Source: Escherichia phage JLBYU50
Direction: 5' to 3' (one strand)
Length of the DNA stretch: 64,000 bases
Sequence record: OK272470.1
Shown here: positions 1 through 64,000 of the stretch, piece by piece
Layout of the letters: the number at the start of each line of letters is the position of its first letter
Position numbering within the stretch: position 1 is the first letter of the stretch
Translations under genes and position numbers: made by a program
Notes under the pieces: generated by a model
The model's database searches: none
Told to the model about the DNA's origin: nothing
The model's input: only the letters and a program-made list of their open reading frames with translations

Positions 1-106
1 CCACAACAAAATCCAGCGGTTTGTCTGTTACTGTGTTCAGTGCGGAAATAGACAGACCATCACCAGAAATCAGGGTTACGCAAGATTTGAAATTTTTAGC
101 AAACAT
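1..106 (-). CDS. hypothetical protein, N-terminal fragment (gene continues beyond left edge)
   Basis: ATG at 106..104 on minus strand preceded by GAGGAG (rc of 113..118, 6-nt spacer); frame open to position 1; absent from ORF track because truncated. Confidence 0.4.
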   Translation of the reverse strand, partial: MFAKNFKSCVTLISGDGLSISALNTVTDKPLDFVV

Positions 107-116
107 AGTTTTCTCC

Positions 117-395
117 TCAAATAATAACTACAAAATATTTTACACCATCATATTCGACAATATGATCAGGATATTTAAATCCTTTATAAGATTTACCAAA
201 CAGACTAACAGCCTCATTAGCTTTGTTTTGCGGATTACTCAGCCACTGTTCTTCTGTGTAAAACTTAAACTCTGTTCTCTTACCTTCTTTTTCTAAACCA
301 ACAATTTCCTGTGTGATATCTTCAATACCTGCATTCTTCAAGGATTTGATTACCTGACGCAAACCGTGTTTAAAGATATCTTCTGCTGTTAACAT
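117..395 (-). CDS. hypothetical protein (92 aa)
   Basis: ORF track; GGAGG RBS 8 nt upstream of ATG on minus strand. Confidence 0.55.
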   Translation of the reverse strand: MLTAEDIFKHGLRQVIKSLKNAGIEDITQEIVGLEKEGKRTEFKFYTEEQWLSNPQNKANEAVSLFGKSYKGFKYPDHIVEYDGVKYFVVII

Positions 396-407
396 AATAC
401 CTCCAAC

Positions 408-431
408 AAGCCCCCGAAGGGGCTTTATTTC
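408..431. terminator. GC-rich stem-loop AAGCCCC-CGAA-GGGGCTT followed by TATTTCTT
   Basis: perfect 7-bp stem with tetraloop; U-tract lies on the + strand although flanking genes are on minus. Confidence 0.4.
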
Positions 432-1154
432 TTAAGCAATGATTGCTGCGATATTAGGTTTAACAAAGGTAGATGGTTTCATAATTTTACCTTTGTCATC
501 AAAGAATACGTACACCTTTTGAACTTCGTTATATACAGCATGTACCCCAGTATAAGAACCTTCTGCACGATCTTTGCTTCGCATCTCGATAGCATCGCAC
601 TCTTTTTCAAGAGCTTCAATAATATCCTTAGTTTCCCAAATAGCCAGGAGTTGCTTCTTGGTAGGATACTTGGACTCATTGCTATTCAACACTTCACGCA
701 TAACCTTCTTCTCGTTATAAACAGAACGCACCAAAGTATCTCGTGCCATACGTGTAAGTGTAAGAGACATTAAGGCAAATTGCAAGTCATTTTCTACCAT
801 TTTATCAAATTCAATGATAACATCGTAAATGTTTTCTGCCAGAACATCGCCTGTCGGCATTTCCAGAGCTTTATCAACACCTTCTTTACCAAAGAACATA
901 AATGCCAGATAGGATGCTACCACAAAAATATCTGCTGCTGCATCAAGTAATTCAACGTGATCATTTTCCTGTGCTGCTGCTTGAAACTCTTTAAGTTCTT
1001 CTCGTACAAAAGAAAGTTGAGCTTCAAACATCTCTTGAGTAAATTCTGGGGTTACTCCACCGCGTGCCTTAGCATTCCAAGCAACAATTTGATCGGCAGC
1101 TTTGATAAAGAAGCTATTGTCCACTTTTACTTGTTTGAAAAAATTCTCGATCAT
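432..1154 (-). CDS. hypothetical protein; possible all-alpha NTP pyrophosphohydrolase (MazG/HisE-like)
   Basis: ORF track; AAGGAG RBS; acidic motif REELKEFQAAAQENDHVELLDAAADIF resembles the EExxE...E..D metal-binding signature; product weakly supported. Confidence 0.45.
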   Translation of the reverse strand: MIENFFKQVKVDNSFFIKAADQIVAWNAKARGGVTPEFTQEMFEAQLSFVREELKEFQAAAQENDHVELLDAAADIFVVASYLAFMFFGKEGVDKALEMPTGDVLAENIYDVIIEFDKMVENDLQFALMSLTLTRMARDTLVRSVYNEKKVMREVLNSNESKYPTKKQLLAIWETKDIIEALEKECDAIEMRSKDRAEGSYTGVHAVYNEVQKVYVFFDDKGKIMKPSTFVKPNIAAIIA

Positions 1155-1351
1155 TGTTTCTCCTTATTTAAAGTATTGTTCTAACAAAACACTAATGCGA
1201 ACTACCGATTCGCCCATATACGCCCCAGCACAGAGGAAAACAACAAATCTACAAAAATTGCAGTACCATTTGTCCACTGGAAACGAGGTTAACATTATAA
1301 TTGCAATAGCAATTAACATCATAAAAACTGTTACTAATACCATATTACCTC

Positions 1352-2467
1352 TTACTCTGCTGGTTCCCAAGTACCTGGAATCATCTTACGTACACGTACC
1401 CCAACAGGCTTGGTAGGAATACCTTCGTCTGAAAATTCTTCGTACTCTATTTCAACAAATTGACCAATAAGTATCAAAGCATTTTCTTCTTTACGATAGT
1501 TAATGGTTTCATCTGAATCCTTACGCATCAGGAATTCGACTACTTTACCATTTTCCATCTCACCTGTCAATACCCCGTCACCATTTTTATCACGTTTTGC
1601 ACTTACCACCTTAACTTCCAGCGTCTGCCGTGGTTTACGTTTAATAACATCATAAGAACGTTTATCAAACTCGTAAACACCTTGTGCATTACGATACACA
1701 ACACCTTCCGCTTTCTCACGCAGAGCTTTTGCATAGAATTCATCAAACTGCTCTTGGTTTTCAATGTACTCTGTATGTACTACACAAATAAGTTCATCTA
1801 AACCTTTATCTTCAACAACGTCTTTTAGAGCAGCCAAAACTTCAACCCTCTTCTCAAATGGTACAGATGGCACAGGAACATCATATACATAGTATTTAAG
1901 AAGCGGAGTGTTAGCATTATGCTTTTTCCACGCACTATTAATTTGTTGAAGGCTAAGGACACCCAAACCAGCAAAAACTTCACCGTCAAGAGGATGACCA
2001 ACTACTTCTTTAATGAAGGTTGGAATTTCTTTCCAGTGAGGTGGAAGTTTATATACTTCCCCAGCTTTAGATAAACATTCACCTTGCATGTTAATCATTG
2101 AACGTAGACCATTCAATTTATATTGTGCATAACCTGGGAACAAAACACGATCAGCATAATCTTTATAATCCTGACATTTCATGGGTGTGGAAGGAACATG
2201 GTTTTCAGCTTCCTCTTTTGTTTTATAATACCCATTCTTAAGTTGTTTTGTCCATTTGGCAAGAGCTTCTATTTCAGCTTGTTCTTCTGCTGTTGTTTCA
2301 TTTGAGCGACCAATATTTTTAGGTTCTGCTGTATAAGATTTGCTAGTAATCTTTCCACCTAATTGACCATGAGCAACAGTTACAACACTACCTTCGGTAT
2401 AGACTGACCACTGTTTAATTTTACCTGTAGAAGTTTTACCATACAATGTAGGATTAGTTTGTTTCAT
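1352..2467 (-). CDS. ATP-dependent polynucleotide ligase (DNA ligase-like; covalent nucleotidyltransferase superfamily)
   Basis: motif I variant KLNGLR, motif III LDGEVF, motif IV EGVVYR, motif V KRK plus C-terminal OB-like region; start moved to ATG at 2467 (MKQTNPTLYGK) with GGAGG RBS rather than the ORF-track ATG at 2515. Confidence 0.6.
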   Translation of the reverse strand: MKQTNPTLYGKTSTGKIKQWSVYTEGSVVTVAHGQLGGKITSKSYTAEPKNIGRSNETTAEEQAEIEALAKWTKQLKNGYYKTKEEAENHVPSTPMKCQDYKDYADRVLFPGYAQYKLNGLRSMINMQGECLSKAGEVYKLPPHWKEIPTFIKEVVGHPLDGEVFAGLGVLSLQQINSAWKKHNANTPLLKYYVYDVPVPSVPFEKRVEVLAALKDVVEDKGLDELICVVHTEYIENQEQFDEFYAKALREKAEGVVYRNAQGVYEFDKRSYDVIKRKPRQTLEVKVVSAKRDKNGDGVLTGEMENGKVVEFLMRKDSDETINYRKEENALILIGQFVEIEYEEFSDEGIPTKPVGVRVRKMIPGTWEPAE

Positions 2468-2657
2468 CTTTAACCTCCAGTTGCGAAAGAACCCATTTAG
2501 CCATTTCAATTTCACCGTGTAGTCTGCCTAGTTCATAGGCATCATCAATATTACCACCAGTGTAATCATCCACCATAAAGTAAGGATCTTCACTACTGTT
2601 AGGTGCGTTTGCAATTCTCGTTAGTTCTTCAATAAATGTCATAGTTAACCTTACCAA
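2454..2657 (-). CDS. hypothetical protein (67 aa)
   Basis: ORF track; part of tightly packed minus-strand operon. Confidence 0.4.
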   Translation of the reverse strand: MVRLTMTFIEELTRIANAPNSSEDPYFMVDDYTGGNIDDAYELGRLHGEIEMAKWVLSQLEVKDETN

Positions 2658-2875
2658 TTATACACAAGAGTTTGAATTTCTTCCATCAAGTCTTCAAGAT
2701 CTGTATCAACATATTCAGAAGATGTTGCCATAAAGTATGTAATCATTGTGAACCCTTCCGAAGAAAGGGCATCAAGGATATCATTAAACATATCTTCCAT
2801 TTCAGTATTTTCACCAAACGAGAATAACATTTGTTGATCTTCGCTTACACCTTTAACATAGATAGCTGTACTCAT
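2651..2875 (-). CDS. hypothetical protein (74 aa), acidic
   Basis: ORF track; overlaps neighbours by a few nt (operon-style coupling). Confidence 0.4.
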   Translation of the reverse strand: MSTAIYVKGVSEDQQMLFSFGENTEMEDMFNDILDALSSEGFTMITYFMATSSEYVDTDLEDLMEEIQTLVYNW

Positions 2876-2878
2876 ATA

Positions 2879-3199
2879 TTAATCCTTAAGACGTTCATTT
2901 AAATCTGCAATAACATCACCTAAATCTTCACATTCCAGTGTTAACTCTGAAACTTGTTCATTCAAACAAGAAACTTCTTCATTTAGATCTGAAATAATGT
3001 TTTCTAATGAATCTACTTGGTCATCATATGAACGTTTTGTTTCTTCAAGTTCTTCCGTAAGATCATTAATCAAACGGAGCAAAGATAAGATATAGCCGTC
3101 TCCTGTCTCGTTCCTCCACTCACTTCCGTAGCGATAAATAATAATTTCACCATTATCGACTACTGTAAAATACTTACCTTCACCAGAATAAATTTCCAT
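2879..3199 (-). CDS. hypothetical coiled-coil protein (106 aa)
   Basis: ORF track; heptad-rich C-terminal half (LNEEVSCLNEQVSELTLECEDL). Confidence 0.45.
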   Translation of the reverse strand: MEIYSGEGKYFTVVDNGEIIIYRYGSEWRNETGDGYILSLLRLINDLTEELEETKRSYDDQVDSLENIISDLNEEVSCLNEQVSELTLECEDLGDVIADLNERLKD

Positions 3200-3208
3200 A
3201 TACTCTCC

Positions 3209-3613
3209 TTATTGTAGTTTAAGTGAACTGCGAAGACGTTTCTCTTGCTGATCACGAATATGTTGTGGAACCTCATGAATTGAATCGTTACCGTGCCTAT
3301 TTTCAACTACTAAAGAGATAACTTGATAACCAAACTCTTCAGCAAGAGTTAAATAAGGTTTAAGTTCTTTCTCTGTGGTTGAAGTGTTAGAGACAATAAT
3401 CTTTTTAATATTAGATGCCATAGCATCACGAACAATACTCTGACACCATGCGTGTGCTTTACCTACATTCTCTGGCTTCCAATCGTAAACACCACTTTCT
3501 GTGTAATGATATTGATCTGCCTCACAGATAGGCCAATAACCTTCAGAAATAATTTCTGCTACTGTAGATTTACCTGCACCTGAAACACCACGTAAGATGA
3601 TAAGTTGTTTCAT
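3209..3613 (-). CDS. P-loop polynucleotide 5'-kinase-like protein
   Basis: Walker A GVSGAGKST near N-terminus; small single-domain kinase; abuts RNA ligase gene (stop/start adjacent at 3613/3614). Confidence 0.6.
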   Translation of the reverse strand: MKQLIILRGVSGAGKSTVAEIISEGYWPICEADQYHYTESGVYDWKPENVGKAHAWCQSIVRDAMASNIKKIIVSNTSTTEKELKPYLTLAEEFGYQVISLVVENRHGNDSIHEVPQHIRDQQEKRLRSSLKLQ

Positions 3614-4546
3614 TTAGCCTCCAAAGAAGTTTTCTATTTCTTTACGTCGCTCTTGTGGATCTAAAGCAGCCCATTGAGTCTTAGTAAAGTTGTTTCGAAG
3701 CCATTCTAGCAAAGTATAATATTCTTCGTCAACAATTTGTTTAGCATTGTTTGGGTTGTCCCAAATCATATCCCACTTCTTATTGCCACCACGCATAAGG
3801 AATTTTTTAGCAAGATAGTATGGTGACTTAATCTTTAACAGTAAGTTAAACGGGTAGTTTGTTTCACGAACAACAAACCCTTCGTGTTTACAATGTTTAG
3901 ACATTTCAACAACATCTGAAAATTTAATCATCGGATAAACTTCAGGACGTTTAAATTTTGTAATAGATGCAATCCCATCAAGAACACCTTCAGGTAGCAT
4001 GAAACTTGTCCCATCAGGATTTTGAATCCTTGCTCCGATTAAGTATGCGCCTGGTTCTTCTTCAACAATATGTGGATCAGAAGGATCACAGATTTCAAAA
4101 AGAAAAGTTGCTTTTGCACTTTCTGTCCACTTAATGAAATACTCTATGTCGTCACACTCGGAAACAATACGGTTCTTTGCCATAATTGCGAAATCTGATT
4201 CTAGGCTCCCTGTTGTTGATACAACAAGTTTCCCTTTGTACACACCTACAGATGCCATAAAACCGTTTACTTTACGGACAGCATCTACAATTTCGTCTGC
4301 TGGAAGATTTGTACCATTTTCAAAACGATTAAAGATTTTAGTAAAAGGCCAAATAACAACATTGTCTTCTGAGTCAACAACCAACCCACGACAATCTAAA
4401 AGTCGTTTGTCAACGTTCCACAAGTTATCCCAGAATACATTGTTTTTGTATTTAAGTACAGCAAGACCAGCATACTCTCCAGATTTAACTTCTTTTTTAT
4501 GCACTAAACCTTTTGCAATCAGGTCATCACAATTGAACTTAGCCAC
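3614..4546 (-). CDS. RNA ligase, T4 Rnl1-like
   Basis: LLDCRGLVV...KIFNRFENG matches T4 Rnl1 N-terminal block (ALECRGIMF...KFFNLNE); adenylation motif KVNGFM; FLFEICDP and LLKIKSPYY blocks. Confidence 0.75.
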   Translation of the reverse strand: MAKFNCDDLIAKGLVHKKEVKSGEYAGLAVLKYKNNVFWDNLWNVDKRLLDCRGLVVDSEDNVVIWPFTKIFNRFENGTNLPADEIVDAVRKVNGFMASVGVYKGKLVVSTTGSLESDFAIMAKNRIVSECDDIEYFIKWTESAKATFLFEICDPSDPHIVEEEPGAYLIGARIQNPDGTSFMLPEGVLDGIASITKFKRPEVYPMIKFSDVVEMSKHCKHEGFVVRETNYPFNLLLKIKSPYYLAKKFLMRGGNKKWDMIWDNPNNAKQIVDEEYYTLLEWLRNNFTKTQWAALDPQERRKEIENFFGG

Positions 4547-4547
4547 C

Positions 4548-5099
4548 TTAATCTCCTTTGATTATCTTATGATGATCTACAACAATAATATCACGCTTAT
4601 CCATAATAGAGATGATTTCGTCAAAATGCAAGATTTTCCCGTGTGCATCCCAACCAACATCCAACATTTTCCCATACAAATGATCAGGGAATGATCCGTG
4701 AGAGTGTCCGTGTAGCATGATTGATCCATGCCCTTGTTTATTCCAGGCAGCCATAGGGTAATGGCTTAAGACGAAAAACAGCTTCTGATATTTCACTTCG
4801 TCATAATAAACCACTTCTCCATACTCTGCAAGCACTTTTCTGTGTTTACTGTAATCATGGTTCCCAACACAGTAAGTAATATCCCCTTGGAGACGGGAAG
4901 CAATCTTACGGGTATCTTCTTCAGTCCCGAAACAGAAGTCCCCAAGATGGTACATCTTTACTCCTGGTGTTGTGGCACATTTATTCCATGCTTCGATCAG
5001 TGCTTCTGTCATATGCTCCATATCTTCCCACGGACGATATTCAGGAGCAAACTCTCGGATACGTTTGTGCATAAAATGCAAATCACTTGTAATAAACAT
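4548..5099 (-). CDS. calcineurin-like metallophosphoesterase
   Basis: complete metallophosphatase signature: SDLHF, HLGDF, VGNHDY, LHGHSHG. Confidence 0.75.
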   Translation of the reverse strand: MFITSDLHFMHKRIREFAPEYRPWEDMEHMTEALIEAWNKCATTPGVKMYHLGDFCFGTEEDTRKIASRLQGDITYCVGNHDYSKHRKVLAEYGEVVYYDEVKYQKLFFVLSHYPMAAWNKQGHGSIMLHGHSHGSFPDHLYGKMLDVGWDAHGKILHFDEIISIMDKRDIIVVDHHKIIKGD

Positions 5100-5458
5100 T
5101 AGTATAATCCCTCGCTGAATAGTTCACTGTTGTGACCATTTCTTTCGTAATTAATTTGTTTGGCGTTATCTGCAATGATATAAGCATCTTTGCGACTCCA
5201 CCAGTTATAATACTGGTCAATAAACCCTTGATTATCAGGTAAGCAAAACAGTTTATCAATCAATCCTGCATCTTTTAAAACATTAAGTTGTGCAGATAGT
5301 ACAGGATTTGCATGCCTAACACAAGGAATAATTAACTCTTTGCCATTGTTGAGAATATACTTATTCGCAGCGCAGACTATAACACGTTGAGCATAGTGAT
5401 CCTCACCAATCCAAGTAAGAGGTTGGTAACAAATATCATGTTGATTAGTAGCGCACAT
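5099..5458 (-). CDS. hypothetical protein (119 aa)
   Basis: ORF track frame; start placed at ATG 5458 (ORF track used TTG at 5461). Confidence 0.45.
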   Translation of the reverse strand: MCATNQHDICYQPLTWIGEDHYAQRVIVCAANKYILNNGKELIIPCVRHANPVLSAQLNVLKDAGLIDKLFCLPDNQGFIDQYYNWWSRKDAYIIADNAKQINYERNGHNSELFSEGLY

Positions 5459-5607
5459 CAATTTTCTCCATACTCTTTTAATTTATCAGCGAAAAAACTG
5501 TAATCAGGAAGTAAAAGATCATTACTCGTATCGCTACAGTTTTCTTCCTCTTTATAGATAAAATGCCCTTCATCCTCTTCTTGCTCTGACCAAACTGAGT
5601 AATGCAT
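5458..5607 (-). CDS. small acidic hypothetical protein (49 aa)
   Basis: below ORF-track size cut-off; ATG at 5607..5605, stop TGA overlaps ATG of downstream gene (ATGA-type coupling); weak RBS. Confidence 0.3.
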   Translation of the reverse strand: MHYSVWSEQEEDEGHFIYKEEENCSDTSNDLLLPDYSFFADKLKEYGEN

Positions 5608-5616
5608 AATACCTAC

Positions 5617-5991
5617 TTAATAGTTAACACGTTTAATTTCAACACCATAGGATGAAATAAAATTTTCCTTAGCTAACATATATTTACCAGCAGCAGAAGG
5701 ATTTGATGTATGAACATAGATAGTTTTAAGAGCATCCCATTCACCCGCGTACAACATACATTCTACGTCTAAGAACGCATGATATCCTTCTTGATCTTCT
5801 CCAAGATCATTATCGAAGTGTATCTCTGAGATATTATTGAAATTATCTTCATCTGAAACAAAAGATAACCAATCCTCAAAAGATTTTAACCAAATGGCAT
5901 CCTCATAACCATAATCTTTAGGATCTCTTAAATCGTCTAACCAAAGAATTTTAGCCACTATCAACCCCCTTCCTGTTTCTCTTCTTTCCAA
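5617..5991 (-). CDS. hypothetical protein (124 aa)
   Basis: ORF track. Confidence 0.45.
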   Translation of the reverse strand: MERRETGRGLIVAKILWLDDLRDPKDYGYEDAIWLKSFEDWLSFVSDEDNFNNISEIHFDNDLGEDQEGYHAFLDVECMLYAGEWDALKTIYVHTSNPSAAGKYMLAKENFISSYGVEIKRVNY

Positions 5992-6152
5992 GTTTTACCA
6001 TTATCTACCAACTTCTTAGAAACAGCAAATCTTTCTCCATTGATATAAAACAAATAAAGAATAAAGGATTTTCCTATAGTTACAGTATCTGCTACTTCTA
6101 CACGCTTTACACCTTGCATGTATTTGGCTTTACCTGAATAAATAAGAAACAT
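5961..6152 (-). CDS. hypothetical protein (63 aa)
   Basis: ORF track; overlaps neighbours. Confidence 0.3.
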   Translation of the reverse strand: MFLIYSGKAKYMQGVKRVEVADTVTIGKSFILYLFYINGERFAVSKKLVDNGKTWKEEKQEGG

Positions 6153-6430
6153 TACTTATTCCTTTTGTTGTTGATCACATCTAAAGCTGTGTAAGGTTTG
6201 TTTGTACCGCTGTATTCAAGAATAATTGGTGCATGTTCATAGACCAACTCAAAAGTACCATACACAGAATCTGCAACTGAAATAAGCATTTCAGTGCCTT
6301 CATCGTTCTTAATTAATGAAAACCTTGCCCCTGGTTTATTTAGCACTTCATATTTCTTACCTGCTGTCAGCAAACCTGAATACCATTCATTTTGCACAAC
6401 AGACAAACACTTCAGATAGGTTTTTCTCAT
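6152..6430 (-). CDS. hypothetical protein (92 aa)
   Basis: ORF track. Confidence 0.4.
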   Translation of the reverse strand: MRKTYLKCLSVVQNEWYSGLLTAGKKYEVLNKPGARFSLIKNDEGTEMLISVADSVYGTFELVYEHAPIILEYSGTNKPYTALDVINNKRNK

Positions 6431-6768
6431 TTCTTTTTGCTCCTTCTTTTAGGCTTCTCGTATAAACCTAACACAGCAGACTCTTTTGCACAGATAGGAA
6501 CTGACTTCATTCCTCGTTTTTTAGCTTCTGGTAGATTCAAAACCCACCAGCCAAACCAGTACAATTCATCTTCTGTGAAAGGATCTGCCATAGGATCTGC
6601 ATCACGTGCTTCAAATTTAGCAAGAGCTTCTTCTATCTTTTCTATTGGAGTATCAAAGACAAAAGCCTCTGTGTCAAATTTTTGTTTCTTAGGAGCGGCT
6701 TTTGCCGCCCCATCTTTAGATGCGCGCTTTGTTACGGATCGCTTCTTCGGTGTTTTCGCCATCAACAA
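6427..6768 (-). CDS. hypothetical protein with highly basic N-terminus (possible nucleic-acid binding)
   Basis: ORF track; KKRSVTKRASKDGAAKAAPKKQK lysine-rich tail and KRRSKKK C-terminus. Confidence 0.45.
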   Translation of the reverse strand: MLMAKTPKKRSVTKRASKDGAAKAAPKKQKFDTEAFVFDTPIEKIEEALAKFEARDADPMADPFTEDELYWFGWWVLNLPEAKKRGMKSVPICAKESAVLGLYEKPKRRSKKK

Positions 6769-6955
6769 CCTCCATGCGGTGTAAGAAATCTTGCTGGAAT
6801 CGCCAATACTGTTGACCAGTCCTTACATCTTCGTAGATCACAACAGGATCAAATACTTTAGATACACCCGCTGGTTTAGGAAAGCCAACTACACGATATA
6901 AACCGCCTTTGCTAATACAAGAATATGTTACATCAGTTAAAATTTCTTTTTTCAT
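6716..6955 (-). CDS. hypothetical protein (79 aa)
   Basis: ORF track. Confidence 0.4.
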   Translation of the reverse strand: MKKEILTDVTYSCISKGGLYRVVGFPKPAGVSKVFDPVVIYEDVRTGQQYWRFQQDFLHRMEVVDGENTEEAIRNKARI

Positions 6956-7149
6956 TTCTTAATAAACTCCAATACAGGTACGTGATCAGCAGTTAAAGTT
7001 ACACAATTGTAACTTACCTTTTCAACTTCAGAGAATGCTTCAACCCATAGCAAGAAATTCTCTTTAGCTTCTTCATAATTCAATGTTGACTTAACAACAT
7101 GGAACTCACCAAGGATGACTCTATAGATTGTTTGCATAGTTTGATTCAT
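6952..7149 (-). CDS. hypothetical protein (65 aa)
   Basis: ORF track. Confidence 0.4.
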   Translation of the reverse strand: MNQTMQTIYRVILGEFHVVKSTLNYEEAKENFLLWVEAFSEVEKVSYNCVTLTADHVPVLEFIKK

Positions 7150-7215
7150 TTATTTTTCCTTTGTTTAAAATGTGTTAAACAATCGCAAATGCTTGTGACG
7201 CACTTTGTGATCCCA

Positions 7216-7584
7216 CTAATTAATGTCAGCACTATGATTGTTGAGAGTATAGGATACTCCATCGCCCAAGTCAACATGAATCTCAACTCCTAACTGTCTT
7301 TCTAATGGTAAACGTTTTGAGAATTGATAATTACAAAGTTTACAGTCTAAGTCAAGCAACTCATGTTTGCTTAAACCTGGGATGATAACTTTGCTTCCCA
7401 CTGTCCACTCAATACCTTCAAAGTTATCTCTTCTTTTCAAAATGTCAAGTAAGAAGATGATTTGTTGCCATTCCGTAGACAAGTCTTCTTCATAGAACGC
7501 AGAACAAAAAGTTTTATCATCGTAGAAAGCATACATTATGCCTCCATCTATTGTTTCACTTCTAACGTAACGTGTGACCCTCAT
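7216..7584 (-). CDS. hypothetical protein (122 aa), first gene of minus-strand operon
   Basis: ORF track; AGGAGG RBS directly upstream on minus strand. Confidence 0.45.
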   Translation of the reverse strand: MRVTRYVRSETIDGGIMYAFYDDKTFCSAFYEEDLSTEWQQIIFLLDILKRRDNFEGIEWTVGSKVIIPGLSKHELLDLDCKLCNYQFSKRLPLERQLGVEIHVDLGDGVSYTLNNHSADIN

Positions 7585-7715
7585 TATTTCCTCCTGTACG
7601 GCTCTGTAACGAGCTAATAGCCTCTAAGATATGCAACCACCTTACCTCACAGTAAAACTCGTTACAATCGTTTTTAGGAGGTTTAGGTTGTACTTAAAAA
7701 TAATCTAAAAAGGTG

Positions 7716-7744
7716 TTGACAAACGCAAAAAAGTATGCTACCCT
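7716..7744 (+). promoter_or_regulatory. sigma70-like promoter (TTGACA-N17-TGcTACCCT)
   Basis: perfect -35 hexamer at 7716-7721, extended -10 at 7736-7744. Confidence 0.4.
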
Positions 7745-7925
7745 AACCCCCGAAAAACGCCGAGCGCAGCGAGGGGGTGTTATCTAATCTTGTGATACAT
7801 GATCTAACAGACAACTTAGTAGTCTACATATAGCACTATGTTATGTCTATAATACTAACATACATGCTCTATACTAACAATAGATTCTTTATTAATTTTA
7901 TTATTAATTAAATAATAAATATCTA

Positions 7926-7954
7926 TTGACTTTAGATCTATCTGTATGTAGAGT
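7926..7954 (+). promoter_or_regulatory. sigma70-like promoter upstream of Prs-like gene
   Basis: TTGACT at 7926-7931, 17-nt spacer, TAGAGT at 7949-7954; followed by AAGGAG RBS. Confidence 0.5.
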
Positions 7955-7993
7955 AGAGAACATAAAGTCCTAACTCAACTAAGGAGATAAACA

Positions 7994-8887
7994 ATGAAAG
8001 TTAGTATTCTGCATGGTGTTGACTGTTATGTTACTGATGTAGACGTTAAAGTCTTTACATTCTCTGGTGGAGAACAGCATGTTCAACTAGATACGAATCT
8101 ATCAGGTTTCAATCATGCTACAGACAGAATCTTACTCACTTTAGAAGTAAGATCTGCTAAAGACTTGATGACTTTGGTTATGACTAAGAATGCATTGGAC
8201 AATATGCTATATCATAAACCATATTGTGTTGATTTGCTCATGTTGTATGTGCCGTATGCACGACAAGACAGAGTGTGTGAGCCTGGGGAAGCATTCGGAG
8301 TTAAAGCCTTTGCTTCTATAATTAATTCATTAAATTTCTCACGTGTTATCGTTGCTGATCCACATAGTGATGTTACGCCAGCAGTGTTTGACAGACTCTG
8401 TGTAATACCTCAAGAAGAGATTGCTTACGAAACTTTAAAGTGGAAGTTACGTATGGAGAATTTTGCTCTTGTTAGTCCTGATGGTGGTGCTCTTAAGAAA
8501 ATATTTAAATTATCTAAGAAAATGTCTTTAGATGTGTTCTGTGCAGAGAAGGTTAGAGATACTGCAACAGGTGCTATTGTTCGTACAGACATTTCTGTAC
8601 AGGATTTCAATAAGCGTAACCTGATGATCGTAGATGATATCTGTGATGGTGGTAGAACTTTTATCGAATTGGCTAAAGTGCTACGTGCTCGTAACGCAGG
8701 TAAGATTGAGTTATATGTTACACACGGTATCTTTTCTAAAGGTCTTAAAGAGTTAAGTGAGCACTTTGACTGCATTCATTCTCTTAATGTGTGGGAAGAT
8801 AACATCCAAGAAGATTCCGGTGTTCTTGTTAAGAATCAGCCAGATTTGCAACAACAAATTGTATCTCCATACGTGTGGAATTTTTAA
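7994..8887 (+). CDS. ribose-phosphate pyrophosphokinase (Prs)-like protein; candidate PRPP or ADP-ribose pyrophosphokinase
   Basis: YVPYARQDR, VIVADPHS, VSPDGGAL and PRTase-type nucleotide loop LMIVDDICDGGRTF; strong RBS. Confidence 0.8.
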   Translation: MKVSILHGVDCYVTDVDVKVFTFSGGEQHVQLDTNLSGFNHATDRILLTLEVRSAKDLMTLVMTKNALDNMLYHKPYCVDLLMLYVPYARQDRVCEPGEAFGVKAFASIINSLNFSRVIVADPHSDVTPAVFDRLCVIPQEEIAYETLKWKLRMENFALVSPDGGALKKIFKLSKKMSLDVFCAEKVRDTATGAIVRTDISVQDFNKRNLMIVDDICDGGRTFIELAKVLRARNAGKIELYVTHGIFSKGLKELSEHFDCIHSLNVWEDNIQEDSGVLVKNQPDLQQQIVSPYVWNF

Positions 8888-8897
8888 ATAATAAGTG

Positions 8898-8926
8898 TTG
8901 ACAATAGGGAGTATGCTTAGTAAGAT
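8898..8926 (+). promoter_or_regulatory. sigma70-like promoter upstream of Nampt-family gene
   Basis: TTGACA 8898-8903, 17-nt spacer, TAAGAT 8921-8926. Confidence 0.5.
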
Positions 8927-8958
8927 ACTCCCACACTAACAAACAAGGAGACATAACT

Positions 8959-10692
8959 ATGAATATTTTTGCACCTTTTGCTACTGATTGGTATAAACCT
9001 GGTCACAAGCAGATGTACAACCAAAATACAAAACTCATTTTCTCTAATTTAACTCCTCGTAATGATAAAAACTTTGCACACTATGCAGATCGTGAAGCAC
9101 GTGGTGTGATTGTTTTAGGTATTCGTCGAGCAGTTACTGATGCTCTTGTAACTATGTGGGATGGCTTCTTTAAAATGTCTCGTAGTGCAGCAGTAAATAA
9201 ATTTTATCGTATGTCTAAGAATGCATTAGGTGCTTCTGCTCCTTCTGCTGAATGTTGGGGAGAATTGCACGATTTAGGTTATCTTCCGCTAGAAGTTCGA
9301 TCTCTGCCAGAAGGTGTTTTGTGTCCTATTGGTGTTCCTGTGTTTACTGTGCATAACACTTTAGAAAAATTCTTTTGGTTAACTAACTATGTGGAAACAC
9401 TCTTGTCAGATGAAACTTGGAAGACAATGACTAATGCCACAGCAGCTTTTCAGTATAAGCGTATCGCTATGGCGTATGCGATGGCAACGTGTGATAACAT
9501 TGATCACGTTAATTTCCAGTGTCATGATTTTAGTCTACGTGGCTTAAGCAATATCGAAGATGGTTATAAGAGTGGTATCGCTCATTTGGCATCTTTCACA
9601 GGAACAGATAATATTCTGGCTATTGAAACTGTGCATGATTACTATGGTATTGATTATGATCAATTTGTTGCAGGTTCTATTCCGGCAACAGAACATTCAG
9701 TAGCAACGACTAATATTGGAGCTATTGTTGAAGATCTGAAGAAACATTTCCCACATCTTAAAGATGATGTTGATGGGCTTCGTTATGTAGCAGAGAAAGA
9801 GTTTCTTCGCCGCTATATTGAAGAAATTGTTCCAGAAGGTTTTTGTTCATATGTAGCAGATTCTTATGATTACTGGGCTGTCTTGACTCGCATTCTGGTA
9901 GAATTGAAAGAGTCCATTATGTCACGAAATGGTCGTCTTGTTATTCGTCCAGATTCAGGAGATCCGGTTAAAGTTGTTGCAGGATACAATGTTGAATCTT
10001 TTGATAACTATGAAGACCTTTTAAATAATGGTATTGCGACAGCTACTGAAGTAGTTCATTTGGCTGATGTTAATAAGTATTACAATGTTCTTCAGGATTG
10101 TAGCGTTGCTGATTGTATTGATGAAACTTATGAGATTCCTTATTGTGAAGCAGTAGGTTCTATTCAAATCCTTTGGGAAGTGTTTGGCGGTACTATCAAT
10201 CGAAAAGGCTACAAGGTTCTTGATCAGCACATCGGTATGATTTATGGTGATTCTATTACTGTTGAACGAGAACACGAAATCTTACTCCGACTGAAGAAGA
10301 AAGGCTTTGCTGCTTCCAATATTGTATTTGGTGTTGGTAGTTATACTTATCAGTTCAATACACGAGATACTTTTGGTTTTGCTGTTAAAGCAACAGGTAG
10401 TATCATCGGTGAACACGAAATTTTGGTAAGTAAGGAGCCTAAAACTGATCCTGGTAAACGCTCTGCAAAAGGTTTTATTAAGGTTGTTAAGGATACAAAT
10501 GGTAAACTTTCTCTTGTGGATAATCTTTCTTTTAAAGATATTCAAGATGAAGACAATGAGTTAAAAGTTATCTTCAGGGATGGTACGGTTATTACACCAC
10601 AAGTAGAAGGACGTGATGAAACATTTACTGATATCCGCAACCGTGTTGATGTAGAGGTTCTTCGTACTATGGGAACCATCCAGGTTGACTAA
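8959..10692 (+). CDS. nicotinamide phosphoribosyltransferase (Nampt)-family protein
   Basis: block-by-block match to Nampt: ATDWYKPGHKQ, LPEGV..FTVHNT..FWLTNYVETLL, HDFSLRGLS, FTGTDN, PATEHSV, ADSYDYW, VIRPDSGDP, IVFGVGS..NTRD, DPGKRSAKG. Confidence 0.85.
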   Translation: MNIFAPFATDWYKPGHKQMYNQNTKLIFSNLTPRNDKNFAHYADREARGVIVLGIRRAVTDALVTMWDGFFKMSRSAAVNKFYRMSKNALGASAPSAECWGELHDLGYLPLEVRSLPEGVLCPIGVPVFTVHNTLEKFFWLTNYVETLLSDETWKTMTNATAAFQYKRIAMAYAMATCDNIDHVNFQCHDFSLRGLSNIEDGYKSGIAHLASFTGTDNILAIETVHDYYGIDYDQFVAGSIPATEHSVATTNIGAIVEDLKKHFPHLKDDVDGLRYVAEKEFLRRYIEEIVPEGFCSYVADSYDYWAVLTRILVELKESIMSRNGRLVIRPDSGDPVKVVAGYNVESFDNYEDLLNNGIATATEVVHLADVNKYYNVLQDCSVADCIDETYEIPYCEAVGSIQILWEVFGGTINRKGYKVLDQHIGMIYGDSITVEREHEILLRLKKKGFAASNIVFGVGSYTYQFNTRDTFGFAVKATGSIIGEHEILVSKEPKTDPGKRSAKGFIKVVKDTNGKLSLVDNLSFKDIQDEDNELKVIFRDGTVITPQVEGRDETFTDIRNRVDVEVLRTMGTIQVD

Positions 10693-10763
10693 ATAAAAAC
10701 TTCGTGATAAGATTAAGGTAAGGAGAGCCTGCAACTGCCCTGGATGGGCTTCACGAAGGATTT

Positions 10764-10985
10764 ATGAAACAACATAATTTTTATTTTCGTTGCCGAGCCT
10801 GTAACAGACACTTGACTAATCACTCCCGTAGAGACAGGAATGGTAATATTCAAGAGTCGGATCTATGCTCGATTTGTACAAGTTTGGCATTCGACGACAG
10901 TCCCGAAAGGGTTTATCAACATCAAAGTGTAACTGATCTTCTTCTAAATTACACAGCACCAGAGGAGGAATTAGATTTCACATAA
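10764..10985 (+). CDS. small Cys-rich (zinc-ribbon-like) protein
   Basis: ORF track; CRACNRH...CSIC four-Cys arrangement; GAAGGA RBS. Confidence 0.45.
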   Translation: MKQHNFYFRCRACNRHLTNHSRRDRNGNIQESDLCSICTSLAFDDSPERVYQHQSVTDLLLNYTAPEEELDFT

Positions 10986-10998
10986 TTAAGGAAACAGT

Positions 10999-11109
10999 AT
11001 GTCTACAGAAATTATTTTTGGCTTATCTGTTTTTATTGCTATTGTATCTTTTGTATGCGGTTATACACTAGGTTACAGATCAAGAAAAAATATTGTAAAA
11101 ACTAGTTGA
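10999..11109 (+). CDS. possible 36-aa single-pass membrane peptide
   Basis: below ORF-track cut-off; AAGGAAACAGT-ATG; hydrophobic core IIFGLSVFIAIVSFVCGYTLGY then basic tail. Confidence 0.25.
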   Translation: MSTEIIFGLSVFIAIVSFVCGYTLGYRSRKNIVKTS

Positions 11110-11135
11110 CAACATAGCTAGTTATTTGCTAAGAT
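11106..11135 (+). promoter_or_regulatory. sigma70-like promoter
   Basis: TTGACA 11106-11111, 18-nt spacer, TAAGAT 11130-11135; upstream of 11165 CDS. Confidence 0.45.
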
Positions 11136-11164
11136 AAGCACAAGTTAAACAAAAGGAGAAAACT

Positions 11165-11431
11165 ATGACAGAAAATACTTATGGTAAAGAATTGATTGAG
11201 AAGCACGTATTGATTGATAATAAAGGTGGAGCAATCTTTCTTTTTGATCCTGAATCAGTTCTTACTGAAAACGAAAATGGTAGCGTTAGCCTTAAAACAG
11301 AAAGTTTGGTAATTGACTTCCTTGCTCTTCTGGATGAAATGGGGCTTCCTCACGAAGAAGAAGCAGCTATTGCTTTGATTACAGTTCTTCTGGAGAAACG
11401 CGAAGCTGGTGAAATGACCCAGTATGCTTAA
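11165..11431 (+). CDS. hypothetical protein (88 aa)
   Basis: ORF track; AAAAGGAG RBS. Confidence 0.5.
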   Translation: MTENTYGKELIEKHVLIDNKGGAIFLFDPESVLTENENGSVSLKTESLVIDFLALLDEMGLPHEEEAAIALITVLLEKREAGEMTQYA

Positions 11432-11438
11432 TATTCAA

Positions 11439-11514
11439 GGTTCCATAGCTCACTGACGAGAGCGCACACCTCATAAGTGTCGAGGGCAGGGATTGTAACC
11501 CTGGGGAACCACCA
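11439..11514 (+). tRNA. tRNA with CAT anticodon (Met/Ile-type), non-canonical D- and T-loops
   Basis: complete cloverleaf: acceptor GGTTCCA/GGGAACC, D-stem GCTC/GAGC, anticodon loop CTCATAA, T-stem CAGGG/CCCTG, encoded ACCA; T-loop is ATTGTAA rather than TTCRANY. Confidence 0.45.
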
Positions 11515-11545
11515 TTTAAAAGGAGGTGCTATGCATCTCCTATAT

Positions 11546-11631
11546 GCAAGTGTGGTGGAATTGGTGATACACATTGTGCTTAAAACGCAACGCTTAAATG
11601 CTTGAGGGTTCGAATCCCTCCACTTGCACCA
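11546..11631 (+). tRNA. tRNA-Leu (anticodon TAA)
   Basis: acceptor GCAAGTG/CACTTGC, anticodon loop CTTAAAA, long variable arm, T-loop GGTTCGAATCC, ACCA encoded. Confidence 0.8.
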
Positions 11632-11647
11632 ACACCTAAAAAAATAT

Positions 11648-11677
11648 CTTGACATTTACTTAGTTTTTTGTTATAGT
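11648..11677 (+). promoter_or_regulatory. sigma70-like promoter inside tRNA array
   Basis: TTGACA 11648-11653, 18-nt spacer, TATAGT 11672-11677. Confidence 0.45.
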
Positions 11678-11687
11678 TACTATGAAA

Positions 11688-11769
11688 ACGGGGTGTATCT
11701 CACCTGACTTCTAATCAGGCGTTAACCGAGTAATTGGAGTATGCAGGTTCGAATCCTGTCACCCCGGCC
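11688..11769 (+). tRNA. atypical tRNA-like gene, anticodon hairpin reads TCT (Arg-type)
   Basis: perfect acceptor CGGGGTG/CACCCCG, canonical T-arm GCAGG-TTCGAAT-CCTGT, GCCA 3' end, perfect hairpin CCTGA-CTTCTAA-TCAGG; no conventional D-arm fits between acceptor and this hairpin. Confidence 0.4.
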
Positions 11770-11787
11770 AAAAAGTTTTAAAAACTA

Positions 11788-11817
11788 CTTGACAAGCAAG
11801 ATAGTTTTATGTTAGAT
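11788..11817 (+). promoter_or_regulatory. sigma70-like promoter inside tRNA array
   Basis: TTGACA 11788-11793, 18-nt spacer, TAGATT 11812-11817. Confidence 0.4.
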
Positions 11818-11833
11818 TTAAAGTATAATAACT

Positions 11834-11923
11834 GGAAGGTAGGGCGCAGCGGTGCGCAACCAGGTTTGAACCCTGGCCCATTGTAGCGATACGGTGATGG
11901 TTCGACTCCATTATCTTCCTCCA
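11834..11923 (+). tRNA. tRNA-Ser (anticodon TGA)
   Basis: acceptor GGAAGGT/ATCTTCC, anticodon stem CCAGG/CCTGG with loop TTTGAAC, long variable arm, T-loop TTCGACT, TCCA 3' end. Confidence 0.7.
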
Positions 11924-11929
11924 AATTCA

Positions 11930-12094
11930 ATGAGTGATTTTATGAATTATAAAACTATTGGACAGGTTGTTACCGGAGTTAAGATTGTAAATAATAAAGT
12001 TGTTTATGAGTATTCTAATCTTCAACAATCTGAAGATGGTAAGAATATTCGTATGGTAAAAGAAGAACAAAAAGATTCCGGTTGTTTTGAATAA
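11930..12094 (+). CDS. possible small protein (54 aa) between tRNA genes
   Basis: ORF-track ORF 11894..12094 starts inside the tRNA-Ser; first ATG after the tRNA is at 11930; no clear RBS. Confidence 0.25.
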   Translation: MSDFMNYKTIGQVVTGVKIVNNKVVYEYSNLQQSEDGKNIRMVKEEQKDSGCFE

Positions 12095-12102
12095 TTAAAA
12101 AC

Positions 12103-12188
12103 GGTAGATTGGTGAAATGGTAGCCACAACAGTTTGCTAAACTGTCGTCGGAAACGGCGTGTAGGTTCAAGTCCTACATCTACCGCCA
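12103..12188 (+). tRNA. tRNA-Ser (anticodon GCT)
   Basis: acceptor GGTAGAT/ATCTACC, anticodon stem ACAGT/ACTGT loop TTGCTAA, long variable arm, T-arm TAGG-TTCAAGT-CCTA, GCCA. Confidence 0.8.
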
Positions 12189-12315
12189 AGTTATCTTTAA
12201 TGTAGCTTGTCATCTTACTTTAATAGAGTAAACTTTCGGCAGATGGCCCCCCACCATCTTACCGATATCCCATAGTCAAGTGCCGCAAACACTGGCTATT
12301 TTAAAGATAATTTAT

Positions 12316-12391
12316 ACATCGTTAGCTTAGTTGGTAGAGCAAGGGGCTTTTAACTCCAAGGTCGAAGGTTCGAATCCTTCACGATGTACCA
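12316..12391 (+). tRNA. tRNA-Lys (anticodon TTT)
   Basis: acceptor ACATCGT/ACGATGT, D-arm TAGCTTAGTTGGTAGAGC, anticodon loop CTTTTAA, T-loop GGTTCGAATCC, ACCA. Confidence 0.75.
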
Positions 12392-12396
12392 AACAC

Positions 12397-12483
12397 GTAG
12401 GTATCGCATAGCGGCAATTGCTGGAGACTGTAAATCTCTTGCCCTTCGGGGCTTCGTTGGTTCGAGTCCAACTACCTGCACCA
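12397..12483 (+). tRNA. tRNA-Tyr (anticodon GTA)
   Basis: acceptor GTAGGTA/TACCTGC, anticodon loop CTGTAAA, long variable arm, T-arm GTTGG-TTCGAGT-CCAAC, ACCA. Confidence 0.75.
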
Positions 12484-12490
12484 AATTAAA

Positions 12491-12575
12491 GATGGATTGG
12501 CCTAGTGGTTGGGCGACGGACTGTTAATCCGTGAACGAAAGTTCTAGCAAGGTTCAAATCCTTGATCCATCGCCA
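12491..12575 (+). tRNA. tRNA with GTT anticodon (Asn-type) carrying a long variable arm
   Basis: acceptor GATGGAT/ATCCATC, anticodon stem ACGGA/TCCGT loop CTGTTAA, 15-nt variable hairpin GAAC-GAAA-GTTC, T-loop GGTTCAAATCC, GCCA. Confidence 0.55.
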
Positions 12576-12580
12576 AATAG

Positions 12581-12646
12581 TGCTTGTAGAGTTAATAGAA
12601 ACCTCTAGAATTTTCTAGAATTGTAGGTATCAAATCCTACCAAGCA
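12581..12646 (+). other. degenerate tRNA-like remnant
   Basis: acceptor-like TGCTTG/CAAGCA and T-arm-like GTAGG-TATCAAAT-CCTAC, but no foldable anticodon arm and no CCA. Confidence 0.25.
12604..12620. repeat. tandem direct repeat TCTAGAA-TTT-TCTAGAA
   Basis: two copies of TCTAGAA (each containing palindromic TCTAGA) separated by TTT, read directly at 12604-12620. Confidence 0.7.
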
Positions 12647-12654
12647 AATATTTT

Positions 12655-12729
12655 GCTCCTATCGTATAACGGCTATTACGGTTGCCTTGTAAGCAACTTA
12701 TCAGGGTTCGAGTCCTTGTGGGAGCACCA
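12655..12729 (+). tRNA. tRNA-Thr (anticodon TGT)
   Basis: acceptor GCTCCTA/TGGGAGC, anticodon stem GTTGC/GCAAC loop CTTGTAA, T-loop GGGTTCGAGTCC, ACCA. Confidence 0.8.
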
Positions 12730-12751
12730 ATTTAACTCTAAAGGAGTGTAT

Positions 12752-13075
12752 GTGACAGAAAAAGAGTTAGAGGAATATTTTAATATCAATGTTTTCGATG
12801 GTTTTGATGATATTGAAGATGTTGAAAGATATTATGAAGTAGAGTTAGATAAGGATAACATTGTAATTCTTTCTGCAACTTATGATTGTGCATATTATGA
12901 AGGCGAATCTCACGTTTATTTTTATGATATGAAAACATCTTTGTTTTATGAAGTACACGCATATCATTGTTCTTGTTATGGCTTAGAAGGTCAGTGGGAA
13001 CCTGAAGAAATAGGTGATTTGGACTTTACTATTGCATATCTAAACAGACGTGGTGCATCTACTATTTTAAAATAA
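12752..13075 (+). CDS. hypothetical protein (107 aa)
   Basis: ORF-track ORF 12653..13075 starts inside tRNA-Thr; start re-set to in-frame GTG at 12752, 5 nt after AAGGAG. Confidence 0.4.
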   Translation: MTEKELEEYFNINVFDGFDDIEDVERYYEVELDKDNIVILSATYDCAYYEGESHVYFYDMKTSLFYEVHAYHCSCYGLEGQWEPEEIGDLDFTIAYLNRRGASTILK

Positions 13076-13089
13076 ATATCAAAAGCCTC

Positions 13090-13119
13090 TTGACAAAGGG
13101 GCTAATAATATGTTAGAGT
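13090..13119 (+). promoter_or_regulatory. sigma70-like promoter inside tRNA array
   Basis: TTGACA 13090-13095, 18-nt spacer, TAGAGT 13114-13119. Confidence 0.4.
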
Positions 13120-13130
13120 AATATTGTTAA

Positions 13131-13205
13131 GCGGGTATAGTGTTAATGGTAGCATATGAGGTTTCCACCCTCCAGGTGCAGGTTCAAGTCCTGTTACTCG
13201 CTCCA
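13131..13205 (+). tRNA. tRNA-Gly (anticodon TCC)
   Basis: acceptor GCGGGTA/TACTCGC, anticodon loop TTTCCAC, T-arm GCAGG-TTCAAGT-CCTGT, TCCA. Confidence 0.75.
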
Positions 13206-13304
13206 AGATTATTTAAATGGAATCGCTAGAGAAAATTTCTCTTTTCGCTCATGGTTTTCTCCTTCAAACTCTAGCGGTTCTTTTTAAGTGATTTTTAGTT
13301 TTAT

Positions 13305-13379
13305 TGGAGATTAGCCTAGTGGGAAGGCAACGGCCTTTGAAGTCGTGATGACTAGGTTCGATTCCTAGATCTCCAGCCA
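13305..13379 (+). tRNA. tRNA-Gln (anticodon TTG)
   Basis: acceptor TGGAGAT/ATCTCCA, D-arm GCCTAGTGGGAAGGC, anticodon loop CTTTGAA, T-arm CTAGG-TTCGATT-CCTAG, GCCA. Confidence 0.8.
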
Positions 13380-13386
13380 ATATTTA

Positions 13387-13462
13387 CAGTGCGTAGCGCA
13401 GTTGGTAGCGTGGGAGCCTTGGACGCTTCAGGTCGCAGGTTCGAGTCCTGCCGCACTGACCA
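13387..13462 (+). tRNA. tRNA-Pro (anticodon TGG)
   Basis: acceptor CAGTGCG/CGCACTG, D-arm GCGCAGTTGGTAGCGT, anticodon loop CTTGGAC, T-arm GCAGG-TTCGAGT-CCTGC, ACCA. Confidence 0.8.
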
Positions 13463-13467
13463 AATTT

Positions 13468-13542
13468 GCAGAGATAGCTGAGACGGATTAGTGCTACCCT
13501 GAAAAGGTAGAAAGGATGGATCGTTACCATCTCTCTGCACCA
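13468..13542 (+). tRNA. tRNA-Phe (anticodon GAA)
   Basis: acceptor GCAGAGA/TCTCTGC, anticodon stem CTACC/GGTAG loop CTGAAAA, T-stem GATGG/CCATC (loop ATCGTTA), ACCA. Confidence 0.7.
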
Positions 13543-13617
13543 AATATCACCATCCAAGGAGTAGACTTGGTTAACTGTCAATAGCACATTGAGGCTTCTT
13601 ACAGTGGTGTATTTTAT

Positions 13618-13702
13618 GGCTAAGTGGTGGAATGGTATACACGATACGCTTAGAACGTATTGCCCCAAGGGATTGTGAGTTCGAGTCTCACCTTAGCTAC
13701 CA
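13618..13702 (+). tRNA. tRNA-Leu (anticodon TAG)
   Basis: acceptor GGCTAAG/CTTAGCT, anticodon stem ATACG/CGTAT loop CTTAGAA, long variable arm, T-arm GTGAG-TTCGAGT-CTCAC, ACCA. Confidence 0.8.
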
Positions 13703-13780
13703 TATCTAAGAGATATCATAGGGTTTGCAACGGATATCTACCGTCCTGTTAAGGATACCACGCCAAGACGGGTTATAAAG

Positions 13781-13856
13781 GGTTAGCCATTGATAGTGTG
13801 AAGCTGGCGTTTCGAGTGCTTTCATAAGGCATTGCGAGAAGAGTTCGATCCTCTTA
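13781..13856 (+). tRNA. tRNA with CAT anticodon (Met or Ile-lysidine type)
   Basis: perfect acceptor TGATAGT/ACTATCA, anticodon loop TTCATAA, T-arm AAGAG-TTCGATC-CTCTT, ACCA. Confidence 0.65.
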
Positions 13857-13871
13857 CTATCAACCAAATTA

Positions 13872-13950
13872 TTACAGATTGTGCGGGATAGAGGAGTCTG
13901 GTCGTCCTCGCCAGTTTCATATGCTGGAGATCATCGGTTCGAATCCGATT
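13872..13950 (+). tRNA. tRNA with CAT anticodon (Met or Ile-lysidine type), 1:72 mismatch
   Basis: acceptor TGCGGGA/TCCCGCC with unpaired first position, anticodon loop TTCATAT, T-arm ATCGG-TTCGAAT-CCGAT, TCCA. Confidence 0.6.
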
Positions 13951-13994
13951 CCCGCCTCCAATAAATACCTCCCTTCTGGTGTAATGATTAAGTT

Positions 13995-14091
13995 ACATTG
14001 ACACTTCAAGGAACTCATAGCCGGGTAGATTTAAAAGAGTATGGTACTCAATATGGCTCCAAACCATAGATCAGGGGGTTCGATTCCTCAC
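13995..14091 (+). tRNA. tRNA-like element with Trp-type anticodon arm (CCA); 5' half non-canonical
   Basis: perfect anticodon arm TATGG-CTCCAAA-CCATA, T-loop GGTTCGATTCC, GCCA 3' end; no 7-bp acceptor partner at the expected distance, only a 5-bp CAAGG/CCTTG pairing about 40 nt upstream. Confidence 0.35.
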
Positions 14092-14106
14092 CTTGCTGCC
14101 AATTAT

Positions 14107-14182
14107 TGTGGTATCGTACAGATGGTTAGTACACTCGACCGATAATCGAGAAACAACGGTTCGACTCCGTTTACCACGACCA
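14107..14182 (+). tRNA. tRNA-Ile (anticodon GAT)
   Basis: acceptor TGTGGTA/TACCACG, D-arm GTAC-AGATGGTTA-GTAC, anticodon stem CTCGA/TCGAG loop CCGATAA, T-arm AACGG-TTCGACT-CCGTT, ACCA. Confidence 0.75.
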
Positions 14183-14293
14183 AACTCCGTGCCAGCGGTG
14201 TCTTCGAAGAACAAGCCTAGTTCCTTCTGAGATGGAGGGGTGCGACTCCTTAACGCACAATATACTACTACTAAATACTTATCAGGAGATATC

Positions 14294-14563
14294 ATGTATA
14301 CTTTAAAAGTAATTCGCAAGTTTCCTCAAGAAGAGGAAGTAAGAATTTATAACACTGTACCATTCGTAGTAAATGAAGAAGAATTCTTTTATTGCTTAGA
14401 AGATGAAGTAATTATTCAATATCATTGGGAAGGTTACGACAGACAAGATGGTGTTGTAGCTTCTGTGCTTGCTGGTGATAGAGTGTTATTCATTCACAAG
14501 ACTGAATCAGCATATCTAATGAATGATAAAGGACAAACTGTTAAAGTAATTAACAGACCATAA
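14294..14563 (+). CDS. hypothetical protein (89 aa)
   Basis: ORF-track frame; start re-set to ATG 14294 preceded by AGGAGA RBS. Confidence 0.5.
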   Translation: MYTLKVIRKFPQEEEVRIYNTVPFVVNEEEFFYCLEDEVIIQYHWEGYDRQDGVVASVLAGDRVLFIHKTESAYLMNDKGQTVKVINRP

Positions 14564-14574
14564 AGAATTTTATA

Positions 14575-14607
14575 AAAGCCTCCTTTTTGGAGGTTTTTTA
14601 TTATCTA
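14575..14607 (+). terminator. rho-independent terminator
   Basis: GCCTCC-TTTTT-GGAGG stem-loop followed by TTTTTTATTAT. Confidence 0.6.
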
Positions 14608-14669
14608 TAAAATAAAGATCTTTACAAAACGTATAAAATATGTTATCCTTAAGTAAGGAGGTGCATATT

Positions 14670-14960
14670 ATGCCTAAATTGAAAAGAGGTCGAGGTAGAC
14701 CTACAGCCGAAATGCAACAGATTTATGCTATGGATGCTGCACAGGCGCAAGTAAAAGAAATTTTTGCTGGTCGTTATTTAGATGCTATGCGTTACATTGC
14801 AGATCTTGTTGTAGATGAAAAGGCTTCTGCTAATATTAAGTTGACTGCTTCTAAGATCATCAAAGAACAAGTAGAAGAATGGCTGGAAGAACATTATGAA
14901 TCTATGGAAGAAGAAGATATTCTTCCAGAAAATTCTCCCCCTCAAAAAATCGTTATCTAA
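14670..14960 (+). CDS. small protein with AT-hook-like KRGRGRP motif (possible DNA-binding protein)
   Basis: ORF-track frame; start re-set to ATG 14670 after AAGGAGG RBS; PKLKRGRGRPTAE near N-terminus, acidic C-terminus. Confidence 0.5.
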   Translation: MPKLKRGRGRPTAEMQQIYAMDAAQAQVKEIFAGRYLDAMRYIADLVVDEKASANIKLTASKIIKEQVEEWLEEHYESMEEEDILPENSPPQKIVI

Positions 14961-14972
14961 TTCTCCTCTCTT

Positions 14973-15040
14973 GGGAACTTTGTTCCCCCTCTCCTTGTTA
15001 ATTAACACCCCTTTCCGAAAGGTTAGGGGGTTTTTTATTT
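14973..15040 (+). terminator. tandem stem-loops ending in a U-tract
   Basis: GGGAAC-TTT-GTTCCC (14973-14987) then CACCCC...GGGGG hairpin followed by TTTTTTATTTT (15008-15040). Confidence 0.55.
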
Positions 15041-15098
15041 TATACCTATTGCTTTTATATATGTTTTTATGATATGATTAATACAGGAGGACTATAAA

Positions 15099-15272
15099 AT
15101 GAGAAACTATGTAGCTAAACACGATTTTAATAGGGCTTCTTATCACAGAGATAAGAAGAACAGTTATTCGCGTAAATGGGATCTGGAGGAAGAGTTAGAC
15201 TATGATTACAGAAGAACAATGGAAGGAGATTTTGGAGAATGCACAACCGATGGTAGTGAAGAAGATAGTTAA
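15099..15272 (+). CDS. small hydrophilic protein (57 aa)
   Basis: below ORF-track cut-off; ACAGGAGG RBS 8 nt upstream of ATG. Confidence 0.35.
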   Translation: MRNYVAKHDFNRASYHRDKKNSYSRKWDLEEELDYDYRRTMEGDFGECTTDGSEEDS

Positions 15273-15307
15273 TAATTCACCAAATCTGCCTAAAGTAAAA
15301 TTTAAAG

Positions 15308-15739
15308 ATGATGATACTGACTATGTTAATAAACCTACTGAAGAATAAATGGGTTAGGTATTTTGTTCTTATTATAGCACTATTTGGTGGTTTGTATGTT
15401 GGTTTAAACAAATTACACGATGACGTGTATGCACAAGGCTACAACGCAGGTGTTGCTAAACAAGAACAAATATTACAACAAAACCAAATTAAAGCAAAAC
15501 AGCAATTCGATATCTTACAAGCAAAAGCAGATTCAGAAAGATCTAAATTGAATGAAAAAATTCATTCATTAACGAAAGAAAGAAATGATCTTCTTACACA
15601 ACTGGATAAGAAGAGTAATAACATAACACAAGAGAGAATAGATTATGCGAAAACATCTTCTGGCGCTATGTCTTGTTTTAGCCCTAATGATGACGGGTTG
15701 CGCATCATCAACAACAGCTTCCCAGCCTCTACTGATTGA
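15308..15739 (+). CDS. i-spanin (Rz-like): N-terminal TM helix plus periplasmic coiled coil
   Basis: TM segment YFVLIIALFGGLYVGL followed by Q/K-rich heptad region; 3' end overlaps the lipoprotein ORF in another frame; exact start uncertain. Confidence 0.5.
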   Translation: MMILTMLINLLKNKWVRYFVLIIALFGGLYVGLNKLHDDVYAQGYNAGVAKQEQILQQNQIKAKQQFDILQAKADSERSKLNEKIHSLTKERNDLLTQLDKKSNNITQERIDYAKTSSGAMSCFSPNDDGLRIINNSFPASTD

Positions 15740-15974
15740 GCAGTGTAAAGCTGTAGCAACACAACAAATAAAAGCCCCTGATTCTGTCAGTATGGAAAAA
15801 CCATCTACCCCTGTTTTATATACCCCTAATCAAATAAAGAAAGGAGTTACAAGATCAGAGGTAGTTGAGAATCAAACTTTAAACAACGCTTTGTGGGAAA
15901 AAGATAGGATAAAACTTATCAGTTTACAAAACTATATTAAAACATTACAAAGTGAAGGAATAATTTCTAATTAG
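15645..15974 (+). CDS. o-spanin (Rz1-like) outer-membrane lipoprotein
   Basis: signal peptide MRKHLLALCLVLALMMTGC with lipobox Cys; gene starts inside the preceding ORF (15645-15739 overlap). Confidence 0.55.
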   Translation: MRKHLLALCLVLALMMTGCASSTTASQPLLIEQCKAVATQQIKAPDSVSMEKPSTPVLYTPNQIKKGVTRSEVVENQTLNNALWEKDRIKLISLQNYIKTLQSEGIISN

Positions 15975-15982
15975 GAGGAGAT

Positions 15983-18067
15983 GTGGCAAGGAAACCTGTC
16001 AAACAATCTTTTGAAAATGTAGATATTGAAGTTAAAGCCCAACCTGGCAAACAAACACTAGCTATGGATCTTATGCCTGAAGTAATGATTTATGGTGGTG
16101 CGGCAGGTTGTGTTTCAGCAGAAACAGAATACCTAACAAGAGACGGTTGGAAACAAATAAGTGAATATGATGGTGAGGATATTTATCAATACAATCCAAG
16201 AAATAAACGTCTTGAATTAGTTACACCATCTTTTGTAGAATATGATGCTAAAGATAATCTGTATTGTATCACAAACGGAGTAGGTGTCTTCCAAGAATTA
16301 AGTATGGAACATCGCTTTGTTTTCTACAAGAAGAAAAAATCCAAAAAACATTTTGAAATTCTTGTTGGGGATCTTATTGCACTACAGCAAGCAGGACACC
16401 CATTACGAGGATATATTGAAAATCCTTTTGGTAAGCGTGTTCCGTTTAACATTCAAGGTAAACCTAGCACATACCTAAAAATTCATGAGGTAATGACAAG
16501 TGATGATAAGAAATATTGCTTTGAAACTCCAAGCAGTTATGTCGTGTTTAGACGTGGCGATCACATCTTCGTTACTGGGAATAGCGGCAAAAGCCGTCTG
16601 CTACTTCTAAAGGCACTTAAATACGCATATAAAGATCCACTGTTTGGTGGTATTCTTTTCCGTAAAAATACAACAGCTTTACGTAAATCTGGTGGTTTGT
16701 TTACTGAAGCTAAAAAACTTTATCTACCATTAAAGCCTCACGTAAGAGAACAGGCTATGGAGATGGAGTTCAGAGCCACAAAAGGTGGTACACTTAAATT
16801 TGACCATCTTGAAAATGATAACGTAACTGCTGAAACTAACCATCAAGGTACACAGTATTCGATGGTGGGGTTTGACGAACTTACACATTTTACACAATAT
16901 GAAATGCTATATCTGTTAGGGCGTATGCGTTCTGAATCAGAAACGTCTTTTATGCTGTGTACTTGTAACCCTGATGCGGATAGTTGGGTGTTAAAGTGGG
17001 TACTTCCTTATTTGGATGAAGCTGGTTATCCACGAGAAGATATGTGTGGCAAACAGCTATACTTTCTTATTGTACAAGATGAACCAGTATTTGCTGAAAC
17101 AGCAGAAGAGTTGAAAGAAAAGTATCCTGAAAACTGTTTTATGCAAAACCCGAACACAGGTGAAACAGTGGTTATTGAACCACAAACATTTGTGTTCATT
17201 GGTGGTACTATCTTTGATAACCCTGAACTAATAAGACTTAACCCTAAATACTTAGCTTCTTTGAAGGCTCAAACCGCCGTTAAGAGAGCACAGCTTTTAG
17301 ATGGTTGTTGGTTTGCTCGTGCACAAGAAGAGAGTTTCTTTAACAGAGAATGGTTACACGTTATCAAGTTTAAAGATTTACCAAACAATCTTAAATATAT
17401 GCGAGCGTGGGATAAAGCAGTATCTGTTCCAACAGAATCTTATCGTTATCCTGACTACACAACATCTGTTAAAATGGCTAAAGACTCGGATGGAAATTAT
17501 TACATTTTTGGTGATTATGATTATGATGCTCACGATGAAGGTAGTAAGATTTTTGGTAGATTCAGAAGACTACCAGGTGACAGAGATAATTTAATTCTAA
17601 ACCAATGTAAGATTGATGGAGATGAAGTTACAGTTGTATTGCCAAAAGATCCTTCTGGTGCTGGTTTGATTGAATATACAGAATCAGCTAAAAAACTAAT
17701 TGCTGAAGGGTTTGTTGTTAAACCAGATGCTATGCCTGGTAACAAGAAAAAATTACAACGCTTTATGCCATTTAGTAGTGCTTGTCAAAATGGTTTTGTT
17801 TATATTGTAGAAGAATCTTTCCCTAACAAAGAAACTCTTGATCATTTCTATAAAGAGATGGAGTCATTTAATGGAGAAAGATCTACGGCAACATTAAAAG
17901 ATGATATTCCAGATGCTGCTGCATCTTGCTTTAATACTTTGTCAAAAGAACAGATGTTTAAAGCAGTAGCAATACCTTCTGCAACAAATGCATTAACAGG
18001 GTACGGTAAGATGGGTGGAAGATCAAGAAACTCTTTATCTTCTCCATACAGTATCAGAGGAAGATAA
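15983..18067 (+). CDS. terL: terminase large subunit (intein-containing precursor)
   Basis: 694-aa ORF first in the packaging/head block, GTG start after AGGAGG; Walker A GGAAG/SGKS is split by an intein-like insert. Confidence 0.75.
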   Translation: MARKPVKQSFENVDIEVKAQPGKQTLAMDLMPEVMIYGGAAGCVSAETEYLTRDGWKQISEYDGEDIYQYNPRNKRLELVTPSFVEYDAKDNLYCITNGVGVFQELSMEHRFVFYKKKKSKKHFEILVGDLIALQQAGHPLRGYIENPFGKRVPFNIQGKPSTYLKIHEVMTSDDKKYCFETPSSYVVFRRGDHIFVTGNSGKSRLLLLKALKYAYKDPLFGGILFRKNTTALRKSGGLFTEAKKLYLPLKPHVREQAMEMEFRATKGGTLKFDHLENDNVTAETNHQGTQYSMVGFDELTHFTQYEMLYLLGRMRSESETSFMLCTCNPDADSWVLKWVLPYLDEAGYPREDMCGKQLYFLIVQDEPVFAETAEELKEKYPENCFMQNPNTGETVVIEPQTFVFIGGTIFDNPELIRLNPKYLASLKAQTAVKRAQLLDGCWFARAQEESFFNREWLHVIKFKDLPNNLKYMRAWDKAVSVPTESYRYPDYTTSVKMAKDSDGNYYIFGDYDYDAHDEGSKIFGRFRRLPGDRDNLILNQCKIDGDEVTVVLPKDPSGAGLIEYTESAKKLIAEGFVVKPDAMPGNKKKLQRFMPFSSACQNGFVYIVEESFPNKETLDHFYKEMESFNGERSTATLKDDIPDAAASCFNTLSKEQMFKAVAIPSATNALTGYGKMGGRSRNSLSSPYSIRGR
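16109..16582 (+). other. mini-intein (158 aa, no endonuclease domain) in TerL P-loop
   Basis: begins CVSAETEYLT (Cys1), block-B-like SMEHRF, ends HIFVTGN with +1 Ser; excision would give GGAAGSGKSRLL. Confidence 0.7.
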
Positions 18068-18070
18068 ATC

Positions 18071-18100
18071 TTGACAAAACTATTTAAAATATGTTAAAGT
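18071..18100 (+). promoter_or_regulatory. sigma70-like promoter upstream of portal gene
   Basis: TTGACA 18071-18076, 18-nt spacer, TAAAGT 18095-18100. Confidence 0.4.
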
Positions 18101-18164
18101 AGCATTATATGTCTACCCCTTCAATTGGGTAGAGTCATTTGTCCAGCATTAGCGGAGGTTCTGA

Positions 18165-19733
18165 GTGTCTACAGGTAAGCGTAAGTACACTAAAAGATCG
18201 GATTACTGGAACAAAGGCTCAACTGAAAAAGCTGCACTGTCTCCAACACAAAGTGCAACTAAAGAGAAGAACTTGGTACTTTCACCAGAAATAGGTACTA
18301 TTGGTCTTAATTCGATTAAAGCCTTTACGAACTTCATGCAACCGTATGAAACTCGCTTCCCAGAAAACATCCGAACATACAAAGAAATGGGTGAAGACCC
18401 TGACGTAGCTACTGCTCTTGATGCTACGTACATCTTTGTAGATAGAGCATTCTTTGATTTTAAAATAAAATACAATGTTAGTTCAGCTAAGTCAAGACGT
18501 GCTGCAAAGTTTGTAGACTACACACTTCGCAACATGAATGCACCACTAAGACAGTATGTACGCTCCTTGCTAACATATAAGCAATTTGGGTTTGCATTTG
18601 CAGAGAAGGTGTATGAACTTGATGAAGATCCAAAAAGCCCGTATTTTGGTTATTACCGTCTTGTTAAATTGGCGTTTAGACCCCAGGATACAATTGATTT
18701 GGCACAACCTTTCACTTATTCTGATGACGGTCGCACTATTCTTACGGTAAACCAAAACATTACTAATGGAATGGTAAGCCCTGGTACTAACGCTACTCTA
18801 ATAGGAAGAAAAGAAATTCCTATGGAGAAAGTTATTTACGTAGGGAGCAACATTACAGAGAATAATCCATTAGGTGTAAGTCCACTTCTTGCAGTATATA
18901 GAAGTTGGCGTGAAAAATCTCTGATTCAAGAATACGAAGTTGTTGGTGTTTCGAAAGACTTAGGCGGTATGCCAGTGTTGATGGTTCCAAGTGATATTCT
19001 CAACAGGGCATCACTAAACCCAAGCGGAGATGAAGCACAATCTTTACGTGTTCTACAAGCAAATATCGCTAACTTACACGCAGGTGAACAATCTTATATG
19101 GTGTTACCTTCTGATGTTTACGAAGGTACTGTTATGCGCCAATATGATCTTGTATTCCAAGGTGTTGAGGGTAGTGGTAAGCAATTCGATACACAGGCTC
19201 TAATAAAACAACGTAAATTAGATATCTACAACAGATTTGGTGCAGGTGTTCTGATTATGGGTGATGGAGAAGGTGGTAGTTATTCTTTGTCAGATAACAA
19301 ACAAACTCTTCTTTCACATTTTATTGAGCGTGATGTAGATATTATTACAGAAGCACTAAATACTCAAGTAATTCCCCAACTTCTACGTTTGAATGGTATT
19401 TTCTTATCTCAAGAAGATATGCCTAAATTTGTTAGTGATGATATCGGTGATCCTGATATTGAAGTTAATGCTAAGGCAATCCAACAAATCGTAGCTGCTG
19501 GTGCAATACCATTAACGCCAGAAGTGATTAATGAATTCTTCGAACGTTTAGGTTTCAATTATAGAATACCTGATGATATTGTTGCTGATCCAGATAAGTT
19601 CCAAGAATACCTTGAGACTTTTATGCCAGACAAGACTTCAAGATCTGGTGATGGTTTAGCGGCTGGTGCTGGTAATGGAACGTCAACATCTCCTGCTGCA
19701 TTAGATACATCGGCAGCAAATTTGGCAAATTAA
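18165..19733 (+). CDS. portal protein (by position and size)
   Basis: 522-aa ORF immediately after TerL; GTG start after GCGGAGG RBS. Confidence 0.55.
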   Translation: MSTGKRKYTKRSDYWNKGSTEKAALSPTQSATKEKNLVLSPEIGTIGLNSIKAFTNFMQPYETRFPENIRTYKEMGEDPDVATALDATYIFVDRAFFDFKIKYNVSSAKSRRAAKFVDYTLRNMNAPLRQYVRSLLTYKQFGFAFAEKVYELDEDPKSPYFGYYRLVKLAFRPQDTIDLAQPFTYSDDGRTILTVNQNITNGMVSPGTNATLIGRKEIPMEKVIYVGSNITENNPLGVSPLLAVYRSWREKSLIQEYEVVGVSKDLGGMPVLMVPSDILNRASLNPSGDEAQSLRVLQANIANLHAGEQSYMVLPSDVYEGTVMRQYDLVFQGVEGSGKQFDTQALIKQRKLDIYNRFGAGVLIMGDGEGGSYSLSDNKQTLLSHFIERDVDIITEALNTQVIPQLLRLNGIFLSQEDMPKFVSDDIGDPDIEVNAKAIQQIVAAGAIPLTPEVINEFFERLGFNYRIPDDIVADPDKFQEYLETFMPDKTSRSGDGLAAGAGNGTSTSPAALDTSAANLAN

Positions 19734-19764
19734 AAATATTTTTAAAAATTTTTTAATTTAGGTA

Positions 19765-19793
19765 TTGACAAATAAGCAAATATCCTGTAGACT
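19765..19793 (+). promoter_or_regulatory. sigma70-like promoter
   Basis: TTGACA 19765-19770, 17-nt spacer, TAGACT 19788-19793. Confidence 0.4.
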
Positions 19794-19829
19794 AAGATTT
19801 ATGGGATATTTGTTTTTATGAGGAACCGT

Positions 19830-20309
19830 ATGGAACTTAATAAAGACACGCTTTGGGAACTCTATAAAACGTTCAGTGGAACGAAAGAGAAAAAGCAAAC
19901 CCAACAAAATTCCACTCCAGAAGAAACACCTGCTACTATCGTCAAACAAAATAAATTTGACGAAGAAAAAATGCAAGTGATTGAAGTGATGTATTGTCCA
20001 CCAGAACACGATGACCTCCACGGTGAACGTATGTCTGAAATTGAAATCAGAAAGATGGTTGACAACTTCAACGCAAATATTACTAACGTAAGTGGTAATC
20101 TTGGTCATATCAAAAACACCGATAAATTTAAACCAGTTAAGGCTTGGGTTAATGAAGTCGATTGTTATATTGGTGACGAGTTTGTTGTTGAAGGAACACC
20201 ACTCGTTAAAATTCAATTCTATGATCCTGAACTGTATGAAGCAAGAAAGAACGGCGTTCTTAAAGGTTTAAGTATTGGTGCAGTAGGATGTAAAGTGAAG
20301 AAGGATTAA
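19830..20309 (+). CDS. head morphogenesis protein (possible prohead protease)
   Basis: ORF-track frame; start re-set to ATG 19830 with GAGGA RBS; sits between portal and scaffold-like gene. Confidence 0.35.
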   Translation: MELNKDTLWELYKTFSGTKEKKQTQQNSTPEETPATIVKQNKFDEEKMQVIEVMYCPPEHDDLHGERMSEIEIRKMVDNFNANITNVSGNLGHIKNTDKFKPVKAWVNEVDCYIGDEFVVEGTPLVKIQFYDPELYEARKNGVLKGLSIGAVGCKVKKD

Positions 20310-20311
20310 TT

Positions 20312-21427
20312 GTGGCACATACATATCTAGCTGACGTAGACTTTTCGGGTAAAGCTACGGAAGATTCTTGCGGAGCACACATTGCTTACACCTTCGATTT
20401 TCAAGGTGGTGCTGCTTCTGGCTTTAATACCCCTCTACTTTTTAAATCTGGCGACAACCCAGACATTAGCTTCACTAAATTAGAAGCTCTAGAAAAAATG
20501 GGTGAAGACGTTACTGAATTACGTAAATCATATATGAACCAACTTATGGGATCATTATCTGATGCCGTTCGTGAAAAATACGAGTCTGGTTGGGATTGGG
20601 TTTATGTAGTCGATGCCGATTTTGATAATGGCATTGTTATTTTCTGTTCTGACTATGGAATGTTCTCTACCGATTTTACCATTAACGGACTTCTTGTTGA
20701 AGTTGGTGATGTTGCAAAACCAGTGGTACAAACAACGGACTATGAAGTAGTAGACGGTGATGTTTTAGTTTCCCTGGATTTCTTTGATAACTTGATTGAT
20801 GATGCTCTAGGTGATTTAGTTAAGAGCGCAATTAAGTTTGATCACGTAAAAGATTATTTAGTAAAAGCTCACGAAGCTCGTACTAATAAAGACTCTGTGA
20901 TTGCAGAGGATAATCCAGCAGATCTTGAATCTGCAAACACAACCGATATAAATAAAGGAGATACCCCTTTGGAAAATATTAACAAAGAAGAATTCCTGAA
21001 ATCTGCTGAGGTGCAAGACCTTATTAAAGCACAGATTGCAGAAGCGGTAGAAAAAGCTGCTGCTGAAGCTCGTGCAGAGGCAGAAGCTAAAGCACAGGAA
21101 GAAATCAACAAAGCTAAGGCAGAAGCCGAAGAACTTCGTAAAGCAGAAATTGCTCGTATCGAAGAAGACTATACCAATGTAATTAAGTCTTATGGCTATG
21201 TTGAAGAAGACAAAGTTGAAGCACTTGTTAAATACCTAGTAGATAACAAAGAAATTGCTGAAACTGTTGTTACCGCATTTGAAAAAGCTCGCGAAGAAGT
21301 TGAAACAGTTAAGAAAGAATTTGGCAAAGAAGTAGGTGTTGATGTTGAAAACAAAGAACCTGTTGCTAAATCTGCTTCTGAACTGATTCGTCAAAAAGCT
21401 GCTGAACTTAAAAAAGCCCAGAAATAA
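20312..21427 (+). CDS. scaffolding-like protein
   Basis: acidic protein with long Ala/Glu/Lys coiled coil (AEAVEKAAAEARAEAEAKAQEEINKAKAEAEELRKAEIARIEE); GTG start. Confidence 0.55.
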   Translation: MAHTYLADVDFSGKATEDSCGAHIAYTFDFQGGAASGFNTPLLFKSGDNPDISFTKLEALEKMGEDVTELRKSYMNQLMGSLSDAVREKYESGWDWVYVVDADFDNGIVIFCSDYGMFSTDFTINGLLVEVGDVAKPVVQTTDYEVVDGDVLVSLDFFDNLIDDALGDLVKSAIKFDHVKDYLVKAHEARTNKDSVIAEDNPADLESANTTDINKGDTPLENINKEEFLKSAEVQDLIKAQIAEAVEKAAAEARAEAEAKAQEEINKAKAEAEELRKAEIARIEEDYTNVIKSYGYVEEDKVEALVKYLVDNKEIAETVVTAFEKAREEVETVKKEFGKEVGVDVENKEPVAKSASELIRQKAAELKKAQK

Positions 21428-21445
21428 TCTAAGGAGATTTAATTA

Positions 21446-21838
21446 ATGGCAACTGGAATTTCTTTATCAAACTACCGCCAGGAATTTGGACACCTTGTTC
21501 TGGGTGGAGTATTTAGTTCTGACCTAGGTCACTGTGTTCGTGAAGTGAACCTGGTTAAAACTGCAACCATGAAAATTGGTTCTGTACTGAAAGCTGACAA
21601 CACAGAAGCTACTGCTGCTGGTGAAGCTGTTAAAGTTCTGCTGTGGACTGACGCACTGTTCGGGATCGATGATGTTGCAGTAGGTGACACTTTCACCGCA
21701 GTTGTTGGTGTACGTGACCTGACTCTCAACCGCTATGCAGTTTACTACAAGAGTGGTGATCTGATTGATGACGCTGGCGTTGCAGCACTGGAAACTCACG
21801 ATCTGAAACTGACTGAAAAAGTTGTTTTCACTTCTTAA
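21446..21838 (+). CDS. small head protein (possible decoration protein)
   Basis: 130-aa ORF directly upstream of major capsid gene; AAGGAG RBS. Confidence 0.35.
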   Translation: MATGISLSNYRQEFGHLVLGGVFSSDLGHCVREVNLVKTATMKIGSVLKADNTEATAAGEAVKVLLWTDALFGIDDVAVGDTFTAVVGVRDLTLNRYAVYYKSGDLIDDAGVAALETHDLKLTEKVVFTS

Positions 21839-21859
21839 TTTTTAATAGGAGATTTATAC

Positions 21860-22861
21860 ATGCCAGCTATTATCTTAGATCAGGTTGTTGACTTTAGCCC
21901 AATGATTGAGCTACAAGAAACTCCTGATACACTTATCGCAAGTCTGAACCTGTTCGATGTTCAGTACCATGCTACCACTGCTATCGAAATTGGCAGACAG
22001 AAAAATGCAGATGGTCTGATCCCAGCACGTGAACGTGGTGGTGAGCGTAACTTCCTGACTATGGACGCTCCTAGCGTTAAAGTCTTCCGTATTCCGTTCT
22101 TCCCTCTGGATAAGAACATTAAGGCACAGGATATTCAATCCTTCCGTAGCTTCGCTATGGGTGGCATCAATGATAACCTGCGTACCGAAGCGGAAGTTGT
22201 TAACCGCTATATGACTCAAATCCTGCGTGATGTTGCAAAAACTAAAGAAAAAATCTTTGCAGAAGCAGTAATGGGTCGTGCATACAATGGTGTTGGTGGT
22301 GCAGCTAACTCTGCATACAACTGGTACACAGAATGGGGTGCTACCCAGAAATCAGTATCTGTAGATTTCGCTTCTACTACTGTTTCTCCGGCTGCTACCA
22401 TTGAGAAAGAAGCTCGTGCATACATCATCGATCAGAAACAAGACGGTTCTACCGCTACTCGTATCGTTGCTCTGTGCTCTCGTGAGTTCTTTGCTTCTCT
22501 GGTTAACTCTCCGTTTGTTCGCCAGGCTTATCAATACTTCCAAGGTACTCCGAACCTTCTGCGTGACCGCCTAAGCGGTAATATGGACGTTCAGGTATTC
22601 GAATGGAATGGTGTAACCTACATCGAAGATATCCACGGTAACATCCCTGCTGGTGAAGCGTTTGTTCTGCCAATGGGTATTCCAGATATGTTCCAGGCGC
22701 ACTATGCTCCAGCGGATACTCCAGAACTGGCTAACACTGTTGCTCGTGATCTGTATACCTTTATGGTATCTGAACACCGCACTGTACAGCTACAGTCTGA
22801 ATTCTCCCTGCTGGCGGTTAATACCCGTCCAGAACTGGTAGTTAAACTGACTACTGCTTAA
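21860..22861 (+). CDS. major capsid protein (by position, size, codon usage)
   Basis: 333-aa ORF after scaffold/decoration genes, strong RBS AGGAGA, followed by strong terminator. Confidence 0.6.
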   Translation: MPAIILDQVVDFSPMIELQETPDTLIASLNLFDVQYHATTAIEIGRQKNADGLIPARERGGERNFLTMDAPSVKVFRIPFFPLDKNIKAQDIQSFRSFAMGGINDNLRTEAEVVNRYMTQILRDVAKTKEKIFAEAVMGRAYNGVGGAANSAYNWYTEWGATQKSVSVDFASTTVSPAATIEKEARAYIIDQKQDGSTATRIVALCSREFFASLVNSPFVRQAYQYFQGTPNLLRDRLSGNMDVQVFEWNGVTYIEDIHGNIPAGEAFVLPMGIPDMFQAHYAPADTPELANTVARDLYTFMVSEHRTVQLQSEFSLLAVNTRPELVVKLTTA

Positions 22862-22880
22862 TCCTTAACGGGATTCTAAA

Positions 22881-22912
22881 AAGCCTGCCCCTTGCGGGTG
22901 GGCTTTTTTATT
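22881..22912 (+). terminator. rho-independent terminator after capsid gene
   Basis: GC-rich hairpin GCCTGCCCC...GGGTGGGC followed by TTTTTTATT. Confidence 0.6.
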
Positions 22913-22946
22913 ATGTGTCCCACTAACAATGAGAGGAAACACGATT

Positions 22947-23297
22947 ATGGGTAACGCTGTACTGAAAACATATTTTAGCTACCATGAAATGATTATGGAT
23001 TTTGCTTCACTATCTCCTGCCTTAGATGCAGGTAAGACACTTAGTGTTGCTCCACCTATGTCATTCTATACTACAGATGGTAGAGTAGCTCTTGGCGGTA
23101 ACTTTATTCACTTCTTAGTTCGTCTACGTGAAGAGACAGGGATTCAGGTTCATCCTTTCGGAAGTGAAGAACATCCTGGCTACTATCTCGTTAGCTATGA
23201 AGATTATGCCCCTGTAGAATTAAAAACGCAAGATAAAATTGAAGTTAAAGCAGTAGACACACCAGCAAAGAAACGTGCACAGCGCACTAAAAAGTAA
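22947..23297 (+). CDS. hypothetical structural protein (116 aa)
   Basis: ORF-track frame; second ATG chosen (GAGGA 11 nt upstream). Confidence 0.4.
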   Translation: MGNAVLKTYFSYHEMIMDFASLSPALDAGKTLSVAPPMSFYTTDGRVALGGNFIHFLVRLREETGIQVHPFGSEEHPGYYLVSYEDYAPVELKTQDKIEVKAVDTPAKKRAQRTKK

Positions 23298-23309
23298 CAG
23301 GAGGTTTAC

Positions 23310-23858
23310 ATGCTTGTAGCTAGTGACCTTGTACCTATGATCCGCATATTGGTGTTTAATCCTTCACAAGAAACGCTTCCTGATGCAATGATTGAACAGA
23401 TCATTCAAACGTGGATAGATGTGCTAGGAAATGATGATGCCAATAAATGTGCCGTATTGTGGAACAGTCTGATCTCTGTACTTGAATATTTGTGGAATAC
23501 AGACGTACTAAATCATAATACACAGACAGGTGGTGCTCTTTCTAGAAAAGAGAAAGTTGGCGAAGTACAGGTTGAAGTAACCTTTGGTACTGGACAGACA
23601 GAATACATCTCACCTTGGGAAAATATCTATAAAGGATATCTTGATGGTGATATGATGATACCTGGTTGTACTTCTGGTAGAGGTGTAACGAGTAAAGTAT
23701 TAGTTGGTGGTGTTGATGCTCGTGAAATTGATCGTGTCAACAGTGATCCTAATTCAGTAAATGGTTTAGGTGGTGTTGGCAGTGTAGATCGACACACGAG
23801 AAATATCAAGTATGCCAGAAACTATGGCCCCATTGGTTACTACAGAAGGGATAAATAA
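23310..23858 (+). CDS. hypothetical head/neck protein (182 aa)
   Basis: ORF track; AGGAGG RBS. Confidence 0.4.
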   Translation: MLVASDLVPMIRILVFNPSQETLPDAMIEQIIQTWIDVLGNDDANKCAVLWNSLISVLEYLWNTDVLNHNTQTGGALSRKEKVGEVQVEVTFGTGQTEYISPWENIYKGYLDGDMMIPGCTSGRGVTSKVLVGGVDAREIDRVNSDPNSVNGLGGVGSVDRHTRNIKYARNYGPIGYYRRDK

Positions 23859-24346
23859 TGAAATGTGAGATCAAACGTGGCGATGATATGTCGTTAGATG
23901 AATATTTTAGTAAAATGCTGGCTCTGGATAATATAGAAATAGATGCTGGTTTTCTTACTGCTGTTCGCCATCCAGAATCAGATCTCACTATCCCTGCAAT
24001 TGCTGCCATACAACAGTTTGGTAATGAAACAAACAATACTCCTGCACGTCCGTTTTTAACGGACGGTGCAGTCCACGCCAGTAAAGAAATACCTAAGCAT
24101 TTTGATGAAGTGTTTAGAAATTATTTACTTCGTGGAAGGGGTTTAGCTGCCTTTGAACCTATTGCAAAAGTTTCACGAGAATCTATTGCTAAAGCGATTG
24201 CTCTGCAACGTTATAGACCGCTATCTCCTGTGACTATTAAAATCCGTAGAGATAAAGGTAACTACTCTTCTCATATTCTTATTGATACTGGACACTTAAT
24301 TAACAGTATTGAATCAGAAATCAAGAAGGGTCGTTCTAAAAAATAA
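23858..24346 (+). CDS. hypothetical head/neck protein (162 aa)
   Basis: ORF track; start overlaps upstream stop. Confidence 0.4.
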   Translation: MKCEIKRGDDMSLDEYFSKMLALDNIEIDAGFLTAVRHPESDLTIPAIAAIQQFGNETNNTPARPFLTDGAVHASKEIPKHFDEVFRNYLLRGRGLAAFEPIAKVSRESIAKAIALQRYRPLSPVTIKIRRDKGNYSSHILIDTGHLINSIESEIKKGRSKK

Positions 24347-24390
24347 CTTGCAATAAGTCTGTTTTTGATGTATACTAAAAAGGAGATACA

Positions 24391-24807
24391 ATGCTATTAG
24401 ACCAATTTACTCTCCTTGATCTAACAACGTATCAGGGTCGTAAAAGAACCTATGTTCAAGATCCTGATTCGCCAATTTCCAATATGGGTAATACAGTAGC
24501 ATACGAAGACTTTACAATAGAGGCTGCAAGTTTGCAACCAATATCAGGTAGAACACTTCAAGCACTGCCAGAAGGATACAGATCTAAGGCACAATATAGC
24601 TTCTGGACAAAAACAGAAATCAGAGGCATCCAGCAAGGATCAGATCAATTATCTGACCAAATACTAATAGATGGACAATGGTTTTCCATTTATTCTTTGA
24701 AAGACTGGACAAGAACATCTTTCTTAAGACACACACATTGTGTTGCTATTCTAGATGACCAGAATAACACCTACTCATATTCTGAGGAGGGTGGTAATTT
24801 TGGCTAA
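24391..24807 (+). CDS. hypothetical neck/tail protein (138 aa)
   Basis: ORF track; AAAAGGAG RBS. Confidence 0.4.
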   Translation: MLLDQFTLLDLTTYQGRKRTYVQDPDSPISNMGNTVAYEDFTIEAASLQPISGRTLQALPEGYRSKAQYSFWTKTEIRGIQQGSDQLSDQILIDGQWFSIYSLKDWTRTSFLRHTHCVAILDDQNNTYSYSEEGGNFG

Positions 24808-25456
24808 TATCTATGAACAAATTGAATTGTATGAAAATACGATATTATTAAATATCGCTAAGTTCTTACAAAGACTAGTGGGGCTTCCGGTTTATGTTAT
24901 GGATAAACCATTTGTTAAACCAACAACCCCATATCTGACATTACGTATTGTATCATCTGATGATTCAGGTGGTTGGTCACAAAAATATTCTTTTAGTGAA
25001 GATGCGTTTTCCTATCTAATGGACAATAAGTATGAAATAGAACTTATGGCTTTTAGAGGAAGACCCATGACACTTTTAAGTTATGTTCTTGCGGCACTTC
25101 GTGGTGCAGATGAATTAAAATACCAGTATCTTTATTCCAAAGGTATTAGCTTCTTATCTGCAACAAATGTTGCACAGGCTAACACTGTTCTGGATGGAGA
25201 TAAAACTGAACAAAGAGCGAGAATATTTCTTACATTCAATACTACGATGGTTATTGAGGATTTAGTAACTACCGAAATTGAAGCAATTAATATGAACATT
25301 CATTCGTTCAGAGATGATTACGATGATCCTACTCCAATAGATCTTCCTTTGGATAAGATTTACATTGTTGCTCACAGAAGTAAAACTTATTACTTTACGA
25401 CGACTGATGATGGATCATTAATTAAGTATATCCCAACGGATAATTCATTGGAATAA
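24800..25456 (+). CDS. hypothetical neck/tail protein
   Basis: ORF-track frame; probable TTG start at 24800, 9 nt after GAGGAGGG, overlapping upstream stop. Confidence 0.4.
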   Translation: MANIYEQIELYENTILLNIAKFLQRLVGLPVYVMDKPFVKPTTPYLTLRIVSSDDSGGWSQKYSFSEDAFSYLMDNKYEIELMAFRGRPMTLLSYVLAALRGADELKYQYLYSKGISFLSATNVAQANTVLDGDKTEQRARIFLTFNTTMVIEDLVTTEIEAINMNIHSFRDDYDDPTPIDLPLDKIYIVAHRSKTYYFTTTDDGSLIKYIPTDNSLE

Positions 25457-25476
25457 AGTTTCTAACAGGAGCATAA

Positions 25477-26883
25477 ATGGCAACTTTTCGTGATAAGGTA
25501 GTTTCCGTAACCCTTACCTACGGTGCTACTTCAATTAGTGAAACACAGTTTGATATCCCTCTAATTCTTACAGGGCATAACGTTACTGGCAATCTTGTAG
25601 ATTATTTCACTTCTTCAGACGCACTTCTGCAAGCAGGTTTTGGCACTGCCGATCCAGCTTATAAAATGGCAAAACTACTATTTGACGGTCTGTTCGCACC
25701 AGAACAAGTTATCGTCGGTAAGCGTGATGTTTCTAAAACAACTCTAACTCCAGTAGTTGAAGATAGTGCAACTTACGTTATCACTATTAAAGCAAATTCA
25801 AAAAGCAAGGACTTCAAGTTTGTTGCCGATGATACTGCAACTGCTCAAGAGATTGTTGTTGGTTTAACAGAAATGATCAACGCAGACGTAGTGTATAAAG
25901 AATTTTTCACTGTGTCAAACGATGGTAGTGTTATCACTGTAACCCCAGTTGCAGGTAAATACGCTACTATGGATAGTTCAGGATTCACAACTAATGTAGA
26001 ATATGCAAATGATATCTTAGAAGATATTGCTAAAATTGCAGACTATGAAAACAGTTGGTTCTGGTTACTATCTGATTCTCACGCAGAACAAGATATTATC
26101 GATCTAGCAGGTTATGTAGAAGAGCACGATAAAGTGTATTTCTTCTCTACCTCGCAACCAGGTGTTCTAACTAAAGAAGAAGATAACATTCTAGAACGCT
26201 TAGGTGATATGGGCTACAATAACACTTGTATGGCATTGTGGATGACTAACGCTGACACAGTGTTCCCAGAGGCTGCTGTAGTTGGTTCTATCTGCTCTGC
26301 AACACCAGGTACTACTACCCTGCATGGTAAAACCCTTGTTGGTATCGAGATTGAAAAACTTGGTCAGACAGCAGAAAACTTTATTGTTCAACAGAATGGT
26401 AATATTTACCGTAAAGAACACGGTGTTCTGTTCTACCGTGATGGCTTCATGGTTAGTGGTTTCTATGTTGACTATGTGGTACACGCTCTGTGGTTCAAAG
26501 CTCGCGTAGAAGAATCTCTGTTCGCTCTATTCAAACAGCAATCTATGCTTGGTAGTGGTGTTAGAGCAACTTCTGCTGGTCTTGCTTTGATTCGTCAGGC
26601 TGTTACTGCAAACCCAATCCAAGTAGGTATTAACAATGGTTCTATTGCCAATGAGGTAGTAACTTCAGAGGAAACAGGACTTCTGGTAAGCCTTAAACCT
26701 ACTATCTATATCCCATCTCGTGCAGATATGACTGATGCTCAAATCAATGCACGTTTGGTTGATGGTATGGTTATTGAATACGTATATGCTGGATTCTTCC
26801 ACTATGTTAAAGTGCAGGTAAACGTTCTGACGAACCGCACTGCAAATAGCCAGAATTCCAATAGCTCTACTGTATCTTCATAA
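25477..26883 (+). CDS. tail sheath protein (by size and position)
   Basis: 468-aa ORF immediately upstream of a 159-aa tube-sized ORF, then chaperone and tape measure: canonical contractile-tail order. Confidence 0.55.
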   Translation: MATFRDKVVSVTLTYGATSISETQFDIPLILTGHNVTGNLVDYFTSSDALLQAGFGTADPAYKMAKLLFDGLFAPEQVIVGKRDVSKTTLTPVVEDSATYVITIKANSKSKDFKFVADDTATAQEIVVGLTEMINADVVYKEFFTVSNDGSVITVTPVAGKYATMDSSGFTTNVEYANDILEDIAKIADYENSWFWLLSDSHAEQDIIDLAGYVEEHDKVYFFSTSQPGVLTKEEDNILERLGDMGYNNTCMALWMTNADTVFPEAAVVGSICSATPGTTTLHGKTLVGIEIEKLGQTAENFIVQQNGNIYRKEHGVLFYRDGFMVSGFYVDYVVHALWFKARVEESLFALFKQQSMLGSGVRATSAGLALIRQAVTANPIQVGINNGSIANEVVTSEETGLLVSLKPTIYIPSRADMTDAQINARLVDGMVIEYVYAGFFHYVKVQVNVLTNRTANSQNSNSSTVSS

Positions 26884-26891
26884 TTAAAAGC

Positions 26892-26912
26892 AGCGGGGGC
26901 AACCCCGCTTAT
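26892..26912 (+). terminator. stem-loop AGCGGGG-GCAA-CCCCGCT (weak U-tract)
   Basis: perfect 7-bp GC stem after sheath gene; downstream tract is TATATG, so more likely attenuator or stability element. Confidence 0.3.
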
Positions 26913-26941
26913 ATGAAAAGTAGTATAAAAGGAGATCCACT

Positions 26942-27421
26942 TTGGATAAAATGCTTACTGGCGTAATGGCCTATGATCCTTCTCAAGTAATCCTGTCTTT
27001 GGGTGGTTGGGAACCTTGGGGTTTCGCCGCAGATACCAAAATTGTTATTAACAAAACTAACGATATTATCAACCCATATTCAGGTACTGATGGTGACGTT
27101 TCCTTGGCGCTTAGTCGTAACCGTTTAGGTACGCTAACAATGTCACTGCAACGTACTTCCCCAGCAAACGAAGTTCTTGCTGCTTATGCACAAACGATGT
27201 ATTCTACTCGTCAAGTAGCATTTAGCGTATATCTAGAAGACCCTCGCGGATATTATATCAGCACAATTGGTTGGATTCAAAGCCAACCGGACGACACTAT
27301 TGGTGAAACTATTCAAGAAAACCAATGGGTAATTGGTCTTAAAGATGCAAGCCTACTTCGTTCTACTGTAGGTGTTGGTGTTAACGCACTTAACTCTATT
27401 AGTGCTCTAACTATTCAGTAA
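26942..27421 (+). CDS. tail tube protein (by size and position)
   Basis: 159-aa ORF after sheath gene; AAAGGAG RBS; followed by terminator. Confidence 0.5.
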   Translation: MDKMLTGVMAYDPSQVILSLGGWEPWGFAADTKIVINKTNDIINPYSGTDGDVSLALSRNRLGTLTMSLQRTSPANEVLAAYAQTMYSTRQVAFSVYLEDPRGYYISTIGWIQSQPDDTIGETIQENQWVIGLKDASLLRSTVGVGVNALNSISALTIQ

Positions 27422-27424
27422 CAA

Positions 27425-27450
27425 AAAGGGCAGAAATGCCCTTTATTTTT
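27425..27450 (+). terminator. rho-independent terminator after tube gene
   Basis: AAAGGGCA-GAAA-TGCCCTTT followed by ATTTTTA. Confidence 0.6.
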
Positions 27451-27464
27451 AAAGAGAGGAAATA

Positions 27465-27947
27465 ATGGAACAACAAAAAGATAATACTATTGCAAAATTT
27501 GCTCGTCCAGAAGTAATGGTTGAAATTGATCTGGATGAAGGACGCAGTGTAAAATTTAGAGTTCTCAAGTGGAGTCCAACTAAAGTTTTTGAAAGGATTC
27601 CAGAACTAGGTAGTGTACTAGCTGTTCCTATGACAATGTATAATACTGCTCTTATGTCAGCAGATGAAGATCTAGAAGCTCGTATTGCTATGGCGCTGAT
27701 CCAGTTATTCAGTGGTCTGGAAGAAAAAAACTTAGCCGCATTCTTACGTAAAATTTTAGATGAAGTTTACACAGAAGCAGGTCACAGTGTTTCCGATAAT
27801 TTTGATGAATTGTTTTTTGCTCACCCAGAATTAGTTGTTGACTTAGCTGCAAAAGTTCTTGAGGTGAACTATGCCCCTTTTTTCAAACGAGGTTTCGGAA
27901 AACTGTTGACCCAATTTCAAGGAATAGAGACTCTAGCGAAGAGTTAA
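27465..27947 (+). CDS. tail assembly chaperone (short, in-frame product)
   Basis: 160-aa acidic ORF between tube and tape-measure genes. Confidence 0.5.
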   Translation: MEQQKDNTIAKFARPEVMVEIDLDEGRSVKFRVLKWSPTKVFERIPELGSVLAVPMTMYNTALMSADEDLEARIAMALIQLFSGLEEKNLAAFLRKILDEVYTEAGHSVSDNFDELFFAHPELVVDLAAKVLEVNYAPFFKRGFGKLLTQFQGIETLAKS

Positions 27948-28222
27948 GTCCGGCAATTAAATCAGCAATTGAAATTGCCTCACAAACCCTTAGCTTGACA
28001 TGGTATGAAGTAATTCTTTGTAAGGTAATTAAGAATACCTCCGAAACCTTGTCCTCGTTAGATAATTACGGTGTAGATTATCTACTTAAAATTTATGAAT
28101 ATTTAACATTTGAAGACTATGTACAAGATCTTCACGTTAAAGATGCGGATATTAAACGTGGTCAACAGAGAACAATAAGAGAACTGGATACGGCTATGAA
28201 AAAATTAATTCCAGATTCATAA
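27465..28222 (+). CDS. tail assembly chaperone, predicted -1 frameshift fusion product
   Basis: joins 27465..27884 to -1 frame 27884..28222 (no stops in the shifted frame across 27878-27995). Confidence 0.4.
27878..27884 (+). other. slippery heptamer T_TTT_TTC (candidate -1 programmed frameshift site)
   Basis: X_XXY_YYZ heptamer in the zero frame of the chaperone gene; the -1 frame is open from here to 28222. Confidence 0.45.
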
Positions 28223-28241
28223 GTAATACGGAGGATTACCC

Positions 28242-30221
28242 TTGTTAGAAATTAACACTTCCAAGATTAAGAATACAGTAACGTTTACTGTAGATAAAGA
28301 CAGTTTAAAAAATACTAAAGACGCAATTAAAAACCTTAAAACTTTTACAGAATCTATTGAACCATCTTTAAATATGACTAAAATGCGTCGTCAGTTTAAA
28401 AGTATGGAAGAGTATGCTAAAAGAATAAGGCAGCAAATGTCAGGTCTTGGCGGCGGTAATCCTCCACCAATCCCACCAACCGGAGGTTCAAGTGGTGGTG
28501 GAAAAGGAGGAAGTGGCAGAGGTGGTTCTGGATCTTCTGGAGGACGTAAGACACCGGAGGAAAGAGCCGCAGAAGCCGCCGCTAAACGTGCAGCACTTGC
28601 TAATATGAAGCAAGACGATTTTAGTTTTAAAGCTATGCCTTTTACAAAAGCAGACAGCAGAATTCTAGAAAAATCTAAAAAGATTGTAGAAGAAACTCTT
28701 GAACTTTATCGTAAAGGCGTGATTACTAGCCAACAAATGAACAATACTTTGGCTAGACAGTTAGAAGAACTACGCAGATCTCATAGAGAGAAGAATGCAC
28801 AACTTCTTGATGAAGAGAGAGCTAGACGTAGAATTGCCCGTCTGCAAGAAGCAGAAGATAAAAGAAGACAGCGTGTTCGAGAAAGAGAAAGAAAGGAGTT
28901 CGAACGTCAGCAAAGGAGAGAAAAAGAAGCAAGACAGCGAGATAGACAACGTAAGCTATCTGGTGTAGGTAATGCTGCTATTGCTCTTAACCCTGCTATG
29001 TTTGGTGCTGCTCTTTTAGGTGCTGGTTTATATCAAGGCATAAGCAAAATAGCTGAAAGTATCACAACTGCGGCAGAACGTATTAATATGGTTAGTAAAG
29101 GTGGTCAGAACGTACAGGTAAACCCTAATGCAATTTTAACAATGCGTACTTGGGGTGAGATGAACGGTGTAGACTCTGCCAGCATTATTAAAGCCATTGA
29201 CAATATTAAAGACGTTCGTGAACGTTTAGGTAATACTGTACTCCACTCTGAATTTGATGAAAAATCAGGTAAATGGAAAGGTGGAGATAGTGGTATTAAT
29301 GAAATCATGAACCAATTTGGTTGGTCGAAAGAAGATGTTGCTAAATTCCAGAACAGACCTTTAGACTTTGTTCAAGCACTTGTTAATGAAGGTCAAAAAA
29401 GAGGAATGAACTCCGCGCAAATTGGTCGTTTGATGGAAAACCTTGGTGATGACTTAATGCACTACCAACGTATGTTTTTGGATAACGGTAAAGAGTACAT
29501 GAAAGTCTTGGATATGTTAAAAAATTCAGGAGCCACTCTTAACGATGAAAACATCAAAGCAGCACAAGATTTTGTTAAGCTAAGAGCACAAATTAGTGCA
29601 GCAGGAGAAGGTTTTACCAATAACTTACTTATAGGATTTATGGATGGTTTAAAATCTGCACCAGATTTTGCAGAGAATATGAAAACTTTCCAAGAAGCTG
29701 CTCGTGGTCTTGGTGAAATGTCTGGTAGTATTGTAAGTAGCCTTGCAAAAATTGCGAAATATTTCCTTGATTTTTCAAATAAGGTTGGGCCAAAAAACAA
29801 TACTAAAGAAGCTGTAAGAGATTATTATAATGGTACGCAGTATGGGTACGATGCACAGGTTGGTGGTAATCCTTGGGCTTATTGGCCTATTGGAAGAGAT
29901 CAACATCTACCTGAAAATCAACCTTTAGGTAACTTTGATAGTAGTTTCTTAACTAGTGCCTTAAACCCAAGTGCTTCTAGTATCGGTTACAATAGACCTG
30001 ATTTAACAGCATCTATGCTAACACCACGCCAAGGTGTTCCAGTACCGTTAAGTGTAGAGAATACGGTTGTTATCCCAGACAACGCATTCCAGATTAATGT
30101 TATTCCAGATGGCTATGGTTTTAGTAATTATCTAGATGCGACAATGAATACCAGTTTTAGTAACTTCTCACAAGGCTTAACTCTTCAGTTAAGCAGTGGA
30201 CAATCTTCTACTGGTGGTTAA
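28242..30221 (+). CDS. tail tape measure protein
   Basis: 659-aa ORF after chaperone pair; Gly-rich tract GGGNPPPIPPTGGSSGGGKGGSGRGGSGSSGG, Arg/Glu-rich coiled coil; TTG start after ACGGAGGA. Confidence 0.65.
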   Translation: MLEINTSKIKNTVTFTVDKDSLKNTKDAIKNLKTFTESIEPSLNMTKMRRQFKSMEEYAKRIRQQMSGLGGGNPPPIPPTGGSSGGGKGGSGRGGSGSSGGRKTPEERAAEAAAKRAALANMKQDDFSFKAMPFTKADSRILEKSKKIVEETLELYRKGVITSQQMNNTLARQLEELRRSHREKNAQLLDEERARRRIARLQEAEDKRRQRVRERERKEFERQQRREKEARQRDRQRKLSGVGNAAIALNPAMFGAALLGAGLYQGISKIAESITTAAERINMVSKGGQNVQVNPNAILTMRTWGEMNGVDSASIIKAIDNIKDVRERLGNTVLHSEFDEKSGKWKGGDSGINEIMNQFGWSKEDVAKFQNRPLDFVQALVNEGQKRGMNSAQIGRLMENLGDDLMHYQRMFLDNGKEYMKVLDMLKNSGATLNDENIKAAQDFVKLRAQISAAGEGFTNNLLIGFMDGLKSAPDFAENMKTFQEAARGLGEMSGSIVSSLAKIAKYFLDFSNKVGPKNNTKEAVRDYYNGTQYGYDAQVGGNPWAYWPIGRDQHLPENQPLGNFDSSFLTSALNPSASSIGYNRPDLTASMLTPRQGVPVPLSVENTVVIPDNAFQINVIPDGYGFSNYLDATMNTSFSNFSQGLTLQLSSGQSSTGG

Positions 30222-30226
30222 TGCAT

Positions 30227-30256
30227 AAAGCCTCGCTTCGGCGGGGCTTTTTATTT
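30227..30256 (+). terminator. rho-independent terminator after tape measure gene
   Basis: AAAGCCTCGC-TTCG-GCGGGGCTTT followed by TTATTT. Confidence 0.65.
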
Positions 30257-30259
30257 GTC

Positions 30260-30289
30260 TTGACAAAGAGTTGTTTTTCGTGATAAAAT
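30260..30289 (+). promoter_or_regulatory. sigma70-like promoter with extended -10
   Basis: TTGACA 30260-30265, 18-nt spacer, TGaTAAAAT 30281-30289. Confidence 0.5.
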
Positions 30290-30336
30290 GAGTGATAAGG
30301 GAGAATGTTTCTTATCACATTAAGAGGTAAAATTAT

Positions 30337-31047
30337 ATGGCAGCAAACACTCCAGAACAACACGTTCAAGCGGTTTATAAAGCGGAACAAGATATAAATT
30401 CTACAAAAAACACAAATAACTCTGCCTCTACTGTGAAAGGGGAGAATGGTTTTTGTATTTTAGCAAGTGTTTACAATAGTGCAAGTGATCAATATATTCA
30501 AAACTACCAAGCTATAGTTTTTGATGCTGTTCCAAATATCGGTGTAAAACGTCAAGCAGATGTAACTAGTTATCCTGTAGAAAATGGAGCTAACGTATCG
30601 GATCACGTTCAAGTTAAAAATAATACTTTCTCTTTATCAGGAATGATTACAGAGACACCTGTAAGATTAATGCGAGATATGCTATATAGTGCTGGTGTTA
30701 ACGGTACTCGTATCAGTCAAGCAATTACTTACTTAGATAAAATATTTGATGAAAGACAGCCTATCATTTTAATAACAGAACATAAGGTGTATGAGAATGT
30801 TATTTTGAAAGGCATATCATATGAATATCAAACAGAATATGCAATGCAATTTGACTTGGAATTTGAACAAGTAAGATTAGTTTCTTACGGGGAAACAAAT
30901 GCTATTGCACTTAAGACAAAACCAAATAAGAATACAGGTGTTAAAAACAAGAAAGGTACTAGTCCAGATGCTGATTTGGATGCAAGAACAGGGAAAGCAA
31001 CTGGCACAGAACATCTTAGTGATCACAGTGCAGATGGTAAAAAATAA
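30337..31047 (+). CDS. baseplate/tail structural protein (236 aa)
   Basis: ORF track; RBS AGAGG; position in baseplate block. Confidence 0.4.
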   Translation: MAANTPEQHVQAVYKAEQDINSTKNTNNSASTVKGENGFCILASVYNSASDQYIQNYQAIVFDAVPNIGVKRQADVTSYPVENGANVSDHVQVKNNTFSLSGMITETPVRLMRDMLYSAGVNGTRISQAITYLDKIFDERQPIILITEHKVYENVILKGISYEYQTEYAMQFDLEFEQVRLVSYGETNAIALKTKPNKNTGVKNKKGTSPDADLDARTGKATGTEHLSDHSADGKK

Positions 31048-31058
31048 GGAGAAAATTT

Positions 31059-31478
31059 TTGGCTATTTCATCTTATTCAAAGATCAGTAGAAGCACATCT
31101 AATAGTGGCTACAATGCAGTATTTATTGATCGAAATTTAGGTTATTATTCTTGGTACTTACCTACAGAACAGTACCCAGACCAAACATATACAGTAACTC
31201 TCGATGGAGTAGATTATGATATACGTTTGAGATGGAATACAAGAGATCAAGCGTGGCAAATGCAATTAGGGTTATCAGGAGACAACCCTAGTGTAACTTT
31301 TAAAGTAACCAATGGTTTAGATCTTCTAGAACCATATAAGTATATAGAATCTGTGCCGGATGGTCAACTTTATTTGGTAGATACTGTTAAAATAAATGGT
31401 AGACCTAATTACTATGACACAGGTGTAGATAAAAGATTTGCTTTGGTTTATATCGACGCTCTTCCATATCAAGCATGA
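31059..31478 (+). CDS. baseplate/tail structural protein (139 aa)
   Basis: ORF track; TTG start after AAGGAGA. Confidence 0.4.
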   Translation: MAISSYSKISRSTSNSGYNAVFIDRNLGYYSWYLPTEQYPDQTYTVTLDGVDYDIRLRWNTRDQAWQMQLGLSGDNPSVTFKVTNGLDLLEPYKYIESVPDGQLYLVDTVKINGRPNYYDTGVDKRFALVYIDALPYQA

Positions 31479-31494
31479 TAAAAGGAGTTTTTAA

Positions 31495-32505
31495 ATGGCA
31501 GAAGAAAGAAATTACACAAAAGCTCCTGCACCCAATCTAAACAGAGCATACAAACTGTTAATAGGTACAGCTACTAATACTAAAGAAAAAAGGACAAAAA
31601 ATTCCTCTTTCAAATCTACAGTAGACTTAGATACTAAACTAGGGGATGCTAAAAAATCAACCCCTAATTTGTATGTTATTACGGAGCACCAAATATCTTT
31701 CACAATAAGAAAAGATAATAATAAAGATCCTAATCAAGCCGAGATAACTATTTATAACCTAAGCGATGATACTGTTAATTATATTAACAAAGGTATTCGT
31801 AACAACTTGGCGGTTGCTTTAGCGGTAGGTTATGAAGGTCAAGAGTTAATTATGATCTTTAAGGGAACGGTGCAATGGGTGAGTGATACTTTTAACAATA
31901 CAGACAGACGTACAGTGTTACATTGTCTGGATGGTGGTATTAACATCTCCGAAGCAAGGACAAGCAGAAGCTATCCGAAAGGTACAAAAGTAAGTAAGGT
32001 TGTTAAAGACTTAGTTAAAGATTTAGGTACTACAGAAGGTAATATTCACGTAGACACAGAGAAAACTTTATCATCTGCAACAGCTATGTGTGGTAACACA
32101 TCACATTACTTAGAAAGTATCTGTAAAGGTATTGATCATAATGTGTCAATACAAGATGGATCTGTTTACGTAACACCAAGATCACAAATGTCTAGTGCAA
32201 GATGCGCATATATTAGTGCAGAAACAGGTTTAATTGGTAGTCCAGAACCTTTCCACAACGATATTAAACCGACACAAAAAGTAACTAAATCTTCCAAGAA
32301 AGCTAAAAAGCCTACAGATGGTGTTAAGTTCAGATGTGAAATGAACGGTGCTATCTTACCAGAAAAAACTGTTTGGCTCAAGAGTCATAACTATGATGGT
32401 GGTTTTAAGGTGGTGTCTGTTGTTCATACAGGAGATAGGGAAGGTAAAGACTGGACAACTGAAGTAGAGTCTGTATCTGTATCTGCAATTATTAAGAAGG
32501 GATAG
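31495..32505 (+). CDS. baseplate/tail structural protein (336 aa)
   Basis: ORF track; AAAAGGAG RBS. Confidence 0.4.
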   Translation: MAEERNYTKAPAPNLNRAYKLLIGTATNTKEKRTKNSSFKSTVDLDTKLGDAKKSTPNLYVITEHQISFTIRKDNNKDPNQAEITIYNLSDDTVNYINKGIRNNLAVALAVGYEGQELIMIFKGTVQWVSDTFNNTDRRTVLHCLDGGINISEARTSRSYPKGTKVSKVVKDLVKDLGTTEGNIHVDTEKTLSSATAMCGNTSHYLESICKGIDHNVSIQDGSVYVTPRSQMSSARCAYISAETGLIGSPEPFHNDIKPTQKVTKSSKKAKKPTDGVKFRCEMNGAILPEKTVWLKSHNYDGGFKVVSVVHTGDREGKDWTTEVESVSVSAIIKKG

Positions 32506-32507
32506 AA

Positions 32508-33245
32508 ATGGATGCTTTAAATTTTGTAACAGCAATCCGTGGATTAATCAACGAGCAAGTTGCGGAAGTACATACATCTTTACCTGTAAGGGTAATTGGT
32601 GTAGATTATGGATCTAAGACAGTAACTTTAGAATCTATCGTAAAAAATACCAGATCTACTGAAGATGAAATAGATTACCCAACATTCCACGATGTTCCTT
32701 TTATGGTAAATGGTGGTGGTACAGGTAGAATTTCATTTCCAATTAAAGCAGGAGATATTGGTGTTGTTGTCTTTTCAGAAAGAGATCCGTCGAATGCTTT
32801 CCAGACAGATGGAGATACAGCCAGCAGCGGAACATTAATTCAACCTTGCGGTTTGTATCCAGCCTGTTTTATTCCTAAGATAGCAACAGCTACAGATTCT
32901 TCAGAAGAAGTAGATTCTGAAAAAGTTGTTATCTCAAATAATAAGCAAACTTACGCTTCGTTTGATCCTAACGGTAATATATCTGTGTACAACACACAAG
33001 GTATGAAAATAGATATGACACCAAACAGTATCGTTCTTACTGATGCAGGAGGAGGAAAACTTACACTGCAAGGCGGGACTATGACATATAAAGGTGGCAC
33101 TGTAAATTTAAACGGTTTAACAATCACACCTGACGGTCGTATGAAAGATAGTGGTGGCATTGGTTTACACACACATACACACCCTGTACGCGGTGTTGAA
33201 ACTGGTGGTAGCACTGTTACTTCCGACAAACCAAATGGAGGTTAA
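32508..33245 (+). CDS. baseplate central spike-like protein with His-rich tip motif
   Basis: 245-aa ORF; C-terminal LHTHTHP (33163-33185), plausible metal-binding spike apex. Confidence 0.45.
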   Translation: MDALNFVTAIRGLINEQVAEVHTSLPVRVIGVDYGSKTVTLESIVKNTRSTEDEIDYPTFHDVPFMVNGGGTGRISFPIKAGDIGVVVFSERDPSNAFQTDGDTASSGTLIQPCGLYPACFIPKIATATDSSEEVDSEKVVISNNKQTYASFDPNGNISVYNTQGMKIDMTPNSIVLTDAGGGKLTLQGGTMTYKGGTVNLNGLTITPDGRMKDSGGIGLHTHTHPVRGVETGGSTVTSDKPNGG

Positions 33246-33248
33246 CAG

Positions 33249-33884
33249 ATGGGAATACCATTTGATTTAAAACTTGATGGTTCTAACGATTTAGTAATGG
33301 TAGATGGTGATTTAACACTAACCACAACTAAAAGTGAAATTGCAGCACAGACGCTTGGAATAACACTTAGAACTTTCCGTGGAGAATGGTTCCTCAATTC
33401 TAATTTTGGGGTTCCATATCTGCAAGAGATTATTGGTGTTGCCAAGAAGAAAGAGATTGTTGATCGCATTTTCTTATCAACTATCGCAAGTAATGTTTAT
33501 ATAGATAATATTAATTCCTACACATCCTCTTATGATAGAGATGATAGGTATTACTCAATGAACGTTACTGTTACAGTTGGTGAACAAGTTGTTAGTGCTC
33601 TATTCAGTACACAGCCGTCTGAAGAATATATCTATCCAGAAGCTGGTGACGATAATGCAGCAATCACTTGTGAAGCATTTGAAATTGTTGAATCTGCAAA
33701 TAGACTCTATCGCTTTATTAACATTGTTGGTCTTCCTAAAGATACTTATTCTACTTGGTGGAATGAGTGGTCTAACGAGGCATTGCTTGAAAAATACCTT
33801 GTTAACGAAGCCAATAAAGGTCTTGCAACCAATTACAACTATGCTATAACAGCAACAATGGGAGCTACAAATAATAATGGCTGA
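33249..33884 (+). CDS. baseplate protein (211 aa)
   Basis: ORF track; AATGGAGG RBS. Confidence 0.4.
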   Translation: MGIPFDLKLDGSNDLVMVDGDLTLTTTKSEIAAQTLGITLRTFRGEWFLNSNFGVPYLQEIIGVAKKKEIVDRIFLSTIASNVYIDNINSYTSSYDRDDRYYSMNVTVTVGEQVVSALFSTQPSEEYIYPEAGDDNAAITCEAFEIVESANRLYRFINIVGLPKDTYSTWWNEWSNEALLEKYLVNEANKGLATNYNYAITATMGATNNNG

Positions 33885-34350
33885 TTTAACTACAATCAAG
33901 GTGTCTGATCTACCTGTAACAACATCTGTTTCAGACACAGATTATTTTGTAACAGATCAATCAGGCATCACTAAGAAAACATCATTACGTGTTCTTCTTG
34001 CGGGTGCTGGTGTTACACGAAATCGTCTTTCTGCAAGGGGTACTGTTACAAATACCCTAGCTTTAGATATTAGCACGGCAGAGTATTTCTCTGCCACTTT
34101 ATCTAGTCCAACTTGCAGTATTTCATTTAGTAATGTTCCAGTTACAACTAACATTGTTCAAAACTTTACACTATCCCTACGTCAAGGCAGTGGAGCAAAT
34201 AAAGTAACGTGGCCTCAATCTGTTAAATGGAGTTTTGGTCGCGCTCCTGTTTTGAGTTATAAACAGGGAGCTACAGATATTTTTGAATTTGTTAGTTATG
34301 ATAATGGAGCTACCTGGATAGGTAGTTTAGTGATGGCAGGAGTGATTTAA
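33877..34350 (+). CDS. baseplate/tail protein (157 aa)
   Basis: ORF track; start overlaps upstream gene end. Confidence 0.4.
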   Translation: MADLTTIKVSDLPVTTSVSDTDYFVTDQSGITKKTSLRVLLAGAGVTRNRLSARGTVTNTLALDISTAEYFSATLSSPTCSISFSNVPVTTNIVQNFTLSLRQGSGANKVTWPQSVKWSFGRAPVLSYKQGATDIFEFVSYDNGATWIGSLVMAGVI

Positions 34351-37226
34351 TGTCAAGAATTAAGCACAGAATTGACAATGTTTTTCAACTGATCGATGGA
34401 CATATTCAGTTCTTAGATCGTAATACAGGTTTAACTGTAGATCCTACAGTGCAACACTATGTATTAAACCCACAAAACGTTCTAGCTAATAACAGACACT
34501 TTATAAACTGGACTGCTCAAGAAGGGCAACCAAACGGGGATGCTACAACAGAAGGTCAATCCGTGCTTATTCTTGGTTGCGCTTATGCATACCTGGCTTC
34601 CGGCGATACAAAGTATTTAGACTCTGCTAAAAAATATTGGCAAGCCTATATAGATTACTTCTTTGGTGGTCAACCTATCCCAGATCCGCCAGCAAAGTAT
34701 CGCCCTAACTGGATTATTAACGGTAAAGAACCACGTCTTGCACATTATCCTCTTACAGATGATGGCTACCCTACACACGGAGGTTTTAAGGGTAGCTTAA
34801 TGACGTGGACTAACGGTAGAACAGTTATTCCTCATGGTGCTCCACATTGGGGAGAATACCTTGACAAAGCATGGTTTGCTTTTAATGGTAATCTAGGATG
34901 GAACTCTGTAAACGCTACAGTATATGCTGTTAATGCAGATGGTACAACAGATTGGTCTAAGAAGGGAGATCAATGGGATGTTGATTGGATCATTGATCGT
35001 CTAGGACGTAAAGTTGATTGGGATGGAAATATCTTAGAAGAAGGTTTTCCAACATCTCAATACGGAACAGTTCAACTAAAAAATACTTCTGTAAATGGTA
35101 CATATAAATTTAACTACGCGACTTGTAACCCTGTTGAACACGGTGGTTATTTAATGGAGCGTAACACTATGTGGCATAACAGACCAGTTAACGTTCCGGT
35201 AGAAATGGGCTTTCAGGATAATGCGTCAGATGCCGAAACTTGGTGGTGTGATGCTAATTACCTGATGTACCAAATTACAGGGGAAAGAAAATATTGGCTA
35301 TGCTGGCAGTCTTCACTGTTAGTGTGTCAAGATTATTCAAACATTGATATGTTTGATAAATTCTTCCGTAAGTCTACATATGCAACTATTCCGTTTACAG
35401 ATGGCATCTCTTACGATTATTCGTATCCATCTACAGCAATACCTAAATATTCAAGAGATACTTTAGGTTATATTGTTATTAGACAAGATGTTGCTGCTCA
35501 AACAACATTAGAACAGCAAGCCATTTGGTTTAAAGTTGATCAGAACTCTAAGTTACGAGTCCAGTTTCAAGGTGTAGATGACGCAGGACAGGGTATTCTT
35601 TTCCGTCCAGAGTTGGAATTAAGTAAGACCAAAGATGAAAATAACACAGTAACTTACCGCTGTGGCTTACCACTAGGTACAGCTAATATGACAAGCATGG
35701 ATATTCCACTATCCAGCTTTATGAGAAGTACCCCTCCTAGTGGTGGAACATATATTATCGCAGATCCGCGAATTATTGTTGACTGGGGTGACAATACTGT
35801 GGTACAATATAAGTATGTAACAGGTATTGCTGGAACTAATAATGACCAGATTGTTACTGCATCAATGGATACGGATGGTGGTATCACTGTTGGTTTTTGG
35901 TTAACTCCTACATCAAAAGCTAATGTTAAGTCTATTACATATAGAACATATGAAGATGACTTTAACATGACTATCACGGATGCTCAAGGTTGGAGATGGT
36001 GGGTTATGCTTCCTAAAACACAAGGAGCATGGAGTACGAAGACTTTATCAGCTTCTGATTTTAAGTTAAGTGCTTACCAGCCTAATCATCCAGATACAGA
36101 TCCTAAACCTTCAGCAATAAATCTTACTGCGGTAGATCAGGTAAATTTAGTTCTTGATACGGCTCCTGTAAATGGTTTAACAGGAACAATAGATTTCTAT
36201 TGTATTAACGATGTACCTGAAAGATATTCGTCATCTTCTGGTGATGATTATACCATGTACTTCCGTATTACTGTACAGGCTTCAAGTCCTCATACTGCTA
36301 AATTAGGTGATTGTACTATTATTGACTATAAATTAAATAGTCTTAATTACACACCAGGAATAATTCCATTCTCTAATATCAGTGACCCAAACACTGCATT
36401 ATACGATGGATGGCGTGGTATTCCATACCCAGGATACCAGTATCCTTCCTTATACTGTTTCGCAGGTAGGGATATTGATTGGACACGTTTAAACAACAGT
36501 ATTGATTTCTTGTATGATGCTCAAATGTGGTTTTATAACACGTTTGATCCTGTGATGCCTGGGCCTATGGCACAAGCATATGTGTGGGATCGTTGGGATG
36601 CAAGAAAATACGGTGAACCTAATACGTTTACAATGAAACACTGGAATGAAAAAGCGTGGGATGGTTATGAAGCTCGTGCATTCTACTGTGCTTGTCATGC
36701 TGTATACGAACTTGTACAAAGAGGAGAAACACCTCCTGAAAAACTAGTAACTGTTTGTAAAAATTGGATCAACTACCTTAAATGGTTCCAAGACAATAAT
36801 GATGGAAGAACACCAACTATCTTTAACCCAGATGGTACAGTTCTTGCTCCTATAGATGACTTTACTAGTCATATGTCTGCACTGTTTATGGCGGGTTGTT
36901 CAATCATGGGCTTGGCAGGTTATGATTCACAAATTCCAAACATTGGTATTGTAGCAGACAGATGTTTTGATCTGATTCAGCAAAACTATATTGTGCTTTC
37001 CCCTAACCATCCGATGAATGGTTCCTGGAGTGTTGCACCACGCCCAGATTCAGATAACGGAATGTTCTTTGGTTTCCATGCTGGAGAACTATTACGTGGT
37101 TTTGGTTTATATGCCTTGTATCGTAAACTAAACCCTCAAAACGCTTTACCAATTTTGGATAATAGTAACATACCAACACTAACTGTTCTAACTATGAATG
37201 ATATTAGTGTTGATGTAACCAAATAA
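34350..37226 (+). CDS. large tail/baseplate protein (958 aa), Trp/Tyr-rich
   Basis: ORF track; AGGAG RBS; start overlaps upstream stop. Confidence 0.45.
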   Translation: MSRIKHRIDNVFQLIDGHIQFLDRNTGLTVDPTVQHYVLNPQNVLANNRHFINWTAQEGQPNGDATTEGQSVLILGCAYAYLASGDTKYLDSAKKYWQAYIDYFFGGQPIPDPPAKYRPNWIINGKEPRLAHYPLTDDGYPTHGGFKGSLMTWTNGRTVIPHGAPHWGEYLDKAWFAFNGNLGWNSVNATVYAVNADGTTDWSKKGDQWDVDWIIDRLGRKVDWDGNILEEGFPTSQYGTVQLKNTSVNGTYKFNYATCNPVEHGGYLMERNTMWHNRPVNVPVEMGFQDNASDAETWWCDANYLMYQITGERKYWLCWQSSLLVCQDYSNIDMFDKFFRKSTYATIPFTDGISYDYSYPSTAIPKYSRDTLGYIVIRQDVAAQTTLEQQAIWFKVDQNSKLRVQFQGVDDAGQGILFRPELELSKTKDENNTVTYRCGLPLGTANMTSMDIPLSSFMRSTPPSGGTYIIADPRIIVDWGDNTVVQYKYVTGIAGTNNDQIVTASMDTDGGITVGFWLTPTSKANVKSITYRTYEDDFNMTITDAQGWRWWVMLPKTQGAWSTKTLSASDFKLSAYQPNHPDTDPKPSAINLTAVDQVNLVLDTAPVNGLTGTIDFYCINDVPERYSSSSGDDYTMYFRITVQASSPHTAKLGDCTIIDYKLNSLNYTPGIIPFSNISDPNTALYDGWRGIPYPGYQYPSLYCFAGRDIDWTRLNNSIDFLYDAQMWFYNTFDPVMPGPMAQAYVWDRWDARKYGEPNTFTMKHWNEKAWDGYEARAFYCACHAVYELVQRGETPPEKLVTVCKNWINYLKWFQDNNDGRTPTIFNPDGTVLAPIDDFTSHMSALFMAGCSIMGLAGYDSQIPNIGIVADRCFDLIQQNYIVLSPNHPMNGSWSVAPRPDSDNGMFFGFHAGELLRGFGLYALYRKLNPQNALPILDNSNIPTLTVLTMNDISVDVTK

Positions 37227-37234
37227 GGAAAATA

Positions 37235-39394
37235 ATGAAACAGGCTATTTTTACTGTAACTCGAAATACGAGAGTAAATGCCAGTTCATTCAGCTATAAG
37301 ACCGTCGATGGAACGGCGGTCGCTGGTAGAGATTATGTAGCTAAACAGGGAACAGTAACGTTCCCTTCTGATGCAGATTCTGCTACTGTAGTGGTTGATG
37401 TATATGAACGTCCGGCAAACTCTTTAGATCTTTATTTTACTCTTGAGATTACTAGCATAAGTCAAAATAACATGATGATCAACGAAGAAATTCGTTGTGT
37501 TATTACGACTGATCAATCGAATACAACCCCACTAACTTGGCCTGTTGTGAAGTCTAGAATGTTTGATCCTAAGTTTTGGACAATAGATTCTCAAGCAACA
37601 GAGAGCTGTTCTATTATCTCTAATGGTGATTCTTTCACAGCAAGAATGGTTAATAGGACAGTGGCTGGTCTTGCTGGGATTATTTGGTCAACTTACGATA
37701 AATATGATCACAAAGGATTAGGCTACCAAGAACATTCTGACTTAAGTAAAGAGAAACTTTGGTTTAAAATGGAACTTAGTCAAGGTGTTCCTGGATTAAA
37801 AGAAGAAAAATTATTGCCATCCTTAACAGTGACACTGAAGGATGAAACAGTTCATTATGTATCTCTAAACTTTTATGCAGAAGAAGTTTCAGAGGACGGT
37901 AAAACAGCAACAATAAAATTAGATTTCTCAAATTTAAAATCTGGGCCAGAAAATGATATTGTTGTTGACACTACACAGATAGATAATATGTTCTTCTCCT
38001 TGATCTCCACAAGGTATCAAGAAATTGAAGATGTTATACCTGTAGACAATATGGATCTTTCCTTTAAGTTTACCATACTAGAGCCTGATACTGGTTACAG
38101 TATGATGAATATGGGTAATTTAAATGTTCCGGCGCACACCATAAGAATGTGTACATCTTATGATGATATGTATAACCTAACCCCAGAGCGAGTTATTTCT
38201 AACACCTATAGATTAGGTTATAGAGATATGATTAACCATTATAATGGTATGTCACACTATTATCAATTTAGTTGGGATGCTGGATCTAATAAATGGGCTT
38301 TGAACAGAACAGAATATTTAAACCCAGCAACAGAAGCCTGGTTTGACAATTTCCACGCTAATGCAAAAGCTATGGGCTACACAGTAATGAACTCCTTAAG
38401 TTTTGAACTTATGAGTACAGTGTGTCCTGTAGAATGGGTACAACATGCTTGGAATGATGATCTTGCTGCTACAGGTTATGAGCCACCAAGTTATGTTTTA
38501 TCTCCTTCAATTGATGAAGGGATGAATTATTTACAAGGTGTAATAAATAAGATAGCTTCTATATCCGCTGCCAATGATCTTCCTGTTATTATTCAGGTTG
38601 GTGAACCGTGGTGGTGGTATAACACAGCTACCAATCTACCGTGTATTTATGATTATACAACCAAAGTTGCATTTAATAATGAAACTGGATTATATGCACA
38701 AGATGTTGGTACAGTTAAGAATTATAAAACTGGTACACCATATGATGAATATTATGCATTCCTATCTAAAACATTAGGACTACGTGTTGCTAAGTTTGCA
38801 ACGGATACTAGATTAGCATATCCTGGAGCGAAAGTTACATTGTTACCATTTGTGCCATCCATTTTGGGTAATGGTATGATGGAGTTTGTTAACTTCCCTA
38901 AAGATTATTATATCCCAGAAAACTTTGACTTTTATTGTTCAGAATGTTATGACTGGTTGTTGGAAGGCAAGATGGAAAGATCTTTCGACGCTATCACAAT
39001 ACCTAATGAGCAACTAGGTTTTAGTTACGATAAGATACATTATCTTGCAGGGTTTGTTCCAGATGCAACTCTAGCACCATTATATGGCTTTGATCCTGAA
39101 TCAAACTATAGAACATATTTGTGGAAAATGATTATAGGCAATATTGTATTGAATGACCAGAAGTTTGTTGGTTTATATCAATACATATGGGCTTACCCAC
39201 AAATAATGCATGATTCAATAACTGTTCTTAATTCAAAATCCCAAGTGTTTTATATGGGTAATGTGCCTTTGAATTGCTACTTGCAAGATATCACTCTTAA
39301 ACAGGTAAATGTTGAGATTGCCACTATAAGTGGAATTACATTAGCCACTAAATCTGGAGAAGATTTAGTAACAACACAAAAATTTTATATATAG
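37235..39394 (+). CDS. tail/baseplate protein (719 aa)
   Basis: ORF track; AAGGAA RBS. Confidence 0.45.
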   Translation: MKQAIFTVTRNTRVNASSFSYKTVDGTAVAGRDYVAKQGTVTFPSDADSATVVVDVYERPANSLDLYFTLEITSISQNNMMINEEIRCVITTDQSNTTPLTWPVVKSRMFDPKFWTIDSQATESCSIISNGDSFTARMVNRTVAGLAGIIWSTYDKYDHKGLGYQEHSDLSKEKLWFKMELSQGVPGLKEEKLLPSLTVTLKDETVHYVSLNFYAEEVSEDGKTATIKLDFSNLKSGPENDIVVDTTQIDNMFFSLISTRYQEIEDVIPVDNMDLSFKFTILEPDTGYSMMNMGNLNVPAHTIRMCTSYDDMYNLTPERVISNTYRLGYRDMINHYNGMSHYYQFSWDAGSNKWALNRTEYLNPATEAWFDNFHANAKAMGYTVMNSLSFELMSTVCPVEWVQHAWNDDLAATGYEPPSYVLSPSIDEGMNYLQGVINKIASISAANDLPVIIQVGEPWWWYNTATNLPCIYDYTTKVAFNNETGLYAQDVGTVKNYKTGTPYDEYYAFLSKTLGLRVAKFATDTRLAYPGAKVTLLPFVPSILGNGMMEFVNFPKDYYIPENFDFYCSECYDWLLEGKMERSFDAITIPNEQLGFSYDKIHYLAGFVPDATLAPLYGFDPESNYRTYLWKMIIGNIVLNDQKFVGLYQYIWAYPQIMHDSITVLNSKSQVFYMGNVPLNCYLQDITLKQVNVEIATISGITLATKSGEDLVTTQKFYI

Positions 39395-39402
39395 GAGTAA
39401 AA

Positions 39403-41976
39403 ATGTCAACTACAATTACTAATTTACCCGAAACATCAAAAGTTAATGGTTCTGATTACCTGGTTTTAGACCAACCTGATAAGACTGTTAAAAGCACAGT
39501 TTCCAACTTTCTTGCTGACACTGGGGTGGTTTTAGCCACCCAGTTGAAAGATACAGATGGAGCAGATTTAATACAATCCTCAAATGGTAATACTGTTCAG
39601 GAAGAGTTGAATAACAATCTTCTTAATGATCGTGAACAGTGGCATCGTAGTCTTGCTGAGGCAGGGTTAACCCTTGTCAACGGTAGCTTTGAAGAAGGGG
39701 CTACAGTAAACAATAAGACGGATGCTGTTTGGCATATTGCTGGTGGGCAGTGCTATACGTGGGGTGGTGAATTTCCTAAAACAGTAGCTGCTGGTTCAAC
39801 TCCAGAAACATCTGGTGGCATTGGTCTTGGTGCATGGGTTAGTGTTGTGGATATGTCATTAAGGGATAATCTTTCAAACTCCAGTAATGATAATTACGGT
39901 GATGCGCTGGTAGCAGTTAAGCAGCCGTATACTACCGCAATAAGTAGAACGCAGCATGATAAAAATGCTGATGTACTTGATATTTCGGATTTTGGTGTAG
40001 ACATAACTGGTGCTTCTGATGAGGGTAGTAAGTTACAACAGATATTTAATGAGTTGGCCGCAGCAGGCAAGACTATTCGTATGCGCGGTTCTGTAAAGAC
40101 TACTATTAACCTAGATATAAGGTGTAACGTGCTGTTTGAGCAGGGTTTCAAACTAACTGGCGTGAAACTAGAAACTGGACCTCAGACTTACATTAATATT
40201 TTTAATCGTAATGTAGATGTAAGCCATATTATCCTAGATGGTATTGTTATGTGTTTCTACCCCGTAAGTTCCACTACTACTGTTAGAAACAAAAGATGTA
40301 TTACGTTTACATCCAACACGTTAGAAGATTCATGTGTTCAGGTGGGCGGTAATAACCTATCTGTACGTAACGTGTTAATTTCTAACAATACTTTTAAGAA
40401 CTCTGGGTCACGTATTCCAACAGCAATTCGCCTAACTAATGTCTCAAATATTGAGGTGAGTTTTAACCTTATCCATGAGTATGGTAGACCTATTTACCAA
40501 ACAGCAACCCGCTCTTTCTCCAACTACAATGTCAATATACACCACAATAATATGGTTTGTGAGTATGGTATAACTCTTGCGGGTACTACTGCTTTTAGGG
40601 TTAGTAAGTTCACAATTGCTGACAATGACATTGTTTGCGAGGTAAGAAATACAGCAACAGGTGGTCGGGATGGTATTGATGTAGTTTATGGTACTAGTGG
40701 TTTGATTACTAACAATAACATAAGGACAAACGGAAGAAGCCTTAGACTGTCTAATACTAAGGTAGATGTACTGTTTAACGATATGATATCCAGCGCAACC
40801 AGTGCATTCTCAGTATTAATGGCGAGTTGTTATGAGTCATCATTTGTTGGTAACACTGTTTTCAATAACTCAACTGCTGAAATTATTGTTGTACATGTGC
40901 AGGATGAAGCTGGTGGGCTTTACCGGAGTAATAACATTCGTGTGGAATCTAATACAATCAAGGGATTTGGTAGGCTGATTCGGGTATTAGATACAAAGGA
41001 TTATGTTGTCATCAATAACAGATTAATCAGAACATCAAACAATGGTAATGCAGTTATTATTGCGGATGGGACTAGTGACAGAGGCCAGGTGCATAGCAAT
41101 GTGGTAGTTGGTCCTGCTGGAGTGGTAGTATCTGATATAGGCGGAACCAACAATGCAACAACCCCTGCTGATACACTGCTGAGTGTTGCAGCTAACAGCA
41201 AGACCATAACAGCCGTGGCGAATGGATTAGTTGATCCAGACTTGAATAATTCGAAGGCATTCATCTTCAATGTTCAGGTGTCTGATGTTCAACTATTACG
41301 TGCGGTATCTTCTACAGGCTCAGGAAATGCTAAAACCGTATCTCAGTTCATGTCGGGTATAACTGGGGCAACTCTGGCATGGAATGGTACTGCCTTCCTA
41401 TCAGAGATGTCTGGACCACCAGATATATTTGTGAATGGTGTACTTCAAGATTCCTATGGTGCAGAAGACTATGTGTTCTACAGATCAGGGATGCTTATTG
41501 ATTCCCAGAATAAACTCAGTGTTAGAGACTTCCAGTGTATTGGGGATGGGGATACCATAAACGATGGGACTGGTAATATGACCCTTCGTAATATGGCAGC
41601 AGCACAATCGGCTGAGGGCGCTATTCACAGTGCTTTCTTCCGTGCTCCTCTTGTTATGAATGGCTCAGTGTATGACCCTACAGTAACAGGTATTGCATCT
41701 TCAGATTTGTTTAGCACAGCTCTAGATCCAAGAATGGCTATAGGACAAAAAGCTGATGGAACCTACGTTATTATTTGTGTTAATGGCAGAAACGCAGATG
41801 GGGTAAGTCCAGGCTGCACTATGCAGCAGCTAGCTTCTAAGTTTGTAGCCCTTGGTTGTATCAACGCAATGAATTTGGATGGCGGCGGTTCAGCTACTCT
41901 TTGGTATAACGGTGCTATCATTAATGACCCGGCGGATGGAAGTGAACGCCCTGTTTACCATTGTATGTATGTGTAA
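39403..41976 (+). CDS. tailspike-like protein: beta-helix body plus C-terminal NLDGGGS domain
   Basis: N/V/I-rich repetitive beta-helix-like middle region; C-terminal ...CINAMNLDGGGSATLWYNGAIINDPADGSERPVYHCM resembles the phosphodiester-glycosidase (NAGPA/DUF2233-type) signature. Confidence 0.55.
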   Translation: MSTTITNLPETSKVNGSDYLVLDQPDKTVKSTVSNFLADTGVVLATQLKDTDGADLIQSSNGNTVQEELNNNLLNDREQWHRSLAEAGLTLVNGSFEEGATVNNKTDAVWHIAGGQCYTWGGEFPKTVAAGSTPETSGGIGLGAWVSVVDMSLRDNLSNSSNDNYGDALVAVKQPYTTAISRTQHDKNADVLDISDFGVDITGASDEGSKLQQIFNELAAAGKTIRMRGSVKTTINLDIRCNVLFEQGFKLTGVKLETGPQTYINIFNRNVDVSHIILDGIVMCFYPVSSTTTVRNKRCITFTSNTLEDSCVQVGGNNLSVRNVLISNNTFKNSGSRIPTAIRLTNVSNIEVSFNLIHEYGRPIYQTATRSFSNYNVNIHHNNMVCEYGITLAGTTAFRVSKFTIADNDIVCEVRNTATGGRDGIDVVYGTSGLITNNNIRTNGRSLRLSNTKVDVLFNDMISSATSAFSVLMASCYESSFVGNTVFNNSTAEIIVVHVQDEAGGLYRSNNIRVESNTIKGFGRLIRVLDTKDYVVINNRLIRTSNNGNAVIIADGTSDRGQVHSNVVVGPAGVVVSDIGGTNNATTPADTLLSVAANSKTITAVANGLVDPDLNNSKAFIFNVQVSDVQLLRAVSSTGSGNAKTVSQFMSGITGATLAWNGTAFLSEMSGPPDIFVNGVLQDSYGAEDYVFYRSGMLIDSQNKLSVRDFQCIGDGDTINDGTGNMTLRNMAAAQSAEGAIHSAFFRAPLVMNGSVYDPTVTGIASSDLFSTALDPRMAIGQKADGTYVIICVNGRNADGVSPGCTMQQLASKFVALGCINAMNLDGGGSATLWYNGAIINDPADGSERPVYHCMYV

Positions 41977-42016
41977 TTATCTGGTGGGACTATGCTAATG
42001 GCGTAGATTTCATAGC

Positions 42017-42045
42017 AAAAAAAAACCCCGCTTCGGCGGGGTAAT
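42017..42045. terminator. GC stem-loop CCCCGC-TTCG-GCGGGG flanked by A-run upstream
   Basis: perfect 6-bp stem; A8 run on the 5' side means the U-tract is on the minus strand although flanking genes are on +. Confidence 0.4.
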
Positions 42046-42071
42046 CATTGAGAATAACAATAGGAGTACAT

Positions 42072-42170
42072 ATGGAATCTCAACTCAGTCAACCTAAGCA
42101 GGTTATCAACGTCAAAGTGAACAAGCAGAGTATCGCTCATGATTTAAAAAGTAATGAGAACGCACTATGA
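42072..42170 (+). CDS. small protein (32 aa)
   Basis: below ORF-track cut-off; AGGAG RBS 6 nt upstream; stop TGA overlaps ATG of next gene (ATGA). Confidence 0.3.
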   Translation: MESQLSQPKQVINVKVNKQSIAHDLKSNENAL

Positions 42171-42412
42171 GAAAATTTTTAATAGGTATGTTCTGTACAT
42201 ATCCTGATAATAAAGTCAGTTCTACTAAAGTTTGGAATGCTATTGGTATGATTGTTATGTCCAGTATGTTTATTTATTTGGGAATTGATAAAGAAATTCC
42301 TGAATGGATGGGCTGGGCTTTTGTTTTTATGATCACACCATCCAGACTAATGAAGAATTTAATAGATTTACGTTGGGGCAGATCACCTGCTCCTGATAAG
42401 GAGGATAACTAA
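42167..42412 (+). CDS. small membrane protein with two predicted TM helices (holin-like topology)
   Basis: 81 aa; hydrophobic segments IGMIVMSSMFIYLGI and WMGWAFVFMITP, charged C-terminus. Confidence 0.45.
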   Translation: MRKFLIGMFCTYPDNKVSSTKVWNAIGMIVMSSMFIYLGIDKEIPEWMGWAFVFMITPSRLMKNLIDLRWGRSPAPDKEDN

Positions 42413-43899
42413 TGGCAGATTATGGTTTAACAGATGCTGGTTTTGTAATTCCAACGTTTGATGATATTTTAAATAATTATATGACAGCATTGAAAAACAC
42501 TTTCGGTGCAGATACAGCTACATCTGAAGATACTGTCTTTGGTCAACTGTTTCGTATTATTGCATATACAGATTACACCCTTTGGGAAGGTATGCAAGGT
42601 GTTTACAATACCCAAACCTTAGATGGTGCAGAAGGTATTTACCTTGATGAAATCTTCTCTAAAAGAGGTTTTTATCGTAAAGCTGCTTCTGCTGGTAGTG
42701 GTTATGCTTATGTTAAATCTAACAATAAGGCAGCTTGGACTTATGAACTAAGCACAGATGTTTATTTTAATGCTGATAACGATTTAACATATTATGTCAG
42801 TGCACCGACAATGTTGAATGCTAAGATTGGAGCATATACCATTTCTAAAGCAAACGCAACAGCTTCTGGTGAAACTTCCATTACTTTCTACATTCAAAGT
42901 GCCATTGATGGTGGGCTTAACAGTAAAACACTAAGTCCTAGCAATACAAACTTTATTGTAGACCTCACGAATTTCATTAAAGCTAACGTATCAACAACAG
43001 ATCGTGCTTTAGTATGGAATGATGCTAGTAATGTTTACATGGGTTATAATCCAGAAGATAATGTTAACCCAGTAGGTCTAGTAACACCAGTGAAATTTTA
43101 CGCATCTATTGCAATAGGTACAAAATGGAGTGAAATTCCAGTTACGTGTTCAGACGTTGGTTATAATCCAGTAGGTACAGAAAGTATTACAGGTATTTCT
43201 TCAACGTTTACAGGCTTTTTAGATACAGGTAACTTCTATCCGTTCTCTCCAGGTACAGATGTTGAAACAGATGCAGAATTCCGTTCTCGTTTCAATGATA
43301 ATATGGATGAAGCTAATGCTGCTACTCGTGCTGCTATTGTTAAAGCTCTATTACTGACAGATGGTGTGACAAAGGTTAAGATTTATGATAACCCTACACT
43401 ACACGATCAGGAACATGCTCCAGCTATGACATTCCAGACTATTGTGTATGGTGGTACAGCAGAAGAAGTTGCACAGGTTATTTATAATACTAAGCCTATT
43501 AACACCTTAACTTATGGTACGACAGCAATTACTATCATAACAGAAGATGGTGGTCAAGAAGTAATTCGTTTTTCTCCTGGGGATAATGCGGAATACTCGC
43601 TTAAACTGGTGTATCAAACTGGCAATGGTAGTGTGTTAAGTACAACAGAAAGGGAAAATATTGTTTCTGCTCTTGCAAACTTACAGGCTTATTTTGAATT
43701 AGGGTCAACAGTAACTAACGACCAGATAAAAGGTGTAATTTATTCTGCACTTGCGTTCGGACGCTTGACTTCTCTCCGTGTTTATGTTAAACTTAATACT
43801 GAGGATGACAGTAAATATAATGAGGGAGATATCACTCCAGCGTACAATGTTGTACCATCCTTTGACCTTGATAATATTTCCTACGAGTACGGAGTCTAA
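42412..43899 (+). CDS. baseplate/tail structural protein (495 aa)
   Basis: ORF track; AAGGAGG RBS; start overlaps upstream stop. Confidence 0.45.
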   Translation: MADYGLTDAGFVIPTFDDILNNYMTALKNTFGADTATSEDTVFGQLFRIIAYTDYTLWEGMQGVYNTQTLDGAEGIYLDEIFSKRGFYRKAASAGSGYAYVKSNNKAAWTYELSTDVYFNADNDLTYYVSAPTMLNAKIGAYTISKANATASGETSITFYIQSAIDGGLNSKTLSPSNTNFIVDLTNFIKANVSTTDRALVWNDASNVYMGYNPEDNVNPVGLVTPVKFYASIAIGTKWSEIPVTCSDVGYNPVGTESITGISSTFTGFLDTGNFYPFSPGTDVETDAEFRSRFNDNMDEANAATRAAIVKALLLTDGVTKVKIYDNPTLHDQEHAPAMTFQTIVYGGTAEEVAQVIYNTKPINTLTYGTTAITIITEDGGQEVIRFSPGDNAEYSLKLVYQTGNGSVLSTTERENIVSALANLQAYFELGSTVTNDQIKGVIYSALAFGRLTSLRVYVKLNTEDDSKYNEGDITPAYNVVPSFDLDNISYEYGV

Positions 43900-43901
43900 A
43901 A

Positions 43902-44531
43902 ATGGCAGTGAGTGTTGACCATGTGACAACGTGGGATAGTATCAATGAAGATGTTAAAGACCTACTGATTGAAGATTTTAAATCTTCTCCGAACATTGTC
44001 AAACTACTCTATATCATTTCTAGCGAAAAACAAAAGATAGATCAGGCAATGATCTATCTTGCCAAACACCGCTTAATCTCTACTGCAACTGGTAAGTATT
44101 TAGATCTTATTGGTGAAGAAATGGGGATGGAAAGAAATGGTGCTACAGATGAAGAGTATCGTACAATATTAAAAATCAGGGCTTATCGTGTTGCGTCTTC
44201 TGGTACGCGAGATGATATCATTGATATGTTCGCTCGTTTTACAGGAACAGAAAAAGAAACGATTAATACATACGTTGGATTAAATAAAACATTCGACGTA
44301 TTCTTTTATAATTTGTGTCTACAATCCGATCAGGCAGTAGCACAGTTACTTAACGTTTTCCCGATCCTAAGTAGTTATCGCTTAGGTGCGAAAGCGGGTT
44401 CAGCCTTTGGTTTCACTTCCTATTATGCCACAAAGCCACCTCATGGTATAGGTGGTTTAGGTTCTCTTTACACAGAGGCTGAAGGAGATGATACAGGGCG
44501 AATGACTATGCTGATAGCTCAAATAGAATAA
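43902..44531 (+). CDS. tail protein (209 aa)
   Basis: ORF track. Confidence 0.4.
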   Translation: MAVSVDHVTTWDSINEDVKDLLIEDFKSSPNIVKLLYIISSEKQKIDQAMIYLAKHRLISTATGKYLDLIGEEMGMERNGATDEEYRTILKIRAYRVASSGTRDDIIDMFARFTGTEKETINTYVGLNKTFDVFFYNLCLQSDQAVAQLLNVFPILSSYRLGAKAGSAFGFTSYYATKPPHGIGGLGSLYTEAEGDDTGRMTMLIAQIE

Positions 44532-44544
44532 GGAGTTACCCTTA

Positions 44545-45528
44545 ATGGCAAAGCCACAATACTACCCTGACTGGGCGACACAAACAGTAACCCTCCCAGG
44601 AACGGGAAACACAAACAAGATTAGACCAAAAGAAACCATCCGTAATGTTGGTATGGACTTTGGTCAGATTATGACTTGTGAAGAAATGAACTGGATCTTA
44701 AACAATATTGGGTCTTGGATTCGCTATATGCAAGATGAATTCTTCCCAACATTGCCTACGACATATCTTCCTATAGTCGGTACTAAAATTACAATGGCAG
44801 GTGATGCTACAGGTGAAGTTACATGGAATGGTAATGCTGCTGTAACATTGTCTATTCAAGTAGTAGATAACAGCCATAATCACTTATCAGCTAACATTAC
44901 AGACGCAACATCAAACCAAGTTGTAGGGAATGTCCTTGTTAAGCGTGATAATGGTGGTGCTATCTATGCAGGTGATATTTACACTTGTGGTACAGGTGCT
45001 ACAGATCCTGCAACATTATTTTTTAGAAACTACAACGGACAAACAGTAGGTAATATGTCCTCTGAACCAGGTGCAGGTGGTCAACTCTATATTTATAGAA
45101 TAAATCCATCTACTGGAGGAACATCTTGTGGAGTCCGTTTGTATGATGCAGGTTATGTTTTAATAGACAATCCTCGTTCTAATTCTGGTCAAGATACTGG
45201 TAATGGTAATGCTCTTGTAAGATTAGATTATCTTAACTCAAGACTAAACTCATTGCAAAGCACACTGCAAAATAATATTAACAACGTTAATAGCAACTTG
45301 CAAGGCCAAATTAATAACATTAACAATAGAGTTTCTTCTGTTGTGTCTGGTATTCGTCTAGGAGCACGTATCCAAGCTGGTGTGTCTGAGTCTCGTTTCT
45401 ATGCTGGTCACGTGATCACAGGTTGGGGCTTTGGTGATAAGAAAGAACTTCGTGGTGCTTGGTATTGGTCAGCCCCGCTACAATATTATATTAATGGTAG
45501 CTGGATAACAGTAACCAACGTTTCATAA
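44545..45528 (+). CDS. tail fibre protein (327 aa)
   Basis: ORF track; AAGGAG RBS; Gly/Asn/Ser-rich repetitive region and N/Q-rich coiled segment. Confidence 0.5.
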   Translation: MAKPQYYPDWATQTVTLPGTGNTNKIRPKETIRNVGMDFGQIMTCEEMNWILNNIGSWIRYMQDEFFPTLPTTYLPIVGTKITMAGDATGEVTWNGNAAVTLSIQVVDNSHNHLSANITDATSNQVVGNVLVKRDNGGAIYAGDIYTCGTGATDPATLFFRNYNGQTVGNMSSEPGAGGQLYIYRINPSTGGTSCGVRLYDAGYVLIDNPRSNSGQDTGNGNALVRLDYLNSRLNSLQSTLQNNINNVNSNLQGQINNINNRVSSVVSGIRLGARIQAGVSESRFYAGHVITGWGFGDKKELRGAWYWSAPLQYYINGSWITVTNVS

Positions 45529-45537
45529 GGAGAGTCT

Positions 45538-46089
45538 ATGAAAAAAGATGTTATTTTTACAGGTTTTGAATTGTACGAACCGGAATTAACAGAGGAAAAC
45601 ATTCTTTATCTTTCTGTTGGCGGTGGTTTTTTGCAAGACAAGGATGGTAATGATTGGTATCAACTTCAAAAAACCTTGATGGCTGAATATCCCGACGCTT
45701 ATTTTATTACCTTAGATGATAATAATATTGTACGTGGTGCTACTAAAGATGTTACTACCTATTTCCCTGCCGGACAATCTATTTTAGTTACATATAATGC
45801 ACCAGATAAAATAGAAGATGAAAGTAATATTGGCTCTTGGCAATATGTTAAAGGTAAATTTGTTCCTCACAATAGTCTTGCTATTGAAGATGCTACTCTT
45901 AAGTTAGAAAAGGAGTTAACTTGGGCTACGAATCAAGTGTCTGCGATTCAAGATTTAGAGGAATTACAAGGTTTATCTGAAGAACAAAAAGATTGGTTAG
46001 GAAAAGTTAAACTCTATCGTGCAACATTAATTCAAATTAACGTTGAAGATGCACCTAATATAACTTGGCCTACAAGACCTAAGAAATAG
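45538..46089 (+). CDS. tail fibre assembly/accessory protein (183 aa)
   Basis: ORF track; immediately downstream of fibre gene; AAGGAGAG RBS. Confidence 0.4.
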   Translation: MKKDVIFTGFELYEPELTEENILYLSVGGGFLQDKDGNDWYQLQKTLMAEYPDAYFITLDDNNIVRGATKDVTTYFPAGQSILVTYNAPDKIEDESNIGSWQYVKGKFVPHNSLAIEDATLKLEKELTWATNQVSAIQDLEELQGLSEEQKDWLGKVKLYRATLIQINVEDAPNITWPTRPKK

Positions 46090-46098
46090 GGGCAATGT

Positions 46099-46440
46099 AT
46101 GGAGCTAACAGAAGTATGGGATATCGCTAAAGAGGCGATTATCCCTCTTATTGGCGTAATCTGGGTGGTCTTCAAACAGAAGATAGATGATATGGCAAGT
46201 GATTTGGATAAAATGGAAGACAAATACCGCGAACTAGAAAAGAAGTTGGTGTTTGTTGAATCCACTTATGCTACCAAAGCGGAACTTGCTCAAATGCTTA
46301 ACCAGATCAACTCTACATTAATGGCAAATAACACTGCCTTAGAACAGAAGATTGAAAAAATAATGGATTTAAAAAATGCTCCTGTTCAATTAATGTTAGA
46401 GGAGATTACGAAGCGCACACAAAGTAAGGACAAAAATTAA
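46099..46440 (+). CDS. small protein with N-terminal hydrophobic helix and coiled coil (113 aa)
   Basis: ORF track; IIPLIGVIWVVF segment then heptad-rich region. Confidence 0.4.
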   Translation: MELTEVWDIAKEAIIPLIGVIWVVFKQKIDDMASDLDKMEDKYRELEKKLVFVESTYATKAELAQMLNQINSTLMANNTALEQKIEKIMDLKNAPVQLMLEEITKRTQSKDKN

Positions 46441-48854
46441 TGGCGAATTTTCCAACATATCCTGCTACGACACTAGAACAAGGTGTTGATCTGGTTATAT
46501 TCTCGTCTAACCAGATGCATGATGTTATTAATGGGGATGCTACAGCAACTGTAGAAACCGAAACAGGTTTAATACCTACACTGCGTAAAGCACTTGTTGA
46601 TAACTTCTTCTTTAAGAGTCCTGTTGCTTGGTCAGCAGGATCAACTGAAACTGTATTTAACCAGTTACGTTATTTTGAAAACGGTATCTTGAGTGGGTAC
46701 TATTATGCCCCATCTGCCACTACTGCGAACCCTGTACCTATGCAGGGAACACCTGTAGGAGACAGTAACTGGACTCTGTACGCTCTTAAAACTGAACAGT
46801 TAGCTTCAGATGTGTATCCTTGGTATTTTAAAGGTGCTACAGGATATGAAACAGAAATCAGTCCTCCTTATATCTTTGATAATGCTATTGTCACCATTAA
46901 CGGTGTAATTCAGATTCAAGGTGAAGCATTTACTATCAAAGATAGTAAAATTATTCTGGCAGAACCATTAGGTTTAGATCCGTCTACTGGTCTACCTAAC
47001 AAATTGTTTGCTTTTATTGGTAAAACAACAGCCTCTACTTCTTACGTAGAGAAAAACCTTTTGTCATCCACCACTGGTGCAGCAATGGTTGGTCTTCCAT
47101 CTGGAGGCAACCTGTTACAAGCTCAATACTTTGTAACGCCTGAGCAGTTTGGTGCAATTGGTGATGGAGTTACCGATGATACTCAAGCAATTTTAAAAAC
47201 CATTACTTTCGCTAACACGAATAACATTCAAGTACGTGCAGATAAGAATTATAGATTCACAAGCTCAATTGCTATGTCTGGTATTCGTTGGTATGGTGGT
47301 ACATTCACTGGTAACGGTGGAACAATGATTTCTACTGTGTCCTGTTGGATGGAAAACGTTCGCTTTGAAAAATGTTATGTTAAGATGTTAGGTGGTGATT
47401 GCCGATTCTATCGTAATATCTTCTCCAATGCAACATCTACAGCAGCATTCTTAATGCAAGCAATGACAAGTGAAGGTACGTTGGACTTCAGTTACAACGA
47501 AATGTATGGTTGTAAATATGCGATCCTGCAACAAGGTACTGGAGAAGTAATGACCTACGGGCGTTACTCTAACAACTATATTCACGATATTAAAGGTGAT
47601 GCTATTGAACTTAACGTAGTTCAAAAACACTACACTGAAGGTTTGATTATCGAGAATAACCACATTGCTAACGTAGATGCTTCTGGACAAGGGGCAAACT
47701 GGGGTATTGGTATTGGTGTAGCAGGTAGTGGCCCATATGGTGTTGATGTTCCTGATTCACAATATGTACGTAATTTCAGTATCGTTGGGAATAGGGTTTA
47801 CAATTGCCGTCAATGTTTACACGTTGAAATGGGTAAAAACTTCACAATACGTGATAATGAAGTTTATCCTAACACAGCAGTTTCAACAGGTACAGGTTTA
47901 ACTACTTGTGGTGTTGCATTATACGGATGCCAAGATTTTGAAGTTGATGGTTTAACTGGTTATCTGCTTAATGATCCATCTGTTTCAACACGCATGGTCT
48001 TTATTGACTGGGGTGTTAACAGTGGAAGATATGCGGGGCCACCAATTAACTTTACAATTAAGAATTTGGATATTCCAGAATCTTCAATTGAGATTGCAAC
48101 ATCTGGATCAGATGACTGGGAAAACTCTACAATTGTTAGTAATATCAATTGTAATGTTTTTAAATGGCGTGGGCTACCATCTAGCTCTACCTTTAATAAT
48201 ATTCGTTGCCGTAGTATTGACTTTATTGGTCAACACGGAAGCGGAGAAGGAAGTGGTGGCGGTTTCTATACTCGCAGCCAATTCACGTATATGAAGTGGG
48301 TAGGATGTACAGCACTTAGCGGAGATGAAACAACAGTTTCTTTTGCTAAAATCTACACTGATCGTTGCGATCAGGTTGGAAATAACTTTGGTGTTCCAAC
48401 TGCTGTTGATGGTACAGGTCATCGTGGGCCAGTTTTAACTACTATTTCTGAACAATATTTTACAGCTTATGATGAATTCCCAGGTGGGCGTGAATTCCCT
48501 ACTGGAACAGTTATTCATTGTGCAAGCGGTAAAAAACATGTTGTTACAGTAGGTGGTGCTTTCTTTAGTGCCAACGAGAAAATAAAAGCAACTGTTACAG
48601 GTCAAACCTATCTACAGTCTAATGCTTTAAACTGGGCTAGTAATGGCTACGCTAAAGCAGCAGGTACTAAGATTGTTATTCCAGGTGCAGGTGCAAATGG
48701 CGGCGATCTTGTGACAACTATAGCACGTGCTACATATGTGACAAATAGTTTGTACACAATAGATATTGCAGATCCAATTGTAACACCTACAGCAGAGAAT
48801 ACACAAATTAAAGCTCTGAACCCTGTTACTTTTGTTACTGTCAATAATGCTTAA
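46440..48854 (+). CDS. tailspike with pectate-lyase-type beta-helix (depolymerase-like)
   Basis: FGAIGDGVTDDTQAI near 47147-47190, hallmark N-terminal cap of pectate-lyase-fold tailspikes; 804 aa. Confidence 0.65.
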   Translation: MANFPTYPATTLEQGVDLVIFSSNQMHDVINGDATATVETETGLIPTLRKALVDNFFFKSPVAWSAGSTETVFNQLRYFENGILSGYYYAPSATTANPVPMQGTPVGDSNWTLYALKTEQLASDVYPWYFKGATGYETEISPPYIFDNAIVTINGVIQIQGEAFTIKDSKIILAEPLGLDPSTGLPNKLFAFIGKTTASTSYVEKNLLSSTTGAAMVGLPSGGNLLQAQYFVTPEQFGAIGDGVTDDTQAILKTITFANTNNIQVRADKNYRFTSSIAMSGIRWYGGTFTGNGGTMISTVSCWMENVRFEKCYVKMLGGDCRFYRNIFSNATSTAAFLMQAMTSEGTLDFSYNEMYGCKYAILQQGTGEVMTYGRYSNNYIHDIKGDAIELNVVQKHYTEGLIIENNHIANVDASGQGANWGIGIGVAGSGPYGVDVPDSQYVRNFSIVGNRVYNCRQCLHVEMGKNFTIRDNEVYPNTAVSTGTGLTTCGVALYGCQDFEVDGLTGYLLNDPSVSTRMVFIDWGVNSGRYAGPPINFTIKNLDIPESSIEIATSGSDDWENSTIVSNINCNVFKWRGLPSSSTFNNIRCRSIDFIGQHGSGEGSGGGFYTRSQFTYMKWVGCTALSGDETTVSFAKIYTDRCDQVGNNFGVPTAVDGTGHRGPVLTTISEQYFTAYDEFPGGREFPTGTVIHCASGKKHVVTVGGAFFSANEKIKATVTGQTYLQSNALNWASNGYAKAAGTKIVIPGAGANGGDLVTTIARATYVTNSLYTIDIADPIVTPTAENTQIKALNPVTFVTVNNA

Positions 48855-48857
48855 TTA

Positions 48858-48882
48858 AAAAGGGGCGAAAGCCCCTTTATAA
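48858..48882 (+). terminator. rho-independent terminator-like hairpin
   Basis: AAAGGGGC-GAAA-GCCCCTTT followed by ATAAAAGG. Confidence 0.5.
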
Positions 48883-48895
48883 AAGGAGTAGTAAA

Positions 48896-50857
48896 GTGAT
48901 TTTAACACGTCCAAATAGTGCCATTGCAGACATGGTAGAGTCTCGCTATAGAAAGCGTAGAAGTTTTGCAAGTGGTTTTACCTTAAGAGATGCTCGTGAA
49001 GCATTGCTCTTTGAAGCTGACGGTAACTACTATCAGTGGAAAGGTTCTCTACCTAAAGTTGTACCTGCTAACTCTACTCCTACATCTACTGGAGGGATTT
49101 CAGATACAGCTTGGAAAAATGTGGGTAATGCAGATGACATTGCTCAAATAGAATCAGAATTAGATGCTATTGAAGCTGAAATTGAAGATCTTAGAGAATC
49201 CATTCCAGAAGCTGGTAAATCAGCTTACCAGATTGCCGTAGACAATGGTTTCCAAGGTACTGAGACAGACTGGTTGGCTTCTTTAAAAGGTGATCCAGGT
49301 GCTCCATTAAAGCTGCTAGGGACGCTATCTAATACCAACCAATTACCTACAACTGGAAACAATGCAGGAGATGCATGGATTGTAGGCGAGAATATGTATG
49401 CTTGGGATGGTACTGCTTGGAGAAAAGTAAACTCACAGGGGCCAGAAGGTAAATCAGCTTATCAAGTTTGGCTTGCAGCAGGAAACCAAGGTACAGAACT
49501 AGATTATCTTGCTTCAATTAAAGGTGATAAAGGGGAACCTGGCCCAGAGGGGCCACAAGGTGTGCCAGGTAACAATGCTAATGGTTTTGATTACCAAGGT
49601 GCAGCTAATTCCGTTTCAGATCTTCCTTCTGCATCTCCTGGAAACACATCTCAAGCATGGAGTATTGGTACATATCTATACGTGTCAAACGGTGTAGAAT
49701 GGATCAATATGGGCGCTATAGTGGGGCCAAAAGGAGATAAAGGCGACAAAGGAGATAAGGGTAACACTGGTGATTCTGCTTATCAAGTCTGGTTAAATGC
49801 TGGTAACGTTGGTACTATTGACGAATATATTGCCTCTCTGAAAGGAGAAAAAGGTGATAAGGGAGACAAGGGTGATCAAGGTGAGCAGGGTATACAAGGC
49901 TTGACGGGGCCAACTGGTGCAGGGTTGACAATTATTGATATTCTGACTGACACTTCTGAACTACCACAAACTGGAGAAGATGGTGATGGTTATCTGATCA
50001 ATAATGAACTTTGGGTTTGGTTGCAAGGAGCCACACAGTGGACAAATGTTGGTCGTTTAGCTGGTACTCCAATCACTGCAAAAGGACACGTTGCGTCTGC
50101 AAGTGCACTTCCTCCTACAGCCAATTACGGTGATGCTTATCTGACGGAAGATACAGGTCATCTTTACATTTACACCTATGATGAACAAACTCAAACTGCT
50201 GAATATGTAGATATGGGTAGTTTGAAAGGTGATAAGGGTGAAAAAGGTGACGCTGGTACTAACGGTACAGACGGTGCAACTTGGATTGTTAAAACAACAG
50301 ATCCAATCTCTAGTGATGGTAAACAAGGTGATTATGCCTTTAATATCTCCACTGGCGAGGTGTTCTTAAAAACATCTGCAACTGCCTGGACTTCTCAAGG
50401 TACACTGCCTAGCATCACAGATGCACCTAGTGACGGTAAAATTTATGCTCGTAAAGATGGAGCATGGGAAGAACTCACTAGTTCTGTAGATGGTCAAGAT
50501 ATAGTTCCAACAAAAGTAACAGCTAATTTTATAGAGGTTACAGCATACACCAACAACTCTGTTACAGGTGACTGGACACCTCCAGGAACACATAACATGA
50601 ATGTGTTGAATCTTACTGGTAACGCTACTATAAAAGCATGGCCTGGTGTCGAAGATAGCACAAAACCTAAACCATTCTCTGCAATAGTTTATCTTATCCA
50701 AGATGCCACTGGGGGTCATACTGTTACTTTAGATCCATCTTACAAAGTAATTGGTTCTAGTGATATTAATACAGATCCTAACGGAGTAACAATACTACAA
50801 CTAACATATTGTGGTATTGGCGATTACGTGGATGCTATTGTTGCTAAACGCACATAA
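48896..50857 (+). CDS. tail fibre with collagen-like G-X-Y tracts and internal triplication
   Basis: GTG start after AAAGGAG; GDKGEPGPEGPQGVPG, GPKGDKGDKGDKGNTGDS, KGEKGDKGDKGDQGEQGIQGLTGPTGAG, GDKGEKGDAGTNGTDGA; three copies of SAYQ.W..AGN.GT..DY.AS.KG. Confidence 0.6.
   Translation: MILTRPNSAIADMVESRYRKRRSFASGFTLRDAREALLFEADGNYYQWKGSLPKVVPANSTPTSTGGISDTAWKNVGNADDIAQIESELDAIEAEIEDLRESIPEAGKSAYQIAVDNGFQGTETDWLASLKGDPGAPLKLLGTLSNTNQLPTTGNNAGDAWIVGENMYAWDGTAWRKVNSQGPEGKSAYQVWLAAGNQGTELDYLASIKGDKGEPGPEGPQGVPGNNANGFDYQGAANSVSDLPSASPGNTSQAWSIGTYLYVSNGVEWINMGAIVGPKGDKGDKGDKGNTGDSAYQVWLNAGNVGTIDEYIASLKGEKGDKGDKGDQGEQGIQGLTGPTGAGLTIIDILTDTSELPQTGEDGDGYLINNELWVWLQGATQWTNVGRLAGTPITAKGHVASASALPPTANYGDAYLTEDTGHLYIYTYDEQTQTAEYVDMGSLKGDKGEKGDAGTNGTDGATWIVKTTDPISSDGKQGDYAFNISTGEVFLKTSATAWTSQGTLPSITDAPSDGKIYARKDGAWEELTSSVDGQDIVPTKVTANFIEVTAYTNNSVTGDWTPPGTHNMNVLNLTGNATIKAWPGVEDSTKPKPFSAIVYLIQDATGGHTVTLDPSYKVIGSSDINTDPNGVTILQLTYCGIGDYVDAIVAKRT
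49520..50280 (+). repeat. collagen-like triplet-repeat coding tracts (GGT/GAT/AAR-rich)
   Basis: repetitive ggtgataarggngan units at about 49522-49570, 49724-49775, 49840-49925 and 50228-50280. Confidence 0.6.
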
Positions 50858-50860
50858 TCA

Positions 50861-50886
50861 AAGCCCCTTCGGGGGCTTATTGTTTA
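50861..50886 (+). terminator. rho-independent terminator
   Basis: AAGCCCC-TTCG-GGGGCTT followed by ATTGTTT. Confidence 0.55.
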
Positions 50887-50896
50887 AGGAGATTAA

Positions 50897-53716
50897 ATGT
50901 ATCCTATTCCTTTATTTATGTCAACAACATCAGCTTCAGTAGTAACAGCTACATCTATAACCACTTCCTCTATTGGTATTGCAATAGTTGGTAGTAAAAA
51001 GCAACTGACATACACAGTTTCACCGGAAGATGGTGCGTTATTTGATATAGCTTTTTCATCTTCAGATAATACCAAAATGGTTATAGATAATAGTGGTATG
51101 ATGGAGTTTGTTGCCGAAGGTGGTTTTGATGCAATAATGACAGCTAAAAATAATTTAGGTGCTGTCTTAACTGATCAATCTGGTGGTTATGCTTCAGAAT
51201 TAAGCGTGTACACTGAAAGTCTATCAGCTATGGATGTAGGCACTACTCAACAGTTGGTTGCTACAATCAGTCCAGAAGGTGCTAAAGATCTTCCAGACAT
51301 GGTAATTACGTACACCACAACAGATCCAGAAGTAGCTACTGTAAGCCCTACAGGATTAATAACTGCTCTTAAAGATGGTAATTGCCGTATAGGTTGTACT
51401 GCAACTTATCAAGGAACAGTGGTGGCCTCTGATAGTTCTTATTTAGGTGTTAATGCTATTCCTGTTATTTCTAATGTAACAGCCGTGGCAAACAGCTATG
51501 GAGACGTTCGTGTTGCTTGGGATGTAGCTGATCCGCTAGATGGTGATACTTATACTGTAGAAGTATTAGATTTAAGTAATAATAGTGTTCAGTGGACTAC
51601 AACAACCACGAATACTTACGCTTACTTTGATATCTCTGACTCTATTCCTCTTTATGGGTTTGCTCCAACATACCTTAAAATTAGCGTTAAGAGCACCAAA
51701 GCAGCAGCCGTTATCTTTAATAACTCAATAGCTACAGATGATTCGTTCATTAAAGAAGTTATTGTTTTTGCTGGACAAGATAACGTAAATGCACACTTTA
51801 CAGAACTATCTGGTGCAAATAAAGCAGCAATGAGTAGCACAACAGCCCGTAATGCATATGCTACGCAACGTGGTTTAGCAAATGCTGAAGTTCTTCCGTT
51901 AAATACAGCTTCTGGATCATCAGCAGCAGATAAATATGCTGACGATAAAGCTGGAACAGGTACACCAGACAACTACTGGTATGATCTGGATAACACAGCA
52001 GATGGGCCATGCTTAACTAACTTTATCACTAAAGTCACACCTTATGCAAGTAAGGTTAAAGCCATTATTTGGGGACAAGGTGAAAATGATGCTGTATCAT
52101 CATCTTCAACTGTTGCAGGTAGATACAGTAACACTACACGTTACCATGATGCTACGATAGCTATCTTTGATAAGATGCGTACAATAGTTCCTGCTTCTCA
52201 AGCAAAAATTGTTTGGCAGATCCTGGGACGTTCTTATTTATATGGTGTAGAAGTTAATGGTGTGGATTGGCAGAAGTACAGAAATGTACAAAGAACCATC
52301 TCTACAGCACGTGATGATGTTATCATTGGTTCTTGGGTAGATGGTGCTGAACGTTACAGTGGTTATGTTTATGAAGAAGGTATTGATGGTCGTATCCATT
52401 ATATTTCTTCTGTATACCAAACAGCAGCTACAAAACTTGCTAAATCAGCAGCAGACGGTACAGACCTAACATCAACGTCACCTGTTTGGGTTGATATGGC
52501 TGTTCCAACTGGAGCAACAGCTACTTCCCAATCTAATCAAGATACAATTTTAGTATGGGATGCTCAAGGCTATAGTAAACACTACTTCCGTAATATTAAC
52601 GTCTTAACAGCATCTGTATTAACTGAACAAACGCTTAATACGAACAGCTATACGTTTACCTATGCAGATCAAGTAGAACAATATGGTTTTGCAGCAGGAA
52701 CTACTATATTTGATGTTGCATATTATGATGAAGCAAATGATGTGTTATCTCCTTTAGTACGTTTTAATGTTAACGTTACAGCAGGAACCGTAGAAGATAA
52801 ACCTGTAGTGATGGATTATGATTTAACACAAGAAACTCTTCCATCAGATGTTAAGGTTAATGGTGGGAACTCTTTTGCTCGTGCTTCTGGAGATACACTT
52901 GTAGCCACTAACACCTTGGTTGCTCCGTTGGAGTATGTTGGCACTACCCCTGTAGGTAGACGTGTAACAGCTAACACAGCTACACAAATTTTTGTCAACA
53001 ACGCCTTAACAAGCGCAAGCCCGTGGGTAAAGACCAACTTAACTGTTTCAACTTCATCTGATAAATCTCCGGCTGGAACTACTGCCAATGTATTCAAATT
53101 AACTCCGACTACAACATCTGGTAGTCATATCTTAACTGCAACATATACTAACGCGTACAACATATATGCCGGACGTAACTGGTCTGCCTCTGTTTTCTTG
53201 AAAGCGAACGGGATTACTAAGGCCAAACTAAGATTAAAAGCAGGAACTGAAGTTAATGAGGGTACTTTTGATTTAGCAGCAGGTACATTTACAGGAAGTG
53301 AAGCTAATATTATATCTATGGGTAACGGTTGGTATCGTGCTATTCTGCATAAAACAGGGATAGCCAAACAGTCCTCCATAAGTTTTGAAATAATTGCCTT
53401 GGATGCAACTGGTGCGGAGATTTTCGCTGGGGATGGTACTAGTAACCTTGCAGTTTGGTTGCCACAGCTTGAAGGTGCTCCTACAGGAGAAACATCAAAA
53501 GCTGGAGCGCCTTATGTCTGCACATATCCTGGAAGTTTAGGAGGAGTATCCTTCACTATACCAAGGAACGGACATACTGGTGTGGATGTTTACTATTCCA
53601 ACGGGGACGTTGTTCGTGACGTATTCTCTGGTACGGCATCTACTTGGACAATAAACTACTCCAGCTTGTACGATTGGGGATCAGTCTTTATTACAGGTTT
53701 GAAATATTACGACTAA
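50897..53716 (+). CDS. tail fibre/adhesin with Ig-like (Big_2-type) segment and SGNH/SASA-like esterase-fold domain
   Basis: 939 aa; VGTTQQLVATISPEG...ATVSPTGLITALKDGNCRIGCTATYQG resembles Big_2; VIVFAGQDN (about 51771) and IWGQGENDA (about 52071) resemble sialate-O-acetylesterase blocks I and III. Confidence 0.55.
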   Translation: MYPIPLFMSTTSASVVTATSITTSSIGIAIVGSKKQLTYTVSPEDGALFDIAFSSSDNTKMVIDNSGMMEFVAEGGFDAIMTAKNNLGAVLTDQSGGYASELSVYTESLSAMDVGTTQQLVATISPEGAKDLPDMVITYTTTDPEVATVSPTGLITALKDGNCRIGCTATYQGTVVASDSSYLGVNAIPVISNVTAVANSYGDVRVAWDVADPLDGDTYTVEVLDLSNNSVQWTTTTTNTYAYFDISDSIPLYGFAPTYLKISVKSTKAAAVIFNNSIATDDSFIKEVIVFAGQDNVNAHFTELSGANKAAMSSTTARNAYATQRGLANAEVLPLNTASGSSAADKYADDKAGTGTPDNYWYDLDNTADGPCLTNFITKVTPYASKVKAIIWGQGENDAVSSSSTVAGRYSNTTRYHDATIAIFDKMRTIVPASQAKIVWQILGRSYLYGVEVNGVDWQKYRNVQRTISTARDDVIIGSWVDGAERYSGYVYEEGIDGRIHYISSVYQTAATKLAKSAADGTDLTSTSPVWVDMAVPTGATATSQSNQDTILVWDAQGYSKHYFRNINVLTASVLTEQTLNTNSYTFTYADQVEQYGFAAGTTIFDVAYYDEANDVLSPLVRFNVNVTAGTVEDKPVVMDYDLTQETLPSDVKVNGGNSFARASGDTLVATNTLVAPLEYVGTTPVGRRVTANTATQIFVNNALTSASPWVKTNLTVSTSSDKSPAGTTANVFKLTPTTTSGSHILTATYTNAYNIYAGRNWSASVFLKANGITKAKLRLKAGTEVNEGTFDLAAGTFTGSEANIISMGNGWYRAILHKTGIAKQSSISFEIIALDATGAEIFAGDGTSNLAVWLPQLEGAPTGETSKAGAPYVCTYPGSLGGVSFTIPRNGHTGVDVYYSNGDVVRDVFSGTASTWTINYSSLYDWGSVFITGLKYYD

Positions 53717-53720
53717 TAAA

Positions 53721-53750
53721 AAAGGAGCCTAATGGCTCCTTTTCTTTTAT
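53721..53750. terminator. bidirectional terminator at convergent junction
   Basis: AAGGAGCC-TAAT-GGCTCCTT flanked by AATAAAAAA upstream and TTTCTTTTAT downstream; separates last + strand gene from first convergent minus-strand gene. Confidence 0.65.
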
Positions 53751-53751
53751 C

Positions 53752-54183
53752 TTAATCAGTGAAAATTACGCTTACATCTTCTTTAGAAAAGAGTTTATGA
53801 TCTTCACCTTTTGTCTCAAGAGTTTCATACAGGTTAAGAAGTTCTGAAACATCTTTCTCTACCAGTTTCTTCAATGTTGCAATTTTCTGTTTGCGATTCT
53901 TAATACGTTCAGCTACAACCTTACGTTGGTATCCAGCAGTACGATAACCTGAGAAAGTTACACCAGTGAGACTTGCAGTTACAGGATCGTAATGACGTTC
54001 AATCTGAAATTTATTAAAAGGTACAGCGTCATCACGAATAATCTTCCCGCCATTACTTACTTGACGAAGACCAGTAACTTGTTCTAGTCGTGCCATAGAA
54101 ATCTTTGGAGACAGACCAGAGTCTAGGTTCATACCATTGTTAATCAGTGCTTTCAGGGTGATTTTGCTGTTCAGTGTACTCAT
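53752..54183 (-). CDS. hypothetical protein (143 aa)
   Basis: ORF track; 5' end overlaps the methyltransferase gene by 44 nt, so the true start may be the internal Met (MNLDSGL). Confidence 0.4.
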   Translation of the reverse strand: MSTLNSKITLKALINNGMNLDSGLSPKISMARLEQVTGLRQVSNGGKIIRDDAVPFNKFQIERHYDPVTASLTGVTFSGYRTAGYQRKVVAERIKNRKQKIATLKKLVEKDVSELLNLYETLETKGEDHKLFSKEDVSVIFTD

Positions 54184-54871
54184 TTAGTCGTTCCTCCGCT
54201 TGCTTAAAAATATTTACATCGGCTTCACAGCCTAAGTATTCTCTACCTGTTAAAAGTGCCGCAACTTGTGTTGTTGCACTTCCAGAGAAGAAGTCTAAGA
54301 CTACATCTCCTTCGTTGGTGTGTATATTAATAAGGTCACAAAACAAAGTCAAGTGTTTTTGTGTTGGATGAAAACGATCTGCTCCTTGATAGATAGGATA
54401 CTCAAACACACCCTTATGGTAGGAAGCATTGAAGGTTGGCTTAGAACCTTTAACACAAACAATAGCCATTTCTTTAGCGTTACTAAGGTAGTTAACACCA
54501 CTGTTGATGGGTACAGGGTTTGTTTTAATCCATTCAATAGTACGGAACATACGAAAACCAAGCGGTTCAAGGATTTCACGTAGCTCCTGGATCTTCCAGA
54601 TATCATACCAAACTATGCAAGTACCACCTTTTCTAAGCACCCTGTAGGCTTCTTTGAATACTTCTTTAAAGTAAGGAATATCTACAACATCCCAATCACC
54701 AAAGTTGTAAGATACACGGAATCTATCCGTATCTTTTCCAGTAGGCTCTCCAGATTGAAAATTTGTGTCACGAGAAATAGCATATGGTGGGTCAGTAAGA
54801 ATCAAATCTACACTATTGCTTTCGAGGGTTTGCAGGTAGTTTAATGCGGTGTTGTTTACAAATTCGCTCAT
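54140..54871 (-). CDS. DNA N6-adenine (amino) methyltransferase, beta-class
   Basis: catalytic DPPY (LILTDPPYAI) near N-terminus, HPTQKHL block, SAM-binding FFSGSATT near C-terminus; motif order IV before I. Confidence 0.75.
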   Translation of the reverse strand: MSEFVNNTALNYLQTLESNSVDLILTDPPYAISRDTNFQSGEPTGKDTDRFRVSYNFGDWDVVDIPYFKEVFKEAYRVLRKGGTCIVWYDIWKIQELREILEPLGFRMFRTIEWIKTNPVPINSGVNYLSNAKEMAIVCVKGSKPTFNASYHKGVFEYPIYQGADRFHPTQKHLTLFCDLINIHTNEGDVVLDFFSGSATTQVAALLTGREYLGCEADVNIFKQAEERLNEYTEQQNHPESTD

Positions 54872-54879
54872 TATATCTC

Positions 54880-54910
54880 CTTCAAAGAAAAGGAGCCGTT
54901 AGGCTCCTTA
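54880..54910 (-). terminator. rho-independent terminator (minus strand)
   Basis: AAGGAGCC-GTTA-GGCTCCTT; on minus strand followed by TTTTCTTTGAA. Confidence 0.55.
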
Positions 54911-54931
54911 TATTCACACAATATTTAACTA

Positions 54932-55879
54932 TTAGAAACAGTGCAGGAAGTTTCGACCATACTGCAAACCAATAGGAGCAAATGGGATATCATCATCGAA
55001 ATCTTGAACAACAGGTTCTGGTTCTTTCGGTGCTGGCTCTTTCTTCTCTACTTTTTTAGTTTCTTTCTTAACTTCTTGTACTGGGGTAGACATTCCACGG
55101 ATAGCAGCAGCTACTTTATCAGACAAAGCAAGAACTTCACGAGCAGCTTCAATAATCTCTTCTGCCGTTACAGTTTTACCTGTATGATCACGACAAGCGT
55201 TAAGAATTGCGTGTCCAACTGAAGCACCAAGATCATAATCAGTCACATCAACGCCACGATCTTTAGCAATTTCTGCTTTCAGAGTAACAGTTGCAGATTG
55301 TACCACACCAGCCAAGTCGAAAGCATCACCTTTCACACCAGCACGTAGAAGCTCCAGAGCGCCGTTTACAGCGTGTCCTGTTTCAATCCCTACGGTATCA
55401 CGTTTTTTGTAGTTAGGCTTGCTACCTTCGTTATTAGATGGCTTATTTCCACCTTTTGAAGAAGATTGTGCTTGCTGAACACCTTCTGTTGAAAGAATAG
55501 TGATTTTACCTTTAGAGGAATTGTAGTATGTTTTGCCATTCCATTCAGAAGGTTTAACATCCATAGTTAGTTCTACACCTTTTTCGATAGTAACCCACTT
55601 GTCACCATCTTTAACTTGCAGGTTTTCATGTTCTGGATGCAGTTTAACTTCACCTAGGCTAACCCAAACACCTTTATCATCAGCACTAGCACCTTTCTCT
55701 TTAATAAGCAGAGATGCTTTGTGAGTTGATTCAATTTTCTTATCTGGCTGACCTGCAACCTTAATATAAGAGACTTTCATTTCATCAAACTTATCCAGTT
55801 TGACATATTCAACGATACCTTCAGCCCAGAATGCTTCTTTTTTAGTACGACGGTCGATTTCAGAATTAATTACTGGCAT
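54932..55879 (-). CDS. ssb: single-stranded DNA-binding protein with internal acidic DFDDDIPF motif
   Basis: OB-fold-like N-terminal half, Gly/Ser/Asn-rich linker, acidic DFDDDIPF identical to bacterial SSB C-terminal tip, followed by 15 extra residues. Confidence 0.65.
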   Translation of the reverse strand: MPVINSEIDRRTKKEAFWAEGIVEYVKLDKFDEMKVSYIKVAGQPDKKIESTHKASLLIKEKGASADDKGVWVSLGEVKLHPEHENLQVKDGDKWVTIEKGVELTMDVKPSEWNGKTYYNSSKGKITILSTEGVQQAQSSSKGGNKPSNNEGSKPNYKKRDTVGIETGHAVNGALELLRAGVKGDAFDLAGVVQSATVTLKAEIAKDRGVDVTDYDLGASVGHAILNACRDHTGKTVTAEEIIEAAREVLALSDKVAAAIRGMSTPVQEVKKETKKVEKKEPAPKEPEPVVQDFDDDIPFAPIGLQYGRNFLHCF

Positions 55880-55895
55880 AAATTCTCCTCTATAA

Positions 55896-56294
55896 TTACA
55901 TTACTTTAACACAAAACTCTCGTAAAAGAGTAGCGTCAGTTTCTTCCAACAGGTATTTACCAAGACCAATACCAAATCCTATTTCACCACTTTCAAAATG
56001 GAGGATTTGTATCTTTTCTCCACCAAGATTAATTACTTTTGCTTTTCCAGGATTATCCAAAACATCTCGTATTGTATCCTGTAGTAGCATAAGCTCACGT
56101 TTTGTGATAGTGGTTTCAGATATCTCTTTGTTTTCTACTCTCACTGTTAAACGATTGTATCCACCAAAGAGACATAGTATTTGAATAAAAAAGGTATTAT
56201 CTTGAGGTTCAACATCTTTTTTGGTTAGCTCAAGACGATTAGTTTCTCTACTGTAGAACGTCTCGACTAAGATTTTAGAACGATTATCTGTCAT
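55896..56294 (-). CDS. hypothetical protein (132 aa)
   Basis: ORF track. Confidence 0.45.
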   Translation of the reverse strand: MTDNRSKILVETFYSRETNRLELTKKDVEPQDNTFFIQILCLFGGYNRLTVRVENKEISETTITKRELMLLQDTIRDVLDNPGKAKVINLGGEKIQILHFESGEIGFGIGLGKYLLEETDATLLREFCVKVM

Positions 56295-56304
56295 TCAAGT
56301 CCTC

Positions 56305-56334
56305 ATAATAACACATAATTATAATGTTTGTCAA
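56305..56334 (-). promoter_or_regulatory. sigma70-like promoter (minus strand)
   Basis: rc reads TTGACA (56334..56329), 18-nt spacer, TATTAT; upstream of 55896..56294 gene. Confidence 0.4.
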
Positions 56335-56337
56335 CAC

Positions 56338-56931
56338 TTAAATCTTAAATTCTTCGTTGTTAAATGAATCTAGTGTACGTACTTCTGGCTCTTTGGGAAT
56401 GAAAACGTCTTTTACAAAGCGGAACATAGGGAAACGTTCTGCCATTTTACGGACGTGTGCTTCTTTACCTGTGTATCGGTGATTAATAGTACAAATATTA
56501 GTTTTCAGTGCAAATTCAAAATCTGGATGATATACATAATTTTGACCATCCCAGTAACACAAGCAAATAGCTACATCAAAGTTCCATACGATTTCACTGC
56601 GTACACCTTCTTCCATGATCATAAAGTTAAACTTAAGATCTTTATAGTATGCTTCAAATACCCATTTCAAATGTGGTAGTTCGGCATAAGTGTGTTCTGT
56701 TTGCTTAGTAAGTTGTTTAACATTACGTGCACCAACACCCAACATCAAAAATTTCTCTACTAGTACGATTGTATTGTGGTTAGGCATACGCAAGTAAATA
56801 TCAATATCTTGCGCAGGTTTCTCTAATCGCCAATCACGTACAGCGCCGCCAGCTACAATTGCAAACGGATCTACCAGTTGGCACATACGTAACACTTCTA
56901 AAGCTCGTACTTTTTGATCTTCAATATTCAT
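56338..56931 (-). CDS. Pol-beta-superfamily nucleotidyltransferase (CCA-adding/poly(A) polymerase head-domain-like)
   Basis: IVAGGAVRDWRL followed by DIDIY: GGxVRD glycine loop plus DxD carboxylates typical of class II tRNA nucleotidyltransferase/PcnB heads; only 197 aa. Confidence 0.55.
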   Translation of the reverse strand: MNIEDQKVRALEVLRMCQLVDPFAIVAGGAVRDWRLEKPAQDIDIYLRMPNHNTIVLVEKFLMLGVGARNVKQLTKQTEHTYAELPHLKWVFEAYYKDLKFNFMIMEEGVRSEIVWNFDVAICLCYWDGQNYVYHPDFEFALKTNICTINHRYTGKEAHVRKMAERFPMFRFVKDVFIPKEPEVRTLDSFNNEEFKI

Positions 56932-56959
56932 ATTTTCTCCTATCTCTTATGGTCTTTGC

Positions 56960-57045
56960 GTTATTCTAGATGTTCAAACATCTAATTATGAAATGGTTTA
57001 AAAGTGTGGAACAACCTTGGCAATAATAGGTTGTCCCACATAAAA
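56960..57045. other. pair of stem-loops downstream of DNA polymerase gene
   Basis: TAGATGTT-CA-AACATCTA (about 56968-56985) and GGAACAACCT...AGGTTGTCC (about 57013-57040). Confidence 0.35.
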
Positions 57046-57068
57046 ACTCCTTTAAAATCAAAGAGATG

Positions 57069-59648
57069 TCAGTGACAACTAGCCCATGAGTTACCAACAT
57101 CGTAACCAGCAGTGAGAGGTACATTAAGATTGTAATACTCACCAGCTTTATTAACAGCAATAGATGCTAATTCTCCAGCACGACTGTAGGCTGTAAACCA
57201 ACCACCTTTCGGAGATTCATGTACGTTAGCCCAAATCTTGCCAGTACGTTTCTCTTCCTCTTCTTTCCAGGTATTAACTTTATCCAAACATTCTTTATCA
57301 ATTTTCTTTTGTTCTTCTGGATCATCAACTTGAGTCCAACCTAAAGATTCTTTAGAGAACCATTTAAAATGCACCAGATCACGAGTTACTTCAAGCTGTG
57401 CTTCATCGTGGTATGCAATCATTTGTTGAACGAATGACTTATTTTTCCAGTCATCAACAAAAAAGTCAACAGCTAATCCTTCTTCTTCGATAAGATCATC
57501 GTAGATAACCATTGCTCTTTTTGCACAAATAACACCACCACTCTGGAACAGAGAGTTAAGTATTGCGTGTGCAGATCGTGTAGGTACTTTCCTTCCATCA
57601 ATACCAAGAATGTATTTCTTACCTGTTTTAACCCAAAAATCATGCAGACGTTCTTTAAGAAGAGCAAGAGGTTTTGCAGCTTCCCAGAAAGCATCGTATA
57701 CAAGCTGTCCTGTATACATATCACTACCAATGGTTTTTGCTACTTTTGCAGCTTGAGCACCATAAGTAATACCATACTTAACAGATTTAGCAGGGCTTCG
57801 TTCAAACTTACGACCAATAGTATCAGAAATACGTCGAGCCATCATTGTATGAACATCATTAGGTTTTTCCAACAATAGAGCATTACAATATTCGTGTGGT
57901 TCCTGCTCGTACCGCCAACAGTAGTGTGATTCTATTTTTGCCTCAAGAGAATCAAAGTCATAACCAATTTGGAAGTATTTTGGAACTTCTACACCAAATA
58001 AGTTACGCATTTCATATCCGTACAGAGATGTTACACGTGGGATATTTGCTACTAACCTATGTTTCATACGAGATGTAGCTGCATCACACGTTGCAGCAGG
58101 AGTTGGTATACGACCATCAGCCCTTACTGCTGCCAGATAACCTTTATCGTAATCCTCTTCATCTTCTTCCCAATCAGCACCACCCCCTAAAATAGAGTTC
58201 CTACGGTGTTTATACGTAAGATACTGCACAATCTGCGTAGCATAAGGAAACTTTTCACCTAGTGCTTCCAAGTTAGGACAAATATCTTTCTCTTGCCCTT
58301 TTGTAAAGGAAGGGTTAGTAAGCACTTTAACACCACGACCTTTAGCTTTAGCAATACGATCTCTTAGTTTCCATTCCAAAGTTTCTGGTGTGCACTCCAG
58401 ATGATCACATCTGTCCTGGCAGAAGTTAGATGCTAATGTTTGATCAACGTAGTCACGAATAGCTTTCTCCATTTGTGCTTCATCTTTCTTAATCTTAGTG
58501 CCAGATTTAAGAGTGATATCTTTATCTTTATATTCAGATGGACTCCAACCTAAACCAACTAACCAGTTTTTAATATGTGTAGTGTCATCTAAAGTAGCAG
58601 GTACTGTAGGATCACAAATAGGTTCTTCTGCTGGAATAGGGAGTTTAAACTCTTTACCTAATGCAAATAACCACCAACCATCTTCTTTTTGTACAAGTTC
58701 ACCAGAATGTTTCTCTGCAAACTTTATCATGTTACTTGAAGGTTCACCATTCTTTTTAAACTGTAGTTTAGGTGGAATGAATGATTTCAAATAACCTTTA
58801 GTAGCAGGTTTGGGAGGTAGTACAGGTTCTGCCTCTAAACGACATGCTTCCATTCGAGCATCCAGATCACGAATATTATCTTCTGCTTGTTTCATATTGA
58901 AAGCAAAGCCACGGTGCTCTTGACGTGTAATAATATCAGCTACACGTTGTTCTAAGTTAAATGGTTCAGACCACTTATTATAATCACCCCACTCTTCCAT
59001 CAAATAACGGAACACTGCGGTGTTAGCTTTGTTATCGTAAATACAGTAATACAGCATATCTGCTGCAAATGTTTTAAATCTTTCAGTTTCAGGAATGTTT
59101 TTTCTAAAATCAATTTTAACATCCCCTCCAGCTTTCTTAGATAACTCTGCCAGACTATGACCACCGAAGCGATCAGGGTTTAGTGTCTTACTTAAGATCA
59201 TAGTATCACAAATTTCAATGTTACTATTACCCCAAGTATTGTACTTAATACTATAGTTGAGTTTAAAAAATAATTTAATTGCCAGTAAGTCGAAGTTAAT
59301 GATGTTGTGTCCAACTACTTTGGTAATTTTATAGTTTGAATTACCTTTAAATTTACCTGTTCCATTTACAAAATCAGGAAAATCTTTAAGAGGGAAATGG
59401 GTATATTCTAAATGCTCATATTCCTCCAGTCGGTATTCATACTTTCCGTCAGTCTCAATATACGGACGACCATCGAAAAGATATTTATCACCATCATGGA
59501 AAGCAATAATCTCTCCAGTATCATGACTTTCGCACACAATACAGTGCATTGCAAAACTATCTTTTAAACGATATGGACTTGCCAAGTAATCTACACTTTC
59601 GTCATTAAGCAAGTTGTTACTTTCAATGTCGAAAGTAAAAGCTCCCAT
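57069..59648 (-). CDS. DNA polymerase, family A, with 3'-5' exonuclease
   Basis: Exo I FDIES near N-terminus; motif A DFDSLEAKI, motif B KSVKYGITYG, motif C YHDEAQ in canonical order. Confidence 0.8.
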   Translation of the reverse strand: MGAFTFDIESNNLLNDESVDYLASPYRLKDSFAMHCIVCESHDTGEIIAFHDGDKYLFDGRPYIETDGKYEYRLEEYEHLEYTHFPLKDFPDFVNGTGKFKGNSNYKITKVVGHNIINFDLLAIKLFFKLNYSIKYNTWGNSNIEICDTMILSKTLNPDRFGGHSLAELSKKAGGDVKIDFRKNIPETERFKTFAADMLYYCIYDNKANTAVFRYLMEEWGDYNKWSEPFNLEQRVADIITRQEHRGFAFNMKQAEDNIRDLDARMEACRLEAEPVLPPKPATKGYLKSFIPPKLQFKKNGEPSSNMIKFAEKHSGELVQKEDGWWLFALGKEFKLPIPAEEPICDPTVPATLDDTTHIKNWLVGLGWSPSEYKDKDITLKSGTKIKKDEAQMEKAIRDYVDQTLASNFCQDRCDHLECTPETLEWKLRDRIAKAKGRGVKVLTNPSFTKGQEKDICPNLEALGEKFPYATQIVQYLTYKHRRNSILGGGADWEEDEEDYDKGYLAAVRADGRIPTPAATCDAATSRMKHRLVANIPRVTSLYGYEMRNLFGVEVPKYFQIGYDFDSLEAKIESHYCWRYEQEPHEYCNALLLEKPNDVHTMMARRISDTIGRKFERSPAKSVKYGITYGAQAAKVAKTIGSDMYTGQLVYDAFWEAAKPLALLKERLHDFWVKTGKKYILGIDGRKVPTRSAHAILNSLFQSGGVICAKRAMVIYDDLIEEEGLAVDFFVDDWKNKSFVQQMIAYHDEAQLEVTRDLVHFKWFSKESLGWTQVDDPEEQKKIDKECLDKVNTWKEEEEKRTGKIWANVHESPKGGWFTAYSRAGELASIAVNKAGEYYNLNVPLTAGYDVGNSWASCH

Positions 59649-59716
59649 TCTCCCTCCTTAAAATATTTCTAAAGTCTTAATTTGTTAATACTGTACCATA
59701 AATTAATTGTTTTGTA

Positions 59717-59745
59717 AAGGGGCTTTCGCCCCTTCTTGTTATTTA
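59717..59745. terminator. GC stem-loop AAGGGGC-TTTC-GCCCCTT with T-rich tract on + strand
   Basis: perfect 7-bp stem between two minus-strand genes; U-tract orientation is + strand. Confidence 0.35.
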
Positions 59746-60134
59746 TTGTCAGCACTTAATTGTACTTTAATAAGGCAATTAGGGACACCATTGGTATTTC
59801 TCAAGCCTACACGTTCAATTTTAACTGTCCCTGTTAAGCCACTAAAAGTGGAAACAATGTTATTAATGTTTTCATCCTTACTAGCGATATCAAGAACAAC
59901 TTTATCACTAACATTTTTCAACATACGATCTACAAGCTCTCCCACAAAACCACTGGTAGTTTGAATGAGAAGGTATAGACAACCATCCTCAAACCACAAA
60001 TGTTCACCATAAGCATAACCGTATGGTTCTAACTCCGATCCATCTTGAAATTTAAACTTAGCAATAGTTTTCGTATAATCATACCCTAACGCAGAAGGGG
60101 ATACCCCATAGAGGATATTTTCGTTGTCTTTCAT
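59739..60134 (-). CDS. hypothetical protein (131 aa)
   Basis: ORF-track frame; start re-set to ATG 60134 (MKDNENILYG) with AAGGAGAG RBS, just downstream of primase-helicase stop at 60145. Confidence 0.45.
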   Translation of the reverse strand: MKDNENILYGVSPSALGYDYTKTIAKFKFQDGSELEPYGYAYGEHLWFEDGCLYLLIQTTSGFVGELVDRMLKNVSDKVVLDIASKDENINNIVSTFSGLTGTVKIERVGLRNTNGVPNCLIKVQLSADNK

Positions 60135-60144
60135 ATTTCTCTCC

Positions 60145-61917
60145 TTAATAAGAACCATCAGGAATATTCTCTGGGTTACTTGTGTATTGATCGTAATCGT
60201 GAAGTGTAGCTGTTTTAATCTCATAGAAGAAACTACCTGCTGCACCAGTCTCTGAGAACTCACGGTTCTTTAGAATGTAGCAATATGTGCGGTTACGTTC
60301 CATAGGATCTTCAGCTTGTTTATCACGCTCCAGCGCAATTGTGATACCAGCACCTTTAGCAAGGAAGCTACTACCCATTGCATCATCTTCTACAATATGT
60401 TCATTACTATTGTTAGAAGACTTTTTAACGTGTGAAATTACAACAATGGTAATTGCGTACTCTTTCATAATGCGTTTGAGCCACGTCGCAAGTTCCTCTT
60501 GTTGTGACACGTCCATACCAGAAAGCAAGTCAGAATAAGGGTCGATAACAAGAATGGTTACTCCGAAATAAATAATCATTTCCAGAACCTTCTCTTTAAT
60601 CACATCTACGTTAGCTCCACGATCATCACAAACATAGAAACGTGGTGTTCCATCTTCTCGTTCGTAAAAATCACGAATCTTTTCTTCATTATCTTTTAAA
60701 ATCTTTTCCTTCTCTTCTTTCGTTTTACGGTGAAGAGGGATATGCAAGAATGAAGACAGTAAGTTACGAGAATACTTCTTATACGTTGCCTCCAAAGATA
60801 AAATACCAAGAGTATGTTCTGGGTGTGCAAGAATAATGTGCTTCGTAATCTCGTTAACCAACAGTGTTTTACCGATACTTGTTTTTGCAAGTATAACAGT
60901 AATTTCTTCTTCTACCAAGCCTCCACCTAACATATTAGAAGCAACACGCATGAATGGAGGAAGGGTGATCATTTTAGCTTCCAGGCATTCCAAGGCTGCT
61001 TCATACAGTACGTTAGAAGCGTAAACACCAGCAGGTGTGTACAGTTTAGCTTTGAAAAAGCGATCAATAAAATGATCAATTTTTCCTTCTACTAGTGCCT
61101 GGTTAGGATCTTTAACATCAGTTAGTTCCATCACGTAAACTTTATTACGTGGTAAGATTTTAACACATTTCTCAACTGCTGCACGTCCAGCGTCATCATT
61201 GTCCATACATAGAACAATCTTTTTAAATTGGTCTAAGAATTTATAACGATGTTGAAGCTGCTTATGCAGAGATGTTTCGCCACAAGTACCAGATACTACA
61301 GCAGGAACAGGATATTTACCACCCTTGTTATAATCTTTTAGCATCTGTGTTGCAGCCAGCATATCGTGTTCACCACCAACGATTAGAATAGTACCGCTGT
61401 GGTTACGATATTTAAACTCCCCAAAAAGATCACAATCCTTTCCTGTTTCACCGATAGGATGTGAGAAATCTTTTGGATCGATACGTTGTTTATACCCCGC
61501 AATATTGTAATCTTTAGTTGTAGGGTATAGTGTTGAAATTACTTCGCCAGTAGCTTCATCGTACATATAACGTACACCGAAAGGCTTAGAGATATCTTCA
61601 CGAATACCGCGATAACCTTTTGGATTAGTTCCAGTGCTGGCTTTTAGTTTATCATGTACTTCTGGATTAAACTCACTACCCAAGATATCCTCCTCTTCAA
61701 TTTCTTCGCCGTGTGCATTTAACCATTTTTGATCAGGGATAGTAAAGCCACAAGAAAAACAATGTGCGCCTCGATGGTCTTCATCGGCATCTAAGCCATA
61801 TACCATCAAATTGTTTTGTGATCGATCACGCCCTCCTTTCATACAACGAGGACACCCAGTATGTCCTTCTTGACTTAGATCAATGTTATACCCATATTTA
61901 TTTACAACATAAGACAC
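60145..61917 (-). CDS. primase-helicase (zinc-ribbon primase fused to DnaB-like helicase)
   Basis: N-terminal Cys4 CPRC...CFSC, central region, C-terminal Walker A AKTSIGKTLL; 590 aa. Confidence 0.75.
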   Translation of the reverse strand: MSYVVNKYGYNIDLSQEGHTGCPRCMKGGRDRSQNNLMVYGLDADEDHRGAHCFSCGFTIPDQKWLNAHGEEIEEEDILGSEFNPEVHDKLKASTGTNPKGYRGIREDISKPFGVRYMYDEATGEVISTLYPTTKDYNIAGYKQRIDPKDFSHPIGETGKDCDLFGEFKYRNHSGTILIVGGEHDMLAATQMLKDYNKGGKYPVPAVVSGTCGETSLHKQLQHRYKFLDQFKKIVLCMDNDDAGRAAVEKCVKILPRNKVYVMELTDVKDPNQALVEGKIDHFIDRFFKAKLYTPAGVYASNVLYEAALECLEAKMITLPPFMRVASNMLGGGLVEEEITVILAKTSIGKTLLVNEITKHIILAHPEHTLGILSLEATYKKYSRNLLSSFLHIPLHRKTKEEKEKILKDNEEKIRDFYEREDGTPRFYVCDDRGANVDVIKEKVLEMIIYFGVTILVIDPYSDLLSGMDVSQQEELATWLKRIMKEYAITIVVISHVKKSSNNSNEHIVEDDAMGSSFLAKGAGITIALERDKQAEDPMERNRTYCYILKNREFSETGAAGSFFYEIKTATLHDYDQYTSNPENIPDGSY

Positions 61918-61929
61918 ATGATTCTCCTA

Positions 61930-62199
61930 CTAAAATGATTCGTTTGTCTCCATAATATATTGCATTTCCAAATCTTCCATATGTTTCTTAAATTGGTAAA
62001 CAATTTCCGATGGGGAAATATCTATATCAAAAAGTTCTTTTGTACCAGAATAAAATCTAATACCATCAACAATAAGACCACCATAATAATCCCAATCACT
62101 TTCTCGTGAGAAAGGGTTAGGTTCTTCATAATAGTAATCTACTTCAACAATAATAGGTTCTTTATTATCTTGTTTATACTCAAAATCAAAAGTGTTCAT
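61930..62199 (-). CDS. hypothetical protein (89 aa), acidic
   Basis: ORF track. Confidence 0.4.
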   Translation of the reverse strand: MNTFDFEYKQDNKEPIIVEVDYYYEEPNPFSRESDWDYYGGLIVDGIRFYSGTKELFDIDISPSEIVYQFKKHMEDLEMQYIMETNESF

Positions 62200-63143
62200 T
62201 ATAAATCCTCGATAAGCAGTCTGCGGGTTTCATTTAAATCATCAATATTGTAGTTATCTCTTACATACTTAGCAAGAGCCAATCCTTTCTCAATACAAAC
62301 ATCAGGGGATTCGATTAAGTATTCTACAATATCTTTCCACTCTTTAACTGAATCAGCAAAGAAGATTAGATCTTTAAATTCTTCAGTATAGTAGTTCTCT
62401 CGTGGTGAACAAACGAGTGGCAAACCTTTAGCACCAGCTTCAAGAATTTTTAAATTACTTTTGGCATTATTAAAATGATTATTTACTAACGGAGCTATGG
62501 AGATTTGATGACCATCGTATGCTTCCATATAGCACTCATAAGGACGAATACCTTCATAAACACAATTTGGTTGAATATCTTCTTTAATTTGCAACCATTG
62601 AGCACTACTTAACTCTTCGTGATCTCTACGAAATCCACATAAAGTTAAATCTTTACCAAAACTAGGAAGAATAGCTAAATCATGTTTATGTGTTTCACTT
62701 CCCGCCCAAACCAGTGGACTTTTAGAATAACGATCTTTAGTAAGAACAAACTGTCCTTCATCAAAAGGTAGTCCGTTAGGCACAATATGTACATTATCAT
62801 TGTATTGGCTTAATTCAACCTTTAATGCTGGAGTTGTTGTAGTTACAAGATCGCTTCTTTCAAGGAACCATTTTAGGTCATCTCGGATTTGATTTTCAAA
62901 TAATCCTTCCAGCATATGCCCTTCAGGAATAATTAAAGAATCATCCAGATCCATTACCAATTTAAACCCAAGTTGTTTAAGAGCCAGGAAACCTGGCTTT
63001 CCACGGGTTGGTACTCCATTGAACACAAAAATATTATGCTTAGGATTAATGGTCAGTTTGCGTTTATATGGCAAAATGATTCTGTGAAAATCACATACAC
63101 TATACTTTTCATTTCCGCGTGTGTCAAGAATAATATTAGGCAT
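62199..63143 (-). CDS. GT-B fold glycosyltransferase-like protein (paralog 1)
   Basis: C-terminal SNLKILEAGAKGLPLVCSP resembles GT-B E-x7-E/Gly-loop donor-binding block; paralogous to adjacent gene. Confidence 0.55.
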   Translation of the reverse strand: MPNIILDTRGNEKYSVCDFHRIILPYKRKLTINPKHNIFVFNGVPTRGKPGFLALKQLGFKLVMDLDDSLIIPEGHMLEGLFENQIRDDLKWFLERSDLVTTTTPALKVELSQYNDNVHIVPNGLPFDEGQFVLTKDRYSKSPLVWAGSETHKHDLAILPSFGKDLTLCGFRRDHEELSSAQWLQIKEDIQPNCVYEGIRPYECYMEAYDGHQISIAPLVNNHFNNAKSNLKILEAGAKGLPLVCSPRENYYTEEFKDLIFFADSVKEWKDIVEYLIESPDVCIEKGLALAKYVRDNYNIDDLNETRRLLIEDL

Positions 63144-63154
63144 ATCGCTCCTTA

Positions 63155-64000
63155 TTAAAGACTTTCAATAACTTGACGACGCAGTTCATTGGCATCTGCA
63201 AGATTATAATTAAGACGAACGTGTTCTGCAAGCATCATACCACGATCTTCTGTGTATCTAGGGTTCCTCATTAGCTTGACAACTTCATAATGCCAAGATG
63301 CTTTAGAGTCTGCATAGATAACAGCCTTTGCATCTACCGGATTGAAGTACGGCAGCACAGGAGAACAGATAATAGGAAGACCCTTTGCACCTGCTTCCAA
63401 AATCTTCAAATTGCTTTTACAGTTGTTGAAGTCATTATCTACCAGAGGAGCAATTGCAATACTGTGACCGTCATACACAGACATATACTCACCTAAATTT
63501 TTAATAGCTGGTTTATACTGTGCATTTGGAATTTTACGTTTTACTTTAACCCACTCCGCAGTAGTTAGATACTGACTATTATTTCCAACAGGTGCAGAAG
63601 GATACACTTCATACCCTGCAATTGTCAATAGTGTATCATCAAATGTATTAGCTACAAGAGATAAATCAGGCTCATGGCTTGCTCCTCCAGCCCAAACAAT
63701 AGGCGTGTCAGAATAACGGTCTTTTGTTAAAGTAAATTGACCTTCGTCGTAAGGCAGTGCGTTTCTAATAACGACAACATTACGATTTAAATGACGAATT
63801 TTGTAAGCTAGGTATTCTGTTGTTACTGTAACAACATCTGCTAACTTAACCATCTCTACAATAGTCTTTGAGTGATTAGTAAATACGCCAGCCATATAAT
63901 GTTCAGGATTAAGCGAATAAAAATCATCTAAATCAACAATAATCTTAACACCTTGTGCCTTCAGGCGTTTAACTTCGTCTGATCCACGAGAATACACTCT
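63155..64000 (-). CDS. GT-B fold glycosyltransferase-like protein (paralog 2; N-terminus beyond window edge)
   Basis: shares LPYDEGQFTLTKDRYS..WAG, YDGH.I.IAPLV.N.FNN.KSNLKILEAGAKGLP with paralog 1; alignment implies about 35 residues lie beyond position 64000. Confidence 0.5.
   Translation of the reverse strand, partial: RVYSRGSDEVKRLKAQGVKIIVDLDDFYSLNPEHYMAGVFTNHSKTIVEMVKLADVVTVTTEYLAYKIRHLNRNVVVIRNALPYDEGQFTLTKDRYSDTPIVWAGGASHEPDLSLVANTFDDTLLTIAGYEVYPSAPVGNNSQYLTTAEWVKVKRKIPNAQYKPAIKNLGEYMSVYDGHSIAIAPLVDNDFNNCKSNLKILEAGAKGLPIICSPVLPYFNPVDAKAVIYADSKASWHYEVVKLMRNPRYTEDRGMMLAEHVRLNYNLADANELRRQVIESL

What the first reader, a model, noticed from the sequence alone, without database searches (positions are those of the whole stretch)
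7716..30289. Recurrent strong promoter family TTGACA-N17/18-TA(A/G)nnT, often with TAAGAT, including inside the tRNA array
Seen: at least ten near-consensus -35 hexamers with a compatible -10 at 17-18 nt (7716, 7926, 8898, 11106, 11648, 11788, 13090, 18071, 19765, 30260), plus one on the minus strand (56334). Several share the -10 TAAGAT. Inference: host sigma70-dependent transcription of early and auxiliary genes; portal/head and baseplate promoters of this type suggest host RNA polymerase is used throughout with no phage-specific late sigma signal obvious.
Basis: seen in the sequence. Interest (0 to 1): 0.35.

Follow-up and report, generated by a model that had tools for sequence, protein, structure and literature searches.

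The report
Host-type promoters in a phi92-like phage
The repeated TTGACA…TAnnnT sites are real, evolutionarily conserved promoters of the ordinary E. coli sigma-70 type that split a phi92-like phage's tRNA, NAD-salvage, head and baseplate genes into short transcription units; similar sets are already described for related phages.

Summary
Observation confirmed. The window is 98.6% identical to coliphage phi92. All eleven listed sites exist (two are off by one base; 7926 is TTGACT). TTGACA-N17/18-TAnnnT occurs 15 times, and 10 lie in the 3.6% of strand-specific sequence that is intergenic and sense (expected 0.54). The version with a TGn extended -10 occurs 9 times against 0.23 in shuffles. Loose sigma-70-like matches are not enriched.

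I count 14 members: the 11 listed plus 10685, 14621 and 59718(-). Each sits directly upstream of a gene or tRNA, and several abut or overlap terminator hairpins. Orthologous promoters persist in relatives down to 41-42% portal identity while their spacers diverge. They are best read as UP/-35/TGn/-10 promoters for host RNA polymerase, as already reported for rV5 and Certrevirus phages.

No alternative late motif is enriched. However, timing cannot be read from sequence. The likely early region, which lies outside the window in phi92, uses a different design: 16-17 bp spacer, rarely TGn, and a conserved leader hairpin. The window family is therefore probably not the early class. Interest is low. 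It is a new member of a known kind.

The parts
7716..7744 (+). Promoter TTGACA-N17-TACCCT with TGc, in the divergent intergenic region. It is followed by a conserved CGAGCGCAGCGAG box, and no ORF follows before the next promoter.
   Evidence: related copies in phi92 and L020
7926..7954 (+). Promoter TTGACT-N17-TAGAGT, ending 40 nt upstream of the ribose-phosphate pyrophosphokinase gene (7994).
   Evidence: orthologue at L020 2825
8898..8926 (+). Promoter TTGACA-N17-TAAGAT before the nicotinamide phosphoribosyltransferase gene (8959). The -10 lies inside the inverted repeat GGGAGTAT/ATACTCCC.
   Evidence: (hairpin -12.9 kcal/mol, z -4.1)
10685..10713 (+). Promoter TTGACT-N17-(TGa)TAAGAT overlapping the end of the NAMPT gene, before ORF 10764-10985.
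   Evidence: orthologues at L020 3077 and L016 26
11106..11135 (+). Promoter TTGACA-N18-(TGc)TAAGAT before ORF 11165-11431 and tRNA-Met/Leu.
   Evidence: shares 45-nt similarity with 11770 and 13071 (family D6)
11649..11677 (+). Promoter TTGACA-N17-(TGt)TATAGT, ending 11 nt upstream of a tRNA-like gene.
11689..11767 (+). tRNA-like gene driven by the 11649 promoter. ARAGORN missed it and phi92 does not annotate it.
   Evidence: Rfam tRNA, 38.6 bits against a gathering score of 29; absent
11789..11818 (+). Promoter TTGACA-N18-(TGt)TAGATT, ending 15 nt upstream of tRNA-Ser (11834).
13090..13119 (+). Promoter TTGACA-N18-(TGt)TAGAGT, ending 11 nt upstream of tRNA-Gly (13131). The -35 lies in the loop of the hairpin AGCCTCTT/AAGGGGCT.
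14574..14598 (+). Intrinsic terminator directly upstream of the 14621 promoter, forming a terminator-promoter cassette.
14621..14649 (+). Promoter TTTACA-N17-(TGt)TATCCT before the gene starting at 14670 (phi92 gp115).
   Evidence: orthologues in L014, L020, L016 and L018
18071..18100 (+). Promoter TTGACA-N18-(TGt)TAAAGT between the terminase stop (18067) and the portal gene (18165).
   Evidence: orthologues in nine lineages including rV5-like WalterGehring; equals rV5 'P064'
18112..18133 (+). Hairpin at the start of the portal transcript. The structure is kept in nine lineages with unrelated stem sequences.
19765..19793 (+). Promoter TTGACA-N17-TAGACT before the gene at 19818 (probable prohead protease) and the head module.
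   Evidence: positional orthologues in EF1-1, KpS11, WalterGehring, GAP31, POP18, PAc and L012-L020
19774..19815 (+). 18-bp RNA hairpin whose 3' arm runs into a U-run (UUUGUUUUUA). It contains the spacer and -10 of the 19765 promoter and is the probable terminator of portal transcripts.
   Evidence: -17.8 kcal/mol, z -6.0; 95% of cells paired in 8 lineages, G.U pairs retained
24348..24376 (+). Weaker candidate promoter TTGCAA-N17-TATACT before the gene at 24391. The predicted start falls inside the ribosome-binding site.
   Evidence: conserved at L014 16188
30227..30250 (+). Intrinsic terminator after the tape-measure gene. Its T-run abuts the next promoter.
   Evidence: conserved in EF1-1
30260..30289 (+). 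Promoter TTGACA-N18-(TGa)TAAAAT before the gene at 30337 and the baseplate module.
   Evidence: EF1-1 orthologue TTGACA-N18-(TGt)TACAAT
30292..30318 (+). Hairpin at the start of the baseplate-module transcript.
   Evidence: -12.3 kcal/mol, z -4.6
56305..56334 (-). Promoter TTGACA-N18-(TGt)TATTAT. Its -10 ends only 10 nt before the ATG of ORF 55896-56294 (SSB gene next), so the mRNA would be nearly leaderless.
   Evidence: EF1-1 orthologue with 8 nt and no ribosome-binding site
59690..59718 (-). Promoter TTTACA-N17-(TGg)TACAGT fused to the preceding terminator GGGGCGAAAGCCCC.

Best explanation
These are at least 14 genuine promoters for the host sigma-70 RNA polymerase holoenzyme in a phi92-like (Justusliebigvirus) coliphage.

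Each promoter combines several elements:
- a consensus or near-consensus -35 hexamer (TTGACA);
- a 17-18 bp A/T-rich spacer;
- usually a TGn extended -10;
- a deliberately degenerate -10 (TAnnnT);
- often an A-tract 3-5 nt upstream of the -35.

This is the 'UP/-35/TGn/-10' design known from strong phage promoters (inferred from anatomy).

Each sits in a short gap immediately upstream of a gene or tRNA on the coding strand. Together they cut the rightward block into short units: ribose-phosphate pyrophosphokinase; NAMPT; two small ORFs; three tRNA groups; the gp115-lysis-terminase unit; portal; head module; baseplate module.

Several are packaged with RNA hairpins:
- a terminator just upstream (14621, 30260, 59718);
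- a terminator that physically contains the promoter (19765);
- a hairpin at the 5' end of the new transcript (18071, 30260).

Upstream transcripts would therefore stop while new ones start and are possibly stabilised.

Shown here: sequence anatomy, placement, enrichment and conservation. Inferred: recognition by sigma-70 holoenzyme, the start sites, and the roles of the hairpins. Timing (early, middle or late) is not determinable from sequence.
For: - Enrichment and placement. Ten of 15 strict hits are intergenic and sense against 0.54 expected. The TGn version gives 9 against 0.23 in shuffles.
- Shared anatomy: alignment of 14 members; consensus TTGACAAa...T.TG.TA.a.T; TGn in 11 of 14, spacers 17-18.
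- Geometry: the -10 ends 11-15 nt before mature tRNA 5' ends and 20-65 nt before start codons.
- Conservation with spacer turnover. The portal promoter is kept in nine lineages. The protease promoter is kept in Phapecoctavirus, Vequintavirus, Mydovirus, Seunavirus, Pectobacterium and Aeromonas phages at 41-42% portal identity. The 10685, 14621, 24348, 30260 and 56334 orthologues are also kept.
- No competing upstream motif.
- Hairpins.
- Literature: rV5 has 33 sigma-70-like promoters across its genome, 11 with an extended -10. Its 'late' MEME motif TGGTAAAATA is itself an extended -10, and its P064 is the orthologue of the portal promoter (PMC3606486). Certrevirus phages share AAAA(N3)TGTTGAC(N19)TATAAT (PMC7344957). 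T4 early promoters are described as UP/-35/TGn/-10 (PMC2988021).
Against: - There are no transcription start or expression data for this phage group in the library searched.
- The -10 hexamers match TATAAT at only 3-5 of 6 positions.
- Requiring TAnnnT in the search makes A-11/T-7 partly circular within the window, though orthologues keep them.
- The upstream A/T content (69%) is barely above that of all non-coding DNA (66%), so a UP element is not demonstrated.
- Perfect TTGACA with a compatible -10 also occurs inside genes (20059, 37965), so a match alone is not sufficient.
- At 56334, 14621 and 24348 the predicted start falls in or after the ribosome-binding site.
- Loose sigma-70-like sites are not enriched.
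Confidence: 0.8

Rival explanations
1. The window family is a separate, non-early (middle or late) promoter class. Its TGn and 17-18 bp spacer would let it keep working, or only start working, after a phage factor alters sigma-70 region 4 or alpha-CTD function. It would then not simply be a constitutive host-type promoter.
For: - The putative early region of phi92 (outside the window) has 18 TTGACA promoters with a different design: 16-17 bp spacer, TGn in 4 of 18, and a conserved CACATAGGGCGG...CCGCC leader hairpin. The differences are significant (Fisher p = 0.0036 for TGn and 0.0004 for the 16-bp spacer).
- The rV5 authors' MEME motif for late genes is an extended -10.
- TGn/-10 promoters are immune to T4 AsiA in vitro (PMC2988021).
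- rV5 encodes an Srd-like protein.
Against: - Window members upstream of tRNAs and NAD-salvage genes, which are typical early or middle functions, look the same as those upstream of portal, head and baseplate genes.
- All keep a consensus -35, which a region-4 antagonist would make useless.
- No such factor was identified here.
- The phi92 comparison rests on gene size and layout, not on expression data.
Confidence: 0.25
2. The sites are mainly mobile terminator-promoter cassettes like the PeSLs of T4-like phages. Their repeated sequence would serve as recombination points for swapping accessory genes, with promoter activity secondary.
For: - A stem-loop lies directly upstream of, or overlaps, 5 of the 14 members.
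- Four members share 38-45 nt of 62-76% similarity (families D6 and D8).
- In IMG/VR locus L020, the orthologues of the 7716/7926 promoter pair are followed by an unrelated small ORF instead of the two NAD-salvage genes. Each of those genes is bracketed by family members in the window.
- The PeSL definition is in PMC4122927.
Against: - Most members share only the functional promoter elements.
- The promoters before portal, protease and baseplate genes sit in the conserved structural core and are positionally stable across subfamilies. That fits selection for transcription, not mobility.
- Only one indel association was seen.
Confidence: 0.15
3. The sites are chance matches to TTGACA/TAnnnT in AT-rich intergenic DNA.
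For: - The window is 62% A+T and its non-coding DNA is 66% A+T.
- Loose promoter-like sites occur at chance frequency.
Against: - The strict motif is 3-40 times over-represented.
- It is almost exclusively intergenic and sense.
- TTGACA is otherwise under-represented: 45 against 58.5 +/- 7.4.
- The hexamers are conserved in relatives while spacers change.
Confidence: 0.02
4. The inverted repeats around some -10 or -35 elements (8898, 13090, 19765) are operators for a phage DNA-binding regulator, which would make these repressible promoters.
For: - Inverted repeats overlap the core promoter at three sites.
- phi92 annotates several small putative transcription regulators.
Against: - The three repeats have unrelated sequences, so there is no common operator.
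- The 19765 repeat keeps G.U-type pairs in all eight lineages and runs into a U-run, which fits an RNA terminator rather than a DNA palindrome.
Confidence: 0.05

Closest known systems
Predicted sigma-70-like promoters of coliphage rV5 (Kropinski et al. 2013, PMC3606486, Table S4)
   Same: - TTGACA-N15-18-TAnnnT sites are spread over early, tRNA and structural regions, and 11 of 33 have an extended -10.
- The authors drew the same inference that the host holoenzyme may serve throughout.
- rV5 P064 and its hairpin t064ABC are the positional orthologues of the window's portal promoter and leader hairpin.
   Different: - It is a different subfamily (portal about 41% identical).
- rV5 late-gene sites often have weaker -35 elements (for example TTGCCA) and were listed as a separate 'late' motif, TGGTAAAATA. 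The exact rV5 word (searched as TGGTAAAAT) is absent from the sense strand of the window.
- Neither set has been tested experimentally.
T4 early 'uber' UP/-35/TGn/-10 promoters (PMC2988021)
   Same: They combine an A/T-rich upstream region, a good -35, TGn and a -10 in one promoter. They are used by a lytic coliphage that has no polymerase of its own.
   Different: - T4 early promoters have a near-consensus -10 and drive only early genes.
- T4 late genes use TATAAATA with gp55, gp33 and gp45. Here the same design also precedes portal, head and baseplate genes, and TATAAATA is not enriched.
Certrevirus putative early promoter AAAA(N3)TGTTGAC(N19)TATAAT (PMC7344957)
   Same: It has an A-tract a few bases upstream of TTGAC and occurs in the same wider rV5-like phage group. 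Six of the 14 window members have AAAA 3-5 nt upstream of the -35.
   Different: In Certrevirus the sites are concentrated in the small-ORF early region and in the DNA-metabolism region, and were not reported before structural genes.
PeSL composite terminator/promoter cassettes of T4-like phages (PMC2839356, PMC4122927)
   Same: The layout is stem-loop, then an A/T-rich stretch, then a sigma-70-like promoter, then the ribosome-binding site of the next gene. The window sites at 14621, 30260 and 59718 have this layout. Accessory genes are bracketed by cassettes.
   Different: Only a minority of members have the upstream stem-loop, sequence similarity between copies is modest, several lie in the conserved structural core, and the phage is not T4-like.

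Membership tests
E. coli sigma-70 promoters of the -35 plus extended -10 type | -35 hexamer close to TTGACA | tested here: met
   Ten of 14 are perfect and the other four (TTGACT x2, TTTACA x2) match 5 of 6.
E. coli sigma-70 promoters of the -35 plus extended -10 type | Spacer of 17 +/- 1 bp between the hexamers | tested here: met
   Eight members have 17 bp and six have 18 bp.
E. coli sigma-70 promoters of the -35 plus extended -10 type | -10 hexamer with T-12, A-11 and T-7 | tested here: met
   All 14 have it. This is partly circular because the search required it, but the orthologues in relatives keep it.
E. coli sigma-70 promoters of the -35 plus extended -10 type | TGn at -15 to -13 | tested here: met
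   Present in 11 of 14. Composite motif: 9 against 0.23 in shuffles.
E. coli sigma-70 promoters of the -35 plus extended -10 type | A/T-rich UP element at -40 to -60 | tested here: inconclusive
   Mean A+T upstream is 69% against 66% for all non-coding DNA. An AAAA tract lies 3-5 nt upstream of the -35 in 6 of 14.
E. coli sigma-70 promoters of the -35 plus extended -10 type | Placed upstream of a gene, in sense orientation, and conserved in relatives | tested here: met
E. coli sigma-70 promoters of the -35 plus extended -10 type | Transcription starts 6-9 nt after the -10 and depends on sigma-70 holoenzyme | not testable with these tools
   Needs 5'-end mapping or in vitro transcription. No such data were found.
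PeSL terminator/promoter cassettes | Stem-loop immediately upstream of the promoter | tested here: inconclusive
   Present at 14621, 30260 and 59718. It overlaps the promoter at 13090 and 19765 and is absent at the other nine.
PeSL terminator/promoter cassettes | Copies similar enough to be found as dispersed repeats | tested here: inconclusive
   Only 11087/11770/13071 (62-76% over 45 nt) and 11787/13088/18069 (66-74% over 38 nt) are found as repeats.
PeSL terminator/promoter cassettes | Association with gene gain, loss or replacement between close relatives | tested here: inconclusive
   One case: L020 has a different small ORF where the window has the two NAD-salvage genes. Not examined systematically.
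T4-type late promoters | TATAAATA upstream of late genes | tested here: not met
   There is one sense-strand occurrence in the rightward late block, inside a gene (20947), and no enrichment.
T4-type late promoters | Phage gp55, gp33 and gp45 homologues | not tested
   No homology search was run here. None is named in the phi92 annotation, and rV5 is reported to lack them.

The most novel reading that the evidence does not exclude
This phage lineage, which has no polymerase or sigma factor of its own, may time its genes with two architecturally distinct sets of sigma-70-type promoters. One set is the early cassettes: 16-17 bp spacer, no TGn, and a fixed leader hairpin. The other is the window's set: TGn, 17-18 bp spacer, used for tRNA, metabolic, head and baseplate genes. 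A phage factor or promoter-proximal RNA hairpins (a terminator-embedded promoter, 5' stem-loops) would do the discriminating. Late genes would then be expressed from full consensus -35 promoters without any late sigma factor.
Probability: 0.2. Interest if true: 0.5.

Novelty: new member of a known kind. Interest (0 to 1): 0.2.

Why it matters
The result gives a usable transcription-unit map for phi92-like therapeutic coliphages. The GenBank record annotates ribosome-binding sites but no promoters. It also shows that the promoter before the head genes is of the host sigma-70 type across several phage subfamilies. That raises the still-open question of how these phages delay late genes without a late sigma factor. 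The promoters themselves are of a well-known type, and comparable sets have been published for rV5 and Certrevirus phages, so the finding does not change what is known.

Tried and rejected
- I looked for a second promoter type. K-mer enrichment (6-8-mers) in the 86 nt upstream of 88 genes gave only TTGACAA, terminator words and the tRNA T-arm. The other top words (GATTTAAA, GTATTGG, AATTAAAA, ATGTTAG) were scattered in coding sequence.
- T4 late TATAAATA and the rV5 motif TGGTAAAAT are not enriched.
- Rfam found nothing but tRNAs in 7400-15200.
- I looked for transcriptome or start-site studies of Stephanstirmvirinae or Vequintavirinae and found none in the library.
- The phi92 genome paper (J Virol 2012) is not held, so I cannot say whether it lists these promoters.
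- A pairwise alignment of the 7716 unit with a similar unit in phi92 showed only the short TGCTACCCTAA and CGAGCG..AGCGAG boxes in common.
- I considered a lambda-Q-like antitermination reading of the portal leader hairpin. I ranked it below a 5'-end stabiliser because the hairpin keeps a fixed distance from the -10 and has a poor U-tract in the window.

Full report
**Identity of the window.** Megablast shows the window is 98-99% identical to Escherichia phage phi92 and its relatives (Justusliebigvirus, Stephanstirmvirinae). It corresponds to phi92 positions from about 40,186 to about 104,000. Genes run leftward in 1-7584 (replication and nucleotide metabolism). They run rightward in 7994-53716: ribose-phosphate pyrophosphokinase, NAMPT, a tRNA array, lysis genes, terminase, portal, head, tail, baseplate and fibres. 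They run leftward again from 53752. The phi92 GenBank record annotates ribosome-binding sites but no promoters.

**Check of the observation.** Every listed site exists. The coordinates 11648 and 11788 are one base low, and 7926 has TTGACT rather than TTGACA. TTGACA-N16-19-TANNNT occurs 21 times against 6.1 +/- 2.4 in shuffles.
- I made a crude gene map with 4,618 non-coding bases (7.2%). On that map, 10 of the 15 TTGACA-N17/18-TANNNT hits are both intergenic and on the coding-sense strand. The expectation is 0.54 (binomial 1e-11).
- With a TGn extended -10 added, there are 9 hits against 0.23 +/- 0.51 in 200 dinucleotide shuffles. Eight of the nine are intergenic and sense.
- At a loose threshold, sigma-70-like sites are not enriched (65 against 62; 63 against 69).
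- TTGACA as a word is under-represented overall (45 against 58.5 +/- 7.4).

The signal therefore comes from a small set of strong sites, not from AT-richness. The remaining perfect TTGACA hits are intragenic or antisense. They lack the upstream A/T tract, and all but one lack TGn.

**Anatomy.** I count 14 members. They are the 11 listed plus 10685 (TTGACT-17-TAAGAT), 14621 (TTTACA-17-TATCCT) and 59718 on the minus strand (TTTACA-17-TACAGT). A weaker candidate lies at 24348.
- Aligned, the members give TTGACAAa, an A/T-rich spacer of 17 or 18 bp, TGn in 11 of 14, and a degenerate -10 that keeps only T-12, A-11 and T-7.
- Six have an AAAA tract 3-5 nt upstream of the -35. Overall upstream A+T is hardly above the non-coding background, so a UP element is plausible but not shown.
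- The -10 ends 11-15 nt before the mature 5' ends of tRNA-Ser, tRNA-Gly and a tRNA-like gene at 11689-11767. Rfam finds that gene at 38.6 bits, while ARAGORN and the phi92 annotation miss it.
- For protein genes the -10 ends 20-65 nt before the start codon.

**Conservation.** I fetched the portal neighbourhood from six annotated phages and twelve IMG/VR contigs.
- A -35/-10 promoter with the right spacing lies between terminase and portal in nine lineages. The spacers differ: TTGACA-18-TAAAGT, TTGACA-17-TACAAT or TATTAT, TTGACT-17-TATATT, and TTGCCA-17-TACAAT in the rV5-like phage.
- A promoter between portal and the next gene is found in every lineage examined. That includes Mydovirus, Seunavirus, a Pectobacterium phage and an Aeromonas phage, whose portals are only 41-42% identical. 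Nearly all of these have TGn.
- Orthologues of the 10685, 14621, 24348, 30260 and 56334 sites are also present.
- Hexamers and spacing are kept while spacers turn over, which indicates selection on promoter function.

**Association with RNA hairpins.**
- Terminators lie directly upstream of 14621, 30260 and 59718.
- The 19765 promoter lies inside an 18-bp hairpin whose 3' arm runs into a U-run (-17.8 kcal/mol, z -6.0). The pairing holds in 95% of cells across eight lineages, against 33-60% for slid controls. G.U pairs are retained and one pair shows a compensatory change. A transcript arriving from the portal gene would form the hairpin and stop. A transcript starting at 19765 contains only the 3' arm.
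- The portal leader carries a hairpin starting 7-12 nt after the -10 in nearly all of the nine lineages, with unrelated stem sequences. rV5 annotates the equivalent as terminator t064ABC.
- The baseplate leader also has a hairpin, at 30292-30318. The fixed distance from the -10 suggests a stem-loop at the 5' end of the mRNA. This role is inferred, not shown.

**Is there a different late signal?** K-mer enrichment in the upstream regions of all 88 genes gave only TTGACAA, terminator words and tRNA words. TATAAATA occurs once on the sense strand of the late block. The phi92 annotation lists no polymerase or sigma factor. However, only one family member serves the 23 kb from 30.3 to 53.7 kb, and timing cannot be read from sequence.

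**A qualification from outside the window.** The right-end region of phi92 (L023 34,300-42,430) is packed with small ORFs. It holds 18 TTGACA promoters of another design: 16-17 bp spacer, TGn in 4 of 18, and a transcript that begins with a conserved CACATAGGGCGG...CCGCC hairpin. The differences from the window family are significant (Fisher p = 0.0036 for TGn and 0.0004 for the 16-bp spacer). That leader motif is absent from the sense strand of the window. The window family is thus a distinct architectural class and probably not the immediate-early one. Whether the two classes differ in timing is untested.

**Comparison with what is known.**
- rV5 was reported to have 33 sigma-70-like promoters across its genome, 11 with an extended -10. 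The authors drew the same inference about the host polymerase. Their 'late' motif TGGTAAAATA is itself an extended -10, and their P064 is the portal-promoter orthologue (PMC3606486).
- Certrevirus phages share AAAA(N3)TGTTGAC(N19)TATAAT (PMC7344957).
- T4 early promoters are described as UP/-35/TGn/-10 (PMC2988021).
- The PeSL cassettes of T4-like phages have the stem-loop-then-promoter layout (PMC4122927). Only some window members fit this layout. Sequence similarity between copies is modest, and I saw just one associated gene replacement.

**Verdict.** The reading is ordinary for this phage group and largely anticipated in the literature. The temporal claims remain open.

Noticed in passing
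window 19774-19815: A conserved 18-bp RNA hairpin running into a U-run contains the spacer and -10 of the 19765 promoter. The terminator of the portal transcript and the promoter of the head module therefore share the same DNA.
   Followed up: yes
window 18112-18133 and 30292-30318: Hairpins lie at the very start of the portal and baseplate-module transcripts. The portal one is structurally conserved in nine lineages with unrelated stem sequences, and rV5 annotates its equivalent as a terminator.
   Followed up: partly
window 11689-11767: A tRNA-like gene (Rfam tRNA, 38.6 bits; anticodon loop CTTCTAA, short D region, long variable region) sits right after the 11649 promoter. ARAGORN did not call it and phi92 does not annotate it. 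A weaker tRNA-like remnant lies at about 14024-14100.
   Followed up: partly
window 7716-7780; L002 about 7995-7930 (-); L023 about 25843 (-); L020 2605-2670: A promoter sub-type has the unusual -10 TG(c/a)TACCCTaa, followed 12-15 nt later by the box CGAGCG(n)AGCGAG. It occurs at least three times in the phi92 genome and once in a Phapecoctavirus-like contig. In the window no ORF follows for about 180 nt. Its function is unknown.
   Followed up: partly
window 56294-56334 (-); L022 about 3728-3775 (-): The -10 of the 56334 promoter ends only 10 nt before the ATG of a 132-aa ORF upstream of the SSB gene. In EF1-1 the gap is 8 nt with no ribosome-binding site. This suggests a nearly leaderless mRNA.
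   Followed up: partly
L023 34300-42430 (phi92 138.3-146.4 kb, outside the window): Eighteen promoter cassettes precede small ORFs. Each has TTGACA, a 16-17 bp spacer, a -10, and then (in most) a conserved leader CACATAGGGCGG(G/C)AA...CCGCC that forms a hairpin. Two compensating stem variants occur.
   Followed up: partly
whole window: Outside the promoter family, TTGACA is under-represented: 45 in total against 58.5 +/- 7.4 in dinucleotide shuffles, with 11 of the 45 in intergenic sense positions. This may reflect avoidance of spurious -35 elements. It is not controlled for codon usage.
   Followed up: no
window 42025-42042 (-): A strong terminator-like hairpin with a T9 run lies on the minus strand, in a gap of the rightward late block. 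It would stop antisense transcription. On the plus strand it has an A-run before it and no T-run after it.
   Followed up: no
window 19818-20309: The gene after portal is annotated 'DNA methyltransferase' in phi92 and EF1-1 (it matches the C-terminal half of phrog_1530). It also matches head-maturation-protease families and is called prohead protease or peptidase in WalterGehring and KpS11. Its position between portal and scaffold favours a protease.
   Followed up: partly
window 7585-7993: The 409-bp divergent intergenic region has no ORF. Leftward promoter candidates there are much weaker: TTGTTA-17-(TGt)TAGTAT at 7857, TAGACA-17-TAGACT at 7826, and TTGTAA-17-TAAGGT at 7644.
   Followed up: partly
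window 13205-13305 versus L001 13212-13644: Compared with phi92, the window lacks about 340 bp between tRNA-Gly and tRNA-Gln, which in phi92 holds the rIII-like gp113. ARAGORN also calls a tRNA-Met at 13791-13866 that is not among the phi92 tRNA annotations.
   Followed up: no

What the first reader, a model, noticed from the sequence alone, without database searches (positions are those of the whole stretch)
7926..10692. Prs-like + Nampt-family gene pair: candidate phage NAD+ reconstitution (anti-defence) module
Seen: two adjacent co-oriented genes, each with its own TTGACA-N17-TAnnnT promoter and strong RBS. 7994..8887 carries ribose-phosphate pyrophosphokinase signatures (YVPYARQDR, VSPDGGAL, nucleotide loop LMIVDDICDGGRTF). 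8959..10692 matches Nampt block by block (HDFSLRGLS, FTGTDN, PATEHSV, VIRPDSGDP, DPGKRSAKG) but is about 80 aa longer than canonical Nampt. Established: phages carry Nampt/Prs-type genes, and phage NAD+ reconstitution pathways (a Prs-like ADP-ribose pyrophosphokinase plus a Nampt-like transferase, or Nampt plus NMNAT) counter NAD+-depleting immunity such as TIR/Thoeris, SIR2 and DSR-type effectors. Inference: this pair restores NAD+ during infection. No NMN adenylyltransferase or Nudix partner is visible in the window, which mildly favours the two-enzyme ADP-ribose route, but substrate choice cannot be read from sequence.
Basis: partly seen in the sequence, partly recalled or inferred. Interest (0 to 1): 0.85.

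Follow-up and report, generated by a model that had tools for sequence, protein, structure and literature searches.

The report
Known phage NAD+ rebuilding gene pair

Summary
Two co-oriented ORFs, 7994..8887 (297 aa, Prs family) and 8959..10692 (577 aa, Nampt family), each have an AAGGAG ribosome-binding site and a promoter-like motif upstream.

The window comes from a phi92-like E. coli myovirus (Justusliebigvirus). The pair is phi92 gp107/gp108, 97-99% identical in 55 phage records.

It is the known anti-defence pathway NARP1 (Adps + Namat; Osterman et al.). That paper's supplementary tables already list the phi92 Prs-like protein as Namat-linked and the phi92 Nampt-like protein as "Adps-associated".

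Tests run here agree:
- The window proteins are 36% and 40% identical to the genetically validated Bas63 gp79/gp80.
- A profile of 12 Namat-linked phage Adps proteins scores the first protein at 271 bits, against 134 for E. coli Prs. The catalytic lysine is present (K186).
- The second protein keeps every mapped catalytic-core residue and carries the Namat-specific adenine-clamp motif GSYTYQFNTRD. KVP40-type and Xanthomonas Nampt lack it.
- Its best solved-structure match is the SPbetaL1 Namat crystal structure.
- No NMN adenylyltransferase turned up in the window or in the closest complete genome.

The extra ~85 aa come mainly from two lineage-specific insertions, partly shared with Bas63 Namat.

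Activity in this lineage has not been assayed. Novelty: already known. Interest is low.

The parts
7926..7954 (+). Promoter-like site TTGACT-N17-TAGAGT upstream of the adps gene, in the 410-bp divergent intergenic region
   Evidence: It is one of 8 matches to TTGACW-N17/18-TARRRT against 0.68 expected. Function is inferred, not shown.
7981..7986 (+). AAGGAG ribosome-binding site of adps
   Evidence: Read directly from the sequence. phi92 annotates the same RBS.
7994..8887 (+). adps: Prs-family ADP-ribose pyrophosphokinase homologue (297 aa), equal to phi92 gp107
   Evidence: It is 36% identical to Bas63 gp79. An Adps profile scores it at 271 bits against 134 for E. coli Prs. The phi92 orthologue is listed as Namat-linked in Osterman Supplementary Table 1.
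8549..8578 (+). Adps catalytic flexible loop K186-I195 (KVRDTATGAI). K186 aligns with SPbetaL1 Adps K162, the residue whose K162A change abolishes activity.
   Evidence: The motif K-x-R-[DN]-x-x-T-[GLN]-x-[IV] is present in all 13 Namat-linked sequences examined and absent from E. coli Prs (KRRPRANVSQV).
8898..8926 (+). Promoter-like site TTGACA-N17-TAAGAT between adps and namat
   Evidence: 10 of 12 consensus matches. No terminator-like hairpin was found between or after the two genes.
8945..8950 (+). AAGGAG ribosome-binding site of namat
   Evidence: Read directly from the sequence. phi92 annotates the same RBS.
8959..10692 (+). namat: Nampt-family nicotinamide ADP-ribose transferase homologue (577 aa), equal to phi92 gp108
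   Evidence: It is 40% identical to Bas63 gp80 and 39% to SPbetaL1 Namat. The best PDB match is 9w5x/9w5w, the Namat crystal structures (395 bits; target-normalised TM-score 0.93). The phi92 orthologue is labelled 'Adps-associated' in Osterman Supplementary Table 2.
9721..9789 (+). Namat insertion 1 (aa 255-277), absent from SPbetaL1 Namat and KVP40-type NadV. It lengthens a helical hairpin in the model.
   Evidence: helices 246-263 and 271-290; block pLDDT 88-92.
9985..10155 (+). Namat insertion 2 (aa 343-399), predicted to form a small alpha/beta subdomain. Bas63 Namat has a longer version. Length is kept in 40 homologues but sequence is poorly conserved.
   Evidence: block pLDDT 86-95. Function is unknown.
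10336..10368 (+). Namat selectivity-clamp helix motif G460-D470 (GSYTYQFNTRD). Y462 and F466 occupy the two adenine-stacking positions.
   Evidence: SPbetaL1 has GSFTYQYNTRD and Bas63 has GSYTYQYMTRD. KVP40-type NadV has GGGLLQQLDRD, Xanthomonas Nampt GGALLQKVDRD and H. ducreyi NadV GAQTYQRNTRD.

Best explanation
The pair is a NARP1 operon (NAD+ reconstitution pathway 1) of a phi92-like E. coli phage. A host defence such as SIR2-HerA, DSR1/2, type I Thoeris or SEFIR cleaves NAD+ into ADP-ribose and nicotinamide. The first enzyme, Adps, a diverged ribose-phosphate pyrophosphokinase, uses ATP to pyrophosphorylate ADP-ribose to ADPR-pyrophosphate. The second enzyme, Namat, a diverged Nampt, joins ADPR-PP to nicotinamide to give NAD+ directly. 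No NMN intermediate and no NMN adenylyltransferase is needed.

Shown here: the gene pair, family and subfamily placement, conservation of the catalytic and specificity residues, the fold, and the absence of a detectable NMNAT.

Inferred by homology to Bas63 (genetics, metabolite detection) and SPbetaL1 (biochemistry, crystal structures): the actual substrates and the anti-defence phenotype in this lineage.
For: (1) Identity of the locus. The region is 97-99% identical in nucleotides to 55 phi92-like records and equals phi92 gp107/gp108.

(2) Prior cataloguing. The NARP1 paper lists phi92 FR775895_00103 as a Prs/Adps homologue with 'Namat within 10 genes: Yes'. It lists FR775895_00104 and PaulScherrer MZ501100_00240 as 'Adps-associated'.

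(3) Homology to validated proteins. The window proteins are 36% (E 3e-43) and 40% (E 5e-136) identical to Bas63 gp79 and gp80. [quoted passage not shown]

(4) Adps subfamily. A profile built from 12 Namat-linked phage sequences, window excluded, scores the window protein at 271 bits and E. coli Prs at 134. The window protein fails every NCBIfam Prs equivalog cut-off, for example 97 bits against a cut-off of 296, and only just passes the broad TIGR01251 subfamily model (118 against 113). K186 aligns with catalytic K162 of SPbetaL1 Adps.

(5) Namat subfamily. All mapped nicotinamide- and NMN-contacting residues of SPbetaL1 Namat are conserved: D10, Y12, F191, S192, R194, D217, A243, R330, D332, G430, D431, and the histidine H246 of the ATEHS motif. 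The clamp motif GSYTYQFNTRD is present.

(6) Structure. The best sequence and fold matches in the PDB are the Namat structures 9w5x and 9w5w (395 bits; target-normalised TM-score 0.93; model pLDDT 90).

(7) No NMNAT. tblastn with E. coli NadR and NadD gives nothing better than E = 0.4 against the window and the complete genome of the nearest relative. That genome annotates no NMNAT or Nudix gene, and its one 'nucleotidyltransferase' has only a weak PolyA_pol head match.
Against: No biochemistry or genetics has been done on a phi92-like Adps/Namat pair. The founding experiments used Bas63 (36-40% identical) and SPbetaL1 (35-39% identical).

The variable clamp loop (SCL) fits only partly. Its third residue is K37, as in Bas63 (K42). 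The next residue, which is said to do the stacking when the third is Lys, is N38 here (W43 in Bas63), with F39 one position further on.

Overall similarity alone does not separate Namat from a true NadV. H. ducreyi NadV scores 338 bits against 395 for Namat.

SPbetaL1 Namat can still make NMN from PRPP in vitro, so some classical Nampt activity is not excluded.

The NMNAT search used only two E. coli queries plus annotation, and most genes of this phage are unannotated.
Confidence: 0.9

Rival explanations
1. Classical salvage, which is the reading implied by the database annotation. The first enzyme is a true PRPP synthetase and the second a true Nampt that makes NMN. Host NadR or PncC/NadD then finish NAD+ synthesis, boosting NAD+ supply in general rather than rebuilding it from ADP-ribose.
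For: Nearly all of the 55 records annotate the genes as ribose-phosphate pyrophosphokinase and nicotinamide phosphoribosyltransferase. The proteins pass TIGR01251 and NF006629. SPbetaL1 Namat retains PRPP-to-NMN activity in vitro.
Against: [quoted passage not shown] ADPR-PP is detected only when both the operon and the defence system are present. SPbetaL1 Namat yields only NAD+ when given PRPP and ADPR-PP together. The window protein carries the adenine-clamp motif that true Nampts lack. The Prs-like protein scores twice as high on an Adps profile as E. coli Prs does, and it fails all Prs equivalog cut-offs.
Confidence: 0.06
2. NARP2-type pathway: the Nampt-like enzyme makes NMN from PRPP, and a phage NMN adenylyltransferase encoded elsewhere completes NAD+ synthesis.
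For: Only that the protein belongs to the Nampt family, and that many phage genes remain unannotated, so a very divergent NMNAT could be hidden.
Against: No NMNAT was found by annotation or by tblastn in the window or in the complete genome of the 99%-identical relative. NARP2 Nampts form a separate clade, and no phage was found carrying both pathways. The phi92 orthologue is labelled Adps-associated rather than Nmnat-associated. The window protein is only about 34% identical to KVP40-type NadV over part of its length (137 bits) and differs at the clamp motif.
Confidence: 0.02
3. PRPP supply for nucleotide synthesis: the Prs-like enzyme mainly feeds phage nucleotide metabolism, and its pairing with the Nampt-like gene is incidental.
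For: The genome is rich in nucleotide-metabolism genes, including ribonucleotide reductases, thymidylate synthase and thymidine kinase.
Against: In the published survey, 97% of Adps-clade genes have a Namat gene in the immediate vicinity. The two-gene pair is the only unit shared between the window, Bas63 and SPbetaL1 loci; no neighbouring ORF is shared. The catalytic-loop motif matches the Namat-linked clade, not Prs.
Confidence: 0.02

Closest known systems
NARP1 of Escherichia phage Bas63 (JohannRWettstein, Felixounavirus) genes 79-80; Osterman et al., bioRxiv 10.1101/2024.02.11.579819
   Same: Same two-gene order and orientation: a Prs-like gene followed by a Nampt-like gene. The proteins are 36% and 40% identical. 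The SCH clamp motif has the same form (GSYTYQ[FY]xTRD). The clamp loop has Lys at the same position. Bas63 Namat also has an insertion at each of the two sites, giving proteins of 577 and 593 aa.
   Different: The phage family is different (Stephanstirmvirinae, about 146 kb, against Felixounavirus, 87 kb). No neighbouring genes are shared. The residue after the clamp-loop Lys is Asn here and Trp in Bas63. Insertion 2 is shorter here. The Adps has a C-terminal tail of about 25 aa. No experiments have been done on this lineage.
NARP1 of Bacillus phage SPbetaL1 (genes 190-191); Namat crystal structures 9w5x and 9w5w (PMC12774641)
   Same: All mapped catalytic and NMN-contact residues are conserved, as is the adenine-clamp motif. 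The Adps catalytic lysine is conserved. These are the best sequence and fold matches in the PDB.
   Different: SPbetaL1 Namat is 491 aa and lacks both insertions. Its clamp loop uses Arg40 where the window has Lys37. A362 is Ser432 here. The Adps proteins are 35% identical over 176 aa, and the nucleotide loop reads DDLSSFGGTF against DDICDGGRTF here.
NARP2 / NadV-NatV of Vibrio phage KVP40-type phages
   Same: The protein belongs to the Nampt family, and the pathway has the same overall purpose of restoring NAD+ during infection.
   Different: NARP2 requires a phage NMNAT, and none was found here. The Nampt-type motif GGGLLQQLDRD lacks the aromatic clamp residues. Similarity to the window protein is only 137 bits over part of its length.
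NARP1-AP (Adps, Macro-domain phosphatase Adpp, Namat) of Vibrio phage Gary; bioRxiv 10.64898/2026.01.28.702374
   Same: The Adps and Namat core is the same. The nearest complete relative of the window phage encodes a Macro-domain protein 41% identical to Gary Adpp.
   Different: No Macro-domain gene lies in or next to this operon. The homologue is about 82 kb away, outside the window, and carries an extra N-terminal region of about 90 aa. phi92-like phages are not in that paper's table of operon-linked Adpp.
Housekeeping ribose-phosphate pyrophosphokinase (E. coli Prs) and bacterial or animal Nampt/NadV
   Same: The folds and catalytic chemistry are shared: the PRTase nucleotide loop, the YARQDR motif and the Nampt core residues.
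   Different: The first protein is 28% identical to E. coli Prs, fails the Prs equivalog cut-offs and has a different flexible-loop motif. The second scores 166 bits against mammalian Nampt compared with 395 against Namat, and differs at the clamp motif.

Membership tests
NARP1 (Adps + Namat) | Adjacent, co-oriented Prs-family and Nampt-family genes in a phage genome | tested here: met
   The ORFs at 7994..8887 and 8959..10692 are both on the + strand and 71 bp apart. Families are assigned. The phage origin is shown.
NARP1 (Adps + Namat) | The Prs-like protein belongs to the phage Adps clade rather than to housekeeping Prs | tested here: met
   An Adps profile of 12 Namat-linked sequences scores the window protein at 271 bits and E. 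coli Prs at 134. The protein is 36% identical to Bas63 Adps and 28% to E. coli Prs. It fails all Prs equivalog cut-offs. The phi92 orthologue is listed as Namat-linked in the published table.
NARP1 (Adps + Namat) | Adps catalytic lysine (SPbetaL1 K162, B. subtilis Prs K197) | tested here: met
   K186 aligns with K162. The K162A phenotype is described.
NARP1 (Adps + Namat) | Namat catalytic core: nicotinamide- and NMN-contacting residues, including R306 of SPbetaL1 | tested here: met
   D10, Y12, F191, S192, R194, D217, A243, R330, D332, G430 and D431 are conserved. H246 of the ATEHS motif is conserved.
NARP1 (Adps + Namat) | Selectivity-clamp helix motif GS-X-phi-X-phi-X-phi-TRD with aromatic residues at motif positions 3 and 7 | tested here: met
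   G460-D470 reads GSYTYQFNTRD, with Y462 and F466 at those positions. The motif is defined. It is absent from KVP40-type NadV, Xanthomonas Nampt and H. ducreyi NadV.
NARP1 (Adps + Namat) | Selectivity-clamp loop supplying an adenine-stacking residue: third residue Arg, Lys or Tyr, and if Lys or Tyr the fourth residue stacks | tested here: inconclusive
   The third residue is K37, which fits. The fourth is N38, not aromatic, followed by F39. Bas63 has K42-W43. The loop is variable by definition, and no ligand-bound model was made.
NARP1 (Adps + Namat) | Adps converts ADP-ribose plus ATP to ADPR-PP, and Namat converts ADPR-PP plus nicotinamide to NAD+ | not testable with these tools
   This needs purified proteins and LC-MS. 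It has been shown only for SPbetaL1, DyoEdafos and Paenibacillus homologues.
NARP1 (Adps + Namat) | Counteracts NAD+-depleting defence systems during infection | not testable with these tools
   This has been shown for Bas63, FADO and SPbetaL1 NARP1. No experiment on a phi92-like phage turned up in the literature search.
NARP1 (Adps + Namat) | No phage NMNAT (NARP1 and NARP2 do not co-occur) | tested here: met
   No NadR or NadD homologue scores better than E = 0.4 in the window or the whole Nernie genome. None is annotated. The one 'nucleotidyltransferase' is not NMNAT-like. Sensitivity is limited to these two queries.
NARP2 (Nampt + Nmnat) | A phage-encoded NMN adenylyltransferase, and a Nampt of the Nmnat-associated clade | tested here: not met
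   See for the missing NMNAT. The phi92 orthologue is labelled Adps-associated. The clamp motif differs from KVP40-type NadV.
NARP1-AP (NARP1 with associated phosphatase) | A Macro-domain ADPR-1''-phosphate phosphatase (Adpp) encoded within the NARP1 operon | tested here: not met
   The three flanking ORFs scanned (10764..10985, 11165..11431 and 7216..7584, minus strand) have no Macro domain, and no other ORF lies between the two genes. An unlinked homologue exists in the nearest relative, outside the window.
Housekeeping class I ribose-phosphate pyrophosphokinase (Prs) | Scores above the curated equivalog cut-offs, and carries the flexible loop KRRPR and the ribose-5-phosphate loop DTGGT | tested here: not met
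   The best equivalog score is 97 bits against a cut-off of 296. The loops read KVRDTATGAI and DDICDGGRTF, against KRRPRANVSQV and DDMIDTGGT in E. coli Prs.

The most novel reading that the evidence does not exclude
phi92-like phages may run a dispersed three-enzyme version of NARP1-AP. It would combine the Adps-Namat pair in this window with an unlinked Macro-domain protein about 82 kb away in the nearest complete relative. That protein is 41% identical to the characterised ADPR-1''-phosphate phosphatase Adpp of Vibrio phage Gary and has an extra N-terminal region of about 90 aa. It would let the phage rebuild NAD+ after aRES-type cleavage as well. If so, the operon-based estimate that 15% of NARP1 phages carry Adpp is too low.

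A second, smaller possibility concerns the two confidently folded insertions in this Namat lineage (aa 255-277 and 343-399), which might add a regulatory or assembly function that SPbetaL1 Namat lacks.
Probability: 0.25. Interest if true: 0.4.

Novelty: already known. Interest (0 to 1): 0.15.

Why it matters
NARP1 is a broad-spectrum counter-defence. By rebuilding NAD+ from the cleavage products, it neutralises many unrelated NAD+-depleting systems: SIR2-HerA, DSR1/2, type I Thoeris, SEFIR, Kongming and SPARSA.

Knowing that a phi92-like phage carries it helps predict host range and helps in choosing therapeutic phages. Most database records still label the two genes as ordinary PRPP synthetase and Nampt, so correcting the annotation has practical value.

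It does not open a new question. The pathway, its structural basis and the presence of these genes in phi92-like phages have all been published.

Tried and rejected
- **NMNAT or Nudix partner.** I read the full annotation of the closest complete genome, Nernie. I scanned its 'nucleotidyltransferase', hydrolase, phosphatases and MazG-like gene against Pfam. I ran tblastn with E. coli NadR and NadD against the window and the whole genome. No NMNAT was found, so NARP2 was rejected.
- **Accessory genes inside the operon (Macro/Adpp, RyR-domain RyDEP).** Three flanking ORFs scanned against Pfam have neither domain; the only hit is a weak zinc-ribbon match in the 73-aa ORF at 10764..10985. The short ORFs further upstream were not scanned.
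- **Shared neighbours.** tblastn of six flanking ORFs against the Bas63 and SPbetaL1 NARP1 loci gave nothing. The conserved unit is only the two genes.
- **RNA elements.** An Rfam scan of 7000-11500 at E <= 0.1 found nothing. The 'hypothetical tRNA' that the phi92 record places inside gene 108 is not supported by ARAGORN.
- **Terminators.** No terminator-like hairpin lies between or after the genes, so the transcript ends remain unknown.
- **Recent acquisition.** GC content of the two genes (0.37 and 0.38) equals that of the window (0.38), so there is no compositional sign of recent transfer.
- **Bas63 identity.** I first assumed Bas63 was a phi92-like phage. It is a Felixounavirus and is absent from the nucleotide hits, so the link to the founding experiments is at 36-40% protein identity, not near-identity.
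- **Adps structure.** No solved Adps structure exists in the PDB copy and no paper on one was found. I therefore made no structural test of ADP-ribose binding and did not use the second structure-prediction job.


Full report
**Observation**

All quoted peptide motifs are present in the translations. Each gene has an AAGGAG ribosome-binding site 7-8 nt before its ATG (7981-7986 and 8945-8950).

Promoter-like sites lie at 7926-7954 (TTGACT-N17-TAGAGT, so the -35 hexamer is TTGACT rather than TTGACA) and at 8898-8926 (TTGACA-N17-TAAGAT). A generic sigma-70 scan of the region is not above chance. The narrower motif TTGACW-N17/18-TARRRT occurs 8 times in the window against 0.68 expected, and four of these precede consecutive genes at 7926, 8898, 10685 and 11106. 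I derived that pattern after seeing those four sites, so only the other four count as independent support. No terminator-like hairpin follows either gene, and no Rfam family matches the locus.

**Where the window comes from**

The 2.8-kb region is 97-99% identical to 55 records of phi92-like E. coli myoviruses (genus Justusliebigvirus, about 146 kb). The best match is phage Nernie at 99.1%. The genes are phi92 gp107 and gp108. They sit at a divergent junction. Upstream genes run on the minus strand. Downstream are three small ORFs, a cluster of 16 tRNA genes (11439-14182), and then lysis, terminase and structural genes.

**Family placement**

| Protein | Match | Score |
|---|---|---|
| First (297 aa) | PHROG 619 | E 5e-91 |
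| First | TIGR01251 (broad Prs model) | 118 bits, cut-off 113 |
| First | Best Prs equivalog model | 97 bits, cut-off 296 |
| Second (577 aa) | PHROG 448 | E 2e-186 |
| Second | PF04095 | E 2e-36 |
| Second | NF006629 | 458 bits |

The first protein fails every Prs 'equivalog' cut-off. It is therefore a diverged Prs-family member, not an orthodox PRPP synthetase.

**What is known about such pairs**

Osterman et al. (bioRxiv 10.1101/2024.02.11.579819) started from just such an operon, genes 79-80 of phage Bas63. Their main results were:
- Deleting the operon sensitises Bas63 to SIR2-HerA.
- Wild-type Bas63 still overcomes that defence in a host lacking pncC and nadR.
- ADPR-pyrophosphate appears only when both the phage operon and the defence system are present.
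- The SPbetaL1 homologues convert ADP-ribose, ATP and nicotinamide to NAD+ in vitro.

They named the enzymes Adps and Namat and the pathway NARP1. They found it in 859 phage genomes (4.3%). They separated it from NARP2, which is Nampt plus NMNAT as in KVP40.

Bas63 is a Felixounavirus, not a phi92-like phage, so the window is not near-identical to the founding example. However, the paper's Supplementary Table 1 lists phi92 FR775895_00103, which differs from the window protein at three positions, with 'Namat within 10 genes: Yes'. Supplementary Table 2 labels phi92 FR775895_00104 and PaulScherrer MZ501100_00240 as 'Adps-associated'. This exact gene pair has therefore already been counted as NARP1.

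**Independent tests run here**

The window proteins are 36% (E 3e-43) and 40% (E 5e-136) identical to Bas63 gp79 and gp80. They are 35% and 39% identical to SPbetaL1 Adps and Namat. By comparison they are 28% identical to E. coli Prs and about 34%, over part of the length, to a KVP40-type NadV.

*Adps.* A profile built from 12 Namat-linked phage Prs-like proteins, with the window excluded, scores the window protein at 271 bits and E. coli Prs at 134. K186 aligns with SPbetaL1 K162, the residue whose K162A change abolishes activity. All 13 Namat-linked sequences share a loop motif after this lysine, K-x-R-[DN]-x-x-T-[GLN]-x-[IV] (KVRDTATGAI in the window). E. coli Prs has KRRPRANVSQV instead. 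This contrast is my own observation from a small sample, not a published determinant.

*Namat.* A 2026 structural paper (PMC12774641) defines a conserved catalytic core and a 'selectivity clamp' that binds the adenine of ADPR-PP. The clamp consists of a helix motif, GS-X-phi-X-phi-X-phi-TRD with aromatic residues at motif positions 3 and 7, and a variable loop. In the window protein every mapped core residue is conserved: D10, Y12, F191, S192, R194, D217, A243, H246, R330, D332, G430 and D431. The comparison of the helix motif is as follows:

| Protein | Helix motif |
|---|---|
| Window | GSYTYQFNTRD (Y462, F466) |
| SPbetaL1 Namat | GSFTYQYNTRD |
| Bas63 Namat | GSYTYQYMTRD |
| KVP40-type NadV | GGGLLQQLDRD |
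| Xanthomonas Nampt | GGALLQKVDRD |
| H. ducreyi NadV | GAQTYQRNTRD |

The variable loop fits only partly. The third residue is K37, as in Bas63, but the next is N38 (W43 in Bas63), with F39 after it.

The best PDB matches by sequence are the Namat crystal structures 9w5x and 9w5w at 395 bits. H. ducreyi NadV scores 338 bits and mammalian Nampt about 166. An AlphaFold2 model (pLDDT 90.1, pTM 0.90) matches 9w5x best by fold, with a target-normalised TM-score of 0.93. Because a true NadV scores nearly as high overall, the clamp motif and the gene linkage carry the discrimination, not global similarity.

**Extra length**

The roughly 85 additional residues relative to SPbetaL1 Namat come mainly from two insertions. 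The first, aa 255-277, lengthens a helical hairpin. The second, aa 343-399, is predicted to form a small alpha/beta subdomain. Both are confidently modelled. Bas63 Namat has an insertion at both sites. Forty homologues at 48-75% identity are of similar length (555-596 aa), although the inserted sequence itself is poorly conserved. Their function is unknown. Since Bas63 NARP1 works in vivo, insertions at these sites are compatible with activity.

**NMNAT and accessory genes**

The complete genome of the closest relative annotates no NMNAT, NadR or Nudix gene. Its one 'nucleotidyltransferase' shows only a weak PolyA_pol head match. tblastn with E. coli NadR and NadD finds nothing better than E = 0.4 in the window or that genome. 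This fits NARP1 and argues against NARP2, within the sensitivity of those two queries.

Two accessory enzymes have been described inside some NARP1 operons: the Macro-domain phosphatase Adpp (NARP1-AP, which counters aRES) and the RyR-domain glycosidase RyDEP. Neither domain was found in the three flanking ORFs scanned. No flanking ORF is shared with the Bas63 or SPbetaL1 loci.

**Mechanism**

- *Shown here:* the gene pair, its family and subfamily placement, the conserved catalytic and specificity residues, the fold, and the lack of a detectable NMNAT.
- *Inferred by homology:* after a host NADase cleaves NAD+ to ADP-ribose and nicotinamide, Adps uses ATP to form ADPR-PP. Namat then couples ADPR-PP to nicotinamide and regenerates NAD+ without an NMN step, which lets the phage complete replication.

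I put this at about 0.9. The main rival is classical PRPP-to-NMN salvage completed by host enzymes, at about 0.06. It is disfavoured by the clamp motif, the Adps-profile score and the published delta-nadR delta-pncC result for the homologous operon. Residual PRPP-dependent activity is not excluded, because SPbetaL1 Namat retains it in vitro.

**Novelty and score**

The system is nonetheless already known, and this lineage's copy is already listed in the founding paper's tables. A tblastn search finds homologues of the Nampt-like protein in 2043 of 50,697 phage records; that count includes NARP2-type Nampts. A literature search found no experiment on a phi92-like NARP1.

What remains open is small: the absence of direct assays in this lineage, the role of the Namat insertions, and a possible link to an unlinked Adpp-like gene. 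That gene lies outside the window. In Nernie (117098..117832) it encodes a Macro-domain protein 41% identical (E 4e-36) to Vibrio phage Gary Adpp, with copies at 95% identity or more in about 54 records. The Macro family is also widespread in phages that lack NARP1, T4 among them, so the link is speculative. Interest is 0.15.

Noticed in passing
Outside the window: PP925835.1 (Nernie) 117098..117832 = L007:17098-17832: A 244-aa Macro-domain protein whose C-terminal 150 aa are 41% identical (E 4e-36) to the ADPR-1''-phosphate phosphatase Adpp of Vibrio phage Gary (NARP1-AP). It is encoded about 82 kb from the NARP1 pair and carries an extra N-terminal region of about 90 aa. Copies at 95% identity or more occur in about 54 records. 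The Macro family itself is widespread (2909 phage records, T4 included).
   Followed up: partly
Outside the window: PP925835.1 69797..70609 = L006:19797-20609: The nearest relative encodes its own Sir2-family protein (PF02146, E 1e-22), an NAD+-consuming enzyme family, in a phage that also carries an NAD+ rebuilding pathway. Its role is unknown.
   Followed up: no
window 11439-14182: A cluster of 16 tRNA genes, three of them tRNA-Met(CAT), begins about 750 bp downstream of the Namat stop codon on the same strand.
   Followed up: no
window 7926, 8898, 10685, 11106, 13090, 18071, 30260 (+) and 1570 (-): A recurring promoter-like motif, TTGACW-N17/18-TARRRT (often TAAGAT), occurs 8 times against 0.68 expected, mostly directly upstream of small genes. 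It may be a phage promoter class recognised by host sigma-70.
   Followed up: partly
window 39290-42166: About 2.9 kb has no megablast match in the otherwise 97-99% identical Nernie genome. Flanking matches map next to Nernie baseplate genes, so this is probably a swapped host-recognition module.
   Followed up: no
window ~9551-9701 (phi92 NC_023693 49736..49886): The phi92 record annotates a 151-nt 'hypothetical tRNA' inside the Namat gene. ARAGORN finds no tRNA there and Rfam finds no RNA family, so it is probably an annotation artefact.
   Followed up: yes
window 10764-10985, 11165-11431: Two small ORFs between Namat and the tRNA cluster each have their own promoter-like site. One is 73 aa with two CxxC pairs and a weak zinc-ribbon match. 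The other is an 88-aa acidic protein with no Pfam match. Neither has a counterpart next to the Bas63 or SPbetaL1 NARP1 loci.
   Followed up: partly
Records MG065639, MG065645, MG065656, MG065689: Four records named 'Campylobacter phage' with host C. jejuni are 98.6-98.7% identical to this E. coli phi92-like locus and have genomes of the same size. They are probably mislabelled or contaminant phages.
   Followed up: no
PHROG 12872; Shigella phage Ag3 FJ373894_00125 (Osterman Supplementary Table 1): Some phages carry a single ORF that joins the N-terminal two-thirds of Adps to the C-terminal part of Namat. Both window proteins hit the 547-aa fusion-type PHROG. This could be a real fusion, a deletion derivative or a sequencing artefact.
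   Followed up: no
PDB 9ke8/9keo (H. ducreyi NadV) compared with window 10336-10368: H. ducreyi NadV is almost as similar to the window protein as the Namat crystal structure is (338 against 395 bits), but it lacks the two aromatic clamp residues (GAQTYQRNTRD). Whole-sequence similarity alone therefore cannot tell Namat from NadV.
   Followed up: yes
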